Shown: one piece after another, positions 1 through 42,355 of the stretch
Layout of the letters: every line of letters begins with the position of its first letter
Position numbering within the stretch: the first letter of the stretch is position 1
Virus record (IMG/VR): IMGVR_UViG_3300044560_000017
Reading direction: 5' to 3' (one strand)
Source: a virus
Length of the DNA: 42,355 nucleotides
Position numbers and translations under genes: made by a program
The notes under the pieces: generated by a model
What the model saw: the letters and a program-made list of their open reading frames with translations, nothing else
Told to the model about the DNA's origin: nothing
Databases searched by the model: none

Positions 1-100
1 ACAGATGACCTTGTTGTGGTATAGCCAGACTTATTGAAGTCGCACTGGCAAACGTGTCCCCTTGGATTTAGACCCCAGCTTGTCCCCTAGGGCTTTAAAA
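1..100. repeat. Terminal direct repeat, copy 1 (identical to 42256-42355); signature of a circular contig, unit 42255 bp
   Basis: Both window edges read base by base: acagatgaccttgttgtggtatagcc...cccctagggctttaaaa, 100/100 identical. Confidence 0.9.
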
Positions 101-122
101 ATCGCACCGGCCATGATATAAT
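94..122 (+). promoter_or_regulatory. Candidate sigma-A promoter TTTAAA(94-99)-17 nt-TGaTATAAT(114-122)
   Basis: Perfect -10 hexamer with extended TG and 17-nt spacer; consensus match only. Confidence 0.45.
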
Positions 123-128
123 AGTCAT

Positions 129-185
129 TAAACAACGATGACTTTTATGTGGCGCTCACCGATTCCCGTCGGTGGGTGTTTTTTT
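129..185 (+). ncRNA. Candidate ~55-60 nt small RNA, or attenuated leader of the par operon, ending at an intrinsic terminator
   Basis: Lies between the promoter above and the hairpin cgctcaccga/tcggtgggtg (153-178, 6-nt loop) followed by T7 (179-185). The 107-aa track ORF 138..461 crossing it is AT-rich, repeat-derived and has no SD. Confidence 0.4.
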
Positions 186-204
186 GTATTCACTTACAAG
201 TACA

Positions 205-233
205 ATTGTATTTCTCTCAATAAAAGAAATCAA
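205..233 (-). promoter_or_regulatory. Candidate leftward promoter TTGATT-17 nt-TACAAT, antisense to the candidate small RNA
   Basis: Plus-strand aatcaa at 228-233 and attgta at 205-210 with an exact 17-nt spacer; consensus match only. Confidence 0.35.
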
Positions 234-244
234 CACTTTTTTAA

Positions 245-390
245 AAAATGTATACATTTTTACATTAGTACAAATACTAATGTAAAAATTAGTATTTGTA
301 TACTCATTCAAAACGCCTCTATTGCAGTCTACATAGAGCTCATGTATACATTTTTACTTTTACACACTTGTATTTGTATACATGTACTAA
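245..390. promoter_or_regulatory. Repeat array upstream of parA: candidate centromere (parS-like) / par operator
   Basis: 15-mer tgtatacatttttac occurs twice (249-263, 343-357). 12-mer gtatttgtatac occurs twice (292-303, 370-381). Perfect 12-bp inverted repeat tacaaatactaa/ttagtatttgta (269-280/289-300). Four palindromic GTATAC cores start at 250, 298, 344 and 376. Confidence 0.5.
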
Positions 391-442
391 TTTTTGTGCT
401 ATGCTTTAAGAGCATTACACTACATATTTATGAGGTGATATT

Positions 443-1249
443 TTGGATAGCAAAGTCATAACATTTTCAAACTTTAAAGGCGGGACTGGCAAGACAACTA
501 ATAGTACAATGACTGGTATCGAGTTGGCACGTCGTGGGTATAAAACACTATTAATAGATTTGGATCCTCAAGCTAACGCCACTAATTTATATTTAAAAAC
601 TAAAAATAACGTCGGCGGTGAAGTAACTTCTTTTGATGAAACCTTGATGACCGCAATTAAAAACAAAAACCTCAAACCAGCTATCATCAACGTAATCCAA
701 AATTTAGATATTCTTCCATCCTCAGCTGACTTTTCTTTATATCCTAGATATATGGAGAATATAATTTCTGACTACACCGATCGTGTAAAATACTTGTCTA
801 CCTTAATAAATCCGTGGAAAGATGACTATGACTACTTGTTGGTAGACGTTCCACCTACAATTAGCCTAATCACAGATACCGCATTATATATGACAGACTA
901 CGCGATTGTCGTTCTTCAAACTCAGGAAAGATCGCTTCAGGGTGCCCAGGCATTCATCAAATACATGCAAGATCAAATTATCAATGAATTCCACGCTCCG
1001 ACATTAGATTTACTAGGAATATTGCCGGTTTTGCTGAAAAATGGTGCCCCTGTCGATAAGAGCACCTTAGCTAAAGCAATTGATATATTTGGTAAAGAAA
1101 ATATTTTTGGCATAACAATTAAAAATATGGAACGCTTAAAACGATATGATGTAACCGGGGTGACATTTAAAGATCAGTTTGATAAAGCAGTTCAAGACGT
1201 ATACTCCAACGTTACTGATGAAATATTTAGCAGAATGGCTGGTGAATAG
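443..1249 (+). CDS. parA: ParA-family partition ATPase (small type Ib-like, 268 aa)
   Basis: Deviant Walker A FKGGTGKTT near the N-terminus, LVDVPP Walker B-like motif. TTG start preceded by GAGGTG. Confidence 0.93.
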   Translation: MDSKVITFSNFKGGTGKTTNSTMTGIELARRGYKTLLIDLDPQANATNLYLKTKNNVGGEVTSFDETLMTAIKNKNLKPAIINVIQNLDILPSSADFSLYPRYMENIISDYTDRVKYLSTLINPWKDDYDYLLVDVPPTISLITDTALYMTDYAIVVLQTQERSLQGAQAFIKYMQDQIINEFHAPTLDLLGILPVLLKNGAPVDKSTLAKAIDIFGKENIFGITIKNMERLKRYDVTGVTFKDQFDKAVQDVYSNVTDEIFSRMAGE

Positions 1250-1251
1250 GA

Positions 1252-1620
1252 ATGAGCGGATTATTAAACAATCCCAATCTAAAAAAACAACCAAAGACGG
1301 ACCCACTTGATCGTGGACAAGATATCAAACCCAAAAACACCTTTACTACAGATGATCTTAAAAGTAATAATGGCAAACCATCAAAACCGGGAAAAAGCGT
1401 TGCAGATTCTGTTACTTTTTATGCTAACGTTAGAATCAACAACCATATTAAGAACAAAGCGGAAGCTTTATCTGGAATTGGTCTATATAAATCTCAAAAA
1501 GATGCCATTGATAACGCATTAGACTATCTCATTGATTCTTTAGACGCTGAAGACAAGCGAAAATTTACTTTTCAATTAGATATTCTGGAGAGTAGAGACG
1601 CCCGAACTAGGGGAAAATAA
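1252..1620 (+). CDS. Small partner of ParA; probable centromere-binding protein (ParB/ParG/omega-like, possible RHH)
   Basis: Starts 2 nt after the parA stop. 122 aa with a basic, disordered-looking N-terminus, then a strand-helix-helix-like VTFYANVRINNHIKNKAEALS...DAIDNALDYLI. Assignment rests on position and size. Confidence 0.55.
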   Translation: MSGLLNNPNLKKQPKTDPLDRGQDIKPKNTFTTDDLKSNNGKPSKPGKSVADSVTFYANVRINNHIKNKAEALSGIGLYKSQKDAIDNALDYLIDSLDAEDKRKFTFQLDILESRDARTRGK

Positions 1621-1692
1621 TATCGCGCTCTCAGACAACACGTTCACCTTTTAGATGTATACTTGCCCGTTTAAATGAAGCAGAATGCACGC

Positions 1693-1733
1693 AAAAAAAG
1701 CCACCCACCTCGTGATGAGATGAGTGGCTTTTT
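1693..1733. terminator. Bidirectional intrinsic terminator between the convergent par operon and lysis cassette
   Basis: A7-gccacccacctc...gagatgagtggc-T5; imperfect stem flanked by an A-run and a T-run. Confidence 0.7.
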
Positions 1734-1771
1734 GGTTGTGTCGACTTTGGAGGATTAATTTAATCCTAGCA

Positions 1772-2044
1772 CTATTTACTTTTCAGTTCACGTACATCAC
1801 CTTCAACGTTGTCTAGGCGTTCGTTGATAACTTTATGCTCGCTTCTGCTAGTGATGAAATCTTCACGCAGCGTATTTTGCGAATCAAACAGCCGCTCAAT
1901 CCGCTGGCTGCTATCCTTCATGCTTTGAGCAATGTCTTGCAGCCGATCCGTAAAAGGCTTCATGACAACCATCAAAGCCGCATAGATACCCGCGACTACA
2001 GCCAAAGCCAAGGTGATTAATTCGATCCAACGATCAAAGTTCAT
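1772..2044 (-). CDS. Membrane-anchored coiled-coil protein, last gene of the lysis cassette (function unknown)
   Basis: N-terminal TM helix IELITLALAVVAGIYAALMVV followed by a charged helical tail. Its ATG overlaps the endolysin stop (TAATG). Confidence 0.6.
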   Translation of the reverse strand: MNFDRWIELITLALAVVAGIYAALMVVMKPFTDRLQDIAQSMKDSSQRIERLFDSQNTLREDFITSRSEHKVINERLDNVEGDVRELKSK

Positions 2045-2865
2045 TACTTACCACCCGACTTTCTGACCAGCTTCACGTAGTCCTTGTTAGCTGAGATGTA
2101 ACCAACAGCAGTCTTAATCCGGTACACCTTACCATGCTTAACAGCCTTACCATAAATGGTACTGCCCTTGGAGAAGTGAACACGGCGCTTATTAGCCTTG
2201 TCTAGGGCTGGCTTACCATACACGTTAACCTTACTGGCAATCACCTCGTACAGGCCGTTATCAGCCCAGTATGAGGCTTTCTTAGCAAACTTTTTAGATG
2301 TTTTCTTACCTGAAAGCTTGCCGTCAAAGTCATAACTGCAATCTACCCCGTGCCAGTTGTCGGTATATTGCCAAGCGTTGGCATTAGCTACCCCCGGTTG
2401 ACTGACACCATAAGCCGCAACCCAGATTGTCTTATTTACTAACTGGGACCGATTAATCCGACCAGCATTGAACCAGCTACCTGAGCCGTACGTAATCACA
2501 TTCTTGTACCCGTGACTAATCAGGTACCGAAGGAAGACATTAACCTGACTGGTCGTCTTCCAGGGTAAATCGGGTGCTTCAACATCGATGGCAAGTACCG
2601 TGGACTTATCTAATCCCATCCTCTTAACCCAACCCAGAAAGTATTGAGCTTCAGCCGTGCCTCGTCCATGGAAGAAGTGATAAACCCCGATAGTATCGAA
2701 TACTTTGAAGCCATTGGCAATCTGGTTACCAGCCTTGGGACTGAGATACCCGATGCCTTCGGTTAACTTAACCATAATACCTTTTGCTCCCCACTTCTTG
2801 AGCCGCTTCATGTAAGCTAAGGAATCAGCTTGGTACGAGGATATATCAACAATTTTCTTAGTCAT
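2044..2865 (-). CDS. Endolysin: GH25-type muramidase with a C-terminal SH3b-like wall-binding domain
   Basis: N-terminus IVDISSYQ...GIMVKLTEG...YHFFHG is typical of GH25 lysozymes. The C-terminal ~70 aa is SH3-like. Position is next to the holin. Confidence 0.9.
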   Translation of the reverse strand: MTKKIVDISSYQADSLAYMKRLKKWGAKGIMVKLTEGIGYLSPKAGNQIANGFKVFDTIGVYHFFHGRGTAEAQYFLGWVKRMGLDKSTVLAIDVEAPDLPWKTTSQVNVFLRYLISHGYKNVITYGSGSWFNAGRINRSQLVNKTIWVAAYGVSQPGVANANAWQYTDNWHGVDCSYDFDGKLSGKKTSKKFAKKASYWADNGLYEVIASKVNVYGKPALDKANKRRVHFSKGSTIYGKAVKHGKVYRIKTAVGYISANKDYVKLVRKSGGK

Positions 2866-3268
2866 TGATGTCAGTCCCTTCTGATGGGGTAATGACCTCC
2901 GTTGGCGCTGGGGTAACTACTGGAGCGTGATTATCCCCACCGGCAACCTTGTAAGCTTGGTAAGCAGCTTCCACCTTGGCCCCGGCCGTTTCCGTGGAAA
3001 TGCTCTTGCCGAGGTTCTGCATTGCGTTGACCACGTACTTGACGGCCTCAGCCTTGCGGTCGCTATTGGACAGCGGGGCCATGACTGCCATTTCTGCTAC
3101 GATCGCAGCCGCGTAGTTGTCCGCAATCTCAAGGTCGTGTTTGGTGCGCTCGTCCTTTTGCGTGGCGATTTTAGCTTTAATCAGTGGCCGTAGCAGTGCA
3201 TAAATGGCTGGCACTAAGGTCAGCACGAAAGTTAAAACGGAAGCAATATCAAAAGTACCTTCAATCAT
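2858..3268 (-). CDS. Holin (LL-H-like: one N-terminal TM helix plus a long soluble tail)
   Basis: MIEGTFDIASVLTFVLTLVPAIYALL TM segment. Overlaps the endolysin start. I prefer ATG 3268 (GAGAGGG SD) over the track start GTG 3277. Confidence 0.8.
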   Translation of the reverse strand: MIEGTFDIASVLTFVLTLVPAIYALLRPLIKAKIATQKDERTKHDLEIADNYAAAIVAEMAVMAPLSNSDRKAEAVKYVVNAMQNLGKSISTETAGAKVEAAYQAYKVAGGDNHAPVVTPAPTEVITPSEGTDIND

Positions 3269-3312
3269 AAATAACACCCTCTCAAAATTATTAGGTCATG
3301 CCGGCACCGGAA

Positions 3313-3462
3313 CTACTTTTGTCGGGATTGCAATACTGCGGTAAGAACGGCTTTGTCCTTTTCCAGTTCAGCAATGCGGTTAACTAAGATAGTGACGACC
3401 TGGTTAGGGTCGGCTTTAATCATGTCTGGTGCCGGTTGTTGCTCTTTAATTGGTTTCGTCAT
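3313..3462 (-). CDS. Small 49-aa ORF between the tail fibre gene and the holin (hypothetical)
   Basis: Hand-translated MTKPIKEQQPAPDMIKADPNQVVTILVNRIAELEKDKAVLTAVLQSRQK. AGGGGG SD lies 8 nt upstream. Below the ORF-track size cutoff. Confidence 0.4.
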   Translation of the reverse strand: MTKPIKEQQPAPDMIKADPNQVVTILVNRIAELEKDKAVLTAVLQSRQK

Positions 3463-6400
3463 TGCTTTTCACCCCCTTTAAGGTAGCCACGTCGTCACGC
3501 AACTTGCTAAGAACCGGGATAAGCAGAACCCACAGCTTTGAGTAGTCCACACCCTCAAGTTCACCGTCTAGTCCGTAGTACAGGAACTTGTCGAGGCCAA
3601 GCGCTTGCAAGTCCTCAGCGATAAGGCCGGGCTGCTCGGCGGTAGTAGCGTCGGGGTTCGGCTCTTTGTTCTTGCTGGCCGAGTCCACAATGTCTTGAAT
3701 TGAGGGCTTGTCAAACCAGTATTTTGGCTTGGCTTTAAGTAGCGCAGCAGATAGCGTGTCAAGGTCGTACATGTCATGAATGTCCTGCTTGTACTTGCTG
3801 GCAGAGGCAACTCGGGCAAGTCCGCCGTGAACGGTAACGTAAACGTTGGCCCCGTGAGAGTTCGTGACGTTGTAAATTGAGTTTGAGCGAACCATACTGG
3901 TTCCCGTCCCAGACTCAAGGTGCAAGTCGTCGGTGGCCCCGTCTGGCTGTACGAGCTTGGTGTGCAGTCGAGTTGGTGCGTAGACGTTTGGTGCAGTGAG
4001 TCCAACCGAGTGGCTTAGCCCGTTACGGTCAACCGTAAACACGTCGGTTCCATTAGAGTTACCGAGTGCAATTTTTAGCCCGTTCATGTAGGTGCGGCCC
4101 ACTAAGTTGCTGCGGGCGCTGTCCTGCATTTCATTCTTGATCCCGCCGGCGTTGATAATGGTCGTGGTGTAGTTGGTTCCAGTCCCATCAACCATGCTGC
4201 CAGCAGTGTTGTAACTAGCCCACGAATTTTTAGAGGCGTCGTAGTATTGCGTTTGGCCGCTAACGACAAGCTCACCTTGAGCCATTGCGACAGTCCCTTG
4301 TGCAGCGATTGGCTGGTAGAAACGTGGGTCTTGAGTAATCGAGTAAGACGACCACACAACCCCACCGTCACCGAGGGAAATTAGCGGCGCGTCAATCGAG
4401 GCCCCGGAAATGTTGGCACCAACCAACTGCTTTTGGAACGGGATAGACGACCACTTGCTTGAAAGGTATTGCTGAACGTCGTCCACGTTTTCAGCTTTTA
4501 AGGAAATCTGCGAGTCATTGACCGCGTTGCCTGTTGAACCCGCAACAGTGACGGTCTTAGTTTCGGTGTGGTATGCAGCCGGGTCACTTCCGGCGTTGGT
4601 ATCAGTACCGTAGCGCGTCCCACTGGTCAAGTCCTTAATTGGAACGTAAGCGATCCCGCCATTGTAAGCCGTGTAGTAGCACCACAGAATACCGGACTCG
4701 ATAACCTTGCCGTTGTAGGTGGCTGACAGTCCGCTATAGGTATAGGCCCGGGTCGCCGCAGTCATTGACGGCGATTGCTTAATAGGGTGCTGTCCCGACC
4801 AAGTGAACCGGCCAGAGGCAGCGACTTTGGTGCCGTCGTTAGAAACTTGCACCGTAACAGTTTTGGTAGTGCTGCCCGTCCCACCGTTCGTGCTGTCGTC
4901 GTGATAGTTCAGGTATTGCTCGGTGTCGGTCACCTTGAACCACAATGCCCCGTCGTCGGCCCCCGTTGGCTGGTTAGGTTGAAAGTAAACATTGTCAGCA
5001 AAGTAGGTCTTTGAAACGTTACCCACTTCGGTGCTGGCTTTCGTTGCCTCGTCGTGTGCGGTGTTTGCGGTGCTCTGTGCATTATCGGCAGCAATCTTGG
5101 CGGCGTTGGCGGTGGTGTTGGCAGTATTGGCCGTGCTCTTTGCAGCCGTGGCGTTCGTGTTGGCAGTGTTAGCCGTGTCCTGCGCGTTGCCAGCGGTTGT
5201 CTGTGCAGTGTCGGCAGTAGTTTGTGCAGAACCAGCTACCGTCTGTGCTTTCTCTGCCGTTGCTTGAGCACTGCTGGCAACAGTTTTGGCGTTGGTGGCT
5301 GTGGTTTCCGCACCTTTTGCAGTAGTTTGAGCAGTGTCAGCAGCAGTCTTGGCAGCCCCAGCAGTGGTGGTGGCCGAGTCCGCTTTTTTAATAGCGTCGG
5401 TCGCGTTTTTGGTGGCGTTCTCTGCTACGGTATGTGCAGAGTCGGCCGTATTGCTTGCTGAAATTGCGTCAGAATGCGCCTGTGCAACGTCTTTTTTTAG
5501 CTGTGTTAGGTCAGAGTCGACATTCAATTTCTTAGGAGTGATGGTCGAGTATTCGCCCAGAGTCAGCTCGTGCACTGAGGGGTCGGACTTGGATTTTGAG
5601 ACTTTGATAACGCGGGCGTCTACGATCATAGCCGGGTTTAAATCAAAGTCAGCAACGCGAAAGTCGTCACCGATACCGCCGCTAATATCTGACCGAATTT
5701 GAACAGTGTAGTTGTATCGAGGGTGGTTGTACATTTTGAGTTGTTTCTTGCCCCACGCAAGCAGACCGGCAGAGTTCTTGATGGTCTCAGAGGTTATGGT
5801 TCCCTCTAACCATGTTGACCCTCGGCCCTTGATGTCGTGGTTGTACTTGGCGTTGGCGTCGGGATCAGTTAAGAATGCAACACCGTTGTTGGCGTCCTCG
5901 ATGGTGGCCCCGTCGTTCCCCAACACGTACAGCTTAGTAACGAGAGCGTCGTCAACCAGTTTGCGGTCAACACCCACCAAGTCGTTGCGGTAGTCCAACC
6001 GGGTTCGTTTAGTGCTGCCGATATGGTCAGACACTTCAACAATCTGGTCGGTAACGTCGCCCACGCTGTCGAGATTTACGTAGCAGTCAACGTCTAGGTC
6101 ATAGTCCGCAGCGAGTTGCTGCAAGTAAGACTGAGCCGAGCTGCTGCCGTCGTACTCTTCCTTGAGAGTCATAATTGACTTTGAATTATACTCAAGCCGC
6201 CACCCGGATTTGGCCAGCAGGTTGGTGAATGCAGTTTCGGCATTTACCGAGTTGCTGCTGAACGCCGTCGGGATAGTCCGGGCAAGTTTCCACTCACAGA
6301 GGTTCTGAGCGTCAAAGCTAAATGACTGGTCAGTTTCTTTGCTGCTCTGGTCAATATTCATCATGCGCATAACATAATGCTTTTGGTTTTCAGAGTCGTA

Positions 6401-6679
6401 GTAGAGCAAGTGGTTGCCAGGTACGATGTTCTGAGCGTCCGGGGCATTACTTGGCACGGTGATACCAGTAATGGTGTGGTCGTAGGTCTTTTTATTCGCA
6501 GCCAAGTTGATGGTGTTGAACGTGTCTTTGAGGTCTTCCCAAGCAAAGGCACTGTCGTCCTCGGCAATGCTTTGGTCGATGGTATCGCCCCAAAATGGGG
6601 TTCCCGCTCGTACATGGTTACTCAGTAACCCAATACGCCGCAGTTGATTATCTAAAATAATATATTCGTCGTCGCGCAT
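3446..6679 (-). CDS. Tail-associated lysin-position protein / receptor-binding fibre (Tal-like N-terminus, Ala/Thr repeat stalk, SH3b-like insert, C-terminal S74 intramolecular-chaperone domain)
   Basis: Position directly after Dit. C-terminal SASKYKQDI...GLIAEDLQALGLDKFLYYG...VDYSKLWVLLIPVLSKL matches the auto-cleaving chaperone pattern of phage fibres. Confidence 0.85.
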   Translation of the reverse strand: MRDDEYIILDNQLRRIGLLSNHVRAGTPFWGDTIDQSIAEDDSAFAWEDLKDTFNTINLAANKKTYDHTITGITVPSNAPDAQNIVPGNHLLYYDSENQKHYVMRMMNIDQSSKETDQSFSFDAQNLCEWKLARTIPTAFSSNSVNAETAFTNLLAKSGWRLEYNSKSIMTLKEEYDGSSSAQSYLQQLAADYDLDVDCYVNLDSVGDVTDQIVEVSDHIGSTKRTRLDYRNDLVGVDRKLVDDALVTKLYVLGNDGATIEDANNGVAFLTDPDANAKYNHDIKGRGSTWLEGTITSETIKNSAGLLAWGKKQLKMYNHPRYNYTVQIRSDISGGIGDDFRVADFDLNPAMIVDARVIKVSKSKSDPSVHELTLGEYSTITPKKLNVDSDLTQLKKDVAQAHSDAISASNTADSAHTVAENATKNATDAIKKADSATTTAGAAKTAADTAQTTAKGAETTATNAKTVASSAQATAEKAQTVAGSAQTTADTAQTTAGNAQDTANTANTNATAAKSTANTANTTANAAKIAADNAQSTANTAHDEATKASTEVGNVSKTYFADNVYFQPNQPTGADDGALWFKVTDTEQYLNYHDDSTNGGTGSTTKTVTVQVSNDGTKVAASGRFTWSGQHPIKQSPSMTAATRAYTYSGLSATYNGKVIESGILWCYYTAYNGGIAYVPIKDLTSGTRYGTDTNAGSDPAAYHTETKTVTVAGSTGNAVNDSQISLKAENVDDVQQYLSSKWSSIPFQKQLVGANISGASIDAPLISLGDGGVVWSSYSITQDPRFYQPIAAQGTVAMAQGELVVSGQTQYYDASKNSWASYNTAGSMVDGTGTNYTTTIINAGGIKNEMQDSARSNLVGRTYMNGLKIALGNSNGTDVFTVDRNGLSHSVGLTAPNVYAPTRLHTKLVQPDGATDDLHLESGTGTSMVRSNSIYNVTNSHGANVYVTVHGGLARVASASKYKQDIHDMYDLDTLSAALLKAKPKYWFDKPSIQDIVDSASKNKEPNPDATTAEQPGLIAEDLQALGLDKFLYYGLDGELEGVDYSKLWVLLIPVLSKLRDDVATLKGVKSNDETN

Positions 6680-6694
6680 AATCTCGCAACCTTT

Positions 6695-8815
6695 CTATTG
6701 GATTGCCGGCCGAACACTCACGGAAATATCAACGTCGGGGCTTGAGGGATCAAAGGCAAGGGTGTTGTCCTTGCCACCGTCTAGCATGAAAAACGTCGAG
6801 TCCGGTGTAATTAGATAGTCGGCCGGTTCGTTATTCAGGAACACATGCCCGGTGTCGCAGTTAATATGCAGCTCGTCACCGGCATGGAAAACCTGTTGGT
6901 CAAAGTCGGACAAGTCACTATTTCCGGTAGCGCTTTGGTCGGGAATGGTGGTGCTGTCCCCAGAACTTGCAGCAGTGTCGGGCTTGACCGGGTTAACCGG
7001 GTTCGAGTCGGTGCCGTAAATTGCTTTGCCGGCAGTGTCATAGTAAGCCGCATAACGTCGGCCACCGGAGTAACTAATGTAACTCAGCCAGTAGTAGCCG
7101 TTTTGGAACACCTTGCGGTCATAGTAAACGGATTGCCCGGCGGCGTACGTAGCGGCGACTGAGCCACTAGTGTCTGGGCTATTGCGGACGTTGACGTTGG
7201 CGTTAAACTTGAACGTCCCCTTGGCTTCAATTGAGTAGCCTTCTGGGGTCGAACCTGGTGCCGGTGGAATGCCGTTAGAACTGGCCGTCCCTGAGCCACC
7301 TGTTGTGGTTGCCCCAGTAGTTTTAGCCGGTGCCGGTGCGTCTAGCAGCTCTTCAACCTTGTAATCGGTAATCGTCTGGAAGACGTTTTTGTAGGCAACC
7401 TTGGCCTTATCTTCGGTGATGTCGTGCTTGGCCGTGAAGAACGCAATGCTTCCCAGGTCAAAGTCGAACTTGCAATCAGTGTCAACGAACGTGACCCGAT
7501 CCTTGCCGAAATGAACCCCACTGTCCATGTAAGTCGCCGTTTTTGGGTCCCATTGGTCAATGGCATAGCCCCAGTTGATCGCGGTGGTGCCGTCGGCTTG
7601 CTTGACGTACTGCTTAACGATACTGAACTGGCCGAAGAAGTCAGAGAACGCGTCAACCATCTGGTTGTTGTCCAGGTACTTGGTGGCTTTCTTATACTTG
7701 ACCGCGACCGTTTCGTGATTACTGCTGTGAGCCAGACTCATGGCAGAACCATAGTACAGGTTCTTGTAGTCCACACCCTCAGTACCATCAGCGAAATTAC
7801 TGCCCAGTTGAACGTAGGCCTGCGGGTAACCACCACCCTTAACGTCCTTGAGGCCAATTCGCCCGCACGTCCGTTGCTTGGTGTCCAGAATGTAAACCTC
7901 AACCTTAGCCATAGCCCGGTAGTTGTGCGCACCGCTGTACTTACTGTGGTGTAGTCGGACTGATAGTTTCCAGTTCTTTGGCGAGTACGGCAATGCTTGG
8001 TGAAGCTCACCGGGGCCGTACCATTGTTCGTGGGTATTGACCTTACCAAAGTTGTAAGTTCCGTCAGAGTTCTTGGCTACCCGCAGAGAGGCGTCGGTTG
8101 AGGCCATTGCCCCGTCAATGTCGAGGTTGATGGTGCTAACCGGGTTCGCGTTCTCTTTAATCGCAGTCCACGTTGAGAGCGTAGTGCAGGGGTCGTGAAC
8201 TAGCATTCGGGTCTTGTCGTCGCTGCTCGTCCCGTCGCTGCCAGAATCAACGTCGGCGTCGCCACCTAGTTGGATAAACTCAGTGGATTGCTCGCCCGTG
8301 TCTTTAAGCACGGTGAACGTCTTCACGTCCTTGTTGAACGTAGCAACAATGATCGCGCCAACGGGCGTGTTTCCCTTAACAGGTAGCACCGCCGTGGTCG
8401 AGGCGTCGGCAACGTCCCAGTCTTGCTGCTCAAGGAACCCGCGCGGGTCTGAGCAAACAAAGGTGATAGTTGACGACCAATCAGAAACACCGTCGTTTAG
8501 CGGCTCGGGGTCACTAATCTGCGTAATGTGGGCGTAGAACGTATAGCCCGGCAGGTCGTCGAACGTCAACGGGTACTCAGTACCACGTTCCTCTTGCGGG
8601 TCAATGAATGCAGCAGAAAGCTCACGAATTTTTTGCTCGGCCAGTTGACCACCAGCCACCGAGTACAGTTGCGAATACGGCGTTAGGTAGTAGACCGGAA
8701 CGTTGATGGTCAACGCCCCATAAGACGACCCCTGATACACGGGGCCGTAACGGGCAGGAATGACCTGCGAACTTTCTGTGATTGCAGGGGTGACCGGCAA
8801 TAGTACCTTGCCCAT
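6695..8815 (-). CDS. Distal tail protein (Dit), enlarged form with inserted/C-terminal binding domains including an SH3b-like module
   Basis: Position between TMP and Tal. 706 aa, much longer than a minimal Dit. ANVNVRNSPDTSGSVAATYAAGQSVYYDRKVFQNGYYWLSYISYSGGRRY is SH3b-like. Confidence 0.78.
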   Translation of the reverse strand: MGKVLLPVTPAITESSQVIPARYGPVYQGSSYGALTINVPVYYLTPYSQLYSVAGGQLAEQKIRELSAAFIDPQEERGTEYPLTFDDLPGYTFYAHITQISDPEPLNDGVSDWSSTITFVCSDPRGFLEQQDWDVADASTTAVLPVKGNTPVGAIIVATFNKDVKTFTVLKDTGEQSTEFIQLGGDADVDSGSDGTSSDDKTRMLVHDPCTTLSTWTAIKENANPVSTINLDIDGAMASTDASLRVAKNSDGTYNFGKVNTHEQWYGPGELHQALPYSPKNWKLSVRLHHSKYSGAHNYRAMAKVEVYILDTKQRTCGRIGLKDVKGGGYPQAYVQLGSNFADGTEGVDYKNLYYGSAMSLAHSSNHETVAVKYKKATKYLDNNQMVDAFSDFFGQFSIVKQYVKQADGTTAINWGYAIDQWDPKTATYMDSGVHFGKDRVTFVDTDCKFDFDLGSIAFFTAKHDITEDKAKVAYKNVFQTITDYKVEELLDAPAPAKTTGATTTGGSGTASSNGIPPAPGSTPEGYSIEAKGTFKFNANVNVRNSPDTSGSVAATYAAGQSVYYDRKVFQNGYYWLSYISYSGGRRYAAYYDTAGKAIYGTDSNPVNPVKPDTAASSGDSTTIPDQSATGNSDLSDFDQQVFHAGDELHINCDTGHVFLNNEPADYLITPDSTFFMLDGGKDNTLAFDPSSPDVDISVSVRPAIQ

Positions 8816-8883
8816 GACTAGGCCCAGGTCATCGTTGGTCTTGCCCTTGTATGAAAAACCGTTACCTTTGATAATAAGACCCC

Positions 8884-11800
8884 CTAGCCTCGTTTGTTTG
8901 CGTCAAGTTGGTAATGCCGGCTCTTCTCGCCGTTGTAGGCATTGTAGACTGCCCGCGAACTGATACCAGTTGGTTTCTGAGCAACCAGTGTCATGAAGTC
9001 CGTCATCAAGCCAATCAACTTATCAAGTTTATTATTAATTGTGGAAGTATCTGCCGCAACGCTTTGCGGCGCGGTTTGGCGGTTTAATGCAGAGTCCTGA
9101 TTGGCGAACTGTGCAGCCACCTTACCGATAATCTCCCAGCCACGTGAACGCTTGGTCATGTCCAATGGCACAATAGCCTCGGGGTGGTTGTGTTCGGCAA
9201 CTTCAATCATTTGATGACGGCTGACAATCCCACCGTTTTCGTACCGGCGGTGTCCTTGAGGCCCAGAGTGCAGCCAGTCGGCTTTCCGGGTTCCCCAGAT
9301 TGTTGTCATACCAATAGCCTTTTTCCAGTCAGAGTTGTTAAAGAACGCAAGTAACTGGTCGTAAGGTTCCATGATGTTGGTGTGTCCCTTGACGGCGTAA
9401 GCCTTAAAGGTTGGTGGTGTGTATTGCAGAATGCCTCGCGCCTCGTTACCACCAGAGTTAACGTCGTGAATTTGTTGCTTGATGTTTCGGCCACCAGATT
9501 CGGACTGAATAACGGCTTGCAGCAGCTTAATGTAAGCGTCAGACGGGTTGACGTGCATAGCCTCGGCCGCCTTTTTAATCATGCTTACAGAGTAAGTGCC
9601 ACCACCAGAACCAAAGTCGGGGGCAACCAGTGGGGCGAGGTGCTTGGCAATAAAGTCAAACACACCGCTACCCAGTTGACTCTTTACCAGCTTTTGCAGG
9701 GCACCACTTGCTTTTGGCGTCTTGCTCTTGCTGTCGTCACTCTTCACAGAGCTGCTCTTGATTTTGGTAGGGTCAAGCCAACCGGCAGTAGACGAACCAC
9801 CAATGCTGAACATTTTGTGTTTAGTAGCACCAACGTGAACGTGCGTTCCGCTAGGCCCCAGAACCGCGATGGCTTGGCCGGCCTTGACGTGATCGCCCTT
9901 GCCGACTAAGAACTTGGCACCAGAGTTGTACTTGCCGTTCAATTCTTGGTAGATGTAGTTAAGACCACCGCCACCAATAACAAGGTTTTGACCGATACCA
10001 GAGGCACCACCCCAACCTGCGGGCGCGCCACCTTCACGCAGAACAGTACCGGTGTTCATGGCGTGCACGGTCTTAGCACCAGAGAAGTCAACACCATCAT
10101 GGCTACTGAAACCACCGCTGACGGCGCCCCGGTTACCGAAGCCGGACGTAACCCGCCAACCAGCACCAGGACTATGCGTAACTGGCCCTCCGGCGTCTCC
10201 GCCAGCATTAATAGCCGAATTAATCATGTCCCAGGCGGCAGACCACCATGACTTGACTTGCTTAACCAGGTTGCCCTTGAACATGCCAGCCAAGCCCTGT
10301 TGGACATCACCGGCAATGTTGCGGAAGTTCAGCTTACTGGTGAAGAACGACTTCAAGCTGTCTACGGGGTGAGCCGCAATCTTACCGGCAGTTGAAATCA
10401 TTGATTTAAACGAGCCAAGCGCATTCTTGGCCCAGTCAATGGCACCACCGGCTTTTTGACCGAGCCAACTAGCAGCGGAACCCAGGGCGCTACCAATGCC
10501 ACTGAGAATGCCAGTACCGTTGGCAAAGTGGCGTACCCCAGCACGGCTCATGAGTCCTGCGGTTTCGGACGCCGTAAAGACTTCGGTGTGGGCCGGAACT
10601 ATGCCCGTCCAGTTACGCTGAGTTGGCATGAAGCTACTGCCATCAGGTAAAACGGCCAGTTCACGGTTCCCCGTTGCAGGGCTGTCGTTACCGTCGTTCA
10701 GGGTTGCCAGAGTTGGCTTAGTGATCGGGTTGCGGCGTCCCGCGCCGGCCCCAGTACCTTGAGCGTAGTGCGTGGAAAGTAGGCCGATAGTGTGCTTCTT
10801 ACCCCCGAACTTGGAAATAACCCAGTTAATTGCCCTAATACCAGCATTAATAACCTTGGCAACCGCACCTAATCCTCGACCAACCTTTTTCTTGATTGAT
10901 GTCCAGATGTTACCGGTGAACTTAGCAACCGCGTTCCAGATTTTTTTCCAGTAACTTTGGATATTGCCGAGCCACTTGTGTACGGTGTGGTAAATCGCCT
11001 TGACCGGCTTACTGACGTACTTTTTAATCCGTTTCCATGCGGACGAGGTGGCATGCTTGATGGTTGACCAAGCGCCCTTCACCGCGTGAACGACCGCGCG
11101 AACAATGTACTTGTTAACCGCCGAACGAACCCTTTTGACCGGTTTAATAACATGCTTTTCAACGGCTTTCCATGCGGACGAGGTGGCGTGCTTAATACCT
11201 GACCAAGCAGAGCGAACGACCTTGGAAATGCCCCTAGCGATATGGCCGACAGTCTTAGAGATACCGCCCCATACCTTCCGGGTGATTTTGCCGACTGACC
11301 TGAATACCTTAGACGTGACAGACTTAATACCCTTCCATGCAGAACGGACGGCTTTACCAGCAGCCCTAGATACGCGGGAAATGGTTTTGCCAATTGGTTT
11401 CCAGAGCTTGGCCGAAATCTTTGCGACAGCACCAAATACCTTAGACGTGACAGACTTAATGCCCTTCCATGCAGAGCGGACGCCTTTGCCAACAGCCTTG
11501 GCAACGGAAATAATTGGTTTCTTGATTTTCTTGAACGCGATAACTGCAAGACCAACCACCAACGCAATTGGAATCACAATTGCCATTTTAAGAGCGCCCT
11601 TGATAAACTTTCCGGCACCCTTAAAAATGTTGGCAACGCTCTTGATTGCCTTTGAGGCACCCTTTACTAATGGCTTAAAGAAATTGCCAACGTGCTTAAA
11701 CCCTTTACCAAACGCGGTTTTCCAGCGCTTGACACCTTTGCCAATAGACTTGCCGACGTTAGAAACGGATTTTCCGATTGACTTTTCCCAACCGAGCTTG

Positions 11801-14394
11801 CCGGCAAAGGCGTTGGCCAGACTCTTGCGCCAGCTCTTGGCGTTCTTTTGAATCAGGGTACCGACTTTGCCGCCACCCTTTTCGCCAAGCCAACTACCTG
11901 CGGCCGCACCAACGGCGGTGCCGACACCAGGCAGAATCATGCTACCGATAACGCCACCGGCAGTACCACCGGCCAAGCTACCGCCAGCTTGACCAACCTT
12001 GCGGCCAGCGTTCTTCTTGTTGATACCGATCAGGTCAGTGGCCGACAGTGCAACACTCAGCGGTGACGCGTGCAGTGCACTCTTGGCACCAGACTTGGCC
12101 AGGCCTTTAAGGCCGCCGCCACCATCTTTGGCAATTGCTCTGATACCGGCCAGAGCGCCTTTACCAGACTTCAAACCGCCAAGTAATCCCTTGCCGTCTT
12201 TCAGCCCAGTGAATAGGTTCTTGAAGTTGACCTTCTTGAAACCACCCTTGAGAACGTCTTGAATTTTCTTAAGGGCCTTTCCTAGTGGCGTGAGCTTTCG
12301 GGCGGCACCCTCGGCGTCAGTGCCCAGGCCAAGCAATTTCTTGCCCCAGCCGGACGCTTTACTTACACCCTTGAGCAGACCAGAAACTGGCCGCAATACC
12401 AGGGTCAACGCTTTAAACGCTCCATTCATGAGAATGGTCGAAGCAATCATGTCACCGAATAGCTTGGGGTGCTTGGCCGCAAAGTTACCGACAATTTGCA
12501 GGACAGGTAGTAACGCTTTGAGTGTTGCCACAAAGACCTTGAGACTGTCTGAGCTAATCTGTGAGAAAATCTGGAAGAAGCCCTTGATGTCCTTGGCGTG
12601 AGCGGCGATTGAATTGGACAGTTTTGTGATGGTCTTGGCTAGACCATTCATGAAGCCGTCCATCGCCTTAGGAACGGACTTGATGTTGAAAGCCTTGGCA
12701 AACGCCTTGGTAATCGTGTTGAAACCACGGGTCGCCGCAGTCCCAACCTTAGTGAACTCTTTTTCGGTATGCTTGTCGGAAACCCACTTGGAAACGGCCC
12801 CCAGAATAGGGTTCTCAGCTTTCATGAATGGCTTTTCGATGTCACCGAGTAGAGCCGGCACCCGCGCCTTGATTACACGTTCCATACCGGGCAACGTCTT
12901 CATAAGGTTTTCGGACGCGTCACTGTACTTTTTACCAAGTTGGTTCATGACATTTTCGGCGTCCTTGGCTGAAATCTTACCCGCAGACATTTGTTTGCGC
13001 AGTTGGGACATGGTGAGTTTAGAGTTTTTCTGAACTCTTTGCTCGTACTTGAGTAGGGCTTTCCCGTACATTGGTAGAGCGTCCGTGATGTGGTTGAAGT
13101 CACCGACCTGCATTTTTGAGCTACTCATCATATGAGTAAAGTTCAGACCCAAGTTCTTGGTATTCTCAGAGGTCATACCTACGGCGTCGGACATAGTGAG
13201 AACTGACTTGGTAAGGCGTTCAGTAGGTTTCTGCTTGTCCAAAACGTGATAGAATTGCTGGTTCAGTTCATCAGTAACATCAACGTCTTGACCCATTGCA
13301 ACACTGAGCCGGTTGGTGGTATCAACCATGGCTTGGCCGGCCTTAGCCGAACCGGCCAGAGTCGTCCAGGTAGCCAACATTTTCTGTTGGGTCTTGTCGT
13401 ACTCGGCACCAGCGTGAATAGCTTCGTTGATGTGCGTAGTAATCGCGTTCCAGGCTCCAATTGCGGCATTGGCGGCAATCGTGCCCCCAAAAATCTTACC
13501 GAACAGGTGACTGGTCTTTTGAGTGCGCTCGTTCACGCGCTCGATTGAAGACCGTAGCCGATTGATACCCGTGGGCCGGATTTTTTCTTGGCTACTTTGC
13601 ACGCGGCTAATCGAAGACCGCAACTTGGCCATACTGGTAGCCGTCTCATTGACCCGGATTTTCTGCCGGTTCAGATCGGAGTTGGCCCCACTAAGCTGAG
13701 TCTTGTACTTTTCAACCGCACGGGCAGCCGTAGCATACTCATCGGTATTTTGCTTGCCCGCAGTGTCCAGAGACTTGAGGGCCGCCTTGGACTTCTCATA
13801 TGACGCGCGCAAGTCGTCCACACGGGCTTGATACTGCTTAAGTTCGGTAGTTTGCTTGCGGCGCAATGAGCTAGACTTACTGAGCGTAGACTGGTAGCCC
13901 TTGGCTTCGGCAGACAGGGCCTTGTACTCTTTCCCCTCGGCCCGAAGTCGGGCCACACTTGACTTGGTAAGGTCATTGTTACTCTTGATACTGCGTTGCA
14001 GTGCAATCACGCCGGACTTGTACCCGGTAAGTGATTGCTTGGACTTATCTTGTTGACGGGTCAGGGACGCAATGCGCGTCTCCGTCCGGTTAATCTGGGC
14101 TTGATACTTGGCATACTGCCGCGCACCTTCTTGGGTAGTTTGGTCAAGCCCTTTCTGCTTATCGCGCAGTGCAGAGATAACATCTCGGTTAGCTTTGATA
14201 GTTCGGCTCAAGCCGGTGTACTTGGTCTCAGCCGCCTTGACGTACTCGCCTGTTGACTTGAGGGCGGCACTCTGGGCCTTCCATGAAGTCGTCACGGACG
14301 ACACAACACTGCGCAAATTCTTAAGTGATTTAGACGTTTGCAAAGTATCAAGGTAGACCTCGGTACTCATTTGCGCGTCAATTTTTTTAACCAC
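8884..14394 (-). CDS. Tape measure protein (1836 aa) with embedded M23 peptidase and lytic transglycosylase domains
   Basis: Size, coiled-coil N-terminus and Gly-rich TM-like core. HDGVD...HVHV (M23 HxxxD/HxH) and IQSESGGRN...GILQYTPPTF (SLT-like). GTG start with AAAGGGG SD. Confidence 0.95.
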   Translation of the reverse strand: MVKKIDAQMSTEVYLDTLQTSKSLKNLRSVVSSVTTSWKAQSAALKSTGEYVKAAETKYTGLSRTIKANRDVISALRDKQKGLDQTTQEGARQYAKYQAQINRTETRIASLTRQQDKSKQSLTGYKSGVIALQRSIKSNNDLTKSSVARLRAEGKEYKALSAEAKGYQSTLSKSSSLRRKQTTELKQYQARVDDLRASYEKSKAALKSLDTAGKQNTDEYATAARAVEKYKTQLSGANSDLNRQKIRVNETATSMAKLRSSISRVQSSQEKIRPTGINRLRSSIERVNERTQKTSHLFGKIFGGTIAANAAIGAWNAITTHINEAIHAGAEYDKTQQKMLATWTTLAGSAKAGQAMVDTTNRLSVAMGQDVDVTDELNQQFYHVLDKQKPTERLTKSVLTMSDAVGMTSENTKNLGLNFTHMMSSSKMQVGDFNHITDALPMYGKALLKYEQRVQKNSKLTMSQLRKQMSAGKISAKDAENVMNQLGKKYSDASENLMKTLPGMERVIKARVPALLGDIEKPFMKAENPILGAVSKWVSDKHTEKEFTKVGTAATRGFNTITKAFAKAFNIKSVPKAMDGFMNGLAKTITKLSNSIAAHAKDIKGFFQIFSQISSDSLKVFVATLKALLPVLQIVGNFAAKHPKLFGDMIASTILMNGAFKALTLVLRPVSGLLKGVSKASGWGKKLLGLGTDAEGAARKLTPLGKALKKIQDVLKGGFKKVNFKNLFTGLKDGKGLLGGLKSGKGALAGIRAIAKDGGGGLKGLAKSGAKSALHASPLSVALSATDLIGINKKNAGRKVGQAGGSLAGGTAGGVIGSMILPGVGTAVGAAAGSWLGEKGGGKVGTLIQKNAKSWRKSLANAFAGKLGWEKSIGKSVSNVGKSIGKGVKRWKTAFGKGFKHVGNFFKPLVKGASKAIKSVANIFKGAGKFIKGALKMAIVIPIALVVGLAVIAFKKIKKPIISVAKAVGKGVRSAWKGIKSVTSKVFGAVAKISAKLWKPIGKTISRVSRAAGKAVRSAWKGIKSVTSKVFRSVGKITRKVWGGISKTVGHIARGISKVVRSAWSGIKHATSSAWKAVEKHVIKPVKRVRSAVNKYIVRAVVHAVKGAWSTIKHATSSAWKRIKKYVSKPVKAIYHTVHKWLGNIQSYWKKIWNAVAKFTGNIWTSIKKKVGRGLGAVAKVINAGIRAINWVISKFGGKKHTIGLLSTHYAQGTGAGAGRRNPITKPTLATLNDGNDSPATGNRELAVLPDGSSFMPTQRNWTGIVPAHTEVFTASETAGLMSRAGVRHFANGTGILSGIGSALGSAASWLGQKAGGAIDWAKNALGSFKSMISTAGKIAAHPVDSLKSFFTSKLNFRNIAGDVQQGLAGMFKGNLVKQVKSWWSAAWDMINSAINAGGDAGGPVTHSPGAGWRVTSGFGNRGAVSGGFSSHDGVDFSGAKTVHAMNTGTVLREGGAPAGWGGASGIGQNLVIGGGGLNYIYQELNGKYNSGAKFLVGKGDHVKAGQAIAVLGPSGTHVHVGATKHKMFSIGGSSTAGWLDPTKIKSSSVKSDDSKSKTPKASGALQKLVKSQLGSGVFDFIAKHLAPLVAPDFGSGGGTYSVSMIKKAAEAMHVNPSDAYIKLLQAVIQSESGGRNIKQQIHDVNSGGNEARGILQYTPPTFKAYAVKGHTNIMEPYDQLLAFFNNSDWKKAIGMTTIWGTRKADWLHSGPQGHRRYENGGIVSRHQMIEVAEHNHPEAIVPLDMTKRSRGWEIIGKVAAQFANQDSALNRQTAPQSVAADTSTINNKLDKLIGLMTDFMTLVAQKPTGISSRAVYNAYNGEKSRHYQLDANKRG
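11030..11485 (-). repeat. Internal ~132-135-bp periodic repeats within the tape measure gene
   Basis: Near-identical segments at 11032-11073 vs 11167-11208 and at 11303-11350 vs 11435-11482. Protein repeats VRSAWKGIKSVTSKVF / AWS.IKHATSSAWK. Confidence 0.75.
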
Positions 14395-14424
14395 TGTGAT
14401 ACACCCCTTTCTTAGCGACTTCCT

Positions 14425-14648
14425 CTATCCCATAGCCCGCAACTGTTTCAGGAATGCTGCGGGGTCAACAACTGGCCGGTCTTTCTCAGGACGGGCTAAA
14501 AGCACATCGTTGAAGCGATAGAAGTCTTGGTCGTCAAAGTCTTCTGGGGTCATGTGCATGTTAATGAGGGCTTGTTGCGCATTGTAGTCAAATTCTTCAA
14601 TTTGATTGGACAGCTCGTTAACTTGCCGGCGCGCTTTTATTTTTTTTC
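14425..14648 (-). CDS. -1 frameshift extension of the tail assembly chaperone (gpT-like part of a G-T fusion)
   Basis: A8 run at 14640-14647. The -1 frame is open for 71 further codons (KIKARRQVNELSNQIEEFDYNAQQALINMHMTPEDFDDQDFYRF...LRAMG) up to TAG at 14425-14427, just before the TMP start. Confidence 0.65.
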
Positions 14649-15017
14649 GGTGTCACTCAATTCTGAATTGTCGGTAGATTCTTTCTTTTGAGCGTCTTCC
14701 ACTTCGGTGATGTCTTGGTGTTGGATACCTGCGATAATCGTCTGAATCAACTTGCCGGTTTCATCAGTTGTCAAGTCACCCAGAGCGTGCTTTTCCTTGG
14801 TCTTAAGCCGCAGCATGTCGGTGATGTAGTCAGTCATGGCTTGGTTGGCTTCAATAGCGGCGTCCAGCATGTCCATGTCGCTGGCGTCATCGGGCATAGC
14901 TTCAACCTTGAGCAGTTGCTTTTGAATAACCAGCGTTTTTTGGAAGTTGCGGTTGGATTCTTTAATCTCAACGGGTTCTTTGATACCTAAAACTTTTGCA
15001 TTTACCTTAACTGTCAT
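14637..15017 (-). CDS. Tail assembly chaperone (gpG-like)
   Basis: Position between the major tail and TMP genes. Acidic 126 aa. Ends in the slippery run GAA AAA AAA TAA. Confidence 0.8.
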   Translation of the reverse strand: MTVKVNAKVLGIKEPVEIKESNRNFQKTLVIQKQLLKVEAMPDDASDMDMLDAAIEANQAMTDYITDMLRLKTKEKHALGDLTTDETGKLIQTIIAGIQHQDITEVEDAQKKESTDNSELSDTEKK

Positions 15018-15056
15018 AATTTATGACCTCGCTTTTAGAATTTTTGTTTACACCAG

Positions 15057-15086
15057 AAAAAAGGCAACCGCGTCAGTGCGATTGCC
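15057..15086 (-). terminator. Intrinsic terminator/attenuator just after the major tail protein gene
   Basis: Minus strand ggcaatcgc-actgac-gcggttgcc followed by T6. Confidence 0.55.
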
Positions 15087-15106
15087 AATTTCTGAACTAT
15101 TAGAGT

Positions 15107-15766
15107 CTAGGCGCTCTTACCGTCCCCTGAATCGGACGTTTGCGAGCCAGAACCACCAGCAGGGGTGGTGTCGGTCGTGTCACTAGCACCTGGGAAAATT
15201 TCATCAATCAAGTTCTTATCGGTGAAACCTTCATCAGCGGCGTAGTACGTCTTCATCATGTGCCCGTTTGAACCAGCCAATGGGTTGTACGTCAATGCGT
15301 CTGCAACCCGTGATTGGTTTTCATTGGACGTTTGCAGGTTCTTGTCGCCCTGGGTCATGTTCCCATCGTAGAAGCAGTAATGAATTTCATTACCAGCTAA
15401 ATCGGAACTGATCAAGTCCATGGCGATATGGGGGAGAACGCCGGACGCATTATCTAAGTAACCGCCCTTACCGTCTGATTCTTCACCCAACGCCTTTTCC
15501 AAAATTTCATGCGGCAAGTTGTTGAAGCTGGCCGCAACACTTGGTTGTGACTTACCAACAGATTGGTCTTGCAGAATGTCGTTACCCCAAACCTTGGTAA
15601 CACTTGGTGCAATACCAGTAATGTTTGCTTCACTCAGACCTTGTGCAACCCGGCCGCGAGCGTCAAAAATACCATTCTCTGAGAACCCGTCTTCACCAGC
15701 AATAACCTTACCAGTCTTGGGGTCAATTAAGGCCATTCGCAGACCTTTGATACCAACAGTAGCCAT
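15107..15766 (-). CDS. Major tail protein
   Basis: MATVGIKGLRMALIDPKTGKVIAGEDG... is typical of phi13-type major tail proteins; gene position. Confidence 0.88.
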   Translation of the reverse strand: MATVGIKGLRMALIDPKTGKVIAGEDGFSENGIFDARGRVAQGLSEANITGIAPSVTKVWGNDILQDQSVGKSQPSVAASFNNLPHEILEKALGEESDGKGGYLDNASGVLPHIAMDLISSDLAGNEIHYCFYDGNMTQGDKNLQTSNENQSRVADALTYNPLAGSNGHMMKTYYAADEGFTDKNLIDEIFPGASDTTDTTPAGGSGSQTSDSGDGKSA

Positions 15767-15776
15767 TTATAACACC

Positions 15777-16145
15777 TCAAATTAATTTATTTTTTGCAAC
15801 GTAGATAACCTTGGTCGTTTGCCCCGTGTCAGGGTCAATCGAATGGGCGCGCGCCGTTGTAATACGCCAGCCCTTAGATTCAAGCTCTTTCATGAGTTGA
15901 ATTTCTAGGTCACCAACGTCTTGGTCAAAACTCAACGAGTAGAAAATTTCAATCTCAACGCCGTACGTGGCGGCATTAAAAGTATCGTTTCCCCACACAT
16001 TAAGCTCCGTCGTCGACTCGGTGACTAGTGCTATCGTGTCCGTGGTATTTGCGCTCGCGTCTTCGGGCAGTAACCCGGTGTACACGGCGTTTATCCATGG
16101 GACACTCTCAAGAATTTTGCTGACTTCGATCGTGGGTAGTGCCAT
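15777..16145 (-). CDS. Tail terminator / tail-completion protein (hypothetical by sequence)
   Basis: Gene order. Start trimmed to ATG 16145 (MALPTIEV...) because the track extension overlaps the upstream gene. Confidence 0.6.
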   Translation of the reverse strand: MALPTIEVSKILESVPWINAVYTGLLPEDASANTTDTIALVTESTTELNVWGNDTFNAATYGVEIEIFYSLSFDQDVGDLEIQLMKELESKGWRITTARAHSIDPDTGQTTKVIYVAKNKLI

Positions 16146-16146
16146 T

Positions 16147-16560
16147 TCAGTCACCCCACTTTCTACGGACAAGCTCTTGATACTTGGCCGCTTCGGCAGC
16201 AATAACTTTATTCTTTGCGTCCTGACGAGCAACATCAACAAAGTGGTCGCCCCGGATACGCTTAGTCCCGTCATTTAGGAACCGGGCAATGTACGCTTTG
16301 TTGACGGTGAACCCCACCGTGCTGGCACCGGTCTTGTCGCCGTCAATGTCAGTTCGCTGGTAGGTCACAGCGTCCGCAAGGTGAGTGTCGTCCTGACCGG
16401 TAACGCGAACCCGGTAGTGCTTGCGTTTGGTCGTATCTCGCAAGTGGTAGGACAACACCTTAGCCCCGGCTCCCGTAACAGTCGCAGTTTCCGAAGGCGT
16501 CAAGTGAACGGTTTGCTGCACGTTGTCTAGCCAAGTCGTCAATGCTTTACTTAGGTCCAT
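16147..16560 (-). CDS. HK97 gp10-like head-tail joining / tail-completion protein
   Basis: Gene order and ...NKAYIARFLNDGTKRIRGDHFV... Start trimmed to ATG 16560 with AAGGGGGG SD. Confidence 0.72.
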   Translation of the reverse strand: MDLSKALTTWLDNVQQTVHLTPSETATVTGAGAKVLSYHLRDTTKRKHYRVRVTGQDDTHLADAVTYQRTDIDGDKTGASTVGFTVNKAYIARFLNDGTKRIRGDHFVDVARQDAKNKVIAAEAAKYQELVRRKWGD

Positions 16561-16564
16561 GCGG

Positions 16565-16918
16565 CTACCCCCCTTTGACGGTATCGGACTTTTCCAGGGT
16601 GATAAAATCGAAGGCGATATAGTTGTTGGTGTCGTCATGCGAGATATTCGCAATCCGATACAGCTTGCCGTCATCAAGTTTCACCCGCAGTTGTTCGTCT
16701 AGCGCTGAGTTGCGGCGTACAGCGATAGTGCGCGTCTCTTCCATGCCAGCCTGCTTAGCCGCAAATAGCTGAGACGCTGACCGGGTACGGTACTCGGCCC
16801 ACAACGCAAACGATTCAACGAACGACTTAACCGGGGCGCCCGTGTTGGGATTGGTAGCTTGCTTGATGGTGCCGAAGTGGGCGCGGTGAACCAGTTGATG
16901 TGGTCTAATCTTGACCAT
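16565..16918 (-). CDS. Head closure / head-tail adaptor protein (SPP1 gp16-like)
   Basis: Gene order, ~117 aa. Start trimmed to ATG 16918. Confidence 0.7.
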   Translation of the reverse strand: MVKIRPHQLVHRAHFGTIKQATNPNTGAPVKSFVESFALWAEYRTRSASQLFAAKQAGMEETRTIAVRRNSALDEQLRVKLDDGKLYRIANISHDDTNNYIAFDFITLEKSDTVKGG

Positions 16919-17192
16919 TGTCAGCACCCCACATTCGCCCACGCAGGTGGTTAATCATCATGCTAAGACCCTTGTTAGTACCTACCCCGGTCGAACGATC
17001 GTAGTAGTAGCAAGAAACGTAGGTCTTCACGGCACGGTCAAACAGTGGGTACTTTTCGTACTCTTCCACGGGCAAATTGTAATTGACCGCGGAACGCACG
17101 TAGTCCGTACCTTCATCAATCAGAGATTGCAAAATATGCTCTTCACCATCTAAGTGAAGTTCTTCTTGCATTTCGCTAACAGTCACGGCCAA
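16905..17192 (-). CDS. gp6-like head-tail connector protein
   Basis: Gene order directly after the capsid gene; LHLDGEEHILQSLIDEGTDYVRS pattern. Confidence 0.72.
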   Translation of the reverse strand: MAVTVSEMQEELHLDGEEHILQSLIDEGTDYVRSAVNYNLPVEEYEKYPLFDRAVKTYVSCYYYDRSTGVGTNKGLSMMINHLRGRMWGADNGQD

Positions 17193-17206
17193 TTTCAGTC
17201 ACCCCT

Positions 17207-18397
17207 TTACTTAGCGTCAGCGGTTGGTGCGGTAGCAGCGCTTGAAGACTTCACTGCCGTGTTGGTCAGGAAGTAACCGGCGTCGGCGTCAGCAACCTTA
17301 ACGTCATAGCGCAGAGCACCCATCAGGTACTGGCCGTAAACCTTGTCATCAGCCCAGCTTAAGGAGACTTCTTGGCGGTCAGCGAACAAAATAGCCCGGT
17401 TCAAGTCACCGATAAAGGCCAATTGGTCACCAGCCTTGCCCAGCAACGTGTCAGAGATACGAACGACCCGAACGCCTGCGAGTACACCGGTGCTTGGCGT
17501 CGTGATGTCTTGGTGGAAAATGTACTGGCCGTTGTTGTCCTTCAAAGTGTCCAACGTGTTGTACAGAGATTGCGTTGCGACAATCGTTGGTGCATATGCC
17601 GGGTCAAGGGATACGTTCAGAATGCCCTTGATCGTATCAACGATGTTGGTGTCGGTGGAAGCAACGGCGGTGAAGCCTTGCAAAACCTTGGCAATGTCGG
17701 CGTTGGTAGTGTTTACGGACTTTTCGCCCATGTTCTTACCAACCAAGCCAGTCAGGTCAACTTGAGAATCGTCAATGGCTTCTTGAGACAGCGGAATTGC
17801 GCCCCGGCGAGTCGAAACCTTCCAATCAACGTCTTGGAAGTCTGGTTCTGCCAGTGCTGGGTTCTCCTTGAGTTCTTCAATGCTTGGGAACGTGTCAGTG
17901 GCACGCTTAAGAATTGGGTAAGACCCGGACGGCGTGGTAACAGGAACGACATTTACAAGTTGCTTCAAGTCAACAACAGTGTTAACTTCACTCTGTGGAT
18001 TGTAAATGATTTCTTCGGGAACCAATGGTTCAGCTTCGGTTGACGTAACTTGCAATGCGGCAGTGTCCTTGATGGCACCCTTAGAATGCAAGAAGTCGTT
18101 AAGCGCATGCTTTTCAGCAGACAGCTTATTTTCAGTAACAGGCACTTTCTTGGCCCCCTTCTTCGTCTTGGCAGAATTTCCAGCGATATGGCTGGCAACT
18201 TGGTCTGATTCTGCGGTTTCCCGTTGCGTCTTCAATTCGGCAAAACGGGCTTGTTCATTATCGCGGTCAGACTTCAATGCGGCCATGTTTTCGGGACTAA
18301 ACTTGTCATCAAGTAAGCCCTCAGTGATTTTGGCGTTGATGGCGGTCAACTTTTCTTGTGAGTCCGTCATGGCGTCCTTAATTTCAGATAAATTCAT
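17207..18397 (-). CDS. Major capsid protein, HK97 fold, with an N-terminal delta/scaffold-like coiled coil
   Basis: 396 aa, follows a ClpP-type protease; helical N-terminal ~100 aa, then a capsid-like body. Confidence 0.92.
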   Translation of the reverse strand: MNLSEIKDAMTDSQEKLTAINAKITEGLLDDKFSPENMAALKSDRDNEQARFAELKTQRETAESDQVASHIAGNSAKTKKGAKKVPVTENKLSAEKHALNDFLHSKGAIKDTAALQVTSTEAEPLVPEEIIYNPQSEVNTVVDLKQLVNVVPVTTPSGSYPILKRATDTFPSIEELKENPALAEPDFQDVDWKVSTRRGAIPLSQEAIDDSQVDLTGLVGKNMGEKSVNTTNADIAKVLQGFTAVASTDTNIVDTIKGILNVSLDPAYAPTIVATQSLYNTLDTLKDNNGQYIFHQDITTPSTGVLAGVRVVRISDTLLGKAGDQLAFIGDLNRAILFADRQEVSLSWADDKVYGQYLMGALRYDVKVADADAGYFLTNTAVKSSSAATAPTADAK

Positions 18398-19095
18398 TAC
18401 TTTACACCTCTCAAAATATTTAATTTCTGTTGCAGTACAGTGTCGTGAACCGGCTCAGTTTTTGGCTTAACCGTCGGCTTCTTGTCGGTGGCGAGCATGT
18501 TTCTAAACTTGACGACAGCCGACTTGGCCGGGATAGAAGACGCGGACGCAACGGCTTGTAGCGTGTCAGCTGAGTCATCGAATAAAATCTTGTCGGCAAA
18601 GCCATAATCCTTGGCTTGCTCGGCCGTGAGCCACGTTTCTTTATTCATCAAGTCCAGCAGGTCGTCCTTGGCCATGCCTGTCTTGGCGACATAAGCGTTG
18701 GCGATTGACTTGTTGATGTTGTCCAACACCCCAGCCTTGTGGGCCATGGTATTAGTGTCACCTTCAACCGCTGAACTGGCATTGTGGATCATGAGTTGGG
18801 CCGTTGGCGACATCGAAACGGTATCGCCGGCCATGGTGATAACGCTGGCCGCACTAGCCGCAATGCCCGTGACTGTGACGTTGACCTTGCCAGAGTAATT
18901 TTTCAGCTCGGTAAATATGTCACTAGCCGCGAACACATCGCCGCCGTAAGAACTAATGGCCACATCAACATCAGCACCATCAGCGGCAGTAAGCGCGTCA
19001 CTGACTGCCGCGGGACTGATACTATCCATGCCAAACCAGTTGTAGAAGCTGGCGGTCTCGTTGTCTACTACGTCACCAGTAAGTTTGATTGTCAT
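18397..19095 (-). CDS. Prohead maturation protease (ClpP/S14-like)
   Basis: ISSYGGDVFAASDIFTELKNYSGKVNVTVTGIAASAASVITMAGD motif block. Confidence 0.92.
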   Translation of the reverse strand: MTIKLTGDVVDNETASFYNWFGMDSISPAAVSDALTAADGADVDVAISSYGGDVFAASDIFTELKNYSGKVNVTVTGIAASAASVITMAGDTVSMSPTAQLMIHNASSAVEGDTNTMAHKAGVLDNINKSIANAYVAKTGMAKDDLLDLMNKETWLTAEQAKDYGFADKILFDDSADTLQAVASASSIPAKSAVVKFRNMLATDKKPTVKPKTEPVHDTVLQQKLNILRGVK

Positions 19096-20244
19096 TTACT
19101 CACCCCCTTTCGTTGGGTCATTACCTACGTCAAAATCTGGTGTGTCTACCGGGATAAACCCGACTGACTTAAGAATATGAGTTGCTTGCACACCCTCTAG
19201 GGCGTCGTTTTTGGTCAAGTCTGAAATGGTGGCGGCGTACTGACTGTAGTCAGGATCAATCGCCGGTTGCATGTCCAGGTCAACGCCGACACCTAACTTC
19301 ATGGTCAGCTCACTACTCAAGGCGTAGATGTACTTGTTCAGCGCTTGAGAATAGGTTGAACGAACCTGGTCAATGTTACTGTGGGCCGACTCGTTATTTA
19401 AGAAGTCTTGTGGCACCCCAAACGCCTTAGCCACCTGGTTACGCGTATAGCTGACTGAGTTCAGCAAGTTGGCAATGTTGCTGTCAATCTGCGGCGTTGA
19501 GTACGTAGCCGTGGGGTCCATGACCATGACCCGGCCGGCATTGGCCCCTGAGTTGGCGCGCTCAAATTCTCGGCGAACGTTCTCTTTGGCTTCGGGGTCA
19601 ACCGCACCAGCAGCAAGTGTAAGAATACCGCTTGGCCGAATAGCCTGGTTCAGTGACTTCAAAGCCATATCGTTGGCTTTGTCCTGAATGTTCAGGTCGC
19701 CGACCAGTGATTGCAGGGGACTGACACCGATAAACTTGTTGTCGCTCAGGTTGGACAGCAGCTTAAAGTGAAGCATTTGACCGGCGGGAATCGTTACCGT
19801 GCCCCGATTGTCATAGTACGTAACCTTGTAGTTAACATTTTGCTCGCCATCATCAATGATAATCTGAACCTGTGGCGGCGTTACCTGCTCAAAGTGGTGT
19901 AGGCGGCCGCTGGCGTCCAGGTTCATGACCACGTAGGCATTGCCGTTCAGTAATAACGCCCCGGTGACGGATTGCCAAAAATTGTATGAATTAATGATTG
20001 GATTAGGCGCGTTCAGCTTATGCAACAAGAAGTCGTTGGCTGATACAAACTTGCAACTGGAAACGTCCGCTGAAATTAAGTTGACCACACTGTATATGTC
20101 TGAGTTCTTGAGGGCGGCGCTGGCCGTGGCGTAGCTGGCCGACTTGACAACCTGGCCGTTCACAATCAGGAATGGTTGGTAGTCAGAACTGGGCACCCAT
20201 GCCCGATTACTGAACCGGCGCTTGAATGGATTAGTGAACTTCAT
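19096..20244 (-). CDS. Portal protein (HK97 family)
   Basis: 382 aa between the terminase and protease genes. Confidence 0.9.
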   Translation of the reverse strand: MKFTNPFKRRFSNRAWVPSSDYQPFLIVNGQVVKSASYATASAALKNSDIYSVVNLISADVSSCKFVSANDFLLHKLNAPNPIINSYNFWQSVTGALLLNGNAYVVMNLDASGRLHHFEQVTPPQVQIIIDDGEQNVNYKVTYYDNRGTVTIPAGQMLHFKLLSNLSDNKFIGVSPLQSLVGDLNIQDKANDMALKSLNQAIRPSGILTLAAGAVDPEAKENVRREFERANSGANAGRVMVMDPTATYSTPQIDSNIANLLNSVSYTRNQVAKAFGVPQDFLNNESAHSNIDQVRSTYSQALNKYIYALSSELTMKLGVGVDLDMQPAIDPDYSQYAATISDLTKNDALEGVQATHILKSVGFIPVDTPDFDVGNDPTKGGE

Positions 20245-20258
20245 CGTTTCACCTCCTT

Positions 20259-20447
20259 TCAGTCGCTACTGCCGAATAGGAAGGCACTCACAATCAGGCA
20301 AACACCCAGCACAATATCACCGGCAGGGGCGCTGTACTCACCAACGCCCCTACTCAGCGTGATAATGCCGCAGATGTAGACCACCGCAGGCATTGCATTG
20401 CCGATTGCCTCAAGTACCGTTCCCAGTCGCTTTAAAAATTTGTCCAT
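20259..20447 (-). CDS. Small membrane protein (62 aa, hypothetical)
   Basis: Trimmed to ATG 20447 (AGGGAG SD). Two hydrophobic segments. Confidence 0.45.
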   Translation of the reverse strand: MDKFLKRLGTVLEAIGNAMPAVVYICGIITLSRGVGEYSAPAGDIVLGVCLIVSAFLFGSSD

Positions 20448-20458
20448 GTCGTCACTCC

Positions 20459-22330
20459 CTAAAAGCTGTAATTTTTGTAAAAGCTGTTGATGTCGTCTTG
20501 CTTCCAACCGGCAAATGGGTCATCGGTGCCGCGGTCGTCCCGTGAGACACCTTCAAAGTGAAGCATGGCTTCATAGAAGCAGTTTATGATGGCGTCCACG
20601 CAGTCGATTTTGTCGGTGGCAAGGTTCTTATCTATTTTGATACCGTTATTGTCAACCAGCGTAACGGCGTTGGTCATGCCGGCCTGCATTACCCGATCAT
20701 CAAACATGGTAATGTGTCCGTTTTGCATTTCATGCCGGAAAAATGAGGTAGGCTCGTCAAGTGATTTTGTCCCCTGCCGAACCGGTTCAATAAGCCAGTT
20801 GTTTTCTTGGTCGAGCTTGTAAATAAAGACTTTGTCCCGCCACGGGTCGTACAGGAACGATTGCACGTGTAGGTTGTGAACCTCTACAAAGTCGAGCAAC
20901 CAGTTGTACACGTCCGAGTAATCAATGTCGCCGCCTCGCGTGTGCGAGATGGTGGCGAACCCGCGCCGTTCCTCTTCACGGTAGGGAATGCCGTCTTGAT
21001 TTTCCTTGATAGCAATGCTTTGCTGGGTTCGTGAGGTCGGTATAAATGAATGCTGGTAAACATGGAATTTATGTTGGCCGTCCTCGCTGGTGTAGGGGAA
21101 CACGAACGCTAAGCTGGTGTCGTCGCTGTACTGCGAGGCGTCAAACCCCACATAAACGTCTCGGCCGTCGATGTCGAAACCGTCGCGCGGGATAATCGAG
21201 GCGTTGATGTCTTTCAAGTCGAGGTAACGGTTCTCTTTCTCGTTCAGCCACATATTCATGTTTTTGGTCTGAAAGTCACCGATAGTGCCAGCCAGCATGT
21301 CGCTGTCGCGCTTGTCAATCAGACCACCTAAAAGCTCTCGTTTCTGCTCAGGTGAGTTCAGCAGCGGGTTACTCTTAGCCCACGTCTTGGGGTCTTGAGT
21401 TTCTTTGAGATCGTCTTGCGCCCAGACCAGACACAGGTAAGCGTCGGCGTCGCGCTTGTAATCCTCTTCCATTGCTTTGGTGAGCATTCTCTGGTCGTCG
21501 TAGAACGGCACTTTCGGATCAGGGTATGACGTTGAAATTTGAATGTACCGCCGGTCGGCAATCTTAATCTGACCGGATAGAATCTTAGATGTCTTGGCCC
21601 GATTCTTGAGTTCCCCGACTTCGTCAACGATTGCAGTACGGAAATGGAAACTATCGAATTGGCCCGACTCAAAGCTGACGGCCCGAATGACGTTGTTGCT
21701 TTTTTTCATAATGATCTGGTCGTTTTGGAGCATGAGACCAGATTGCTTGGCCAGTGTCTTGAATGGCTCAATCTCGGTGACCTTGCGCAACATCGTTTTC
21801 AGATAACCGAGTAGCTTGCTGGTTTGCTTCCAGTTGATTGACGCAACCAGGTAGTCCTGGTTGGACAGGCCCAGCGAGTCAAGCAGAAAAGTGTAGGCCA
21901 TAATAATCGCGGCAATCATCGTCTTACCCTGCGCCCGACCAACTGAGATTAGCGACTTGGTAAAACGAACGCCGCCCGTCTTGGTCTTCCAGCCAAACAA
22001 CTCGGCCATGATAAACTGTTGCCAACCGAGTAAGTGAACTGGGTCGCCGCTGTCAACGTCAGGGGTCACGCTTGCAAAGAGCAGTGCCTTGTTCACGGCG
22101 TCCGGATCATAGACGAACGGAAAATCAGGTTGGCCCTGCCGCTGTAAATCGCGCAAGTGGCGAAATGCCGCGAGCTTCATCAAATAGCCGGTAACCTCTT
22201 TTCCGTCAAGCACTTTGAAGGCGTACTCAGTACCGGGGTCGGTGAAGTGACCACGTAAATCATTGAACGCTGCGTCAGAACACGCCTGAGCAACGTCTTT
22301 TGTCTTGGAAATATCAATCTTTTTCAACAT
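20459..22330 (-). CDS. terL: Terminase large subunit
   Basis: 623 aa. Walker A-like SVGRAQGKT, Walker B-like VDEVGE, downstream nuclease half. Adjacent to terS and the portal gene. Confidence 0.95.
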   Translation of the reverse strand: MLKKIDISKTKDVAQACSDAAFNDLRGHFTDPGTEYAFKVLDGKEVTGYLMKLAAFRHLRDLQRQGQPDFPFVYDPDAVNKALLFASVTPDVDSGDPVHLLGWQQFIMAELFGWKTKTGGVRFTKSLISVGRAQGKTMIAAIIMAYTFLLDSLGLSNQDYLVASINWKQTSKLLGYLKTMLRKVTEIEPFKTLAKQSGLMLQNDQIIMKKSNNVIRAVSFESGQFDSFHFRTAIVDEVGELKNRAKTSKILSGQIKIADRRYIQISTSYPDPKVPFYDDQRMLTKAMEEDYKRDADAYLCLVWAQDDLKETQDPKTWAKSNPLLNSPEQKRELLGGLIDKRDSDMLAGTIGDFQTKNMNMWLNEKENRYLDLKDINASIIPRDGFDIDGRDVYVGFDASQYSDDTSLAFVFPYTSEDGQHKFHVYQHSFIPTSRTQQSIAIKENQDGIPYREEERRGFATISHTRGGDIDYSDVYNWLLDFVEVHNLHVQSFLYDPWRDKVFIYKLDQENNWLIEPVRQGTKSLDEPTSFFRHEMQNGHITMFDDRVMQAGMTNAVTLVDNNGIKIDKNLATDKIDCVDAIINCFYEAMLHFEGVSRDDRGTDDPFAGWKQDDINSFYKNYSF

Positions 22331-22351
22331 TGCTCACCCCTTTCTATCCGG

Positions 22352-22804
22352 CTACTTTTTGCCGAAGAACTTGGCTAAATCCGCAGCCACATTTTCGTCA
22401 CCGTCATTACCGGCCGACTGAATTAATTCTTGTCGGCTTGCTGGCGTCAACCCCAATTCATTGCCGAGCTGTTTCAGGCGGCTGGTAGCAGAATCTAAAA
22501 TCTGAGTCGCAGGGTTTCGCTTAAACCCAACAAAATCAGTCGCAACAATCTCACCGGTAACTGGGCTTAGTGTCGTCTTGTAGGCTTTCTTGGATTGGCC
22601 ATTCTCAGAAACGTTCTCGTAGGCTTCCCGCATGGATTGGTAGTTAATGCAGAACGCTTCAACGATACTGCTGTCAAGCTGAGTAACGTTTAAGTCTTGC
22701 TTGTTCAAAACTGGCACAATGGCTGACCACATATCACGCGCAATGCCTTGCAAGTAGTCAGGCGGTGTTGCACTAAGACGTGCACTTTTCTTTTTTGCTG
22801 TCAT
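22352..22804 (-). CDS. terS: Terminase small subunit (P27 family-like)
   Basis: 150 aa. ...NPATQILDSATSRLKQLGNELGLTPASR C-terminal pattern; gene position. Confidence 0.88.
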   Translation of the reverse strand: MTAKKKSARLSATPPDYLQGIARDMWSAIVPVLNKQDLNVTQLDSSIVEAFCINYQSMREAYENVSENGQSKKAYKTTLSPVTGEIVATDFVGFKRNPATQILDSATSRLKQLGNELGLTPASRQELIQSAGNDGDENVAADLAKFFGKK

Positions 22805-22869
22805 TATCTAACCCCCTTACCAAAAGTGATTTTTAAATTGAAAATTTTTATAAGACAACTCCATTGGTA

Positions 22870-22901
22870 TGCGGACAGCCGGCTTAGACCCGGGCGGCCC
22901 C
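22870..22901. other. Candidate cos region (GC-rich block between HNH and terS)
   Basis: gcggacagccggcttagacccgggcggccccc sits in an otherwise AT-rich intergenic region. The HNH + P27 terS + HK97 head combination is typical of cos phages. Termini not determinable from sequence. Confidence 0.3.
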
Positions 22902-23477
22902 CTAATTTGTGAGAGCGCGCTTCCAGTCAATCGCCGTCATGCGAGAAAGTTTCTTGTCGTTGGTCTTTGCTTCCATTCGAGTTTTTTTATTGTGGTCTTT
23001 GCCGCAGAGCGTCCACAGGTTTTTGTCTGCCAGGCGATCAGTGTCAGAACACAACCGCAGCGGTACAATATGGTCAACGTACATGCGATTCTCTGACCTG
23101 CCGCAGACCTGACAACAACCAAGGTCGCGAGAGTAGACTGCCGAGCGTACCGACAGCCATTGCTTTGAACGGTAGAACTTTGCCCGTGAACTTTGTGCCA
23201 TGTCTTTGGCTGGTTCTTTGGCTGGGCTTTTTAGTCCGAAACTTTGAGCCAAGTCTTTGCCCGCACTGTCGTCGTCCGTTGCGGCGAACCGGTGAGTCGT
23301 GTCGTAGTGCTTGCTCGCTCGGCGTCGGTGATACTCGTAGGCGCGAGCAGCAACACCAGTCGAGTGCCGGTGCAAGTATGCTTGATAGTGTTCGTTGTAA
23401 TGCTTGGTGCAGTAGCGATACTTGAGCGGTATCATCTCACGGCAACCGGGCTGACCACAGCGGTGAACTAATGGCAT
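22902..23477 (-). CDS. HNH endonuclease (packaging-associated)
   Basis: CQVCGR...VDHIVPL...NLWTLCGKDHNKKT HNH core; sits immediately upstream of terS. Confidence 0.9.
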   Translation of the reverse strand: MPLVHRCGQPGCREMIPLKYRYCTKHYNEHYQAYLHRHSTGVAARAYEYHRRRASKHYDTTHRFAATDDDSAGKDLAQSFGLKSPAKEPAKDMAQSSRAKFYRSKQWLSVRSAVYSRDLGCCQVCGRSENRMYVDHIVPLRLCSDTDRLADKNLWTLCGKDHNKKTRMEAKTNDKKLSRMTAIDWKRALTN

Positions 23478-23562
23478 TACTTACCATACTTCCTTCTAAT
23501 TGGATTGATTACATACAACTTGGCTAGACCATTATTAGCTAATGTGCTATCTAACATATTGC

Positions 23563-24483
23563 CTAATGGACTACTCTTAGCAACAACTCATCTCTACGCT
23601 TGCCTGTTGCCGAAAAGTTTTGCTTATTGCCAAAATTAAAAGCCACCTCGGTATGAGGTAGCTTTGTGTATTCACTAATATAAATTTCTTTAGCTGGGCA
23701 TTCATGTAGATACCAATTCTCAAATGCTTTATGGTCGAATCCGTCATAATCGTACTGAGTCCCAACATATGGTGGATCACAGTAAACAACGTCATCAGCA
23801 TCGATGACTAGTTCGCGATAGTCCTTTACGGAATATTCCAGTTGTTCCAGTTGTTGCAGTCGTTGCAGTTGTTGCAGTTGTTCCAGTCGTTGCAGTTGTT
23901 GCAGTTGTTGCAGTCGTTGCAGTCGTTGCAGCAAATCATAACGAGAATTAATATTCATTTGTTCTAGTCGCCATTTATGGAATAATCTGTACTTCTCACT
24001 AATTGTATTAGCATTTAAAGAATAGCTATATAATTGGTCAAATTCCGTCCCAGTGTTTCCGTAAAAGAGGGCCTTAGTTAGCAATAACTTTTCCTCTTCT
24101 TTTTTTCTACCCCACAAATAATCCTTCTGATTATTACTAAATGAATAAGCAGTTAGCACTAACGTTCGTTCGATCGAATCAGGTTGATTATCTCGCCAAT
24201 CAAAAAATTGTTCTCGTGTTAATGCTACGTAATCCATCAAGTTGAAATGCGTCTCATCACTGACTAACGCTCTTAATAGCTCAACCACGGTTTTCCTTCG
24301 GTCATTATATATTACTTCTTCGTATTTTCCAGATGAAACAGCTGTCAAACTAACGCATCCACCCCCACCGAATACATCAACCAATCGTTTGCCATCGGGT
24401 AGGGCTTCCATAATTTGTTCAACCTTCTGTCCCTTGTTGCCAACGTACGGCAGTCCACGCTTCCATTTATCTTTTACTTTCAT
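23563..24483 (-). CDS. N6-adenine DNA methyltransferase (Dam/D12 class, alpha order) with an internal QQL/QRL/EQL repeat insert
   Basis: Motif I DVFGGGGCVSL and motif IV CDPPY. True start is ATG 24483 (MKVKDKWKRGLPYVGNKG). The 478-aa track ORF is a spurious upstream extension through the tRNA region. Confidence 0.9.
   Translation of the reverse strand: MKVKDKWKRGLPYVGNKGQKVEQIMEALPDGKRLVDVFGGGGCVSLTAVSSGKYEEVIYNDRRKTVVELLRALVSDETHFNLMDYVALTREQFFDWRDNQPDSIERTLVLTAYSFSNNQKDYLWGRKKEEEKLLLTKALFYGNTGTEFDQLYSYSLNANTISEKYRLFHKWRLEQMNINSRYDLLQRLQRLQQLQQLQRLEQLQQLQRLQQLEQLEYSVKDYRELVIDADDVVYCDPPYVGTQYDYDGFDHKAFENWYLHECPAKEIYISEYTKLPHTEVAFNFGNKQNFSATGKRRDELLLRVVH
23839..23928. repeat. Ten tandem 9-bp units (cagttgttg / cagtcgttg / cagttgttc) inside the methyltransferase gene
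   Basis: Counted unit by unit. Encodes LQRLQRLQQLQQLQRLEQLQQLQRLQQLEQL in frame. Confidence 0.95.
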
Positions 24484-24634
24484 CTTGGCTATGTTTTCCT
24501 TTCGATTGTAAATTAAAAGCGCCATGCTTCTCAGCGCGACGCTCATGTTTCTTCTTATCAGCCAGCCAACGCTCCAAGTCACGATAGCAGTGGTTCTCTG
24601 CTGGGCTAACGTAGCCATACTCAGTGTGTTGCAT
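24467..24634 (-). CDS. Small ORF (55 aa, basic, hypothetical)
   Basis: Hand-translated MQHTEYGYVSPAENHCYRDLERWLADKKKHERRAEKHGAFNLQSKGKHSQDESKR. GGGAG lies 11 nt upstream. Overlaps the MTase start. Confidence 0.3.
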   Translation of the reverse strand: MQHTEYGYVSPAENHCYRDLERWLADKKKHERRAEKHGAFNLQSKGKHSQDESKR

Positions 24635-24719
24635 GTAACCACACTCCCAACACGATAATGAGTAGTACCATCAGCAGGCCGAATATTAAGTTGTCCCGTT
24701 GATAGTTTCTCATTGCCAT
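24621..24719 (-). CDS. Small ORF (32 aa, one TM helix, hypothetical)
   Basis: Hand-translated MAMRNYQRDNLIFGLLMVLLIIVLGVWLHATH; GGAG immediately upstream. Confidence 0.3.
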   Translation of the reverse strand: MAMRNYQRDNLIFGLLMVLLIIVLGVWLHATH

Positions 24720-24730
24720 TACTCCAAACT

Positions 24731-24756
24731 AAAAGGCCGCCTCGTTTGAGACGGCC
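24731..24756 (-). terminator. Intrinsic terminator closing the tRNA / tRNA-like RNA segment
   Basis: Minus strand ggccgtctc-aaac-gaggcggcc followed by TTTT. Confidence 0.6.
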
Positions 24757-24760
24757 GTGT

Positions 24761-24806
24761 ATGTGATTGGTGTGGAATCGAACCACACGCGGTAATGAGC
24801 CTCCTG
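24761..24806 (-). pseudogene. Degenerate tRNA 3' half (CAT anticodon-loop-like + T-arm + acceptor 3' strand)
   Basis: gtgtgg-ttcgatt-ccacac T-arm plus caatcac acceptor strand, identical to the element at 24922-24949. ggctcattacc resembles the CAT anticodon loop. No 5' half is present. Confidence 0.5.
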
Positions 24807-24922
24807 ACGTGGACTTTTTTATATTTTCTAGCCACGTTTCAACCACCCGTCGACTTACGCTTTTAAGCTTAGCGTATAGAACTCGCATTTTGGTATTGCG
24901 CAATACCGTGGTTGCTGACCAA

Positions 24923-24999
24923 TGTGATTGGTGTGGAATCGAACCACACACGGGGTTCAAACCGCCCTCTTCTGGCAGGCCAACGCCAGTTACAATCAC
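24923..24999 (-). ncRNA. 77-nt tRNA-like element (perfect acceptor and T-arm, non-canonical core)
   Basis: Acceptor GTGATTG/CAATCAC 7/7 bp, U8-A9, T-arm GTGTGG-TTCGATT-CCACAC. No canonical 5-7-5 anticodon arm could be folded by hand. Confidence 0.45.
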
Positions 25000-25063
25000 A
25001 CGATGGACGCTATAGCCTTAGATGAACGGGAGAGTTCATCTCCTTAGGTTTATTTGCGTCCAA

Positions 25064-25137
25064 TGGACCATGTAGGACTCGAACCTACGACCGAACGGTT
25101 ATGAGCCGTCTACTCTAGCCAACTGAGTTAAAGGTCC
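25064..25137 (-). tRNA. tRNA with anticodon CAT (Met, or Ile2 if lysidine-modified)
   Basis: Hand fold: acceptor GGACCTT/ATGGTCC (one T:T mismatch), D-arm ACTC-agttggct-(a)GAGT, anticodon arm GACGG-CTCATAA-CCGTT, variable CGGTC, T-arm GTAGG-TTCGAGT-CCTAC, discriminator A, no encoded CCA. Confidence 0.85.
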
Positions 25138-25149
25138 TTAATGACAATA

Positions 25150-25204
25150 CGTGCAGCGGGAGTCGAACCCGTATCTTCTTTGCTCTTCCGTTGAGCTATG
25201 CACG
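25150..25204 (-). ncRNA. 55-nt truncated tRNA-like element lacking the anticodon arm
   Basis: Acceptor CGTGCA/TGCACG, D-arm GCTC-aacggaa-GAGC, T-arm CGGG-TTCGACT-CCCG. Only ~10 nt lie where the anticodon arm plus variable loop (~22 nt) should be. Confidence 0.45.
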
Positions 25205-25279
25205 TCCATTTCATCAATCGCTTATGTTACCAATTTACACCCAAAATAGTGGTCAAAAGTGCGCAATTAGTGCACGATT

Positions 25280-25705
25280 TTATAAATCATACAGCCCTAA
25301 TTCTTTAGCACAATCATTTATGAACTGCTTTTTTAAATAAAATGCCTTTCTACGGCTTACATGGATCAATCCATTAGTAATTAACCCATCAATCGTATAT
25401 CGTGGCCGTTTTCTGAAATACAGCTCGTCAATAATAATCTCGGTGTCTTCTCCAACTTCATCTAAGCAGTCATCAATAACTTGGCGTTGCTTCTTCAGTG
25501 CATTAATCCGCTTGTCATCATCTAGCGTGATAATTAACCGTTCTGTGCTATCGTTGAACCCGTTCTGTGCCCGACCACCGCCAACATTCTCATCAATCGG
25601 CGTTACCGGATAACGTAACTCCTGTTCGCGCTGTTCAATGTACTTATCAATCTTGGGATAATCACGTAAAATATCCTCTACCGTTCTAATCGTCGATCGT
25701 CTCAC
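25280..25705 (-). CDS. Late-gene transcriptional activator (RinA/ArpU-like, sigma region-4-like)
   Basis: 141 aa, sited at the early/late boundary upstream of the packaging genes. GTG start with GGAGG SD. Confidence 0.75.
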   Translation of the reverse strand: MRRSTIRTVEDILRDYPKIDKYIEQREQELRYPVTPIDENVGGGRAQNGFNDSTERLIITLDDDKRINALKKQRQVIDDCLDEVGEDTEIIIDELYFRKRPRYTIDGLITNGLIHVSRRKAFYLKKQFINDCAKELGLYDL

Positions 25706-25815
25706 CCATCATTCCTCCATCTTAAGCTTATTTTAAGTTTGCTTTAATGTTAATGGCATAATGTTTTATTTGTTGGCCACGGAGTAAGAGTTAATTTTAG
25801 AAGCCGATTTGGGGT

Positions 25816-25841
25816 AAGGGCTGTTGTGTCAGCCCTTTTTT
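25816..25841. terminator. Hairpin at the end of the early operon (T-run lies on the plus-strand side)
   Basis: gggctg-ttgtgt-cagccc followed by T6 on the plus strand. On the minus strand the stem is preceded by A6 and followed by only TT. Confidence 0.4.
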
Positions 25842-25846
25842 GCTGT

Positions 25847-26062
25847 CTAAAATGGCCGCGTAAGCTCGTGTAGCACATTAGTAATATCCGCATTACTCAG
25901 CATACCCAAAGCAATGTAAACTTCCTTAGGCACGCTGTGCTCGCTTAATTTGGATTGAAACTCGGATAGCCCCATCAATACATCGTCTTTCGGCACCAGC
26001 GCCTCCAGATAGCTAAGCAGCATACGTTGGTTACCGTTCATTTCGTCGCGTGTTTTATCCAT
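25847..26062 (-). CDS. Hypothetical early protein (71 aa)
   Basis: GGAGGA SD, ATG 26062. Confidence 0.6.
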   Translation of the reverse strand: MDKTRDEMNGNQRMLLSYLEALVPKDDVLMGLSEFQSKLSEHSVPKEVYIALGMLSNADITNVLHELTRPF

Positions 26063-26088
26063 ACGTCCTCCTACGTAAAATAATAATT

Positions 26089-26280
26089 TTATCCCATCGT
26101 CAGCTCATGGATAACCTGGTTGCGTTCCTTCACTGACAGCTTGTTAATCGCGTTGCGTTGGCTATTGCTCAGCTTGGTAAAGTGATTGCCACACCACACT
26201 AGTGCCTGTGCCACATCGTTACCATAACTTGCCATGCCTTGCAGCACGTATTTTCGATACTCAATCTGTTCGTGTGTCAT
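26089..26280 (-). CDS. Hypothetical early protein (63 aa)
   Basis: Trimmed to ATG 26280 with GAGGAGG SD. Confidence 0.55.
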   Translation of the reverse strand: MTHEQIEYRKYVLQGMASYGNDVAQALVWCGNHFTKLSNSQRNAINKLSVKERNQVIHELTMG

Positions 26281-26386
26281 GCTGTGCCTCCTCATCAAAC
26301 TCAATGGGATACTTGTTAATCATATCGTTGCTTCCATCAAATTGTTCGGCCTTGACAGTATCCGTTTTACGATAAATTTTAGTCAT
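26261..26386 (-). CDS. Hypothetical small protein (41 aa)
   Basis: Trimmed to ATG 26386 (MTKIYRK...) with GAGAGG SD. Confidence 0.4.
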   Translation of the reverse strand: MTKIYRKTDTVKAEQFDGSNDMINKYPIEFDEEAQHDTRTD

Positions 26387-26480
26387 GATGTGCCTCTCGT
26401 AGCTTCTCTCGCATGCAACGCACCCAATCTTTGTCGCGACCCATAACACTAGCAATTCCTTGGTTGTTAGGCTTGTTCAT
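26379..26480 (-). CDS. Small ORF (33 aa) abutting the IS left end; possibly the 3' remnant of an interrupted gene
   Basis: MNKPNNQGIASVMGRDKDWVRCMREKLREAHHD. The same frame stays open upstream of the ATG into the IS end. Confidence 0.3.
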   Translation of the reverse strand: MNKPNNQGIASVMGRDKDWVRCMREKLREAHHD

Positions 26481-26576
26481 GTGATCGACGTTGTATTTTA
26501 GCTGTGTCAATTCATTAAAATTTTGGCGGGAAACCCATGATTTCAATCATGGGAGGAACGCCCATGTTTCGCAACG

Positions 26577-27023
26577 TTAGTTGCGTTTTAGCAGAGGCCT
26601 TCCCGCCTTCCCCCTTTCTGTTCGTTGGTTCTCAATGTAGTGTTCGACTGTTTCTTTTGACATATCCCCTAAAGTGCCCATGTAATAGCTTGGCGACCAA
26701 AGGTGACCGCCCCAAACTATTTGTTGTGTTTCTGGATGAATTTTGAACCATTCGCGTGCTGAGACACCCTTTAATACCTTGACAATATTGGCCGGCGCGT
26801 ATTTTGGTTTAAAGCTGATTAGCAGATGGATATGATCAAGCATGACTTCGCCTTTCTCAATTTCAATTTCGTTTTGATTCGCAATGTTTTGCAAGATTGT
26901 CAACATCTCCTTTGCGAATCTTGGTGTGTTAAATATTTGTTTCCGATACTTCGTTACCCAGACTAAATGGAAGTGAAAGTTATAAACATATCCGCGTTCG
27001 TGTTTCACGTTTTCTTTTGACAT
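26577..27023 (-). CDS. tnpA: IS200/IS605 Y1 (HUH) transposase TnpA
   Basis: HFHLVWVTKYR (HUH) and WSPSYYMGT (catalytic Tyr), 148 aa. Confidence 0.93.
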   Translation of the reverse strand: MSKENVKHERGYVYNFHFHLVWVTKYRKQIFNTPRFAKEMLTILQNIANQNEIEIEKGEVMLDHIHLLISFKPKYAPANIVKVLKGVSAREWFKIHPETQQIVWGGHLWSPSYYMGTLGDMSKETVEHYIENQRTERGKAGRPLLKRN

Positions 27024-27060
27024 ATGATTTACTCCTAACGTTTATAGATAAACGACTTCG

Positions 27061-27089
27061 TTGTTTAAATGCGGTGACAGTCGTATAAT
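27061..27089 (+). promoter_or_regulatory. Candidate tnpB promoter TTGTTT-17 nt-TATAAT
   Basis: Exact spacing, perfect -10, upstream of the AAGGAGG SD. Confidence 0.5.
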
Positions 27090-27115
27090 AAGTATAGTCT
27101 AAGGAGGTGATATAT

Positions 27116-28360
27116 GTGACTAAGAAAATGTCTGAGTTCAAATACCATTACGGAATTAAAATGCGAATATTCCCATCTCGTGAGCAGAAACATCAGCTTG
27201 ACAACAATATCAACGCAAGCCGTTTTGCTTACAACGAAATGGTGGCTATCGACAAAGAACTATTTCAATTGCGTAAAGTAAAGTGTTACATTGCTTCGGT
27301 TGTTAATCGCATTGCCTACCTGCAGAAACGTAAAAACAACACACAAATGTTGTTTGCACTACATCCTTGGTTATCAGGTACCAATGTAGGTACCGACGTT
27401 GTAGATCAAGCACGACGAGCTTATCAGAGCGCGTGGCGTTTATTTCGACAAGTACACAGATCTGGCACACCAAAGTTCCATAAAAAGCAGATGAGTGGCA
27501 GCTTTCAGCTCCCAAATCGCTATGCTAAGGTTCAGCCGAATTTGTTCAATGGCAGTTGCCGTTTTCTCGATTCTAAGCATGTGAAAATTAGCTTGATTGG
27601 CCGATTGCGTGTGTCTGGGTCACATAGACGCTTGTTTAGTCGTGGCAATGATGTTCGTATTGGAACAATCACTGTCTCGCGCGATGCCACTGGGCGTTAC
27701 TACTTATCTATGCAACTAGGATCGGACACCCCGTTTGTTGTGGGTGGCAAGCAACAGATCTCTCCAGTAGGCATTGACCTAAATACTGACAATTTCCTAA
27801 CTGATTCAAACGGCAACATCGTTGCCAATCCACGTTACTATCGCTCTATCAAGGGCAAGCTAGCCAAAGCCCAACGTAAACTTTCTCGTCGTGCGCTACG
27901 GGCTAAAAAAGAAAATCGGCCGCTTCGTGAAGCTAAGAATTATCAGAAACAACGTGTATTGGTGGCCACCCTCCAGCGAAAAGTTGCTAATCAACGTAAC
28001 AACTTTCTACATCTTGTCTCAACAACACTTATCAAGAACCACGATTTAGTTGTTGCAGAGGAGTTGCGGAGTAAGAATATGTTACGAAACCATGCATTGG
28101 CAATGAGCATTGCTGATGTTGGCTGGCGAACTTTTTTAGGCATGCTGGCCTATAAAGCCGACCTATACGGCCATAAATTTGTCACCGTTAATCCGCGTAA
28201 CACGACGCAAACCTGTAGTGAGTGTGGATATTTGATGTGCGGTGATAAAAAACTGACCTTAAAAGATCGTGAATGGACTTGCCCACAGTGCGGTAATCAC
28301 CACATTCGCGATTGGAATGCTGCTAAAAACATTCTCAAAAAAGGCTTGGCAAGTGCTTAA
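27116..28360 (+). CDS. tnpB: TnpB (IS605 OrfB; RuvC-like RNA-guided nuclease family)
   Basis: GIDLN, VVAEEL and IRDWNAAKNI RuvC-like motifs; zinc ribbon CSECG...CPQCG. Start GTG 27116 preferred (8 nt after AAGGAGG); track start is 27107. Confidence 0.9.
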   Translation: MTKKMSEFKYHYGIKMRIFPSREQKHQLDNNINASRFAYNEMVAIDKELFQLRKVKCYIASVVNRIAYLQKRKNNTQMLFALHPWLSGTNVGTDVVDQARRAYQSAWRLFRQVHRSGTPKFHKKQMSGSFQLPNRYAKVQPNLFNGSCRFLDSKHVKISLIGRLRVSGSHRRLFSRGNDVRIGTITVSRDATGRYYLSMQLGSDTPFVVGGKQQISPVGIDLNTDNFLTDSNGNIVANPRYYRSIKGKLAKAQRKLSRRALRAKKENRPLREAKNYQKQRVLVATLQRKVANQRNNFLHLVSTTLIKNHDLVVAEELRSKNMLRNHALAMSIADVGWRTFLGMLAYKADLYGHKFVTVNPRNTTQTCSECGYLMCGDKKLTLKDREWTCPQCGNHHIRDWNAAKNILKKGLASA

Positions 28361-28512
28361 CTTGTTTGCCCGTCTGGCAACCTGCGGGCATAAAAGGCTT
28401 TGGTAATTAGCACGTAAGACCTGCATGCAGGCAATTGCTGTATCTAAGCAAATTGTGGTCGTTGCACCGTTAGGTGCAGTTCTCACAAGCTTCCGACTTT
28501 AGTCGGGAGTGG
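28300..28512 (+). ncRNA. Candidate omega/right-end RNA of TnpB (tnpB 3' end to the IS right end)
   Basis: Position by analogy with characterised TnpB loci. Several hairpins (cctgcatgcagg, tgcacc-gtta-ggtgca, RE hairpin). No covariance model was run. Confidence 0.3.
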
Positions 28513-28791
28513 TTGACCTGGTGTGGCTTGGTAATCCAATTCGTCACGATTTTTCATTTTGACACGTAATTGCTTTAGATAATGCAGTGAATTTGATCGT
28601 TCTTGTGCAATGTATTCGCTGGTATATCCGTGTAAAATCATGTGGCACAGCACATTATTTTCTGCTGTGTGCTGTTCCTCAGTTTGACCGCGGATCTCTT
28701 TTTTAATGTCTTCCGGCCAATCATCTGGATCGTCGCCATAATTGGCATAAGCCTCCCTGATTGTGGCCGCCATTTTCTTGTTTGATGACAT
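28483..28791 (-). CDS. Hypothetical early protein (102 aa, HTH-like segment); its last ~10 codons lie in the IS right-end hairpin
   Basis: AGGAG SD. LHGYTSEYIAQERSNSLHYLKQLRVKM is HTH-like. The C-terminal LPTKVGSL is encoded by the RE hairpin. Confidence 0.55.
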   Translation of the reverse strand: MSSNKKMAATIREAYANYGDDPDDWPEDIKKEIRGQTEEQHTAENNVLCHMILHGYTSEYIAQERSNSLHYLKQLRVKMKNRDELDYQATPGQPLPTKVGSL

Positions 28792-28797
28792 ACACCT

Positions 28798-28965
28798 CTA
28801 CTCCTTTCTCAATAGTCGTTTTGCTTCGTTCCTTAGCTCTTCAAATTCATGTTTACGACGTTCTTTCAAAACTTCATTGCAATTGGGACATGGACTAGCT
28901 GTGACAGTGCTTGCTGTGCAGTGGTGAAAAACGCCAGTGCCATGACACAATGGGCATTCGCTCAT
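28798..28965 (-). CDS. Small zinc-ribbon protein (55 aa)
   Basis: Hand-translated MSECPLCHGTGVFHHCTASTVTASPCPNCNEVLKERRKHEFEELRNEAKRLLRKE. CxxCxGxG plus CxxC. AAAGGAG SD. ATGA overlap with the upstream gene. Confidence 0.5.
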   Translation of the reverse strand: MSECPLCHGTGVFHHCTASTVTASPCPNCNEVLKERRKHEFEELRNEAKRLLRKE

Positions 28966-29732
28966 ACATTACGCACTCCTTTCATGCCATCAAAAATCAG
29001 TTGCTGTCCCGGGTTGTCTGGATATACACGATCAATGAACTTGCCTTCATACATCTGTTTTAGCTGTCCCTTGGTATTGTTAGTTGTAATGATGGTGACA
29101 CCCTTAGCAGTGTTGTGGTTGAAATCAACTCTAGCGTTAGACACGCGATACATCATGTCTTGCAGATCCTTGTGCACCGGTTTAATGTTGCCAGTCATAC
29201 CACCTTCTGTGCCAAAATCATCTAGTACCAATACATCAACCTCAATCATCGAACGTGTTATTTTGATCAGTTTAGACCGAATTGAAGTGTCCTCATATTT
29301 GTCATTGACCATTCTTAGCAGCTCGGCAGTTGATACAAACATGCCACTATTACCATGGCTCATCAGGTGGTCCAACATCGCTAGTGCTAAGGACGTTTTG
29401 CCAACGCCACGATCACCCATCATAGCCACGTTAAAGTTTTGGTTTTCTAATTGCTTAGCCAACACGAATGCCTTCTTGCCTAATGACTTAGCTAAGTGTG
29501 GATTGTCCTGCTTAGCAATGTCCCAGTTGCCAAACGAAAACTTGAGCGGTATGTTGCCGGACCAGACCGAGTAGCTATAGTACCGGGCCATTTTGTCCCG
29601 TTTCAATTGTTGAGCTGCTTGTTCAGCCGTCTTACGATCCAATTCTTCTTTAGTTGGCAAGTGGTTCAGGTCAACATGGTGGGCATTGGCTAGTCGTTGA
29701 ATATATTCATGGTCAAAAGTAACGTGCTCCAT
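28962..29732 (-). CDS. DnaC/IstB-like AAA+ helicase loader
   Basis: Walker A GDRGVGKTS, Walker B VLVLDDFG. Trimmed to ATG 29732 with GGGAGG SD. Confidence 0.88.
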   Translation of the reverse strand: MEHVTFDHEYIQRLANAHHVDLNHLPTKEELDRKTAEQAAQQLKRDKMARYYSYSVWSGNIPLKFSFGNWDIAKQDNPHLAKSLGKKAFVLAKQLENQNFNVAMMGDRGVGKTSLALAMLDHLMSHGNSGMFVSTAELLRMVNDKYEDTSIRSKLIKITRSMIEVDVLVLDDFGTEGGMTGNIKPVHKDLQDMMYRVSNARVDFNHNTAKGVTIITTNNTKGQLKQMYEGKFIDRVYPDNPGQQLIFDGMKGVRNV

Positions 29733-29733
29733 G

Positions 29734-30486
29734 CTAACCTCCCGTCCAATACTCGCGGCCCTCATGTTTTTGTTCAGTCGATACTTGATACTCATCATCG
29801 AACCGGCCATTGAACCATGTAGATCCATCCATAGGGCGGTACCAATCTTTATTTTGAGAAATATACTGTTTGTACAGTTTTAACTGGTTGAAAAGATAAT
29901 CGTTGGAATGCTTTGCTGACTTTTTACGCCAAGCTTTGTAATGGTTAAACGCTTGCTTTTTTCCCTTTTTGCTGGGATAAGCTGACCAGATTTCCTCAAA
30001 TTCAGCCTCAATTGAGGAAGGTGCAGCGACAGCTGCACTATTCTCTTTTGTAGTCTCTGTAGTAGTCTCTGGTAGTCTATTGGTATTGGTTATGACTCCG
30101 GGTCCCTTTGAATTAGGATTGTCAGTCCTATTGGTAGGAACTGTGCGTCCCCACGTTGCTCCCAAACTGTCTAATGCTTCATAATTAATTCGATACCATT
30201 TTGTACGATCAAATTTGGCCTTATTATAATTCCCGGTGATTAGCAATCCGTGGTTCTCTAAATCCTTCAAATATCGTTGAACCGTTTTTTCAGATAGCCA
30301 CGGAAATTGCTTATGCCACTCCGAAACACTGTTATATACCCATTTATAATTATCTTTCACATTGCTAGAACGAGTAATCCAATAATGTATTTGTTGAAGA
30401 ATGATCGCTTTGTCCACACTATTTAATGCGATTGCTAATGACGGTAAAACCTGTAACGGTGGCTCACTAATTAATAGATTTCCCAT
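29734..30486 (-). CDS. Replication initiator / replisome organiser (winged-helix N-terminus, DnaD-like)
   Basis: Sits upstream of the DnaC-like loader. N-terminal wHTH-like KTVQRYLKDLENHGLLI. Trimmed to ATG 30486. Confidence 0.65.
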   Translation of the reverse strand: MGNLLISEPPLQVLPSLAIALNSVDKAIILQQIHYWITRSSNVKDNYKWVYNSVSEWHKQFPWLSEKTVQRYLKDLENHGLLITGNYNKAKFDRTKWYRINYEALDSLGATWGRTVPTNRTDNPNSKGPGVITNTNRLPETTTETTKENSAAVAAPSSIEAEFEEIWSAYPSKKGKKQAFNHYKAWRKKSAKHSNDYLFNQLKLYKQYISQNKDWYRPMDGSTWFNGRFDDEYQVSTEQKHEGREYWTGG

Positions 30487-31183
30487 TTGTTTCACCTCGG
30501 TAATTTCCTCTAACTCCAATTTTTCTCAATGTCTCTTCGCCCAACTTAATCCCGGCAACTGGAATGTGATACTTCTCGCCAAAGGCTGTCGGACCGATCT
30601 TGTGCCATTCTGTATGGTGCTCTCGGCACAAACAGTTAACTCGTAGTTGCGTATGGTCAAGATGATTCCTATCACGGCCAGACCCAACCGTATCAACGTG
30701 ATTAATATCCGAATGTTCACGGCCACACACCATGCACCGACGATGCCGGCAGCATTGATATTGGTAATACTCTTGCTCTCTCGGTAGCAATTCATAGCCT
30801 TGCTTGAACGGTACACGCCACGTAAACATGAAGTCGATAACTAGGTCGAGTAACACGTTAGCGTCGCTTACGGACGATTCTGTCGTGTCTGACAGGCTAA
30901 TCTCATTACCAAACGTGTATTCCTCATATTGCAGATAGAACAGCTCTTTTAAAAAGTCTGTAGGCATGCCTGACCAGGTATAAATGTCACTCAACAGGGC
31001 AAAGAATAGGCGTCGTTGTTGCGGCCTAGCTTTGCGTGTGTCGGCTAGTTCCCAATCTAGGTAAAGTTGGTCACGTGAACCGCTAACGGTCTCGATATGG
31101 TCTAAATTAGGCCGATGGTCAAGCTCAACTAACAAGTATGACTTGCCGTTCCGTTCAAAGTATTTTGATCGTGACCGCTGCAT
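30467..31183 (-). CDS. HNH-type (beta-beta-alpha-Me) nuclease-like protein
   Basis: Cys/His cluster CCRHRRCMVCGREHSDINHVDTVG...NCLCREHHTEWH. Confidence 0.55.
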   Translation of the reverse strand: MQRSRSKYFERNGKSYLLVELDHRPNLDHIETVSGSRDQLYLDWELADTRKARPQQRRLFFALLSDIYTWSGMPTDFLKELFYLQYEEYTFGNEISLSDTTESSVSDANVLLDLVIDFMFTWRVPFKQGYELLPREQEYYQYQCCRHRRCMVCGREHSDINHVDTVGSGRDRNHLDHTQLRVNCLCREHHTEWHKIGPTAFGEKYHIPVAGIKLGEETLRKIGVRGNYRGETNGKSIN

Positions 31184-31197
31184 TTAATCACCTCAAA

Positions 31198-31629
31198 TCA
31201 GAACGGAAGATCACTATCTTGAATATCAATTGGCTTGCCGTCATTAGCAAACGGATCACTCGTATTATTTTGTGGCCGATTATCTTGATAACTACCGTTA
31301 CCAGTAGAGCTTTTTGGTTCCAAGAACGAGAAGTTATCAACAATAACTTCCGTAACATATACGCGTTGGCCTTGCTTATTTTCATAGTTGCGTGTTTGAA
31401 TACGGCCATCAATGCCGACAAGGGAACCCTTGTGGAAGAAGTTAGCAAAGTTTTCTGCGGGCTTGCGCCAAATGACGCAACTTACGAAATCAGCTTCGCG
31501 CTCACCTTGTTTGTTGGTGAACCGCCGGTCAACGGCCAGATTGAAAGCAGCTACAGCATCACCGCCTTGCGTATACCGTAAATCCACATCACGGGTTAGT
31601 CGTCCAGTCAAAACTACTCGATTAATCAT
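31198..31629 (-). CDS. ssb: Single-stranded DNA-binding protein
   Basis: [20 protein letters not shown]... OB-fold signature and acidic tail DSDLPF. Confidence 0.95.
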
Positions 31630-32305
31630 TAGAATTCCCCTTCTCACTTTGATTTTTTAATTGAACACTCACTAGGCTGATCAGTTGGTTAGCACCATCA
31701 TGCGTCAAATCTTTGACCTGGCTAACGTTTAATTTTTCCAGATAACCGTTTCTAACAGCTTCAATTGGGGCGCTTGCTGCCTTACTCATTGCCTCAAACA
31801 ATCCATTAAGTGTTGTGGCCTGCTGTTTAGTTACAGGCAGGGGTTGACGATTGCTTTGTTGTGTACCATTATTCCTATAAGCTGGTTGTTGTGCCGTACG
31901 GTTATTAGGAGCCACTTTAGTTGCCTGCTGTCCATCGTCATCTTTAGAAGCAGATACGCCAAATGCTGCTGATAAACTATATCGTCGTGCATAAGTTTCA
32001 GCAGAGCCGAATGCCTGCGCGTCTTTACGCTGCACTGGCATGCTAAGTGGATTGTAAATAATGTACTCGCCACTAGCATCAAACAGCATAGTCGTAATAG
32101 AGACACAATTAGGATCGCTGGTCGCCTCCTGCGTATAACCTAACGACTCTGGGAGCGCCCTATCTACTGCAGCGGTTAAGTCTTCCAAAGTCACATAATT
32201 CCCATAGTGGCTTTTCCCATCTTTACTTGGCTGTGCTTTGAGTAAATTCTTGCGGAATTGTGCCATACTAGTAGCCAAGTTTTTAATTGATTCGCTTTTT
32301 TCCAT
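31622..32305 (-). CDS. ERF-family single-strand annealing recombinase
   Basis: ...GNYVTLEDL...[19 protein letters not shown] block; adjacent to ssb. Confidence 0.85.
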
Positions 32306-32314
32306 AGCTTCCTC

Positions 32315-32800
32315 CTACTTAATTCGAATTGACCGTGTCTGTACTAACTTGGCGCCAGGAACCTCTTCACCATCATTGAGTGCCTGCTTAATGGCCGTTT
32401 TATCCAGTTTCTTTTCTACCTCAGTAAATTCATCGGGAATAAGTTTATCGTTCGTCACAGCAACACTAGGCTGGTTATTTTGAATCCAAATAGATAAGTC
32501 AATATCTTTGATTTTGTCCTTGCCTGCTGTTTCCATTCCGTGCTGTAATGCCAATTTAAGCCGACTAATATTATTGGATAAAATACGTTTTCGGTCTTGG
32601 TCGTGGCTTATTTTTTCTGTCAGTTGCTTCTTGTCAGCTACCAGCTGTTTAATAACTTTGCCATAGCCAATTGCTTTGTCAGCGATGCTGTCTTGCAAGC
32701 TCTCAATTGTATCAGCAAACAGTTGCTGATCTTCTGGTTTGGAACTATTGGCTAATTCAACGACATGCCATAAGTTTCCCTCAAGTTCGTATAGATTCAT
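32315..32800 (-). CDS. Siphovirus Gp157-like protein
   Basis: MNLYELEGNL... N-terminus, coiled-coil, ~160 aa, position upstream of the recombinase. Confidence 0.7.
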   Translation of the reverse strand: MNLYELEGNLWHVVELANSSKPEDQQLFADTIESLQDSIADKAIGYGKVIKQLVADKKQLTEKISHDQDRKRILSNNISRLKLALQHGMETAGKDKIKDIDLSIWIQNNQPSVAVTNDKLIPDEFTEVEKKLDKTAIKQALNDGEEVPGAKLVQTRSIRIK

Positions 32801-32802
32801 GC

Positions 32803-33015
32803 TTATTCCTCCTCCAAATTGGGTGACCAGGCAACAAGCTCGTCACTGATACTGTATAGACGATCAATCTCATCATTGCTAAGCCGATCATTCTCGGCCA
32901 ACAATTGAACTTCCTTGAACAAATCAGATTTAATGTCGTCTAGTTCAGCTAAATTAGTAACAACCACTGCCTTAGGCTGGAAACGGCTGCTTGTGTGTAC
33001 CTTGACTACGTCCAT
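32803..33015 (-). CDS. Hypothetical early protein (70 aa)
   Basis: ORF packed tightly in the operon; no recognisable motif. Confidence 0.5.
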   Translation of the reverse strand: MDVVKVHTSSRFQPKAVVVTNLAELDDIKSDLFKEVQLLAENDRLSNDEIDRLYSISDELVAWSPNLEEE

Positions 33016-33293
33016 GAGATCACCTCCGCATCCTTATAATTTTCCAAAATGGCTGCCAAGTTGTCGTAGTCCCAATCAATTGGACTGTCATAGGCTTCAC
33101 CCTCAGCATCTAAAAAGTCGCGCATTGAATCTTCATCGGTTAGCACATATCGGCCTTCTGCTTCCCAATAAGTTTCACCAGAAATCATGGGGTCGCCATT
33201 GGTATCTTTGACCATGAATCCCGTCTCAGGCTGCGATTCCAGCCGATTCATGTACCGGACAAAATCGAATGTTGCATGATCTGGCACGTTCAT
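33006..33293 (-). CDS. Strongly acidic hypothetical early protein (~95-100 aa)
   Basis: 13 Asp + 10 Glu versus 6 Lys/Arg in the 100-aa track ORF. ATG 33293 forms an ATGA overlap with the upstream small ORF; track start is 33308. Confidence 0.55.
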   Translation of the reverse strand: MNVPDHATFDFVRYMNRLESQPETGFMVKDTNGDPMISGETYWEAEGRYVLTDEDSMRDFLDAEGEAYDSPIDWDYDNLAAILENYKDAEVISWT

Positions 33294-33412
33294 CGCCATT
33301 GCAACCACCGCCCGTCTGGAGTAGAATTAATGTTATAGAAATAGGATAAGTGCAATTCATTTTCGAGTTCTGACGGCCAGGTCGGAACTCTTTTTTTATG
33401 CCATAGTTTCAT
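33290..33412 (-). CDS. Small ORF (40 aa, hypothetical)
   Basis: MKLWHKKRVPTWPSELENELHLSYFYNINSTPDGRWLQWR. ATGA overlaps at both ends suggest translational coupling. Confidence 0.3.
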   Translation of the reverse strand: MKLWHKKRVPTWPSELENELHLSYFYNINSTPDGRWLQWR

Positions 33413-33612
33413 CGATCGACGACCTCCAATCCGTTAGTGAACATTTCAAATGGCTCATGGCCACGCTGCTTAATGACAGCGATTTGCTTATTCGACTTTC
33501 CGTAAACGTCTGGCTTGAGTTCTACTACTTTGCCAACACCAGCAGATACCATCTTGATACCTGTGGCATACGTATCTTCGTAACTGACCTTGTCACCAAC
33601 ATTAATTTTCAT
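33409..33612 (-). CDS. Hypothetical early protein (67 aa)
   Basis: Trimmed to ATG 33612 with GGAGG SD. Confidence 0.55.
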   Translation of the reverse strand: MKINVGDKVSYEDTYATGIKMVSAGVGKVVELKPDVYGKSNKQIAVIKQRGHEPFEMFTNGLEVVDR

Positions 33613-33766
33613 GTTGATCCTCCATTCCAAAAAAGTCTTTCCAAAATGGTGCCCATCCGCCGGCACGTACCACTGATTTACGTAGTTGATAACCAGCTGA
33701 GGCGATCAATACAATTACTGTTAGCCAGAAGGCTATAAAGCCAACTAACAGATAAACTTCATTCAT
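33602..33766 (-). CDS. Small membrane protein (54 aa)
   Basis: MNEVYLLVGFIAFWLTVIVLIASAGY... TM helix. Shares its 23-nt SD/start region with rha. Confidence 0.45.
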   Translation of the reverse strand: MNEVYLLVGFIAFWLTVIVLIASAGYQLRKSVVRAGGWAPFWKDFFGMEDQHEN

Positions 33767-33782
33767 GTGGATCATTCCTTTC
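33760..33782. repeat. 23-bp perfect direct repeat, copy 1 (cattcatgtggatcattcctttc)
   Basis: Identical to 34593-34615. Covers the SD and start codon of the 54-aa ORF. Confidence 0.9.
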
Positions 33783-33840
33783 CGTGTATACGTTCTTAAC
33801 CCTATTGATTTACCAAGATTCTAAAGCTATTGATTCCTCC

Positions 33841-34599
33841 TTAGTATTCTTCGTTCCAAACTTGATACCGGATGGCAAATTCTTTAACGATTGCTGTGTA
33901 AATCTCAATCAGCTTCTTGTCATGGGCAATCACATCAACCTTTGTTGTATTCTTACGCTGAGTTTTTGAAGTCCCTTCCTCAGCCATTCGACGTCTCAGA
34001 TTGGTTAGCCGTGTCTTAAGTGATACCCCGCCTCGCCGGTCTACCTCATCGTAGATGTCGTTGCGAGTCATCTTATATGATTCACCTGTGTTGCCTTGCT
34101 GACGTGCAATCTTGCTAATGAGGTGTGAAGTCTCATTTCGCCAATCCATGGTAGACGTGGCAACAATCTCACTAACACCATCAATTTTGTTTTCGAGGCG
34201 GTGTTGATTACGTTCGTTAGCGGCTAGCTTATCTACAACCCCCTGCATGAATTGAAGCTCGGGAGACAGTGCTGAGGTACGAGACTTAACTTGCTGTTCC
34301 ATCTCATTGAACGCATCAATGTACTGGAGTTTGAATGTGTCTGCTTTGCGGCCGGTAAACCCCATAACAATGAATGAAAATCCATCACGATTCATGTAAT
34401 AGAGTTTGTTAGATTTACCGCTTTTATCTTTGTAAGTCCCCTCCGCAAACATCTTTTGGTACTGCCCCGAATTTTCGGGTGAGCTAATTTTTGCTTCAAT
34501 AGCTTCTAATACGTGGTAATGTTCTTTCCCGAATGTTTCAGCAACTTGCAAGCTACTAGTAACTGCTTGCTTGTCTTTCATGATTACTAAGTCATTCAT
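33841..34599 (-). CDS. Rha-family phage regulatory protein / antirepressor
   Basis: N-terminal KQAVTSSLQVAETFGKEHYHVLEAIE block, position next to cro. Start ATG 34599 preferred. Confidence 0.85.
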   Translation of the reverse strand: MNDLVIMKDKQAVTSSLQVAETFGKEHYHVLEAIEAKISSPENSGQYQKMFAEGTYKDKSGKSNKLYYMNRDGFSFIVMGFTGRKADTFKLQYIDAFNEMEQQVKSRTSALSPELQFMQGVVDKLAANERNQHRLENKIDGVSEIVATSTMDWRNETSHLISKIARQQGNTGESYKMTRNDIYDEVDRRGGVSLKTRLTNLRRRMAEEGTSKTQRKNTTKVDVIAHDKKLIEIYTAIVKEFAIRYQVWNEEY

Positions 34600-34861
34600 G
34601 TGGATCATTCCTTTCAGATGTATAACTTAAAGTTGACTCAGGGGCAAAATTAATCATATCAATAGGTACTTGATACAACTCCGCAAATGCTTTACCGTAT
34701 CCAGGTGCAATATCGTTAGGATTAGCTTCTAAATATGATACCCATTGTCGTGATACCTTTTTTCCAAAATAGTGTCCAAACCATTCAGCTACTTGCTTCT
34801 GACTAAGACCGGCGTTAATTCTTGCTGCTTTTAAAGATATTCTAAATTTAGTATCCTGCAT
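34592..34861 (-). CDS. Cro-like XRE-family HTH regulator
   Basis: LKAARINAGLSQKQVAEWFG HTH. Trimmed to ATG 34861 with AAAGGAGG SD. Divergent from cI. Confidence 0.85.
   Translation of the reverse strand: MQDTKFRISLKAARINAGLSQKQVAEWFGHYFGKKVSRQWVSYLEANPNDIAPGYGKAFAELYQVPIDMINFAPESTLSYTSERNDPHE
34593..34615. repeat. 23-bp perfect direct repeat, copy 2
   Basis: Identical to 33760-33782. Covers the SD and start codon of rha. Confidence 0.9.
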
Positions 34862-34891
34862 GTCGTTCCTCCTTTCTTGATTACAAATATA

Positions 34892-34978
34892 AGTATAGGT
34901 CAACTTTAAGTTATAGTCAATAACTTTGTATAACTTTTTAAAACTAAAAGTTGATTTTATATAACATTATGTTATACT
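34892..34978. promoter_or_regulatory. Genetic switch: divergent promoters and operators
   Basis: Leftward TTGACT-17-TATACT (34892-34920); rightward TTGATT-16-TATACT (34951-34978). Perfect 17-bp palindrome tataacat-t-atgttata (34960-34976). Five GTTATA/TATAAC half-sites between 34910 and 34993. Confidence 0.6.
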
Positions 34979-35011
34979 TTAGTCACCGTTATAGATAGGA
35001 AGTGATTAACT

Positions 35012-35728
35012 ATGAAACCAGAAAACGAAATTTCAAGTCAAATAAAAGTTCTTCGATCTAAAATGGGCTGGTCTCAATCTCAACTAGCTGATAAATTAGG
35101 AGTATCTAAACAATCAGTTTCAAATTGGGAAACAAACCTAAAAACGCCCCGAATGGGAGCGCTTCAAAAAATGTCAGATTTATTTGGCGTCAGCATTGGC
35201 CGGATAACTGACGGAGATAGGTTTGAAAATAATCTAATTCAGAAAACCGCTCAATTAATGCAAAGATTGCCTTATAGTAAGCAGCAAGAAGTATTTGATT
35301 TTGCCAAGAGTCGATTGACACTAAATGTTAATTCTAACGTTATCAAATTTCCTAAAGACGATGACACCCTCGAAATTACCGCCAGTGGTGTCCTCTCTGC
35401 TGGTGTGGGTGAGTTCCTTGATGATTCTACTAAGCCATTCACTGTAACCGTGCATAAGCCTATTCCTAGCGATTATGACTATGCCTTCCAGATCAACGGC
35501 CACTCAATGGAGCCTGTGTACCAGGATAAGCAAGTTGTCTTCGTCAAGAAGGAAGACGATTACCGTGATGGTCAGATCATCGCCGCGGTTATGGATGGGT
35601 GCGCGTATCTGAAAAAGCTGTCAGTAGTTGATGGCGAGGCTACGCTGGTATCACTCAACCCACAATATCCTAATATCAAAGTTGATAAGGAATCTGGCGT
35701 CAAAGTATTAGGCGTTGTGTTCTCATAA
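35012..35728 (+). CDS. CI-like repressor (XRE HTH + S24 LexA-like autopeptidase)
   Basis: N-terminal HTH MGWSQSQLADKLGVSKQSVSNWE. C-terminal GHSMEP (Ser) and AYLKKL (Lys) dyad. Confidence 0.93.
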   Translation: MKPENEISSQIKVLRSKMGWSQSQLADKLGVSKQSVSNWETNLKTPRMGALQKMSDLFGVSIGRITDGDRFENNLIQKTAQLMQRLPYSKQQEVFDFAKSRLTLNVNSNVIKFPKDDDTLEITASGVLSAGVGEFLDDSTKPFTVTVHKPIPSDYDYAFQINGHSMEPVYQDKQVVFVKKEDDYRDGQIIAAVMDGCAYLKKLSVVDGEATLVSLNPQYPNIKVDKESGVKVLGVVFS

Positions 35729-35854
35729 GTCCCCTACATGGGGACTTCTCTTAACACTTCAAAAGAACATACGTTTGATTAACCGGGTGGTTGATCATAG
35801 GTCCGAGTCCTATGTAATCAGTTGATTCACGACTTAAATATGGAGGTTGCTATT

Positions 35855-36166
35855 ATGACAACGTTTGAATTAGAAGAATACTTGGCAGCACATAGCCAGA
35901 TTGTCGACAATTTTCGAGATAAGTATGCTGCGTTCCTAAACGAACAAAACGCAGACCGCCCCACCAATAAAAAGTGGAGTAGTCTGCGCATTGATAACGT
36001 AACTGATAGTGGTGCTAACCGGTTCATTGGCAATATCCAAGCCAAATTGAGTTCAGCCATGAAGCCTCGCCAGAGAAAATCTTATGATGGCTGGGTTGAT
36101 TATATGGAACGCAATGAAACCATCGGTAGCTTGGAAGAGTCCCTAGTTGATCTGGATTTTGTTTAA
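35855..36166 (+). CDS. Hypothetical protein on the lysogeny side (103 aa)
   Basis: Trimmed to ATG 35855 (GGAGG SD). Same strand as cI. No recognisable motif. Confidence 0.5.
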   Translation: MTTFELEEYLAAHSQIVDNFRDKYAAFLNEQNADRPTNKKWSSLRIDNVTDSGANRFIGNIQAKLSSAMKPRQRKSYDGWVDYMERNETIGSLEESLVDLDFV

Positions 36167-36265
36167 AAGGATACTTTATAATATGCAAACACCATGGATC
36201 GCACACTGTTCATCCAGATACTTACTGCCGTATTACGTATACAAAATTATATAATCAAGTTGAAT

Positions 36266-36300
36266 ATAAAAAAAGCCTGAATCTAAAAATTCAGGCTTTC
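36266..36300. terminator. Bidirectional intrinsic terminator
   Basis: A7-gcctgaat-ctaaaa-attcaggc-TTT. Confidence 0.7.
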
Positions 36301-36323
36301 TTACTATAAATTAATATTTACTA

Positions 36324-37775
36324 TTATTGAAAGGCACTAACGCTACCAGTGTTTTGGATAGTAGAAGCACTACCTTTATCTTCCTTAGCAGTGTTGTAGA
36401 AGGCATATGCAATACCATTAGTAGTGTAAGTACCTGCAACACCAGAAGTTAACGTGTAGGTGGTGTGATAAAGTTGTGGTGAGAAAGTTCCCCCCGCATA
36501 TTGCTTAGTATGACCATCAGCATTAACAGCCTTAGCAGAGTTAGGAGCAACCACATTATGATTAGCATCCTTAGCATAAGGAACTGAGGTCAAAGTGTTG
36601 GCCTTGTTAATAGTCAAGAAGTTTTGAACGTCAGCAGCGGTGTAGTTAGCACCATTAGCGCCAGAGAAGGCAGCAGTTAACTTTGGGGTCGTTACTTTGA
36701 AAGGCAATTTACCAGAAGAGCTCAACTTAACTGGGGCGTTAACACCGTCTTGGTAGTATGCAGCAATGCTTTGAACAGCTTGTGCACCCTTAGTAACCGT
36801 TAAGCTAACTGTATCACCGGTCTTTGCAGCATACAAAGCAGCTTTGTTAGCAGCATTGCCTTCTGAGTAAGTATAACCAGTACCCTTTAATAGTGGATCA
36901 CTCCAGGCCTTAGTTGCACTTTTAACCGCATCATAACCAACAGCAGTACCCTTAGCATTTGCCTTAGCAGTACCAATAGCAGTGTTGTCAGCGTTGTTTG
37001 CAGTCAGCTTAGGTAAAGTAGCGGACTTTAAAATCGTACCATTAGGAGCAACAAAGTTTACCTTAACATCAGTTGCTTGGTTGTAAATAGCGGAAGCATC
37101 AGTCGTAACGGCCTTGCTGTAGATCCAACCATTAACCGTAGGGTTTTGTTGGTCTTCAACGTAGTAGTATAATGAGCCTTCACGAGTCTTAGTTTCAGCC
37201 TTAGTGACCTTTAAAGTGTCACCGGCGAAAGGAGTGGTGTTCTTAACAACTTTAGAAGCACCAGACTTGTATTGAGTGTACTTAGGCGCAGTCCAGGTAA
37301 CATTCTTAGTACCAGGATTAGTGAAAGTAACAGTCTTACCAATCATGCTGTCAGTCGTGTTAGCAGTAGTCGTTTCAGCGGCCTTGATCCCGCCGCCGAA
37401 CGTACCGTTAACCTTACCACCGTAAACATAACCACGGTACTTTTGGTCCATGGTTACAACACGGTAGTATACGGAACCACGGTTAGTAATCTTAACACCG
37501 TAAGCACGGAAGTAGTTAGCGGACTTCTTGGAAGCCGCTAATTCTTGAACCTTGGCCTTAGAAGCAACGATTTTAGCCCCTTTAACCGTGCCTGGCTTGG
37601 TGTAGATGGCGTTAGTTCCCGTCAACGAAACGTTTTGCGCCTTGGCACCTAAAGCTGCCTTAGACGAAATCGTGACATGACTTGCAGCTTGCGCTGGCGT
37701 TGCGAAGTTTGCTGCTGCCCCTAAGCTCATTGCAGCTAAACCGACGTACAACGTCTTTTTCAAACTAGATTGCAT
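36324..37775 (-). CDS. Secreted S-layer-protein-like paralog 1 (divergent C-terminal half)
   Basis: Signal peptide MQSSLKKTLYVGLAAMSLGAAANFATPAQA. Conserved block [22 protein letters not shown]...[33 protein letters not shown]. No Cys. From memory this resembles L. brevis Slp proteins. Confidence 0.82.
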   Translation of the reverse strand: MQSSLKKTLYVGLAAMSLGAAANFATPAQAASHVTISSKAALGAKAQNVSLTGTNAIYTKPGTVKGAKIVASKAKVQELAASKKSANYFRAYGVKITNRGSVYYRVVTMDQKYRGYVYGGKVNGTFGGGIKAAETTTANTTDSMIGKTVTFTNPGTKNVTWTAPKYTQYKSGASKVVKNTTPFAGDTLKVTKAETKTREGSLYYYVEDQQNPTVNGWIYSKAVTTDASAIYNQATDVKVNFVAPNGTILKSATLPKLTANNADNTAIGTAKANAKGTAVGYDAVKSATKAWSDPLLKGTGYTYSEGNAANKAALYAAKTGDTVSLTVTKGAQAVQSIAAYYQDGVNAPVKLSSSGKLPFKVTTPKLTAAFSGANGANYTAADVQNFLTINKANTLTSVPYAKDANHNVVAPNSAKAVNADGHTKQYAGGTFSPQLYHTTYTLTSGVAGTYTTNGIAYAFYNTAKEDKGSASTIQNTGSVSAFQ

Positions 37776-37815
37776 CATGTTCTCCCCTAAAAAATAGATT
37801 TATGGTACGTGCTTA

Positions 37816-37842
37816 AGTATAGCAAGCCCCCCACCATTGCAA
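37816..37842 (-). promoter_or_regulatory. Candidate promoter of paralog 1 (TTGCAA-15-TGcTATACT)
   Basis: Extended -10 motif cttgctatact, shared with the paralog 2 upstream region (39394-39404). Confidence 0.35.
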
Positions 37843-37885
37843 AATACTTTTCTGCAATCGGGGTCAAATTTGGTATAAATATGAA

Positions 37886-37925
37886 AATAAAAAGGACTCC
37901 CACCAGTCTCATAATGGGAATCCTT
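37886..37925 (-). terminator. Intrinsic terminator after paralog 2
   Basis: Minus strand ggattccca-loop-tgggagtcc followed by TTTTTATTTT. Confidence 0.7.
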
Positions 37926-37959
37926 CATTAAAGGTTAAAGTTTAGAGGAATAACGCAAA

Positions 37960-39351
37960 TTACGCAATCCAGCTGGTATCAGAGGACGTCACTGTCGCGG
38001 CCCCTTCTGTCAGCGTTGCACTGAAGCTAGCCTTCAACGTATCACCGTAATTAGCTAGACGATTATCACTTGCAAAGTTAGTCGGCTCATAACTAAAGAC
38101 GTAGTGGAATGGTGTCCCATCCGCAGCATAGTAGGTCTTGTCCCCAGAGACACTAGTTGCCGTAATTGCACTAGAGATGGTGCCGAGATTAGTTGCGCCA
38201 ATTTGAGTCCCCTTATCACCGGTCAAGGCTTTGACACCAGTTTCAGATAAAGTTGCTGATAAGTCACTCGCGTAAAGCTTATCTCCAGCGGACAACAAGC
38301 CAGCTACTGGGTTAGTAGCCGTTGAAGCCGTATTCGTGACGGTATCAGCCACCATTTGAATCTTAGACGTTGCTGCTGCTTCAACATTAACGTAAACGGT
38401 ATTCCCGTATTGTGCGGCACTCGTGTCCACCGTTCCATTCGTTGTATAACCACTTGGAACCGAGTTATTAACAAAATCAGATAATGTGACCCCGGCAGCA
38501 TTTTTATCTCCAGCGTTAACCGATGATCCAGCTGTGGTTCCGCTATTTGCCGTAATCCAAGTTGAACTACCAACCGTGGTACCACTATCGTCACGGTAAA
38601 CGACCTTCACACTATTATCGGCCGTTGCCGCCGCATCAGACATGGTTAAGGATAAACCACCCAAGTTTTGCGTTGCCGTATTAGCCACATAGCCTTGACC
38701 AGCAAAAATCCAACCTGATACAGCGGAGTTATTTTCATCCGTTACGTGATAGTACAATGACCCTTCACGTGTCTTCGTCACAGCCTGATCAACTTTAAAG
38801 GTATCCGTTGACTTAGCCCCATACAGACTAACTTTCTTAGCCTTATATTGGGTGTATTGTGGTGCTGTCCACAAAGTATTCTTCGTAACATCCTTAAGGT
38901 AATATCCAGTTGTTCGAGCAGGCATCGGCGCCGTTGTTGTGGTATTAGCAGCTTTAATCCCACCAGCAAAGGCCGTATCGGACTTACCACCATAAATGTA
39001 GCCCCGATACTTTCCGTTCATCGTGACAACGCGGTAGTAAACTGAACCGCGGTTCGTGGTCCGAACACCATAAGCCCGAAAGTAATCCGCAGACTTCTTA
39101 GAGGTCGCTAACGTCTTTAACGTCGTCTTAGAAGCTACGACCTTAGCCCCCTTGACCGTTCCCGGTTTCGTGTACAAGGCATTCGTACCGGTTGCTTCCA
39201 CGTTTCGCTTAGTGGCATCCGTTGTTAAAGTCTTATACGCACCCATTGTGGCATAGGATTTAGCTGAAGCAGTAGATGATACCGCGGCAACGGCACCAAA
39301 ACTCAAAGCCGCTAATCCCAAATAAAGTGTCTTTTTCAAACTCGCTTGCAT
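37960..39351 (-). CDS. Secreted S-layer-protein-like paralog 2
   Basis: Trimmed to ATG 39351: [30 protein letters not shown] signal peptide. Same conserved N-terminal block. C-terminal half colinear with paralog 3. Confidence 0.82.
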
Positions 39352-39475
39352 AAAACGAACAACTCCCTTGTCTATTATTTGTAACTGTTTCCAAGTATAG
39401 CAAGGCAACAATATTTCAGATAGTTTTAGCAGTTTGAAGGTTTGTTTTCCTAATATTGGGTTAAAGTTGACAAAA

Positions 39476-39511
39476 CAAAAAGGACTCCAACCGAAGTCGG
39501 AATCCTTTTTT
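39476..39511 (-). terminator. Intrinsic terminator after paralog 3
   Basis: Minus strand ggattccgac-ttcg-gttggagtcc followed by TTTTTGTTTTG. Confidence 0.75.
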
Positions 39512-39544
39512 ATTTACTGTTAATGTTTAATTTAAAGGTTTAAA

Positions 39545-40921
39545 TTAAGCAATCCAGTTACTGTTTGAAGAAGTGTTCTTAGGAGCACCCTTAGTCAAAA
39601 CAGCCTTGAAGCTGGCAGTCAAGTTGTCACCGTAAGTGGCAAGACGGTTGTCAGTCGTGAAGTTATTTGATTCGAAGGTAAATACGTAGTGGTAAGCATC
39701 ACCATTAGCTGCGTAGTAGGTCTTCGTACCAGTGATAGCAGCAGTACCGAATTCATCCTTGATAGCAATCAAATTAGTTTTACCAATTTGAGTGCCCTTA
39801 GTACCAGTTAAGGCCTTAACACCAGTAGCACTTAAGGTAGCAGTTAAATCAGCTGCAGATAACTTAGCGCCCTTAGCTAACGGATTAGCAACAGTAGCCT
39901 TGGCTTCAACATTATCAGCAACTAATTGTACCTTAGACGTAGCAGCAGCCGTTACGTCAACGTAAACCGTGTTGCCGTAAGTAGCAGCAGCGGTGTTAGC
40001 AGTACCAGTCGTGGTGTAACCAGATGGTAAGGAGTTAGTAACGAAGTCAGCTAACTTAGTACCAGCAGCGTTGGTAGCATCAGTACCAACCGTAGCACCG
40101 GCCTTAGTACCAGCAGCGTTAGTGATCCAAGTAGCAGTAGCTACTTGAGCACCGTTAGCACGGTAAACAACCTTAACACTGTTGTCGTTAGTAGCAGCGG
40201 CATCAGACATCGTTAAGGAAAGACCACCAAGGTCTTGGCTCGTAGCGTTAGCAACGTAGCCCTTACCAGCGTAAATCCAGCCAGAAATAGCAGAATTGTT
40301 TACGTCGGTAACGTGGTAGTATAATGAACCTTCCTTGGTCTTAGTAGCAGCTTGGTCTACCTTGAAAGTATCGGTAGCCTTAGCACCGTACATGTTAACC
40401 TTCTTGGCCTTGTATTGGGTGTACTTAGGTGCGTTCCAAAGCGTGTGGCTGGAAACGTCCTTCAAGTAGTAACCAGTAGTCCGAGTTGGGTTAGTAGCGG
40501 TCTTAGTCGTTTCAGCAGAAGTAATCCCGCCGCCGAACGTACCGTTAACCTTACCACCGTAAACATAACCACGGTACTTTTGGTCCATGGTTACAACACG
40601 GTAGTATACGGAACCACGGTTAGTGGTCTTAACACCGTAAGCACGGAAGTAGTCAGCAGACTTCTTAGAAGAAGCTAACTTAGCCATCGTTGCCTTAGAA
40701 GCAACTACCTTAGCACCCTTAACAGTACCAGGCTTAGTGTAAAGTGCGTTAGTACCAGTAGCTTCTACGTTACGCTTAGTAGCGTCAGTAGTCAGCTTGC
40801 TGTAAGCACCGGCAGTTGCATAGCTCTTAGCACTTGCAGTAGTGGTAGTAACAGCTGAAAGACCAGCTAAACCTAACACTGCAGCGCCTAAATAAATGGA
40901 CTTTGCGAATGATGAACGCAT
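39545..40921 (-). CDS. Secreted S-layer-protein-like paralog 3
   Basis: Signal peptide [31 protein letters not shown], conserved N-terminal block, strong AGGAGG SD. Confidence 0.85.
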
Positions 40922-40996
40922 AGATGAAAACCTCCTAATAATTTCTTTTTAGCAAAAACATTATGTAAATGTCCACAATCATTCTCGCTAACGGCA

Positions 40997-41025
40997 ATTA
41001 TAGCATACGTTACCAACTATGCCAA
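40997..41025 (-). promoter_or_regulatory. Candidate promoter of paralog 3 (TTGGCA-17-TATAAT)
   Basis: Exact 17-nt spacer, perfect -10, ~70-nt leader to the start codon. Confidence 0.5.
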
Positions 41026-41077
41026 AAGAAAACTTTAAAAAATTCACGAAAAAGTCATAATCACTAAAATAGTGCAC

Positions 41078-41108
41078 AAAAAAACCCTTCAACAGGTCAG
41101 CGGAAGGG
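41078..41108 (-). terminator. Candidate intrinsic terminator for leftward transcripts upstream of the paralog 3 promoter
   Basis: Minus strand cccttc-12 nt-gaaggg followed by T7. Confidence 0.45.
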
Positions 41109-41588
41109 AAGAATCATGGATTCATCTATGCAGGTACAATTATATCTTATATGTAGCAAAAAAGCAATGACGATGAAATGTTTGTAACAAAAAAGGACGC
41201 CCTGCTTGAAGGAGCGCCCAATCTTCAAAGAAGGAAAAAACCAACTCTAAAGAAATCTCTTAATGCAGACTAACATCTATTTAATATAATGTCAATAAGA
41301 ATAGAAAGAAGAACGTTTCCATTAAGTTACTAACAGTAGTAGAGAACAAGCAAACCTAATAACACTTACCATCATTTCATTGCTTAACATGCTATGGCTG
41401 ATAATACAATTAGCTATACCAATTTTTACTTTACATAAGGCGGCTTATCCCAAGTAACCCACATTCACCGCGGTACTTCCACATTCCGTTATTTTTTGAT
41501 TGTGAACTTGTCCAAAAAAGAAGTGGTATAGGTCGCAGATTGGCTTTAATTGGGGAAAGGAAGTTTGTGAAATTTACTGGTATTACTC

Positions 41589-41921
41589 CTAGACCGTTCC
41601 CTTAAATTCAACTGTCTCATTCTTTGTATTAACCAAAAATTTGCCAACACTTCCCCGATACTTCACTGATACTTTAAAGGAATACTTGTAATTTACCCGA
41701 GTGTATCGAATACTACTAATTCTTCCCTGATACCCTTGACTACGCAAAACTCTCTTCACTTGGTTCCTTTGTCGCTCAGTAATTCTTGCAGAACTCCGAT
41801 AGATTGTCTTCTTAACGATCACATCTGGATTCAATGGAACAATGTAATCCTTACATTCCAACAATTCCACCAACTTTCTTTTTTTCTTTGGAATTTGACT
41901 TGACGGGTTACGGTTTTCCAT
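41589..41921 (-). CDS. Orphan basic 110-aa ORF (hypothetical; may not be expressed)
   Basis: Open frame in an AT-rich region, KKKRKL tract. No SD (upstream is CTCCCTC). No recognisable motif. Confidence 0.3.
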   Translation of the reverse strand: MENRNPSSQIPKKKRKLVELLECKDYIVPLNPDVIVKKTIYRSSARITERQRNQVKRVLRSQGYQGRISSIRYTRVNYKYSFKVSVKYRGSVGKFLVNTKNETVEFKGTV

Positions 41922-42119
41922 TCAGTTTAGAGGGAGTGACGTTTTGAGCGCAGAATTGTTCCCTGGAATCAGCTATTTGGAATAACTGAACCAGAGTACA
42001 ATTCTACTACTAAAAGTTTCCCCTTAGTTCGTCGGTCGTTAACGCCCGTCGCTTGTCTGTACAATTGCGGTATTGCTACCACCACTCATTATAAACCTAC
42101 GTTTTCGGTTTAGCCTACT

Positions 42120-42141
42120 AAAAAACGCCCTAGCAGGCGTT
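42120..42141 (-). terminator. Weak candidate terminator for the leftward transcript that starts near 198
   Basis: Minus strand aacgcc-tgctag-ggcgtt running into T6; short stem. Confidence 0.3.
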
Positions 42142-42255
42142 GATGATACGTATTTATTTTTGTTCGATCACCAACTAATCAGTGGCACCAAGCCGAAGCT
42201 TCGTTTTACCACCCGCGCCGTTAATGGCCGCGCTCACCATTCACCACCCAGCCGT

Positions 42256-42355
42256 ACAGATGACCTTGTTGTGGTATAGCCAGACTTATTGAAGTCGCAC
42301 TGGCAAACGTGTCCCCTTGGATTTAGACCCCAGCTTGTCCCCTAGGGCTTTAAAA
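42256..42355. repeat. Terminal direct repeat, copy 2 (identical to 1-100)
   Basis: See copy 1. Confidence 0.9.

Follow-up and report, generated by a model that had tools for sequence, protein, structure and literature searches.

The stretch of DNA analysed here (the window) comprises 42,355 nt of the virus record IMGVR_UViG_3300044560_000017. Its phage modules were annotated with Pfam and PHROGs, which gave matches for each of the packaging, head, tail, lysis, replication and CI/Cro/Rha modules that the first-pass annotation had called complete; all genes of the structural, packaging, lysis, replication and switch functions are full length with normal domain matches. The lysis cassette (1772-3277, minus strand) consists of a holin (2858-3277), a GH25 endolysin with a DUF5776 domain (2044-2865) and a 90-aa membrane protein (1772-2044). 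It is followed on the same strand by the tail and head-tail connector genes (3446-17192; Pfam matches of our own and from JGI's precomputed calls), which encode Tal (3446-6679), Dit (6695-8815), a TMP with an M23 domain (8884-14394), the tail tube protein (15107-15766), a tail assembly chaperone and connectors. As neither Pfam nor PHROGs identified a sheath protein among the tail genes, the virion is of the siphovirus type. The head and packaging genes (17207-23477, minus strand) encode an HK97-type capsid protein, a ClpP protease, the portal, TerL, a P27-family TerS and an HNH endonuclease, and from their arrangement packaging is probably of the cos type. The nearest cultured TerL sequences, those of Sha1 and BK5-T, are 50-53% identical.

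Next on the minus strand is a block (23563-25705) with a D12 adenine methyltransferase gene, which contains a 9-bp repeat in ten copies (23839-23931), a tRNA-Met (25064-25137) and a RinA-family late activator (25280-25705). The replication and recombination module (28962-32800, minus strand; Pfam, NCBIfam and PHROGs) includes a DnaC-like loader, a DnaD-like initiator (29734-30519), an HNHc nuclease, SSB, ERF and Gp157. The genetic switch region (33841-36166) occupies both strands, with Rha (33841-34608) and a Cro-like HTH protein (34592-34903) on the minus strand and the CI repressor, composed of HTH_3 and an S24 peptidase (35012-35728), and orf114 (35822-36166) on the plus strand.

The layout proposed earlier downstream of cI, namely a small ORF, surface-protein genes, a noncoding tract and parA, was found in full. 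After orf114 there are three secreted S-layer-family paralogues on the minus strand (36324-40921), Slp1 (36324-37778), Slp2 (37960-39351/39411) and Slp3 (39545-40921), all with signal peptides and with an extended -10 promoter each; their plasmid homologues are annotated as 'S-layer protein'.

A plasmid partition operon and a conserved noncoding core

The parA gene (443-1249, plus strand) starts with TTG behind a GAGGTG ribosome-binding site and encodes a 268-aa deviant-Walker-A ATPase (KGGTGKT) that matches Pfam AAA_31 (9.5e-39), a ParA-like PHROG family and, as its best NCBIfam match, PrgP (188 bits). It is followed by the gene for a small partner of 122 aa (1252-1620, plus strand; Pfam DUF5388, 4.2e-27), which in related plasmids always lies after the ATPase gene and is presumed to be the centromere-binding adaptor. 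The two Pfam matches bear out the parA and small-partner operon recognized in the first pass, and the operon is type Ib-like. Upstream of parA, a repeat region (244-395) contains TGTATAC(A) palindromes at 249, 297, 343 and 375 as well as inverted and direct repeats of 15-28 nt. Four of the seven TGTATAC(A) sites in the window are packed into 134 bp (249-382). Repeats are thus present as described, but what had been called an array is not tandem: the four palindromes are dispersed among other short repeats. The region likely serves the DUF5388 protein as its centromere or operator.

The tract between the S-layer genes and parA had been described as AT-rich. Much of it is a plasmid element with sharp boundaries and high conservation: a noncoding core of about 550 bp in all, which lies at 41891-42355 and runs on at 1-185. 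This core is present in 430 PLSDB plasmids and annotated in none of them, and across 60 distinct sequences its per-column conservation is at least 0.85, mostly about 0.9 or more, with sharp edges. Its left part contains a terminator-like hairpin on the minus strand (42141-42124), while the right part holds an ultra-conserved block (31-90) with two TGTCCCC(T)NGG repeats, a promoter (94-122) and a candidate small RNA. A scan for promoters and terminators placed this candidate RNA of about 60 nt at 123-187 on the plus strand, behind the promoter TTTAAA-17-TGATATAAT, with a first stem-loop (SL1, 123-143) and a terminator (151-180) followed by T7. Among 34 sequence variants the 5' hairpin is kept in 31 with differing stem sequences, and the terminator shows GC to AU compensation at one pair; no Rfam family matched. 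The core with its candidate RNA may be a Rep-independent origin or a copy-control element. In many plasmids it is accompanied by orf110 (41589-41921, minus strand), a basic protein that matched no family in Pfam, NCBIfam or PHROGs.

Together, positions 41410-42255 and 1-1698 of the window are 97-99% identical to ordinary plasmids, as compared to about 90% between the phage genes and their relatives, a difference that points to a recent capture of the par module from co-resident plasmids.

The window is a closed circle

Positions 1-100 are an exact copy of 42256-42355, and a 30-mer from the window start occurs in the whole window only at 1 and 42256, giving a closed unit of 42,255 bp. A contig from another JGI sample with a different linearisation point (L017) matches the window at 100.0% from 35000 through 42255/1 to 3300 in one single alignment of 10,556 bp. 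A junction-spanning query of 550 nt matched 354 PLSDB plasmids with 80% or more of the query covered, and the 49 full-length matches listed were all in a single piece. The join falls within the noncoding core, which hundreds of plasmids carry unbroken. The window is a complete circular genome and its closure is genuine, as its identical ends had suggested. The terminal repeat had also been considered as a possible attL/attR pair; this is out, since the junction is unbroken in the plasmids and in L017. Nor is it a phage terminal repeat, being the overlap left by circle assembly.

No integrase is found, and an insertion sequence is present

The profile searches covered all 47 called genes, 42 by Pfam here and five small head-tail or connector ORFs by JGI's precomputed Pfam calls, which assign these to phage structural families or to no family, and in addition 51 ORFs of at least 90 aa in other frames. 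None of these sequences contains a recombinase domain, be it of an integrase, resolvase, DDE integrase or protelomerase. A tblastn search of the window with the integrase of Sha1 and with resolvases from two plasmids gave a best E of 0.38, and every unannotated gap is shorter than 0.8 kb. A multimer-resolution recombinase and a plasmid-type Rep initiator were likewise not found in the window. The initial statement that tyrosine and serine recombinases are missing therefore holds, but it had overlooked the TnpA and TnpB of an IS200/IS605 element (about 26512-28516; tnpA 26577-27023, minus strand; tnpB 27107-28360, plus strand; Pfam Y1_Tnp, OrfB_IS605 and Cas12f-like TNB). This element lies between genes in the early-late region, and S. 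paracollinoides plasmids carry copies with 99.4% identity to it. It does not belong to the phage-plasmid machinery, although the insertion could impair the phage.

The backbone recurs in plasmids and in an isolated phage

The three records CP079701.1, NZ_CP059605.1 and NZ_CP076340.1 are circular plasmids of 38-44 kb from complete Levilactobacillus genomes. Inspected in full, they share the layout of cI, S-layer gene, noncoding core, ParA, small partner and lysis genes, and none has an annotated integrase. About seven further plasmid records match the window by DNA; in these as well as in NZ_CP059605.1 and NZ_CP076340.1, the early, lysogeny, par and lysis regions match at 88-91%. Complete Levilactobacillus genomes thus hold no fewer than three circular plasmids of 38-44 kb with this integrase-less backbone, and probably about ten. 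CP079701.1 (Levilactobacillus brevis M10 plasmid unnamed2, 38.6 kb) is 91.7% identical over 86% of window positions 1-25000 and 90.8% identical over 43% of the rest. Like the window, it has the siphovirus morphogenesis genes, those for lysis, replication and the switch, and the noncoding core; it differs in an unrelated parA allele (KGGVGKT) with different upstream repeats, in having one S-layer-like gene instead of three, in a different small ORF in place of orf110, and in the site of its IS200/IS605 element.

Lactobacillus phage Lb (NC_047983, Heilongjiangvirus Lb; host L. brevis ATCC 367), a circular record, was isolated as a phage. It is about 89-90% identical to the window at the nucleotide level in the lysis, core, lysogeny and replication regions, and has the same layout with an annotated ParA-like protein and without an integrase. 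However, its par allele differs, and it has an altogether different virion module with myovirus-like baseplate genes. As only about 6% of window positions 1-25000 and 38% of 25001-42355 align, the two fall into different genera under the nucleotide threshold in common use. The integrative counterpart is Lactobacillus phage Sha1 (NC_019489), which has the same gene order (RinA-HNH-TerS-TerL-portal-ClpP-capsid, lysis, repressor/Cro/Rha, replication), a TerL with 50.5% amino-acid identity and one early gene with 82% nucleotide identity. Between lysis genes and repressor, Sha1 carries a tyrosine integrase, whereas the window carries the DUF5388, ParA, core and Slp stretch; on this comparison, the integrase appears to have been swapped for a plasmid maintenance module. 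In the ordinary Lactobacillaceae plasmids pWCFS103, pRH45II and pLP-ZJ102, the core is 95-97% identical to that of the window; a gene for a ParA-like ATPase and then one for a small DUF5388 partner come next, and none of these plasmids has an annotated Rep initiator. Their cargo is arsenic resistance, hop resistance, EPS or conjugation instead of a phage, with a mere holin-lysin remnant as the phage part of pRH45II and pLP-ZJ102.

A temperate phage probably maintained as a plasmid

The window very probably represents a temperate phage of the siphovirus type, with Levilactobacillus (brevis group) as host and probably with cos packaging, whose lysogeny is a low-copy circular plasmid without integration. 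Its hosts are beer- and pickle-associated lactobacilli. This phage-plasmid reading, put forward in the first-pass annotation, is supported by the circle, the lack of a recombinase, the par operon, and an integrase-less backbone common to circular Levilactobacillus plasmids and the isolated phage Lb; it is from these relatives that we infer the plasmid state and the inducibility of the element itself.

An unlikely alternative is a defective plasmid-borne prophage, that is, a plasmid that acquired a phage genome and now replicates as a plasmid without forming infectious particles. The IS200/IS605 insertion would fit this, as would pRH45II and pLP-ZJ102, whose remnants beside the same par/core module show that elements of this kind break down into simple plasmids. 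However, the insertion lies between genes, the phage genes are intact with normal domains, phage Lb was isolated with the same backbone, and near-identical copies of the element occur in several samples. We consider it very improbable that an integrative prophage is present whose integration function was missed, be it a novel recombinase, host XerCD or the TnpA of the insertion sequence, with the circle as its excised or virion form. Small ORFs without an assigned family, such as orf110 and orf114, and the Y1 transposase leave some room for this; yet no frame encodes a recombinase domain, the gaps are short, the TnpA belongs to a discrete insertion sequence that is nearly identical to plasmid copies and sits elsewhere in CP079701.1, and in complete genomes the relatives are present as closed plasmids. 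Moreover, identical TerL occurs on 19 contigs and identical Slp3 on 10, all from one JGI sample series and hence not fully independent, and none exceeds 50 kb. An assembly chimera of a phage contig and a plasmid fragment fused via shared repeats, which the first pass had named as a possible refutation, is less credible still: a par/core module nearly identical to abundant co-resident plasmids can mislead assemblers, but the lysis-DUF5388 and core-Slp-cI joins recur at 100% in the differently linearised L017, and the same order is found in phage Lb and the three fully inspected isolate plasmids.

For the phage-plasmid, the following life cycle may be proposed. Injected DNA would be joined at its cos ends, CI would turn off the lytic genes, and the circle would replicate at low copy from either the phage DnaD/DnaC module or the plasmid-derived core. 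Segregation of the copies would fall to ParA, with the DUF5388 protein bound to the TGTATAC repeats. Upon DNA damage, autocleavage of CI would lead to RinA-driven late transcription, then to packaging by HNH/TerS/TerL and finally to lysis by holin and GH25 endolysin. The prophage probably expresses the three S-layer paralogues, each of which has its own promoter, and they may remodel the cell surface.

Phage-plasmids are not new as a class, and a lactobacillus community of them, pLP39, was predicted by Pfeifer et al. 2021 (PMC7969092): plasmids of about 40 kb with phage gene sets, related to Sha1, none of them an experimentally proven phage-plasmid. The window matches pLP39 by description, membership itself being set by wGRR clustering (PMC7969092), and is a sound but not unprecedented example. 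P1, N15, SSU5 and the cluster A mycobacteriophages with parABS are likewise temperate, partitioned extrachromosomal replicons. P1 differs in its type Ia ParAB, RepA replicon and Cre/lox, as compared to the small type Ib-like ParA with DUF5388 and neither plasmid Rep nor resolvase in the window, and N15 is linear with a protelomerase, whereas the window is circular and lacks one. In cluster A actinophages, the partition cassette stands where the integration cassette would (PMC7969092).

A temperate siphovirus genome closed as a circle

By gene content, assigned from Pfam, NCBIfam and PHROGs, the window is a complete temperate siphovirus. The circle holds 47 genes with a longest gap of about 0.8 kb. 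Packaging is represented by TerS (P27 family) and TerL with an HNH endonuclease beside them, the head by a portal, a ClpP-type prohead protease and an HK97-type capsid, and the tail by head-tail connectors, a tail tube protein, a TMP with an M23 domain, Dit, and Tal with SH3_5 domains; a sheath protein is missing among the assigned genes. Lysis functions comprise a holin, a GH25 endolysin and a small membrane protein, and late control a RinA-family late activator, a D12 methyltransferase and a tRNA-Met. Replication and recombination are covered by a DnaD-like initiator, a DnaC/IstB-like loader, SSB, ERF, Gp157 and an HNHc nuclease, and the lysogeny switch by Rha, a Cro-like HTH protein and a CI repressor (HTH_3 and S24 peptidase). 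The full phage core functions of a phage-plasmid, namely packaging, capsid, tail and lysis, are all recognized by Pfam. TerL is 50-53% identical to that of the nearest cultured phages (Sha1, BK5-T and bIL286). The gene arrangement HNH-TerS-TerL, together with BK5-T being a cos phage, suggests cos-type packaging.

The first 100 nt of the window are repeated identically at its end, as the first-pass annotation had noted, and its opening 30-mer has no occurrences besides those at 1 and 42256. Without the repeat, the circle measures 42,255 bp and has a G+C content of 46.8%. Contig Ga0455819_00241 (43,657 bp), assembled from a different JGI metagenome sample, is cut inside the tail/lysis region and matches the window at 100.0% from 35000 through the 42255/1 junction to 3300 in a single 10,556-bp alignment. 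A junction-spanning 550-nt query matched 354 PLSDB plasmids at 80% or more of the query length, and among the matches listed all 49 full-length ones were unbroken. Together, these matches confirm that the circle closes and that the 100-nt repeat is neither an assembly quirk nor attL/attR.

In 1-kb bins over the whole window, G+C amounts to 50-55% in the virion genes, 41-44% in the early and lysogeny genes and 36-39% in the par/core region, a mosaic consistent with modules that differ in origin. GC skew was uninformative as an origin locator, since its profile mainly reflects gene orientation and the mosaic of modules.

Absence of a phage integrase

No recombinase domain was found in the called genes, 42 of which were covered by our Pfam scan and five by JGI precomputed Pfam calls; the latter five, small head-tail/connector ORFs, matched phage structural families only, or none. 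The 51 stop-to-stop ORFs that reach 90 aa in other frames had no Pfam match. When the Sha1 tyrosine integrase and two serine resolvases of pWCFS103 were used as tblastn probes, the best match in the window had E = 0.38, and nothing reached 1e-3 in four relatives; positive controls scored fully. Called genes, other-frame ORFs and probes thus agree with the initial claim that an integrase is absent, and the window lacks an integration module, as a phage-plasmid should.

The first-pass annotation had overlooked an IS200/IS605 element (about 26512-28516) located between the early and late phage genes. The element consists of tnpA (26577-27023, minus strand), encoding a Y1 HUH transposase, and tnpB (27107-28360, plus strand), encoding a RuvC-like protein with a Cas12f-type TNB domain. 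Copies on plasmids of Secundilactobacillus paracollinoides match it at 99.4% identity, and in the closest relative, CP079701.1, the element sits elsewhere. The element is an independent transposon and no phage integrase.

A partition cassette occupies the int position

Phage Sha1 shares the genome order of the window, and its int gene separates lysis genes from repressor. At this position, the window holds, in order, a DUF5388 gene together with parA, a noncoding stretch, the small ORF orf110, three S-layer paralogues and a further small ORF, orf114. ParA (268 aa) is read from a TTG start behind a GAGGTG ribosome-binding site and bears the deviant Walker A motif KGGTGKT at residues 12-18. Its AAA_31 domain (9.5e-39) begins at residue 3, and the NCBIfam model it matches best is PrgP, a partition ATPase of enterococci. 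It is therefore a small deviant-Walker ParA (KGGxxK[ST]) without N-terminal DNA-binding domain, as in type Ib systems. The DUF5388 gene starts 3 nt past the parA stop; its product (122 aa) is a predicted centromere-binding partner that appears unrelated to type Ia ParB, and a small partner encoded directly downstream likewise corresponds to type Ib. The ParA-DUF5388 operon provides the plasmid maintenance functions of a phage-plasmid; a plasmid-type Rep was not found in the window.

The repeat array upstream of parA proposed in the first-pass annotation turned out to consist of real repeats, but these are dispersed palindromes and no tandem array. Four of the window's seven TGTATAC sites lie within 134 bp (249-382) as TGTATAC(A) palindromes, accompanied by other short direct and inverted repeats, and the upstream repeats vary from par allele to par allele. 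The TGTATAC repeats may plausibly be a putative centromere or operator.

Relatives of the window are recorded as circular plasmids

In PLSDB, about ten circular 'plasmids' of 38-44 kb from complete Levilactobacillus genomes carry the window backbone at 88-91% identity. Three of these (CP079701.1, NZ_CP059605.1 and NZ_CP076340.1) were inspected in full. All three are whole phage genomes with the order cI, S-layer gene, about 1.8 kb of noncoding DNA, ParA-like ATPase, small partner and lysis genes, and an integrase was found in none of the three. The same backbone and an annotated ParA-like protein, again without integrase, are present in phage Lb, which was obtained from pickle with L. brevis ATCC 367 as host. 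Phage Lb was deposited as an isolated phage, an indirect indication that the window element may form infectious virions; our searches for literature on phage Lb found none in the library searched. The window element itself was seen as a circular metagenome contig, and the closed circular plasmids in complete genomes are its relatives. An identical TerL occurs on 19 contigs and an identical Slp3 on ten, all of them at most 50 kb, and IMG/VR holds relatives with 95-97% TerL identity, one on a 43-kb contig. The relatives present as plasmids, phage Lb and the contigs of at most 50 kb support the original proposal of an extrachromosomal, partitioned lysogen, and we infer from the relatives that the window phage very probably lives as a plasmid prophage.

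The relatives share one lysogeny/replication/par/lysis backbone, on which three unrelated virion modules are found (loci L001, L003, L004 and L005): the siphovirus type of the window, another siphovirus type (L. suantsaii) and a myovirus-like type (phage Lb and pBR431). CP079701.1 has virion genes of the window's type (91.7% identity over 86% of window 1-25000), whereas NZ_CP059605.1 bears another siphovirus-type module and NZ_CP076340.1 a myovirus-like module resembling that of phage Lb. This distribution indicates that morphogenesis modules are exchanged wholesale among these backbone-sharing phages. The ICTV guideline for a genus is about 70% or more nucleotide identity across the genome length. 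Phage Lb matches the window at about 90% identity over only 6% of 1-25000 and 38% of 25001-42355, which places the window outside Heilongjiangvirus, the genus of phage Lb.

A conserved noncoding core next to par

Across the circle junction lies a noncoding element of about 550 bp with sharp edges (41891-42255 and 1-185), hereafter core. In an alignment of 60 distinct sequences, per-column conservation is at least 85%, rising to about 90% or more along most of the element; most copies are 86-98% identical, and six divergent ones 55-70%. The core is present in 430 PLSDB plasmids and annotated in none. A 30-nt core motif was found at 74 loci from about 60 Lactobacillaceae species, nearly all on contigs of less than 63 kb. 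At 67 of 68 loci the core is followed by a ParA-like gene, whose start lies 366-655 nt downstream. The ParAs beside the core range from 33 to 100% identity to that of the window; core and par cassette therefore assort separately. A comparison of the window par operon (192-1615) with loci L003-L008 and L024-L097 shows a swappable cassette, with KGGVGKT and KGGTGKT ParA types beside near-identical cores. Such swapping is consistent with diversification of incompatibility.

Ordinary plasmids of Lactiplantibacillus, Pediococcus, Loigolactobacillus and Levilactobacillus match the module as a whole (41410-42255 and 1-1698) at 97-99% identity, whereas the phage genes reach only about 90% with their nearest relatives. 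This difference points to a recent capture or exchange of the par/core module. The basic 110-aa product of orf110 (41589-41921) had no family match; of the 74 loci, about 32 have the ORF along with the core, and in CP079701.1 a small ORF unrelated to it, with a BRCT-domain annotation (36824-37102), takes its place.

Candidate small RNA and replicon function

A predicted promoter in the core, TTTAAA-17-TGATATAAT, precedes a candidate RNA of about 60 nt with two hairpins and a terminator end. The 5' hairpin is retained in 31 of 34 variants with differing stem sequences and variable loops, and one terminator pair exhibits GC to AU compensation. A divergent core class carries another promoter and hairpin RNA candidate at the equivalent place. 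The core alignment folds at -82 kcal/mol on the minus strand compared to -35 on the plus strand, and 80% of changed pair cells in the minus-strand fold are still canonical, compared to 47-58% in shifted controls; as few independent lineages contribute, this is only suggestive. Rfam searches at gathering and permissive thresholds returned tRNA matches only and nothing credible in the core.

For the core, we tentatively entertain, at rather low probability, the hypothesis that it acts as a Rep-independent origin, or as an element of copy control, of a kind not described before. The alternative replicon for the plasmid state would be the phage DnaD/DnaC module. Core and par occur without a recognizable Rep gene on pWCFS103, pRH45II and pLP-ZJ102; a rule that the core marks Rep-less plasmids is, however, contradicted by a P. 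siamensis (Pediococcus) plasmid with core plus a Rep_3 gene, which weakens the claim. Very small lactobacillus theta origins have a precedent in p256 (PMC3526553). In a ColE1-like theta replicon without its own initiator, a short antisense RNA would overlap a longer primer or regulatory transcript, a part that the candidate RNA, with its architecture retained across the variants and the divergent class, might play. The p256miniori primer was absent from the window (up to 3 mismatches) and from 97 fetched loci, so that the core is not demonstrably a p256 origin. MOB-suite assigned the phage-plasmids to rep_cluster_1675 throughout despite differing parA, and ordinary plasmids with the same core to rep_cluster_731; as this typing could not be mapped to a feature, it was set aside as replicon evidence. 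A type I toxin-antitoxin system (Fst-like) was rejected because the core has no small hydrophobic ORF.

Levilactobacillus temperate phages would, in our model, have become plasmids by taking up the core and par cassette, and the variable small-RNA loop might determine incompatibility jointly with the par allele. If true, several such replicons, including phage-plasmids, could share one cell. The core could also serve as a small lactobacillus vector origin, should it replicate autonomously.

Phage-plasmids and ordinary plasmids in lactobacilli

Core and ParA gene also occur on six contigs of 39-46 kb from GTDB species representatives of other Levilactobacillus and Secundilactobacillus species (L032, L036, L040, L043, L076 and L083). 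Phage p90 and/or GH25 lysis genes are found on five of the six, Slp genes on some, and these contigs probably represent more phage-plasmids related to that of the window. A holin and GH25 lysin remnant, 88% identical to the window genes, directly adjoins the same core/par module on hop-resistance and EPS plasmids, in pRH45II at 21785-23326 and in pLP-ZJ102 at 15745-17124. This suggests that phage-plasmids related to the window's decay into, or recombine with, plain plasmids. The shared par/core modules and lysis-gene remnants make a two-way traffic between phage-plasmids and ordinary plasmids visible.

Lactobacillus phage-plasmids have been predicted before: the pLP39 community, which is related to Sha1, has 17 phage-plasmids as members, including 14 of lactobacilli, and none of these had been demonstrated by experiment (Pfeifer et al. 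2021, PMC7969092). The relation to Sha1 is the sole link we saw between the window and pLP39, a community defined by wGRR clustering. The window is probably one more phage-plasmid of a kind already predicted for lactobacilli. In L. brevis, comparative genomics covered chromosomes only in its prophage scan (PMC6533708), and a prophage survey recorded chromosomal attL/attR sites and reported no plasmid-borne prophage (PMC6805780). Since these surveys were limited to chromosomes and att sites, these phage-plasmids went unrecognized in the L. brevis prophage literature and were filed as 'plasmids', a blind spot that covers a whole class of temperate phages in these beer-spoilage and vegetable-fermentation bacteria. 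Recognizing them alters the reading of plasmid content, of phage sensitivity and of horizontal transfer in these bacteria, and the isolated phage Lb, tied to plasmid records, offers a tractable Gram-positive phage-plasmid model.

S-layer cargo and minor features

The three tandem S-layer-family paralogues Slp1-Slp3 (36324-40921; 458-484 aa) each have a predicted signal peptide and a predicted strong extended -10 promoter of their own. The N-terminal region of about 220 aa is common to all (58% identity) and the C-termini diverge; over their whole length, Slp2 and Slp3 share 68% identity. With chromosomal proteins that bear the name S-layer protein or SlpC, Slp1-Slp3 share 44-56% identity. The closest homologues (60-80%) are encoded on Levilactobacillus contigs of 40-46 kb, which are probably other phage-plasmids. 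It is reasonable to suppose that Slp1-Slp3 bring about a lysogenic conversion of the cell surface, and phage-borne S-layer genes might provide a route to surface remodelling or superinfection exclusion.

The tRNA-Met gene (CAT) lies on the minus strand at 25064-25137; a shorter second tRNA-like Rfam match at 25148-25205 was not called by ARAGORN. The gene for the D12 methyltransferase (23563-24999) contains, at 23839-23931, 10.3 copies of a 9-bp repeat (CAGTTGTTG) that keep the reading frame and encode a Q/L-rich repeat. Across metagenome contigs that are otherwise identical, the predicted length of the methyltransferase ranges from 320 to 478 aa.

What the first reader, a model, noticed from the sequence alone, without database searches (positions are those of the whole stretch)
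24731..25279. ORF-free, hairpin-dense ~520-nt RNA segment with one real tRNA and several tRNA-like modules at the start of the late operon
Seen: the stretch between the RinA-like gene stop (25280) and a minus-strand intrinsic terminator (24731-24756) has no credible ORF. The 478-aa track ORF merely reads through it. In transcription order it contains eight elements: a 55-nt anticodon-arm-less tRNA-like element; a canonical tRNA(CAT); a 57-nt nested hairpin GGACGC...GCGTCC (25005-25061); a 77-nt tRNA-like element with perfect acceptor and T-arm; a perfect 16-nt palindrome GGTATTGCGCAATACC (24892-24907); a TACGCT/AGCGTA hairpin (24856-24876); a degenerate tRNA 3' half; and the terminator. Established: the large ornate ncRNAs GOLLD and ROOL occur in Lactobacillales prophages, typically adjacent to or containing tRNAs, and GOLLD was first studied in an L. 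brevis prophage. Inference: this may be a large structured or processed RNA rather than a lone tRNA gene. Alternatively it may be a tRNA-mimic array with a role against tRNA-targeting defences.
Basis: partly seen in the sequence, partly recalled or inferred. Interest (0 to 1): 0.7.

Follow-up and report, generated by a model that had tools for sequence, protein, structure and literature searches.

The report
Phage array of non-decoding tRNA look-alikes
Between the late-gene regulator and the DNA-packaging genes, this Levilactobacillus phage carries a non-coding cassette with one real tRNA, three conserved tRNA-shaped RNAs that cannot read codons, and a conserved hairpin; it is not a GOLLD or ROOL RNA.

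Summary
Window 25205-24762 (minus strand) has no credible ORF. It contains a 58-nt tRNA-like element with no anticodon arm (TLE1), a tRNA(CAU), a 57-nt hairpin (HP), a 77-nt tRNA-like element (TLE3) and an 85-nt tRNA-like element (TLE4). An intrinsic terminator follows.

A conserved promoter-like box sits a fixed 39-40 nt upstream of TLE1. The 16-nt palindrome is at chance level and is not conserved.

No GOLLD or ROOL model matches the window. GOLLD does lie directly upstream of TLE1 in two related prophages.

TLE1 occurs in 40 viral contigs and in prophage-like loci of at least 12 Levilactobacillus/Secundilactobacillus species. The order TLE1-[cargo tRNA]-HP-TLE3 is conserved.

A looser pattern found at least 77 further distinct anticodon-arm-less tRNA-like elements in diverse viral contigs. 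They are mostly solitary and often lie upstream of terminase genes.

Best reading (inferred): the transcript is cut by RNase P and RNase Z at each tRNA-shaped module, which act as processing handles and are released as tRNA mimics. An anti-defence decoy role and pseudogene debris remain open. I found no published description.

The parts
25280..25705 (-). rinA-family late transcriptional regulator gene, immediately upstream of the cassette
   Evidence: NCBIfam TIGR01636 phage_rinA, 107.5 bits. PHROG 36 transcriptional regulator.
25228..25275 (-). Promoter-like region. It holds direct repeats GTGCAC (25275-25270) and GCGCAC (25264-25259), a -35-like TTGACC (25256-25251), and the conserved box TTGGGTGTAAATTGGTA (25244-25228).
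   Evidence: The box lies a fixed 39-40 nt upstream of TLE1 in 41 loci (one further locus, L168, has 38 nt). Upstream repeats differ between groups of loci, while TTGACC and the box are shared. No sigma-70 consensus promoter was found. Promoter function is inferred.
25148..25205 (-). TLE1: 58-nt tRNA-like RNA. It has a 7-bp acceptor stem, a D arm and a T arm. A 10-nt linker replaces the anticodon arm plus variable loop. No CCA is encoded.
   Evidence: Rfam tRNA 40.9 bits (gathering 29), with a 4-nt insert in place of the 17-nt anticodon arm. The minimum-energy fold is the three-arm structure. 95.2% of cells are paired and 6 pairs change on both sides, against 21-51% paired in slid controls. 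It is present in 40 IMG/VR loci and 14 genome loci.
25064..25137 (-). Canonical tRNA with anticodon CAU, a 'cargo' tRNA. It has a U6.U67 mismatch in this copy.
   Evidence: ARAGORN tRNA-Met(cat). Rfam 63.8 bits. In relatives the slot between TLE1 and HP is either empty or filled by a tRNA.
25005..25061 (-). HP: conserved 57-nt inter-tRNA hairpin. P1 is GGACGC/GCGUCC, P2 is CCU/AGG, there is an AAGGA bulge, P3 is GAUGAAC/GUUCAUC, and the loop is UCUCCC. It starts 2 nt after the tRNA discriminator and ends 5 nt before TLE3.
   Evidence: z = -4.33. There are 21 sequence variants; the consensus structure has P1 and P3, with compensatory or wobble changes. HP is found in about 30 loci and starts 2-4 nt after the TLE1 discriminator in 20 of them.
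24923..24999 (-). TLE3: 77-nt tRNA-like RNA. It has a 7-bp acceptor stem, a 6-bp D stem and a 6-bp T stem with a UUCGAUU loop. The anticodon region is degenerate (CGG/CCG with a loop of variable length).
   Evidence: Cloverleaf minimum-energy fold, z = -2.39. tRNA-Sec model 27 bits, below threshold. There are 13 variants, including a TTTGAA duplication in the 'anticodon' loop and a compensatory CUGG/CCAG to CCGG/CCGG change.
24847..24922 (-). 76-nt spacer holding the 16-nt palindrome and the TACGCT/AGCGTA hairpin.
   Evidence: Folding z = 0.00. The palindrome is at chance level and not conserved. The spacer is present in only about 11 of 44 loci.
24762..24846 (-). TLE4: 85-nt tRNA-like RNA. 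Its acceptor stem is GUGGUUG/CAAUCAC. The D arm is replaced by an ACGUGG/CCACGU hairpin with a loop of variable length. It has a CUCAUUA anticodon-like loop on a 2-3-bp stem and the same T arm as TLE3.
   Evidence: Minimum-energy fold, z = -3.10. 98% of cells are paired in 11 variants, but only one pair changes on both sides, which is not significant. A homologue occurs in L. plantarum phage P1 (L004 2519-2610).
24725..24756 (-). Intrinsic terminator: a 9-bp GC-rich stem, a 4-nt loop and UUUUAGUUUG. It starts 5 nt after TLE4. The stem ends 15 nt, and the T tract 5 nt, before the next start codon.
   Evidence: Terminator scan. -18.2 kcal/mol, z = -4.74. It is conserved together with the downstream small ORFs in about 23 loci.
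24621..24719 (-). 32-codon hydrophobic small ORF directly after the terminator. It is the first ORF downstream of the cassette.
   Evidence: Read from the sequence. The nucleotide sequence is conserved in about 23 loci. No family hit.

Best explanation
WHAT IT IS (about 0.85 confidence). This is a non-coding tRNA island that runs from a promoter-like box to a terminator. It sits at the head of the packaging/late module of a temperate Levilactobacillus phage. It has a conserved core, TLE1-HP-TLE3, plus TLE4 and one decoding-competent 'cargo' tRNA(CAU).

HOW IT WORKS (inferred, about 0.4).
1. The island is transcribed as one precursor from the RinA-dependent promoter-like box about 20 nt upstream of TLE1.
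2. Each tRNA-shaped module keeps what RNase P, RNase Z and the CCA-adding enzyme recognise: a 7-bp acceptor stem stacked on a T arm, a D arm with U8 and GG, no encoded CCA, and a UU(G) trailer.
3. Each module lacks a usable anticodon loop.
4. RNase P would therefore cut at the 5' side of each module and RNase Z after each discriminator.
5. In this reading the tRNA-like elements serve as processing handles, like plant-mitochondrial t-elements. Cutting would mature the cargo tRNA, excise the roughly 57-nt HP RNA that abuts them within 2-5 nt on both sides, and detach the leader from transcripts that read through the terminator into the small ORFs, methylase, HNH, terS and terL genes.
6. The excised CCA-tailed mimics would accumulate as stable by-products. 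They cannot enter decoding, but they could occupy proteins that bind the tRNA acceptor end or elbow.
For: Shown directly:
- tRNA-like folds and covariance-model hits.
- TLE1 structure: 95.2% of cells paired, 6 pairs changed on both sides, slid controls 21-51%.
- The order TLE1-[0-2 tRNAs]-HP-TLE3 is conserved. HP starts 2-4 nt after the TLE1 discriminator in 20 loci.
- TLE1 equals its paralogue TLE0 minus the anticodon hairpin.
- The promoter-like box lies a fixed 39-40 nt upstream in 41 loci.
- A terminator follows.
- TLE1 also occurs in the virulent phage 3-SAC12, behind a consensus extended -10 promoter and in two copies.
- No CCA is encoded and trailers begin TTG.

Broader class, from a looser pattern scan:
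- At least 77 distinct anticodon-arm-less elements with 62 different acceptor stems.
- 60 have 7/7 and 18 have 6/7 acceptor pairs (all 93 distinct matches counted).
- U8 is present in 76/77 and GG in the D loop in 76/77.
- ARAGORN calls none of them, and 77 of 98 lie in loci with no canonical tRNA.
- Terminator-like hairpins are commoner upstream (13/76) than downstream (3/76).
- Small terminase, large terminase and portal are the commonest annotated downstream neighbours.
- Together this places them as 5' leader elements of packaging operons.

Precedent: plant-mitochondrial t-elements lack the anticodon arm and act as RNase P/Z cleavage signals at mRNA ends (PMC5499578).
Against: - There are no expression or end-mapping data. 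Processing is inferred only from the known substrate requirements of RNase P, RNase Z and the CCA-adding enzyme.
- Within the TLE1 family most stem changes are one-sided (G.U, or A.C and C.A mismatches). The window copy itself has an A.C mismatch in the T stem, and its tRNA has a U.U mismatch. Constraint may therefore be relaxed in this copy.
- TLE4 covariation is not significant.
- A pure processing signal should conserve shape rather than sequence. Yet the TLE1 acceptor stem and linker sequences are nearly invariant, which fits a trans-acting product better.
- Three or four handles in tandem are more than punctuation needs.
- The strong terminator between the cassette and the first ORF is not explained by this model.
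Confidence: 0.4

Rival explanations
1. Anti-defence decoys. The excised, CCA-tailed tRNA mimics are the functional products. They would titrate host or competitor factors that attack or sense the acceptor end or elbow of tRNAs. Examples are nucleotidyltransferase toxins of the AbiEii/MenT type, CCA-pyrophosphorylating toxSAS/CapRel enzymes, and acceptor-stem nucleases. Because they cannot decode, they would not disturb translation.
For: - Sequence, not only shape, is nearly invariant in the TLE1 acceptor stem, linker and loops across more than 60 copies with mosaic flanks.
- Several different mimic types occur in tandem: TLE0, TLE1, TLE3, TLE4 and a Leu-like element in phage Lb.
- TLE1 is present in a virulent phage under its own promoter.
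- Placement behind the putative late promoter (expression not measured) would coincide with late-protein-triggered abortive-infection systems (inference).
- Phage tRNAs are known to counter tRNA-targeting defences (PMC10802454, listed).
Against: - No defence system, target or interaction was identified.
- The known tRNA-based counter-defences use full, decoding tRNAs that replace cleaved ones.
- Most elements of the broader class are single copies co-transcribed with downstream genes, a weak design for a stoichiometric sponge.
- No literature support for anticodon-less decoys was found.
Confidence: 0.25
2. Non-functional debris. The tRNA-like modules are decaying or recombined pseudogenes of a former phage tRNA array. 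They are kept only by linkage and recent common ancestry.
For: - Chimeras exist: the 5' part of tRNA(CAT) is fused to the 3' part of TLE4 in L014 and L032.
- TLE3 carries a TTTGAA duplication in relatives, and modules are present or absent between loci.
- The window's TLE1 and tRNA carry mismatches.
- GenBank flags the 3-SAC12 copy as a pseudo tRNA-OTHER.
- tRNA fragments are common around prophages (PMC9897764).
Against: - Decay should break stems at random. Instead the anticodon arm is cleanly absent while acceptor, D and T stems stay paired: 95% in TLE1, and 78 of 93 unrelated elements with at least 6/7 acceptor pairs, against about 1% expected by chance (my estimate).
- U8 and the D-loop GG are retained in 76/77.
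- TLE1 is kept in at least 12 host species and in both temperate and virulent phages.
- TLE4 is kept in an L. plantarum phage, with a compensatory change.
- The elements lie mid-genome, not at attachment sites.
Confidence: 0.13
3. Cis-acting leader that controls the late operon. The structured RNAs between the promoter-like box and the terminator would modify RNA polymerase or the terminator. This would resemble put-type or Q/6S-type antitermination, or attenuation, and would gate expression of the packaging genes.
For: - The architecture is a promoter-like box, then about 480 nt of structured RNA, then a strong terminator whose T tract ends 5 nt before the first ORF. There is no room for another promoter.
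- The same layout occurs in LBR48 and Lb.
- HP has two mutually exclusive conserved pairings: GAUGRAC/GUUCAUY and GGAGA/UCUCC.
Against: - The tRNA-specific features (T loop UUCGAxU, D-loop GG, U8, 7-bp acceptor) point to tRNA enzymes, not to RNA polymerase.
- The cassette also occurs away from any late operon in 3-SAC12.
- Elements of the broader class are rarely followed by terminators (3/76).
Confidence: 0.08
4. A single large ornate RNA of the GOLLD/ROOL kind, or a degenerate relative, spanning about 520 nt.
For: - The genomic niche is the same: a phage tRNA island.
- GOLLD sits directly upstream of TLE1 in L022 and L041.
- The whole stretch folds better than shuffles (z = -3.74).
Against: - No GOLLD or ROOL hit in the window at gathering threshold, or at E <= 10 in the region, while the model scores 230-240 bits on relatives.
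- GOLLD is absent from the other 52 family loci scanned.
- Modules fold on their own and are exchanged independently.
- The only long-range pairing in the fold comes from the duplicated 3' acceptor strand.
Confidence: 0.03

Closest known systems
Plant mitochondrial t-elements (tRNA-like processing signals; PMC5499578 and references there)
   Same: They are degenerate tRNA-like sequences with acceptor and T-arm mimics. Some, such as A. thaliana nad6, lack the anticodon arm. They lie at mRNA ends and act as cis signals for RNase P and/or RNase Z. TLE1 and the broader phage class have the same anatomy and sit at the 5' edge of operons.
   Different: t-elements belong to organelles, not phages. 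Cleavage of t-elements is shown experimentally; here it is inferred. The phage elements keep a full D arm and tertiary-core nucleotides, and in this family they come in tandem arrays with real tRNAs.
Phage/prophage tRNA islands that host GOLLD and ROOL RNAs (PMC12286853, PMC5737381)
   Same: The niche and host clade are the same. GOLLD and ROOL are reported near tRNA islands in phages and prophages of Lactobacillales. In L022 and L041, GOLLD lies immediately upstream of tRNA-Tyr and TLE1.
   Different: The window has no GOLLD or ROOL. Its modules are small, independent tRNA-like units rather than one multi-junction RNA of 600-800 nt.
Polycistrons of irregular tRNAs/allo-tRNAs, and Bacillus cereus tRNA-Other (PMC5389517)
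   Same: [quoted passage not shown] This matches the idea of non-decoding tRNA-like products.
   Different: Those RNAs retain an anticodon arm and have altered 8/4 or 9/3 acceptor/T geometry. TLE1 has 7/5 geometry and no anticodon arm. TLE3 and TLE4 have 7/6.
tRNA-like processing handles of viral or long non-coding RNAs: MHV68 TMER vtRNA-miRNA units and MALAT1 mascRNA (from my own knowledge; not checked here)
   Same: A tRNA-shaped module recruits RNase P and RNase Z to release a neighbouring small RNA. The arrangement TLE1/tRNA-HP-TLE3, with junctions of 2-5 nt, would work in the same way.
   Different: Those systems are eukaryotic and use Pol III or Pol II. HP is not known to be a functional small RNA.
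tRNA-like domains of tmRNA and YrlA
   Same: These are natural tRNA mimics with acceptor and T arms but no anticodon.
   Different: ARAGORN finds no tmRNA. The YrlA model gives 14 bits against a gathering score of 69. There is no mRNA-like domain and no Ro-binding helix.

Membership tests
Canonical tRNA (Rfam RF00005), tested on TLE1 | Covariance-model score at or above the gathering threshold | tested here: met
   40.9 bits against 29. Family copies score 34-50 bits.
Canonical tRNA (Rfam RF00005), tested on TLE1 | Anticodon arm with a 5-bp stem and a 7-nt loop | tested here: not met
   4 nt replace the 17 model positions. ARAGORN does not call it. Alignment with the paralogue TLE0 shows a clean deletion of the hairpin.
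Canonical tRNA (Rfam RF00005), tested on TLE1 | 7-bp acceptor stem, D arm and T arm with a UUCGAxU loop | tested here: met
   Minimum-energy fold. 95.2% of cells paired, 6 pairs changed on both sides.
Canonical tRNA, tested on TLE3 and TLE4 | Covariance-model score at or above threshold, plus a usable anticodon loop | tested here: not met
   TLE3 matches only the tRNA-Sec model, at 27 bits against 47. TLE4 has no hit at E <= 10. The TLE3 loop varies in length. TLE4 has a CUCAUUA loop on a 2-3-bp stem, and the loop differs in phage P1.
GOLLD RNA (RF02032) | Covariance-model match of at least 150 bits to the conserved 3' domain | tested here: not met
   No hit in the window or in 24600-25400 at E <= 10. 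Positive controls: L022 at 240 bits and L041 at 229.9 bits.
ROOL RNA | Covariance-model match at the gathering threshold | tested here: not met
   No hit in the window or in any family locus scanned.
tmRNA | tRNA-like domain plus a tag-encoding mRNA-like domain | tested here: not met
   ARAGORN finds no tmRNA. There is no Rfam tmRNA hit in the region.
t-element-like RNase P/Z processing signal (functional class) | tRNA-like acceptor and T arms without a decoding anticodon arm | tested here: met
   for TLE1. for the broader class.
t-element-like RNase P/Z processing signal (functional class) | Position at the end of an mRNA or transcription unit | tested here: inconclusive
   TLE1 lies 39-40 nt after a conserved promoter-like box. 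In the broader class, terminators are commoner upstream (13/76) than downstream (3/76), and packaging genes lie downstream. No transcript ends are known.
t-element-like RNase P/Z processing signal (functional class) | Actual cleavage by RNase P and/or RNase Z | not testable with these tools
   This needs end-mapping RNA-seq or in vitro cleavage.
tRNA gene fragment left by integration (att-site remnant) | Only one half of a tRNA, at a prophage boundary next to an integrase | tested here: not met
   All three TLEs have both acceptor strands. They lie between rinA and the terminase genes.

The most novel reading that the evidence does not exclude
Anticodon-arm-less tRNA mimics may be a widespread, so far undescribed class of phage non-coding RNA. 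They sit at the head of packaging/late operons, sometimes next to GOLLD or D12-methyl RNAs.

In this reading the phage uses host RNase P, RNase Z and CCA-adding enzyme on them for one of two purposes. One is to shape late transcripts and release small RNAs such as HP. The other is to flood the cell with non-decoding acceptor-end decoys against tRNA-targeting immunity.
Probability: 0.35. Interest if true: 0.8.

Novelty: new variant of a known kind. Interest (0 to 1): 0.6.

Why it matters
- tRNA finders such as ARAGORN skip these elements, and GenBank flags one as a pseudo-tRNA. A conserved phage RNA class may therefore have gone unnoticed.
- If the elements are processing handles, phages would use tRNA punctuation, as organelles do, to shape late transcripts and make small RNAs.
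- If they are decoys, they would be a new RNA-based answer to tRNA-targeting defence.
- They mark the exact genomic slot that carries GOLLD in related prophages. This gives a tractable Levilactobacillus system for asking what the GOLLD/tRNA-island neighbourhood does.
- The predictions are concrete: defined RNA ends, CCA tails, and dependence on RNase P and RNase Z. They can be tested with standard induction and small-RNA sequencing.

Tried and rejected
- GOLLD, ROOL, tmRNA, YrlA and all other Rfam families: only tRNA hits in the region.
- Sigma-70 promoter scan: nothing upstream of TLE1. The promoter call therefore rests on the conserved box alone.
- Coding potential: the plus-strand 82-aa and 49-aa ORFs, the 172-aa N-terminal part of the 478-aa ORF, and the 32-aa ORF have no Pfam or PHROG hit. 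A 6-9-codon mini-ORF inside HP (AAGGAG directly followed by AUG) was rejected. The spacing between the Shine-Dalgarno sequence and the start is zero, and 3-SAC12 copy 2 replaces AUG by UUG while keeping the helix.
- The 16-nt palindrome and the spacer hairpin are at chance level and not conserved.
- A search for a full-length parent tRNA with the TLE1 acceptor stem found none. It found only TLE0, which has a 6-bp/5-nt-loop hairpin, and a metagenomic relative with a 9-bp hairpin in place of the anticodon arm.
- AUA codon usage, checked to support an Ile2 identity for the CAT tRNA, was uninformative: 28 AUA among 471 Ile codons.
- Nine literature searches found no description of anticodon-arm-less phage tRNA-like genes. 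The supplement describing the D12-methyl motif is not held.
- An att-site or integration-fragment explanation was rejected on anatomy and position.
- A cos-site explanation was set aside on the gene order HNH-terS-terL; no cos site was mapped.
Full report
**1. What is in the sequence**

Read on the minus strand, the RinA-family regulator gene ends at 25280 (TIGR01636, 107.5 bits). The following elements come next:
- Two direct repeats 11 bp apart: GTGCAC (25275-25270) and GCGCAC (25264-25259).
- A -35-like TTGACC (25256-25251).
- A conserved box, TTGGGTGTAAATTGGTA (25244-25228).
- TLE1, 25205-25148.
- tRNA(CAU), 25137-25064.
- Hairpin HP, 25061-25005.
- TLE3, 24999-24923.
- A 76-nt spacer.
- TLE4, 24846-24762.
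- An intrinsic terminator, 24756-24735, with a T tract.

A 32-codon hydrophobic ORF starts 15 nt after the terminator stem. It is followed by a 55-aa ORF, a D12 DNA methyltransferase, an HNH endonuclease, a small terminase (Terminase_4) and a large terminase.

ORFs that overlap the RNA stretch have no Pfam or PHROG match. The methyltransferase domain starts only after the ATG at 24483.

**2. Checking each element**

*TLE1.* It scores 40.9 bits on the Rfam tRNA model (gathering 29). Four nucleotides stand where the 17-nt anticodon arm should be. ARAGORN does not call it. On its own it folds into an acceptor stem, a D arm and a T arm.

*tRNA(CAU).* It is canonical (63.8 bits) but has a U6.U67 mismatch.

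*HP.* It folds far better than shuffles (z = -4.33).

*TLE3 and TLE4.* Both fold as cloverleaf-like structures (z = -2.39 and -3.10).

*Spacer.* The spacer that holds the 16-nt palindrome and the TACGCT/AGCGTA hairpin folds no better than chance (z = 0.00). The window has two perfect 16-nt palindromes against 0.57 expected. This one is not preserved in relatives.

*The '3' half'.* It belongs to a complete element, TLE4. Its 5' acceptor strand GUGGUUG pairs with CAAUCAC through one G.U pair. That pair becomes A-U in L031 and L163. TLE3 and TLE4 share a 32-nt direct repeat covering the T arm and the 3' acceptor strand.

**3. GOLLD and ROOL**

Neither model matches the window at gathering threshold, nor the region at E <= 10. 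The test works, because GOLLD scores 240 bits in L022 and 230 bits in L041. In both loci GOLLD lies directly upstream of tRNA-Tyr, a short hairpin and TLE1. The other 52 family loci scanned have no GOLLD.

The cassette therefore occupies the kind of phage tRNA island that the literature associates with GOLLD and ROOL (PMC12286853, PMC5737381). It is not itself such an RNA.

**4. Relatives**

BLAST finds parts of the region in three L. brevis phages: Lb, 3-SAC12 and LBR48. TLE4 also occurs in L. plantarum phages P1, P2, Satyr and Maenad.

A TLE1 pattern found 40 IMG/VR loci. It also found 14 genome loci from at least eleven Levilactobacillus species (plus one unnamed Levilactobacillus isolate) and one Secundilactobacillus species.

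TLE1 is covered in 43 of 44 loci. The rinA gene is covered in only about 17-22 loci and comes with several unrelated upstream repeat types.

The conserved box lies a fixed 39-40 nt upstream of TLE1 in 41 loci, even though the sequence between them has two different versions.

HP occurs in about 30 loci. It starts 2-4 nt after the TLE1 discriminator in 20 of them. In the rest, one or two tRNAs are inserted between TLE1 and HP, as in the window. TLE3, or a Leu-like alternative, follows HP after 3-5 nt.

Cargo tRNAs vary between loci: CAT, TCT, TTT, GTT, GTA, GAA, and a TTA suppressor-like tRNA in LBR48.

In the virulent phage 3-SAC12, TLE1 sits behind a consensus extended -10 promoter. A second TLE1-HP-TLE3 copy lies elsewhere in that genome. 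The cassette is therefore not tied to rinA.

**5. Structure support**

*TLE1, with its paralogue TLE0 and a metagenomic relative.*
- 95.2% of cells are paired.
- Six pairs change on both sides.
- Slid controls give 21-51% paired.
- Within TLE1 proper, most changes are one-sided. The clear compensatory changes come from 3-SAC12 copy 2 and L007.
- The alignment shows that TLE1 equals TLE0 without its 6-bp/5-nt-loop hairpin.

*HP.* P1 and P3 are supported by wobble and compensatory changes. A competing GGAGA/UCUCC pairing is also conserved.

*TLE4.* It is 98% paired but has only one pair changed on both sides, which is not significant.

*TLE3.* It shows one compensatory D-stem change, and its 'anticodon' loop varies in length.

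*Signs of turnover.* L014 and L032 carry a chimera of the 5' part of tRNA(CAT) and the 3' part of TLE4.

**6. A broader class**

A looser pattern was used: a GCTCA...AGAGC D arm, a 6-16-nt gap, then GGTTCRANTCC.

Outside the Levilactobacillus family it gives 93 distinct elements:
- 60 have 7/7 and 18 have 6/7 acceptor pairs.
- 77 pass both the acceptor and the T-stem filters.
- These 77 have 62 different acceptor stems.
- U8 is present in 76/77 and GG in the D loop in 76/77.
- CCA is encoded in only 6/77.

ARAGORN calls none of them. 77 of 98 lie in loci with no canonical tRNA. In a sample of 20 loci, Rfam's tRNA model scored the element above threshold in 15.

Terminator-like hairpins are commoner within 100 nt upstream (13/76) than downstream (3/76). 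The commonest annotated downstream neighbours are small terminase, large terminase and portal proteins. In L081, L095 and L119 the order is mini-tRNA, then D12-methyl RNA (RF02950), then a terS-like ORF (identified by eye; read in L095).

The clean absence of the anticodon arm, with the rest of the tRNA core kept, is therefore recurrent. It does not look like random decay.

**7. Mechanism**

*Shown.* The anatomy, conservation, order and context described above.

*Established knowledge (mine).* RNase P, RNase Z and the CCA-adding enzyme recognise the acceptor/T-arm stack and the elbow, not the anticodon arm. CCA-less Firmicute tRNA precursors are matured by RNase Z.

*Inferred.* The cassette is one precursor that is cut at every tRNA-shaped module. 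This would mature the cargo tRNA, excise HP (which abuts its neighbours within 2-5 nt), and release CCA-tailed mimics that cannot decode.

I rank the readings as follows:
- Processing-handle reading, like a t-element (PMC5499578): about 0.4. It best explains the tight junctions, the conserved order, the loss of the anticodon arm, and the 5'-leader position of the broader class.
- Decoy reading: about 0.25. It better explains the near-invariant TLE1 sequence and the several mimic types in tandem.
- Pseudogene debris: about 0.13.
- Cis-acting antitermination or attenuation leader: about 0.08.
- A single large RNA: about 0.03.

The strong terminator directly before the first late ORF remains unexplained by the leading model.

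**8. Novelty**

Nine literature searches found no description of anticodon-arm-less tRNA-like genes in phages. The library does not cover subscription journals, so this is not proof of absence.

The closest known kinds are:
- plant-mitochondrial t-elements;
- irregular tRNA polycistrons and tRNA-Other (PMC5389517);
- tRNA-like processing handles of viral and long non-coding RNAs (my knowledge);
- GOLLD/ROOL tRNA islands.

I rate the finding a new variant of a known kind, with interest 0.6.

Noticed in passing
L022 182-594 and L041 541-950: GOLLD RNA (RF02032, 240 and 229.9 bits) lies directly upstream of tRNA-Tyr, a short hairpin and TLE1 in two related prophage contigs. In these relatives the TLE cassette and GOLLD share one island.
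   Followed up: partly
L045-L158 (IMG/VR loci): At least 77 distinct anticodon-arm-less tRNA-like elements with 62 different acceptor stems occur in diverse viral contigs. Most are solitary and ARAGORN calls none. Terminators lie upstream rather than downstream, and terminase or portal genes are the commonest downstream neighbours.
   Followed up: partly
L081 772-835(-), L095 349-412(+), L119 532-595(+): The Rfam D12-methyl RNA motif (83-91 bits) lies about 180-290 nt downstream of a mini-tRNA. In L095 it sits just upstream of a terS-like ORF, not a methylase. This is another structured RNA in the same slot.
   Followed up: partly
window 26577-27023(-) and 27107-28360(+): An IS200/IS605-type pair is inserted in the phage about 0.9 kb (1.3-3.1 kb span) upstream of the rinA gene. 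It consists of a Y1 transposase (PF01797, 136 bits) and a divergent TnpB/Cas12f-like ORF (OrfB_IS605 plus the TNB domain).
   Followed up: partly
window 23839-23931: A 9-nt tandem repeat (CAGTTGTTG, 10.3 copies) lies inside the D12 methyltransferase gene. It encodes a roughly 30-aa Q/L/R-rich insert (QRLQRLQQLQQL...).
   Followed up: no
window 25064-25137(-): The CAT tRNA has G1-C72, C4-G69 and C5-G68, and resembles Firmicute tRNA-Ile2 (lysidine, reads AUA) more than elongator or initiator tRNA-Met. One similar phage copy is annotated tRNA-Ile. The window copy has a U6.U67 mismatch. The isotype was not tested.
   Followed up: partly
L014 about 4790-4865(-) and L032 about 2030-2104(+): A chimeric gene joins the 5' part of tRNA(CAT), up to the anticodon loop, to the T arm and 3' acceptor strand of TLE4. 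The acceptor strands no longer pair. This is evidence of recombination between array members.
   Followed up: no
L003 2685-2757 (phage LBR48) and L002 2620-2688 (phage 3-SAC12): LBR48 carries a tRNA with anticodon UUA (ochre-suppressor-like) and an unusual T loop. 3-SAC12 carries a 'tRNA-OTHER' whose anticodon loop is shortened (ARAGORN reports the anticodon as 'ta'). These are further non-standard tRNAs in the same islands.
   Followed up: no
L010, L011, L025, L027, L028, L039, L164, L166, L171 and L176-L204 (TLE0, e.g. L027 549-615): TLE0 is a 67-nt paralogue of TLE1 with acceptor stem GCACGCA/UGCGUGC. Its anticodon arm is a 6-bp stem with a 5-nt loop; GGCA/UGCC changes to GACA/UGUC in L039, and the commonest variant has an A.C mismatch. 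It scores 43-47 bits on the tRNA model but cannot decode.
   Followed up: partly
window 24621-24719(-): A 32-codon hydrophobic ORF (MAMRNYQRDNLIFGLLMVLLIIVLGVWLHATH) starts 15 nt after the terminator stem. Its nucleotide sequence is conserved in about 23 loci, and it has no family hit.
   Followed up: partly
L008 98-272(-): An Rfam hit to the Listeria sRNA rli28 (61.7 bits, gathering 45) occurs in a Levilactobacillus phage contig about 12 kb from its TLE1.
   Followed up: no

Follow-up and report, generated by a model that had tools for sequence, protein, structure and literature searches.

The DNA analysed here (hereafter the window) is the whole 42,355-nt stretch of IMGVR_UViG_3300044560_000017, in which three tandem genes lie on the minus strand: slp3 (39545..40921, 458 aa), slp2 (37960..39351, 463 aa from its ATG) and slp1 (36324..37775, 483 aa). 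Open reading frames and compositions confirmed a first-pass annotation of three same-strand genes with Sec leaders ending in AQA (slp1) or ASA (slp2 and slp3), whose products are devoid of cysteine. The leader of slp3, in which ASA is followed by KSYAT, is of the phage-plasmid type, and the leaders of slp2 and slp1, as well as the 5' end of slp1, are of chromosomal type. The slp1 product counts 483 aa from the second ATG and 484 aa from the first, and the slp2 reading frame extends to an upstream TTG, which gives 483 aa versus 463 aa from the ATG. Whole proteins have a pI of 9.3-9.8 and a mass of 47.5-50.3 kDa; the C-terminal part of Slp2 has a pI of 4.2. The N-terminal block said to be shared is indeed common to the three proteins over ~220 residues, and a 256-nt DNA repeat is found at 37367-37622, 38937-39192 and 40504-40759 (70-86% identical, with a period of 1567-1570 nt).

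Slp3 is 79% identical to SlpA G1UE81, 57% identical to SlpA Q05044 and 88% identical to a chromosomal Slp of the L. namurensis type; for Slp2 the values are 75% (G1UE81) and 57% (Q05044). On these alignments, both proteins belong to the SlpA class, with homology to L. brevis SlpA over their entire length. Slp1 shares 44% full-length identity with SlpC of strain ATCC 14869 and 75% identity with genes occupying the same slot in two related elements (L010 and L014), and its fold matches the C1 domain of SlpM (9m6y_A, probability 1.0, TM 0.73). The identities of the reference proteins Q05044, G1UE81, SlpB and SlpC were confirmed using exact mass and pI. The initial assignment to Levilactobacillus brevis-type S-layer proteins is thus borne out by comparison with Q05044, G1UE81 and SlpC and by the SlpM C1 fold match. 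Concerning the C-terminal halves, those of Slp2 and Slp3 are colinear as first described (68% identity over the full length of the proteins), and those of Slp1 and Slp3 have no BLASTP similarity (E = 3.3), also as described. The Slp1 half is not an orphan: like Slp1 as a whole, it is of the SlpC/SlpB/SlpM class, and it has relatives, only 13 of them among 5.8 billion proteins. In the AlphaFold model of Slp3 (pLDDT 85), the N-terminal half resembles the GW/SH3-type modules of Listeria (5jqc).

The ends of the window overlap by 100 bp, giving a closed circle which carries phage genes (capsid, portal, TerL, tape measure, Dit, Tal and GH25 lysin) together with those for the S24 repressor, Rha, ERF, ParA and DUF5388; no integrase was found among the open reading frames of at least 300 aa. 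This gene content, the missing integrase and the end overlap support a partitioned, repressor-controlled, non-integrating phage-plasmid, in keeping with the partitioned, inducible element proposed at the outset; a relative was isolated as phage Lb. The left flank of the slp genes (35012..36166, plus strand) consists of a CI-type repressor (S24/HTH, 35012-35728, plus strand) and orf114 (35822-36166, plus strand, phrog_7823), which are convergent with them and whose order is kept in every relative examined. The right flank is a ~950-bp block (41410..42355) containing orf110 (41589-41921, minus strand, a BRCT-domain protein by annotation in relatives), and it runs over the circle junction to ParA (443-1249) and DUF5388 (1252-1620). 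This block is 90-98% identical across 374 PLSDB plasmids, always upstream of parA-DUF5388, and is presumed to form with these two genes the replication and partition region. The window is considered, as part of an explanation that we hold on the whole to be probable, as a phage-plasmid, circular and complete, whose host is a Levilactobacillus, with a slot for slp cargo between the repressor and the replication/partition modules.

The metagenomic source and the repeat with a ~1.57-kb period inside the genes are what could be expected if an assembler had fused chromosomal slp repeats to a phage-plasmid contig. This is nevertheless barely credible, given that the repeats are only 70-86% identical, that the two outer junctions are found with the phage-plasmid specifically, that the contig closes into a circle and that contigs of at least four samples contain the array or its junctions. 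The exact Slp3 protein is found on ten other metagenome contigs, the whole array lies between the same flanks on a 43,657-bp contig, and three short contigs span orf110-slp3-slp2. Because the circle closes by its overlap and the array or its junctions recur on other contigs, the array is no assembly accident.

A ribosome-binding site is visible for each slp gene, and the separate candidate promoters and terminators announced for them were also located, all three hairpins folding well. The promoter of slp3 (40997..41025, minus strand; TTGGCA-17-TG.TATAAT, 11/12 matches plus the TG) is conserved in the family; phage Lb, pBR431, pUCCLB556_D, L003, L010 and L014 share a conserved region upstream of the gene. 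The predicted 5'UTR of slp3 starts with a stem-loop (40949..40991, minus strand; -16.3 kcal/mol, z -2.1) which is conserved across slot genes, with a modest z-score and no compensatory changes or covariation seen in the hairpin; by analogy with slpA of L. acidophilus, which has a stabilising 5'UTR (PMC3666127), it may stabilise the mRNA. The extended -10 element of slp2 (TGCTATACT, 39394..39402, minus strand) is of the chromosomal slp type; TGNTAYAHT is present upstream of 84 of 147 slp genes, with a peak ~60 nt before the start codon. For slp1, a promoter-like site (37816..37843, minus strand; TTTGCA-16-TG.TATACT) lies in a region whose best DNA matches (73-78%) are intergenic stretches within chromosomal slp arrays. 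Intrinsic terminators, all on the minus strand, follow slp3 (39477..39510; -22.7 kcal/mol, z -4.7), slp2 (37891..37926; -20.9 kcal/mol, z -3.2) and slp1 (36269..36302; -19.6 kcal/mol, z -6.2). The last one escaped the consensus scan, probably through pairing of its T-run with upstream A residues. No repressor-operator-like sites were found at the slp promoters.

Codon bias gave Nc values of 31.1 for slp3, 33.1 for slp1 and 47.8 for slp2, with phage genes at 43-57 and quartiles of 33.1, 39.6 and 45.0 in 80 non-slot, mostly chromosomal, Levilactobacillus slp genes. As far as sequence can tell, the slot signals and the low Nc of slp3 and slp1 seem built for high expression, and slp2 is possibly a weakly expressed copy. 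The three genes are not equivalent: slp3 alone has the promoter, leader and 5'UTR of the family, chromosomal-type sequence is seen in slp2 and at the slp1 5' end, and the codon bias of slp2 is weak.

In the family of related elements, including the isolated phage Lb, the slot usually holds one slp gene. Such cargo is thus not peculiar to the window, since a single slp gene in the slot is the family norm, and peculiar is only the triple array. The slot expression unit comprises a near-consensus promoter, a ~70-nt 5'UTR opening with the stem-loop, and a strong ribosome-binding site; its Sec leader, which ends in ASA, is invariant. Promoter, 5'UTR and leader are common to all single slot genes (11/11), and the mature parts are very diverse, with N-terminal blocks 39-99% identical and C-terminal parts of three or more classes that have no BLAST similarity to one another. 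The family leader occurs in 55 protein clusters, none on contigs larger than 46 kb; the clusters found on contigs larger than 50 kb were 0/55 with this leader versus 14/38 (Fisher p = 6.5e-7). Chromosomal slp loci with 2-7 copies are common, in line with the multi-slp loci mentioned at the outset. A Slp-type gene is present in 9 of the 17 PLSDB plasmids having a close orf114 homologue, and the Slp cargo is considered as dispensable because only these 9 carry it; at least one of the Slp-less plasmids is a conventional MobQ/RepA plasmid.

In L014, L010 and L003, the single slot gene matches slp3 with 97-100% nucleotide identity over a stretch that starts 346 nt before the ATG and reaches ~codon 125, and with 40-60% beyond, the crossover zone being at 40550..40669 (minus strand, ~codons 85-124). 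Its identity to slp1 passes from ~40% to 97-100% in a second zone (37413..37532, minus strand, ~codons 82-121), and is kept to ~codon 285. These alignments show a single gene made of the slp3 5' end and the slp1 body, so that the two states differ by one recent crossover, by expansion or deletion, in the conserved block for the putative N-terminal wall-binding region. The sequences of slp2 and of the slp1 5' end resemble chromosomal intra-array sequence. The genes slp2 and slp1 could be a recent and selectively irrelevant capture from a chromosomal array through N-terminal homology, with only slp3 of importance and the extra copies heading to deletion, and the weak codon bias of slp2, the single gene in every other slot examined and direct repeats of 70-86% identity that invite deletion would fit. 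Such neutral hitchhiking is judged unlikely, as the three open reading frames are intact with complete signals, the identical array is found in several independently assembled contigs, and the slp1 body is the slot gene of three other elements and has a very strong codon bias.

The explanation that we favour as a whole, with fair though not full confidence, is a phage-plasmid with its own S-layer expression slot and surface conversion of its host. The family expression unit would drive a single Slp in relatives and slp3 here, the self-contained slp2 and slp1 coming after it. In the plasmid-prophage state, the slp genes would be transcribed independently of the lytic programme, and their products exported by Sec and bound to the wall through two predicted GW/SH3-like modules. 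By joining or partly replacing the host lattice, these products would alter the outermost surface of the carrier (lysogenic conversion), the likeliest benefit being an altered adsorption of competing phages, with effects on the host niche in second place. New surface-exposed C-terminal domains would come under the unit of the element through homologous recombination of the N-terminal block, both with chromosomal slp arrays and inside the array itself. The three intact genes, in a slot where relatives have one, suggest that such phages routinely move and reshuffle the outermost layer of the cell.

The cargo could instead benefit the host (adhesion, stress or hop/acid tolerance, immune interaction) and stabilise carriage with no role in phage competition, which we regard as a possible but clearly less probable reading. 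In L. brevis, S-layer proteins are adhesion mediators that respond to the conditions of growth (PMC3666127, PMC9504196), the slots of relatives hold unrelated accessory genes (quinol monooxygenase, toxin-antitoxin), and the replication/partition backbone is common to hundreds of ordinary lactic-acid-bacteria plasmids; however, extreme diversity of the mature part behind an invariant module would, by analogy, fit an arms-race surface better than a fixed adhesin. A function in the infection cycle, where Slp supplies or spreads a receptor lattice or where secreted decoys bind neighbouring walls, is very improbable. Phages of L. helveticus, C. difficile, B. anthracis and Caulobacter use S-layer proteins as receptors (PMC13437554, PMC11806420), and the Dit and Tal tail proteins of the window carry SH3_5 wall-binding domains, but the slot is on the lysogeny side, convergent with the repressor and with promoters and terminators of its own, and the Slp proteins have no sequence similarity to the tail or lysin proteins. 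Moreover, Slp type and virion module are unlinked: no link of Slp type to the tail module was seen in sequence, and the closest TerL relative (95.7%) has a very different Slp.

Among the closest known systems are the chromosomal slp genes of L. brevis (slpA of ATCC 8287, Q05044; slpB-slpC and slpD of ATCC 14869; SlpM), which are of the same family and have the same two-part build (Sec leader, conserved basic N-terminal wall-binding part, variable C-terminal self-assembly part), without cysteine, in tandem loci where the genes have promoters of their own and the main copies a strong codon bias. The window genes differ in lying on a phage-plasmid, and the leader and 5' region of their first copy are never found on large chromosomal contigs. 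Phage Lb (MG020111, Heilongjiangvirus Lb) and phage-plasmids such as pBR431, L. suantsaii pCBA3634-02, TMW 1.2112 pl12112-1 and L. pentosus LB-1 unnamed3 have the backbone of the window, with the same lysogeny, slot and replication/partition regions, slp expression module and leader, but one slp gene instead of three and, CP079701 excepted, different virion modules (TerL ~50% identical or not detected). The slp gene of phage Lb is annotated as encoding a nucleic acid binding protein.

Temperate-phage morons can modify the cell surface, as do the O-antigen gtr or oac genes of P22- and Sf-type phages. Like them, the slp genes are self-contained transcription units in a prophage, close to its immunity region, which would change the outermost surface and might keep other phages from adsorbing; the morons encode enzymes that act on an existing polymer, whereas the window phage would contribute the very structural protein of the surface. 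The sap genes of Campylobacter fetus vary the antigens of the S-layer through recombination within a conserved 5' block. Together with the slpA/slpB exchange of L. acidophilus (PMC3666127), they share with the window a conserved 5' block with a variable rest, recombination placing a new part behind a fixed expression site. In contrast to both, the window copies are direct and not inverted, each with a promoter-like site and without recombinase or invertible segment, and exchange is observed from element to element on an evolutionary timescale rather than as programmed switching. CwpV of Clostridioides difficile, a phase-variable wall protein protecting against phages (PMC4737114), is likewise secreted and wall-anchored with a conserved anchor and a variable outer part; it is chromosomal and unrelated in sequence, and its phage protection is experimentally proven, whereas that of the window Slp is hypothesised. 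In archaea, according to the cases cited in PMC13437554 (Halorubrum lacusprofundi, Haloarcula marismortui), S-layer genes occur on mobile elements or plasmids; a main surface-lattice gene on or beside mobile or viral DNA is the common trait, and the proteins are glycoproteins unrelated in sequence, with no defined temperate phage-plasmid bearing a conserved expression slot.

Two proteins of the same slot, A0A856KME7 and A0A1W6NKR1, were detected in LiCl extracts (PMC9504196) without being recognised as slot proteins. On the basis of their exact mass and pI, they correspond to the product of the pUCCLB556_D slot gene and to a protein encoded on a 43,257-bp plasmid, each bearing the family leader. 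Their sequence coverage is low (13.8% and 27.8%), in strains whose genomes are not given, so that shared peptides may account for the identifications, and they are not among the dominant S-layer proteins, which points to same-slot proteins being minor rather than dominant surface components.

Three S-layer-type genes are encoded on the minus strand of the window, slp1 (36324-37778 as the longest ORF, 483 aa), slp2 (37960-39411 as the longest ORF, 463 aa) and slp3 (39545-40921, 458 aa). Numbering is that of the first-pass annotation, made before any database search; the order of transcription is slp3, slp2, slp1, and lengths were counted from the start codons that yield the family leader. The ORF listing agreed with that annotation on the three lengths and the common strand, and the computed composition contained, as it had stated, no cysteine (pI 9.3-9.8, 47.5-50.3 kDa; pI 9.9 for the first 190 mature residues). 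The Shine-Dalgarno sequence, candidate promoter and hairpin terminator that it had assigned to each gene were also recovered. Ribosome-binding sites were seen by sequence; the best promoter match of the region precedes slp3 (41025-40997, minus strand, TTGGCA-17-TG.TATAAT), slp1 has a promoter-like site (minus strand, TTTGCA-16-TG.TATACT) and slp2 an extended -10 (minus strand, TGCTATACT), and all three terminators fold strongly (-19.6 to -22.7 kcal/mol, z-scores -3.2 to -6.2). Two further hairpins, each followed by a T-run, were seen by eye between orf110 and the slp3 promoter (41075-41235, minus strand); this pair was absent from the consensus terminator scan, and as putative terminators the hairpins would insulate slp3 from transcription upstream. 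The only Rfam matches in the window were two adjoining tRNA genes (25064-25205, minus strand, 63.8 and 40.9 bits), both outside the slp region.

The three proteins align well over the first ~220 residues, and slp2 and slp3 share 68% identity along their whole length. The array DNA contains a 256-nt repeat, spaced at 1567-1570 nt, whose copies are 70-86% identical. The shared N-terminal block and the colinearity of slp2 with slp3 described in the first-pass annotation were thus retained. Its third statement, that the C-terminal half of slp1 is unrelated to the others, held against slp3 (no similarity by BLASTP, E = 3.3) but not in the sense of an orphan sequence, since relatives were found in SlpC, SlpB and SlpM.

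Scans of Slp1-3 against Pfam, NCBIfam, PHROGs and PADLOC gave nothing significant; the S-layer family has no profile in these collections, so identity was established from direct homologues. There are 546 homologues of slp3, many bearing the name S-layer protein, and a cluster look-up retrieved the Levilactobacillus brevis proteins G1UE81, an SlpA that is the dominant S-layer protein of a proteomic study (PMC9504196), and Swiss-Prot Q05044, the SlpA of ATCC 8287, a protein with mapped domains for wall binding and self-assembly (PMC2571106). Identity to G1UE81 is 79% for slp3 and 75% for slp2, and to Q05044 57% over the whole length for both. The similarity of slp1 to SlpA is confined to the N-terminal 220 residues; over its full length slp1 is 44% identical to SlpC, the second gene of the ATCC 14869 tandem pair, and 37% identical over 390 residues to SlpB, the first gene of that pair (assigned by exact mass and pI: SlpC 48.86 kDa, pI 9.66; SlpB 50.92 kDa, pI 9.54). 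The relationship to L. brevis S-layer proteins that had earlier been put forward was confirmed by direct sequence comparison, with slp2 and slp3 as full-length SlpA homologues and slp1 as SlpC/SlpB-like. Relatives of the slp1 C-terminal half are few: 13 were found among 5.8 billion proteins.

Every sequence-testable feature of L. brevis-type S-layer proteins was found in Slp1-3. By inspection, each has a Sec signal peptide of ~30 residues that would be cleaved at an AxA site ahead of KSYAT or ASxx: the leaders of slp2 and slp3 end ASA|KSYAT, the same as Q05044 (mature form 435 of 465 residues, PMC2571106), and that of slp1 ends AQA|ASHV. The N-terminal wall-binding-type region is 57-59% identical to residues 1-220 of Q05044, conserved and strongly basic, and is predicted to bind the wall. 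A self-assembly part is represented in slp2 and slp3 by the Q05044 and G1UE81 matches and in slp1 by those to SlpC/SlpB and SlpM C1, and size and charge (no cysteine, 44-51 kDa, pI ~9.5) are those of the family (reference values in Table 1 of PMC9504196). AlphaFold models had pLDDT values of 85 (slp3) and 76.6 (slp1). In a fold search, the N-terminal halves of the slp3 and slp1 models resembled the GW/SH3-like modules of Listeria autolysin 5jqc (E = 1.5e-5 and 2.7e-4), and the slp1 model also matched the L. brevis SlpM C1 crystal structure 9m6y_A (probability 1.0, TM 0.73, 28% identity); a PDB sequence search gave no match for slp3 or slp1, both structures coming from the fold search only. In a profile-profile alignment of the SlpA type with the slp1 type, the N-terminal half carried the match and the C-terminal part was weak but collinear, so the two kinds of C-terminal half are called unrelated by BLAST and possibly similar in architecture.

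The element carrying these genes has identical first and last 100 bases (1-100 = 42256-42355) and is thus a closed circle of 42,255 bp. It encodes a virion, packaging and lysis set (TerL, portal, major capsid, tape measure, Dit, Tal and a GH25 lysin), an HTH/S24 (LexA-like) repressor, a Rha antirepressor and ERF, and the maintenance genes ParA (AAA_31) and its DUF5388 partner (443-1620). No integrase was found among the window ORFs of at least 300 aa, each of which has another identity. Its relatives are circular 42-45 kb Levilactobacillus plasmids (PLSDB) and the isolated Lactobacillus phage Lb. The partitioned phage-plasmid proposed as carrier is borne out by ParA/DUF5388, the full virion set, the repressor and the circular closure, and from the LexA-like S24 repressor we infer that it would be inducible and produce virions.

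Creation of the slp array by an assembly artefact was considered. The exact slp3 protein occurs on ten other contigs. One, of 43,657 bp, has the order lysin, DUF5388, ParA, orf110, slp3, slp2, slp1, orf114, repressor, as in the window; five further slp3 places have mostly the same neighbours, and the orf110-slp3-slp2 stretch is present on three short contigs assembled from other samples. As the circle closes and the array and its junctions recur on other contigs, misassembly is very unlikely. The 43,657-bp sister contig, from another sample, differs by ~1.4 kb from the 42,255 unique bases of the window.

The three genes occupy a cargo position, here called the slot, between the repressor module (with orf114) and the replication and partition module (with orf110 and ParA/DUF5388). 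The same position, with the repressor/orf114 side one way and the orf110/ParA side the other, holds a single Slp-type gene in phage Lb (annotated there as nucleic acid binding protein), pBR431, L. suantsaii pCBA3634-02, pUCCLB556_D, strain M10 unnamed2, TMW 1.2112 pl12112-1, SC013 plas4, L. pentosus LB-1 unnamed3 and the GTDB contigs L010 and L014. A Slp-type gene was present in 15 PLSDB plasmids (14 with one place, one L. hilgardii plasmid with two) and in 9 of the 17 PLSDB plasmids with a close orf114 homologue; one conventional MobQ/RepA plasmid has the same flanks with other genes in the slot. For TerL, identity reaches 95.7% in a single relative and is about 50% or less in the rest. Since virion modules vary among the elements, the slot travels with the lysogeny and maintenance backbone. 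Phage Lb was the sole match in INPHARED; the IMG/VR scan with conserved peptides gave no relative, and BFVD viral structures no match at E <= 1e-3.

Slp3 and all slot genes of other elements (11/11) have one leader in common, with a V/L variable position, together with the upstream promoter, a 5'UTR of ~70 nt and an AGGAGG ribosome-binding site. The 5'UTR opens with a stem-loop (-16.3 kcal/mol, z -2.1), which recalls the stabilising 5'UTR of L. acidophilus slpA (PMC3666127). The mature proteins are diverse, with N-terminal blocks 39-99% identical and C-terminal parts in at least 3 classes mutually without BLAST similarity. The slot leader was found in 55 of the best 120 slp3 homologue clusters, whose longest contigs were at most 45.6 kb (20 at 38-46 kb), whereas 14 of 38 clusters with the MQSSLKK-type chromosomal leader had contigs above 50 kb (Fisher p = 6.5e-7 versus the slot leader); the slot leader is on this ground regarded as a marker of the phage-plasmid slot. 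S-layer proteins of the slot type are numerous and diverse in public data.

The window array is so far the only one of three genes within the slot family. A metagenome search with the conserved 5'UTR for other multi-copy slots returned five loci with one gene each; chromosomal slp loci of 40-odd species typically have 2-7 tandem genes. Both slp2 and slp1 have a chromosomal-type leader and, ~60 nt upstream, the TG.TATACT extended -10 of most chromosomal slp genes. The best matches of the slp2-slp1 spacer and the slp1 5' end (73-78%) are spacers within chromosomal arrays; as the best DNA matches to slp2 and the slp1 5' end are only 70-78% identical, their donor is unsampled. In the related elements L014, L010 and L003, the single slot gene follows slp3 at 97-100% identity, beginning 346 nt ahead of the gene and ending near codon 125; its identity to slp1 is likewise 97-100% between about codons 85 and 285. 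Given such identity on both sides, one crossover in the conserved N-terminal block interconverts the array and the single-gene state. These identities establish the relation as such, which may be read in two directions, both possible: chromosomal-type DNA (a SlpA-type C-terminal half, one complete gene and the 5' part of a third one) may have entered a single slot gene, or an unequal slp3/slp1 crossover may have lost 3.1 kb, leaving a SlpC-class body behind the slot expression module.

As in C. fetus sap and L. acidophilus slpA/slpB, the paralogues have a conserved 5' block in common (256 nt, 70-86%), and the crossover that relates the array to the single-gene elements lies within it. Those systems have one expression site, promoterless silent cassettes and inversion via inverted orientation, whereas the window genes are in direct orientation and all three have promoter-like and terminator signals. 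The array was for these reasons not filed under programmed S-layer cassette switching.

Codon bias is extreme in slp3 (Nc 31.1) and slp1 (Nc 33.1), as strong as in the top quarter for bias among 80 slp genes from outside the slot, mostly chromosomal ones (quartiles 33.1, 39.6, 45.0); the remaining slot genes have values between 31.5 and 39.9. With their own promoters and terminators, an intermodule position and an unlike composition (Nc 31-33 versus 43-57 for phage genes), the genes have the features of a moron. The value for slp2 (47.8) is that of phage genes and of weakly biased secondary chromosomal copies. A rival account takes slp2 and slp1 as neutrally captured.

Direct control by CI was dropped, as no operator-like palindromes of the cI-cro intergenic type lie near the slp promoters. 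The cI-cro intergenic region itself has perfect palindromes at 34908-34926 and 34960-34976 (AAGTTAT-N5-ATAACTT and TATAACATTATGTTATA), which are candidate operators; a second exact AAGTTAT-N5-ATAACTT copy is located at 31331-31349, in the recombination/replication gene cluster.

Entries of Table 1 of PMC9504196 (LiCl surface extracts) were compared with pUCCLB556_D (L009) and P0069. By exact mass, pI and family leader, two of the listed proteins are products of slot genes: A0A856KME7 (UCCLB556_pD0019) is encoded by the slot gene of pUCCLB556_D, and A0A1W6NKR1 (AZI11_14340), with the family leader, by a 43,257-bp plasmid. Their coverage was low, at 13.8% and 27.8%, and they are not among the dominant S-layer proteins (PMC9504196); for an extractable lattice, which slot proteins may form, their presence in the extracts is indirect evidence. 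Two of the ten S-layer proteins in that L. brevis surface proteome are thus slot-encoded, an origin unmentioned in the paper.

The best supported account is one of lysogenic conversion. The slp genes would be expressed from the plasmid prophage, their products would be exported, attach to the wall by the GW/SH3-like modules and join the S-layer, and recombination in the N-terminal block would replace the exposed part. As a rival, the proteins may have a role in the phage's own cycle. SH3_5 domains are indeed inserted in both baseplate proteins (3446-8815, minus strand; Dit residues 527-589, Tal 619-681, Tal also having an alanine-zipper segment), and as wall-binding domains they suggest adsorption to a cell-wall component. 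The absence of similarity of Slp to tail or lysin proteins argues against such a role, the N-terminal block giving no significant sequence similarity to the Dit/Tal SH3_5 domains or the lysin. For lysogenic conversion, altered adsorption of competing phages was ranked first among possible benefits by analogy: other Gram-positive bacteria have S-layer proteins that serve as phage receptors (PMC13437554, PMC11806420), and here a hypervariable mature part follows a module that is fixed. A rival is that the cargo serves host fitness. A wider reading, which we consider possible though rather more doubtful than probable, is that Levilactobacillus phage-plasmids have a dedicated S-layer expression site with fixed promoter, 5'UTR and leader, whose mature part is repeatedly swapped by homologous recombination with chromosomal arrays and tandem copies. 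These temperate phages would then be a main vehicle of S-layer diversification and transfer in the genus, the altered lattice would exclude competitors, and the triple array would be a caught intermediate.

S-layer proteins outnumber all others in these cells, and phage adsorption, adhesion and contact with the immune system take place at the surface they make up; strains of L. brevis and its relatives are known from beer spoilage, sourdough and silage and as probiotics. If phage-plasmids routinely carry and reshuffle slp genes, part of the strain variation in S-layers of the L. brevis group would be mobile, phage-borne and lost on curing, and the "extra" S-layer proteins of proteomes would be explained. 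A structural surface protein would join the list of lysogenic conversion functions, and phage competition via lattice remodelling would become a testable model. The conserved promoter, 5'UTR and leader could double as a ready-made secretion and display cassette. A full-text literature search found no paper on S-layer genes of Levilactobacillus phages or phage-plasmids, and reviews of 2013 and 2026 do not mention them; several plasmid slot genes are labelled S-layer protein in GenBank, and S-layer genes on mobile elements are already known in archaea (PMC13437554). We rate as new that, within the known kind of lysogenic conversion that alters the surface, the structural lattice protein itself would come from the phage.

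Several observations concern the related plasmids. The L. pentosus LB-1 plasmid (L085, NZ_CP129545.1, 44,097 bp), recorded from a Lactiplantibacillus pentosus genome, has a SlpA-class gene in the same slot; this species group is not known for this S-layer type, and the plasmid has either moved to a new host or comes from a strain whose species was wrongly assigned. pUCCLB556_D (29,556 bp) appears to be a chimeric or decayed element: the segment with repressor, orf114, slp, orf110 and parA is retained along with a remnant of a capsid gene, and MobQ, topoisomerase III, glycosyltransferases and an LPXTG adhesin have otherwise been gained. TnpB copies adjoin the slot in L. suantsaii pCBA3634-02, pUCCLB556_D and L. 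pentosus LB-1; in the window, an IS200/IS605 pair is located within the phage early region (Y1 transposase TnpA, 26577-27023, minus strand; TnpB, 27107-28360, plus strand).

A block of ~1.1 kb upstream of parA-DUF5388 (41410-42355 and 1-191) is 90-98% identical in 374 PLSDB plasmids, mostly ordinary mobilizable plasmids of Lactiplantibacillus, Levilactobacillus, Pediococcus and others. No gene is listed for it in those plasmids; it contains orf110, annotated in relatives as a BRCT-domain protein. Since no Rep gene is evident in the window, this block may serve as the origin of a replicon that many plasmids have in common. Composition changes sharply along the element, from 48-55% GC (GC3 0.56-0.64) in the virion and lysis module (2001-23000) to 36-46% GC in the early, lysogeny and plasmid modules (24001-42355); together with the TerL identity of about 50% or less to most backbone relatives, this step is a sign of modular mosaicism, with backbone and virion genes as the separate parts. 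A D12-class N6-adenine DNA methyltransferase of 478 aa (23563-24999, minus strand) adjoins the packaging genes and is probably an orphan methylase guarding against restriction.
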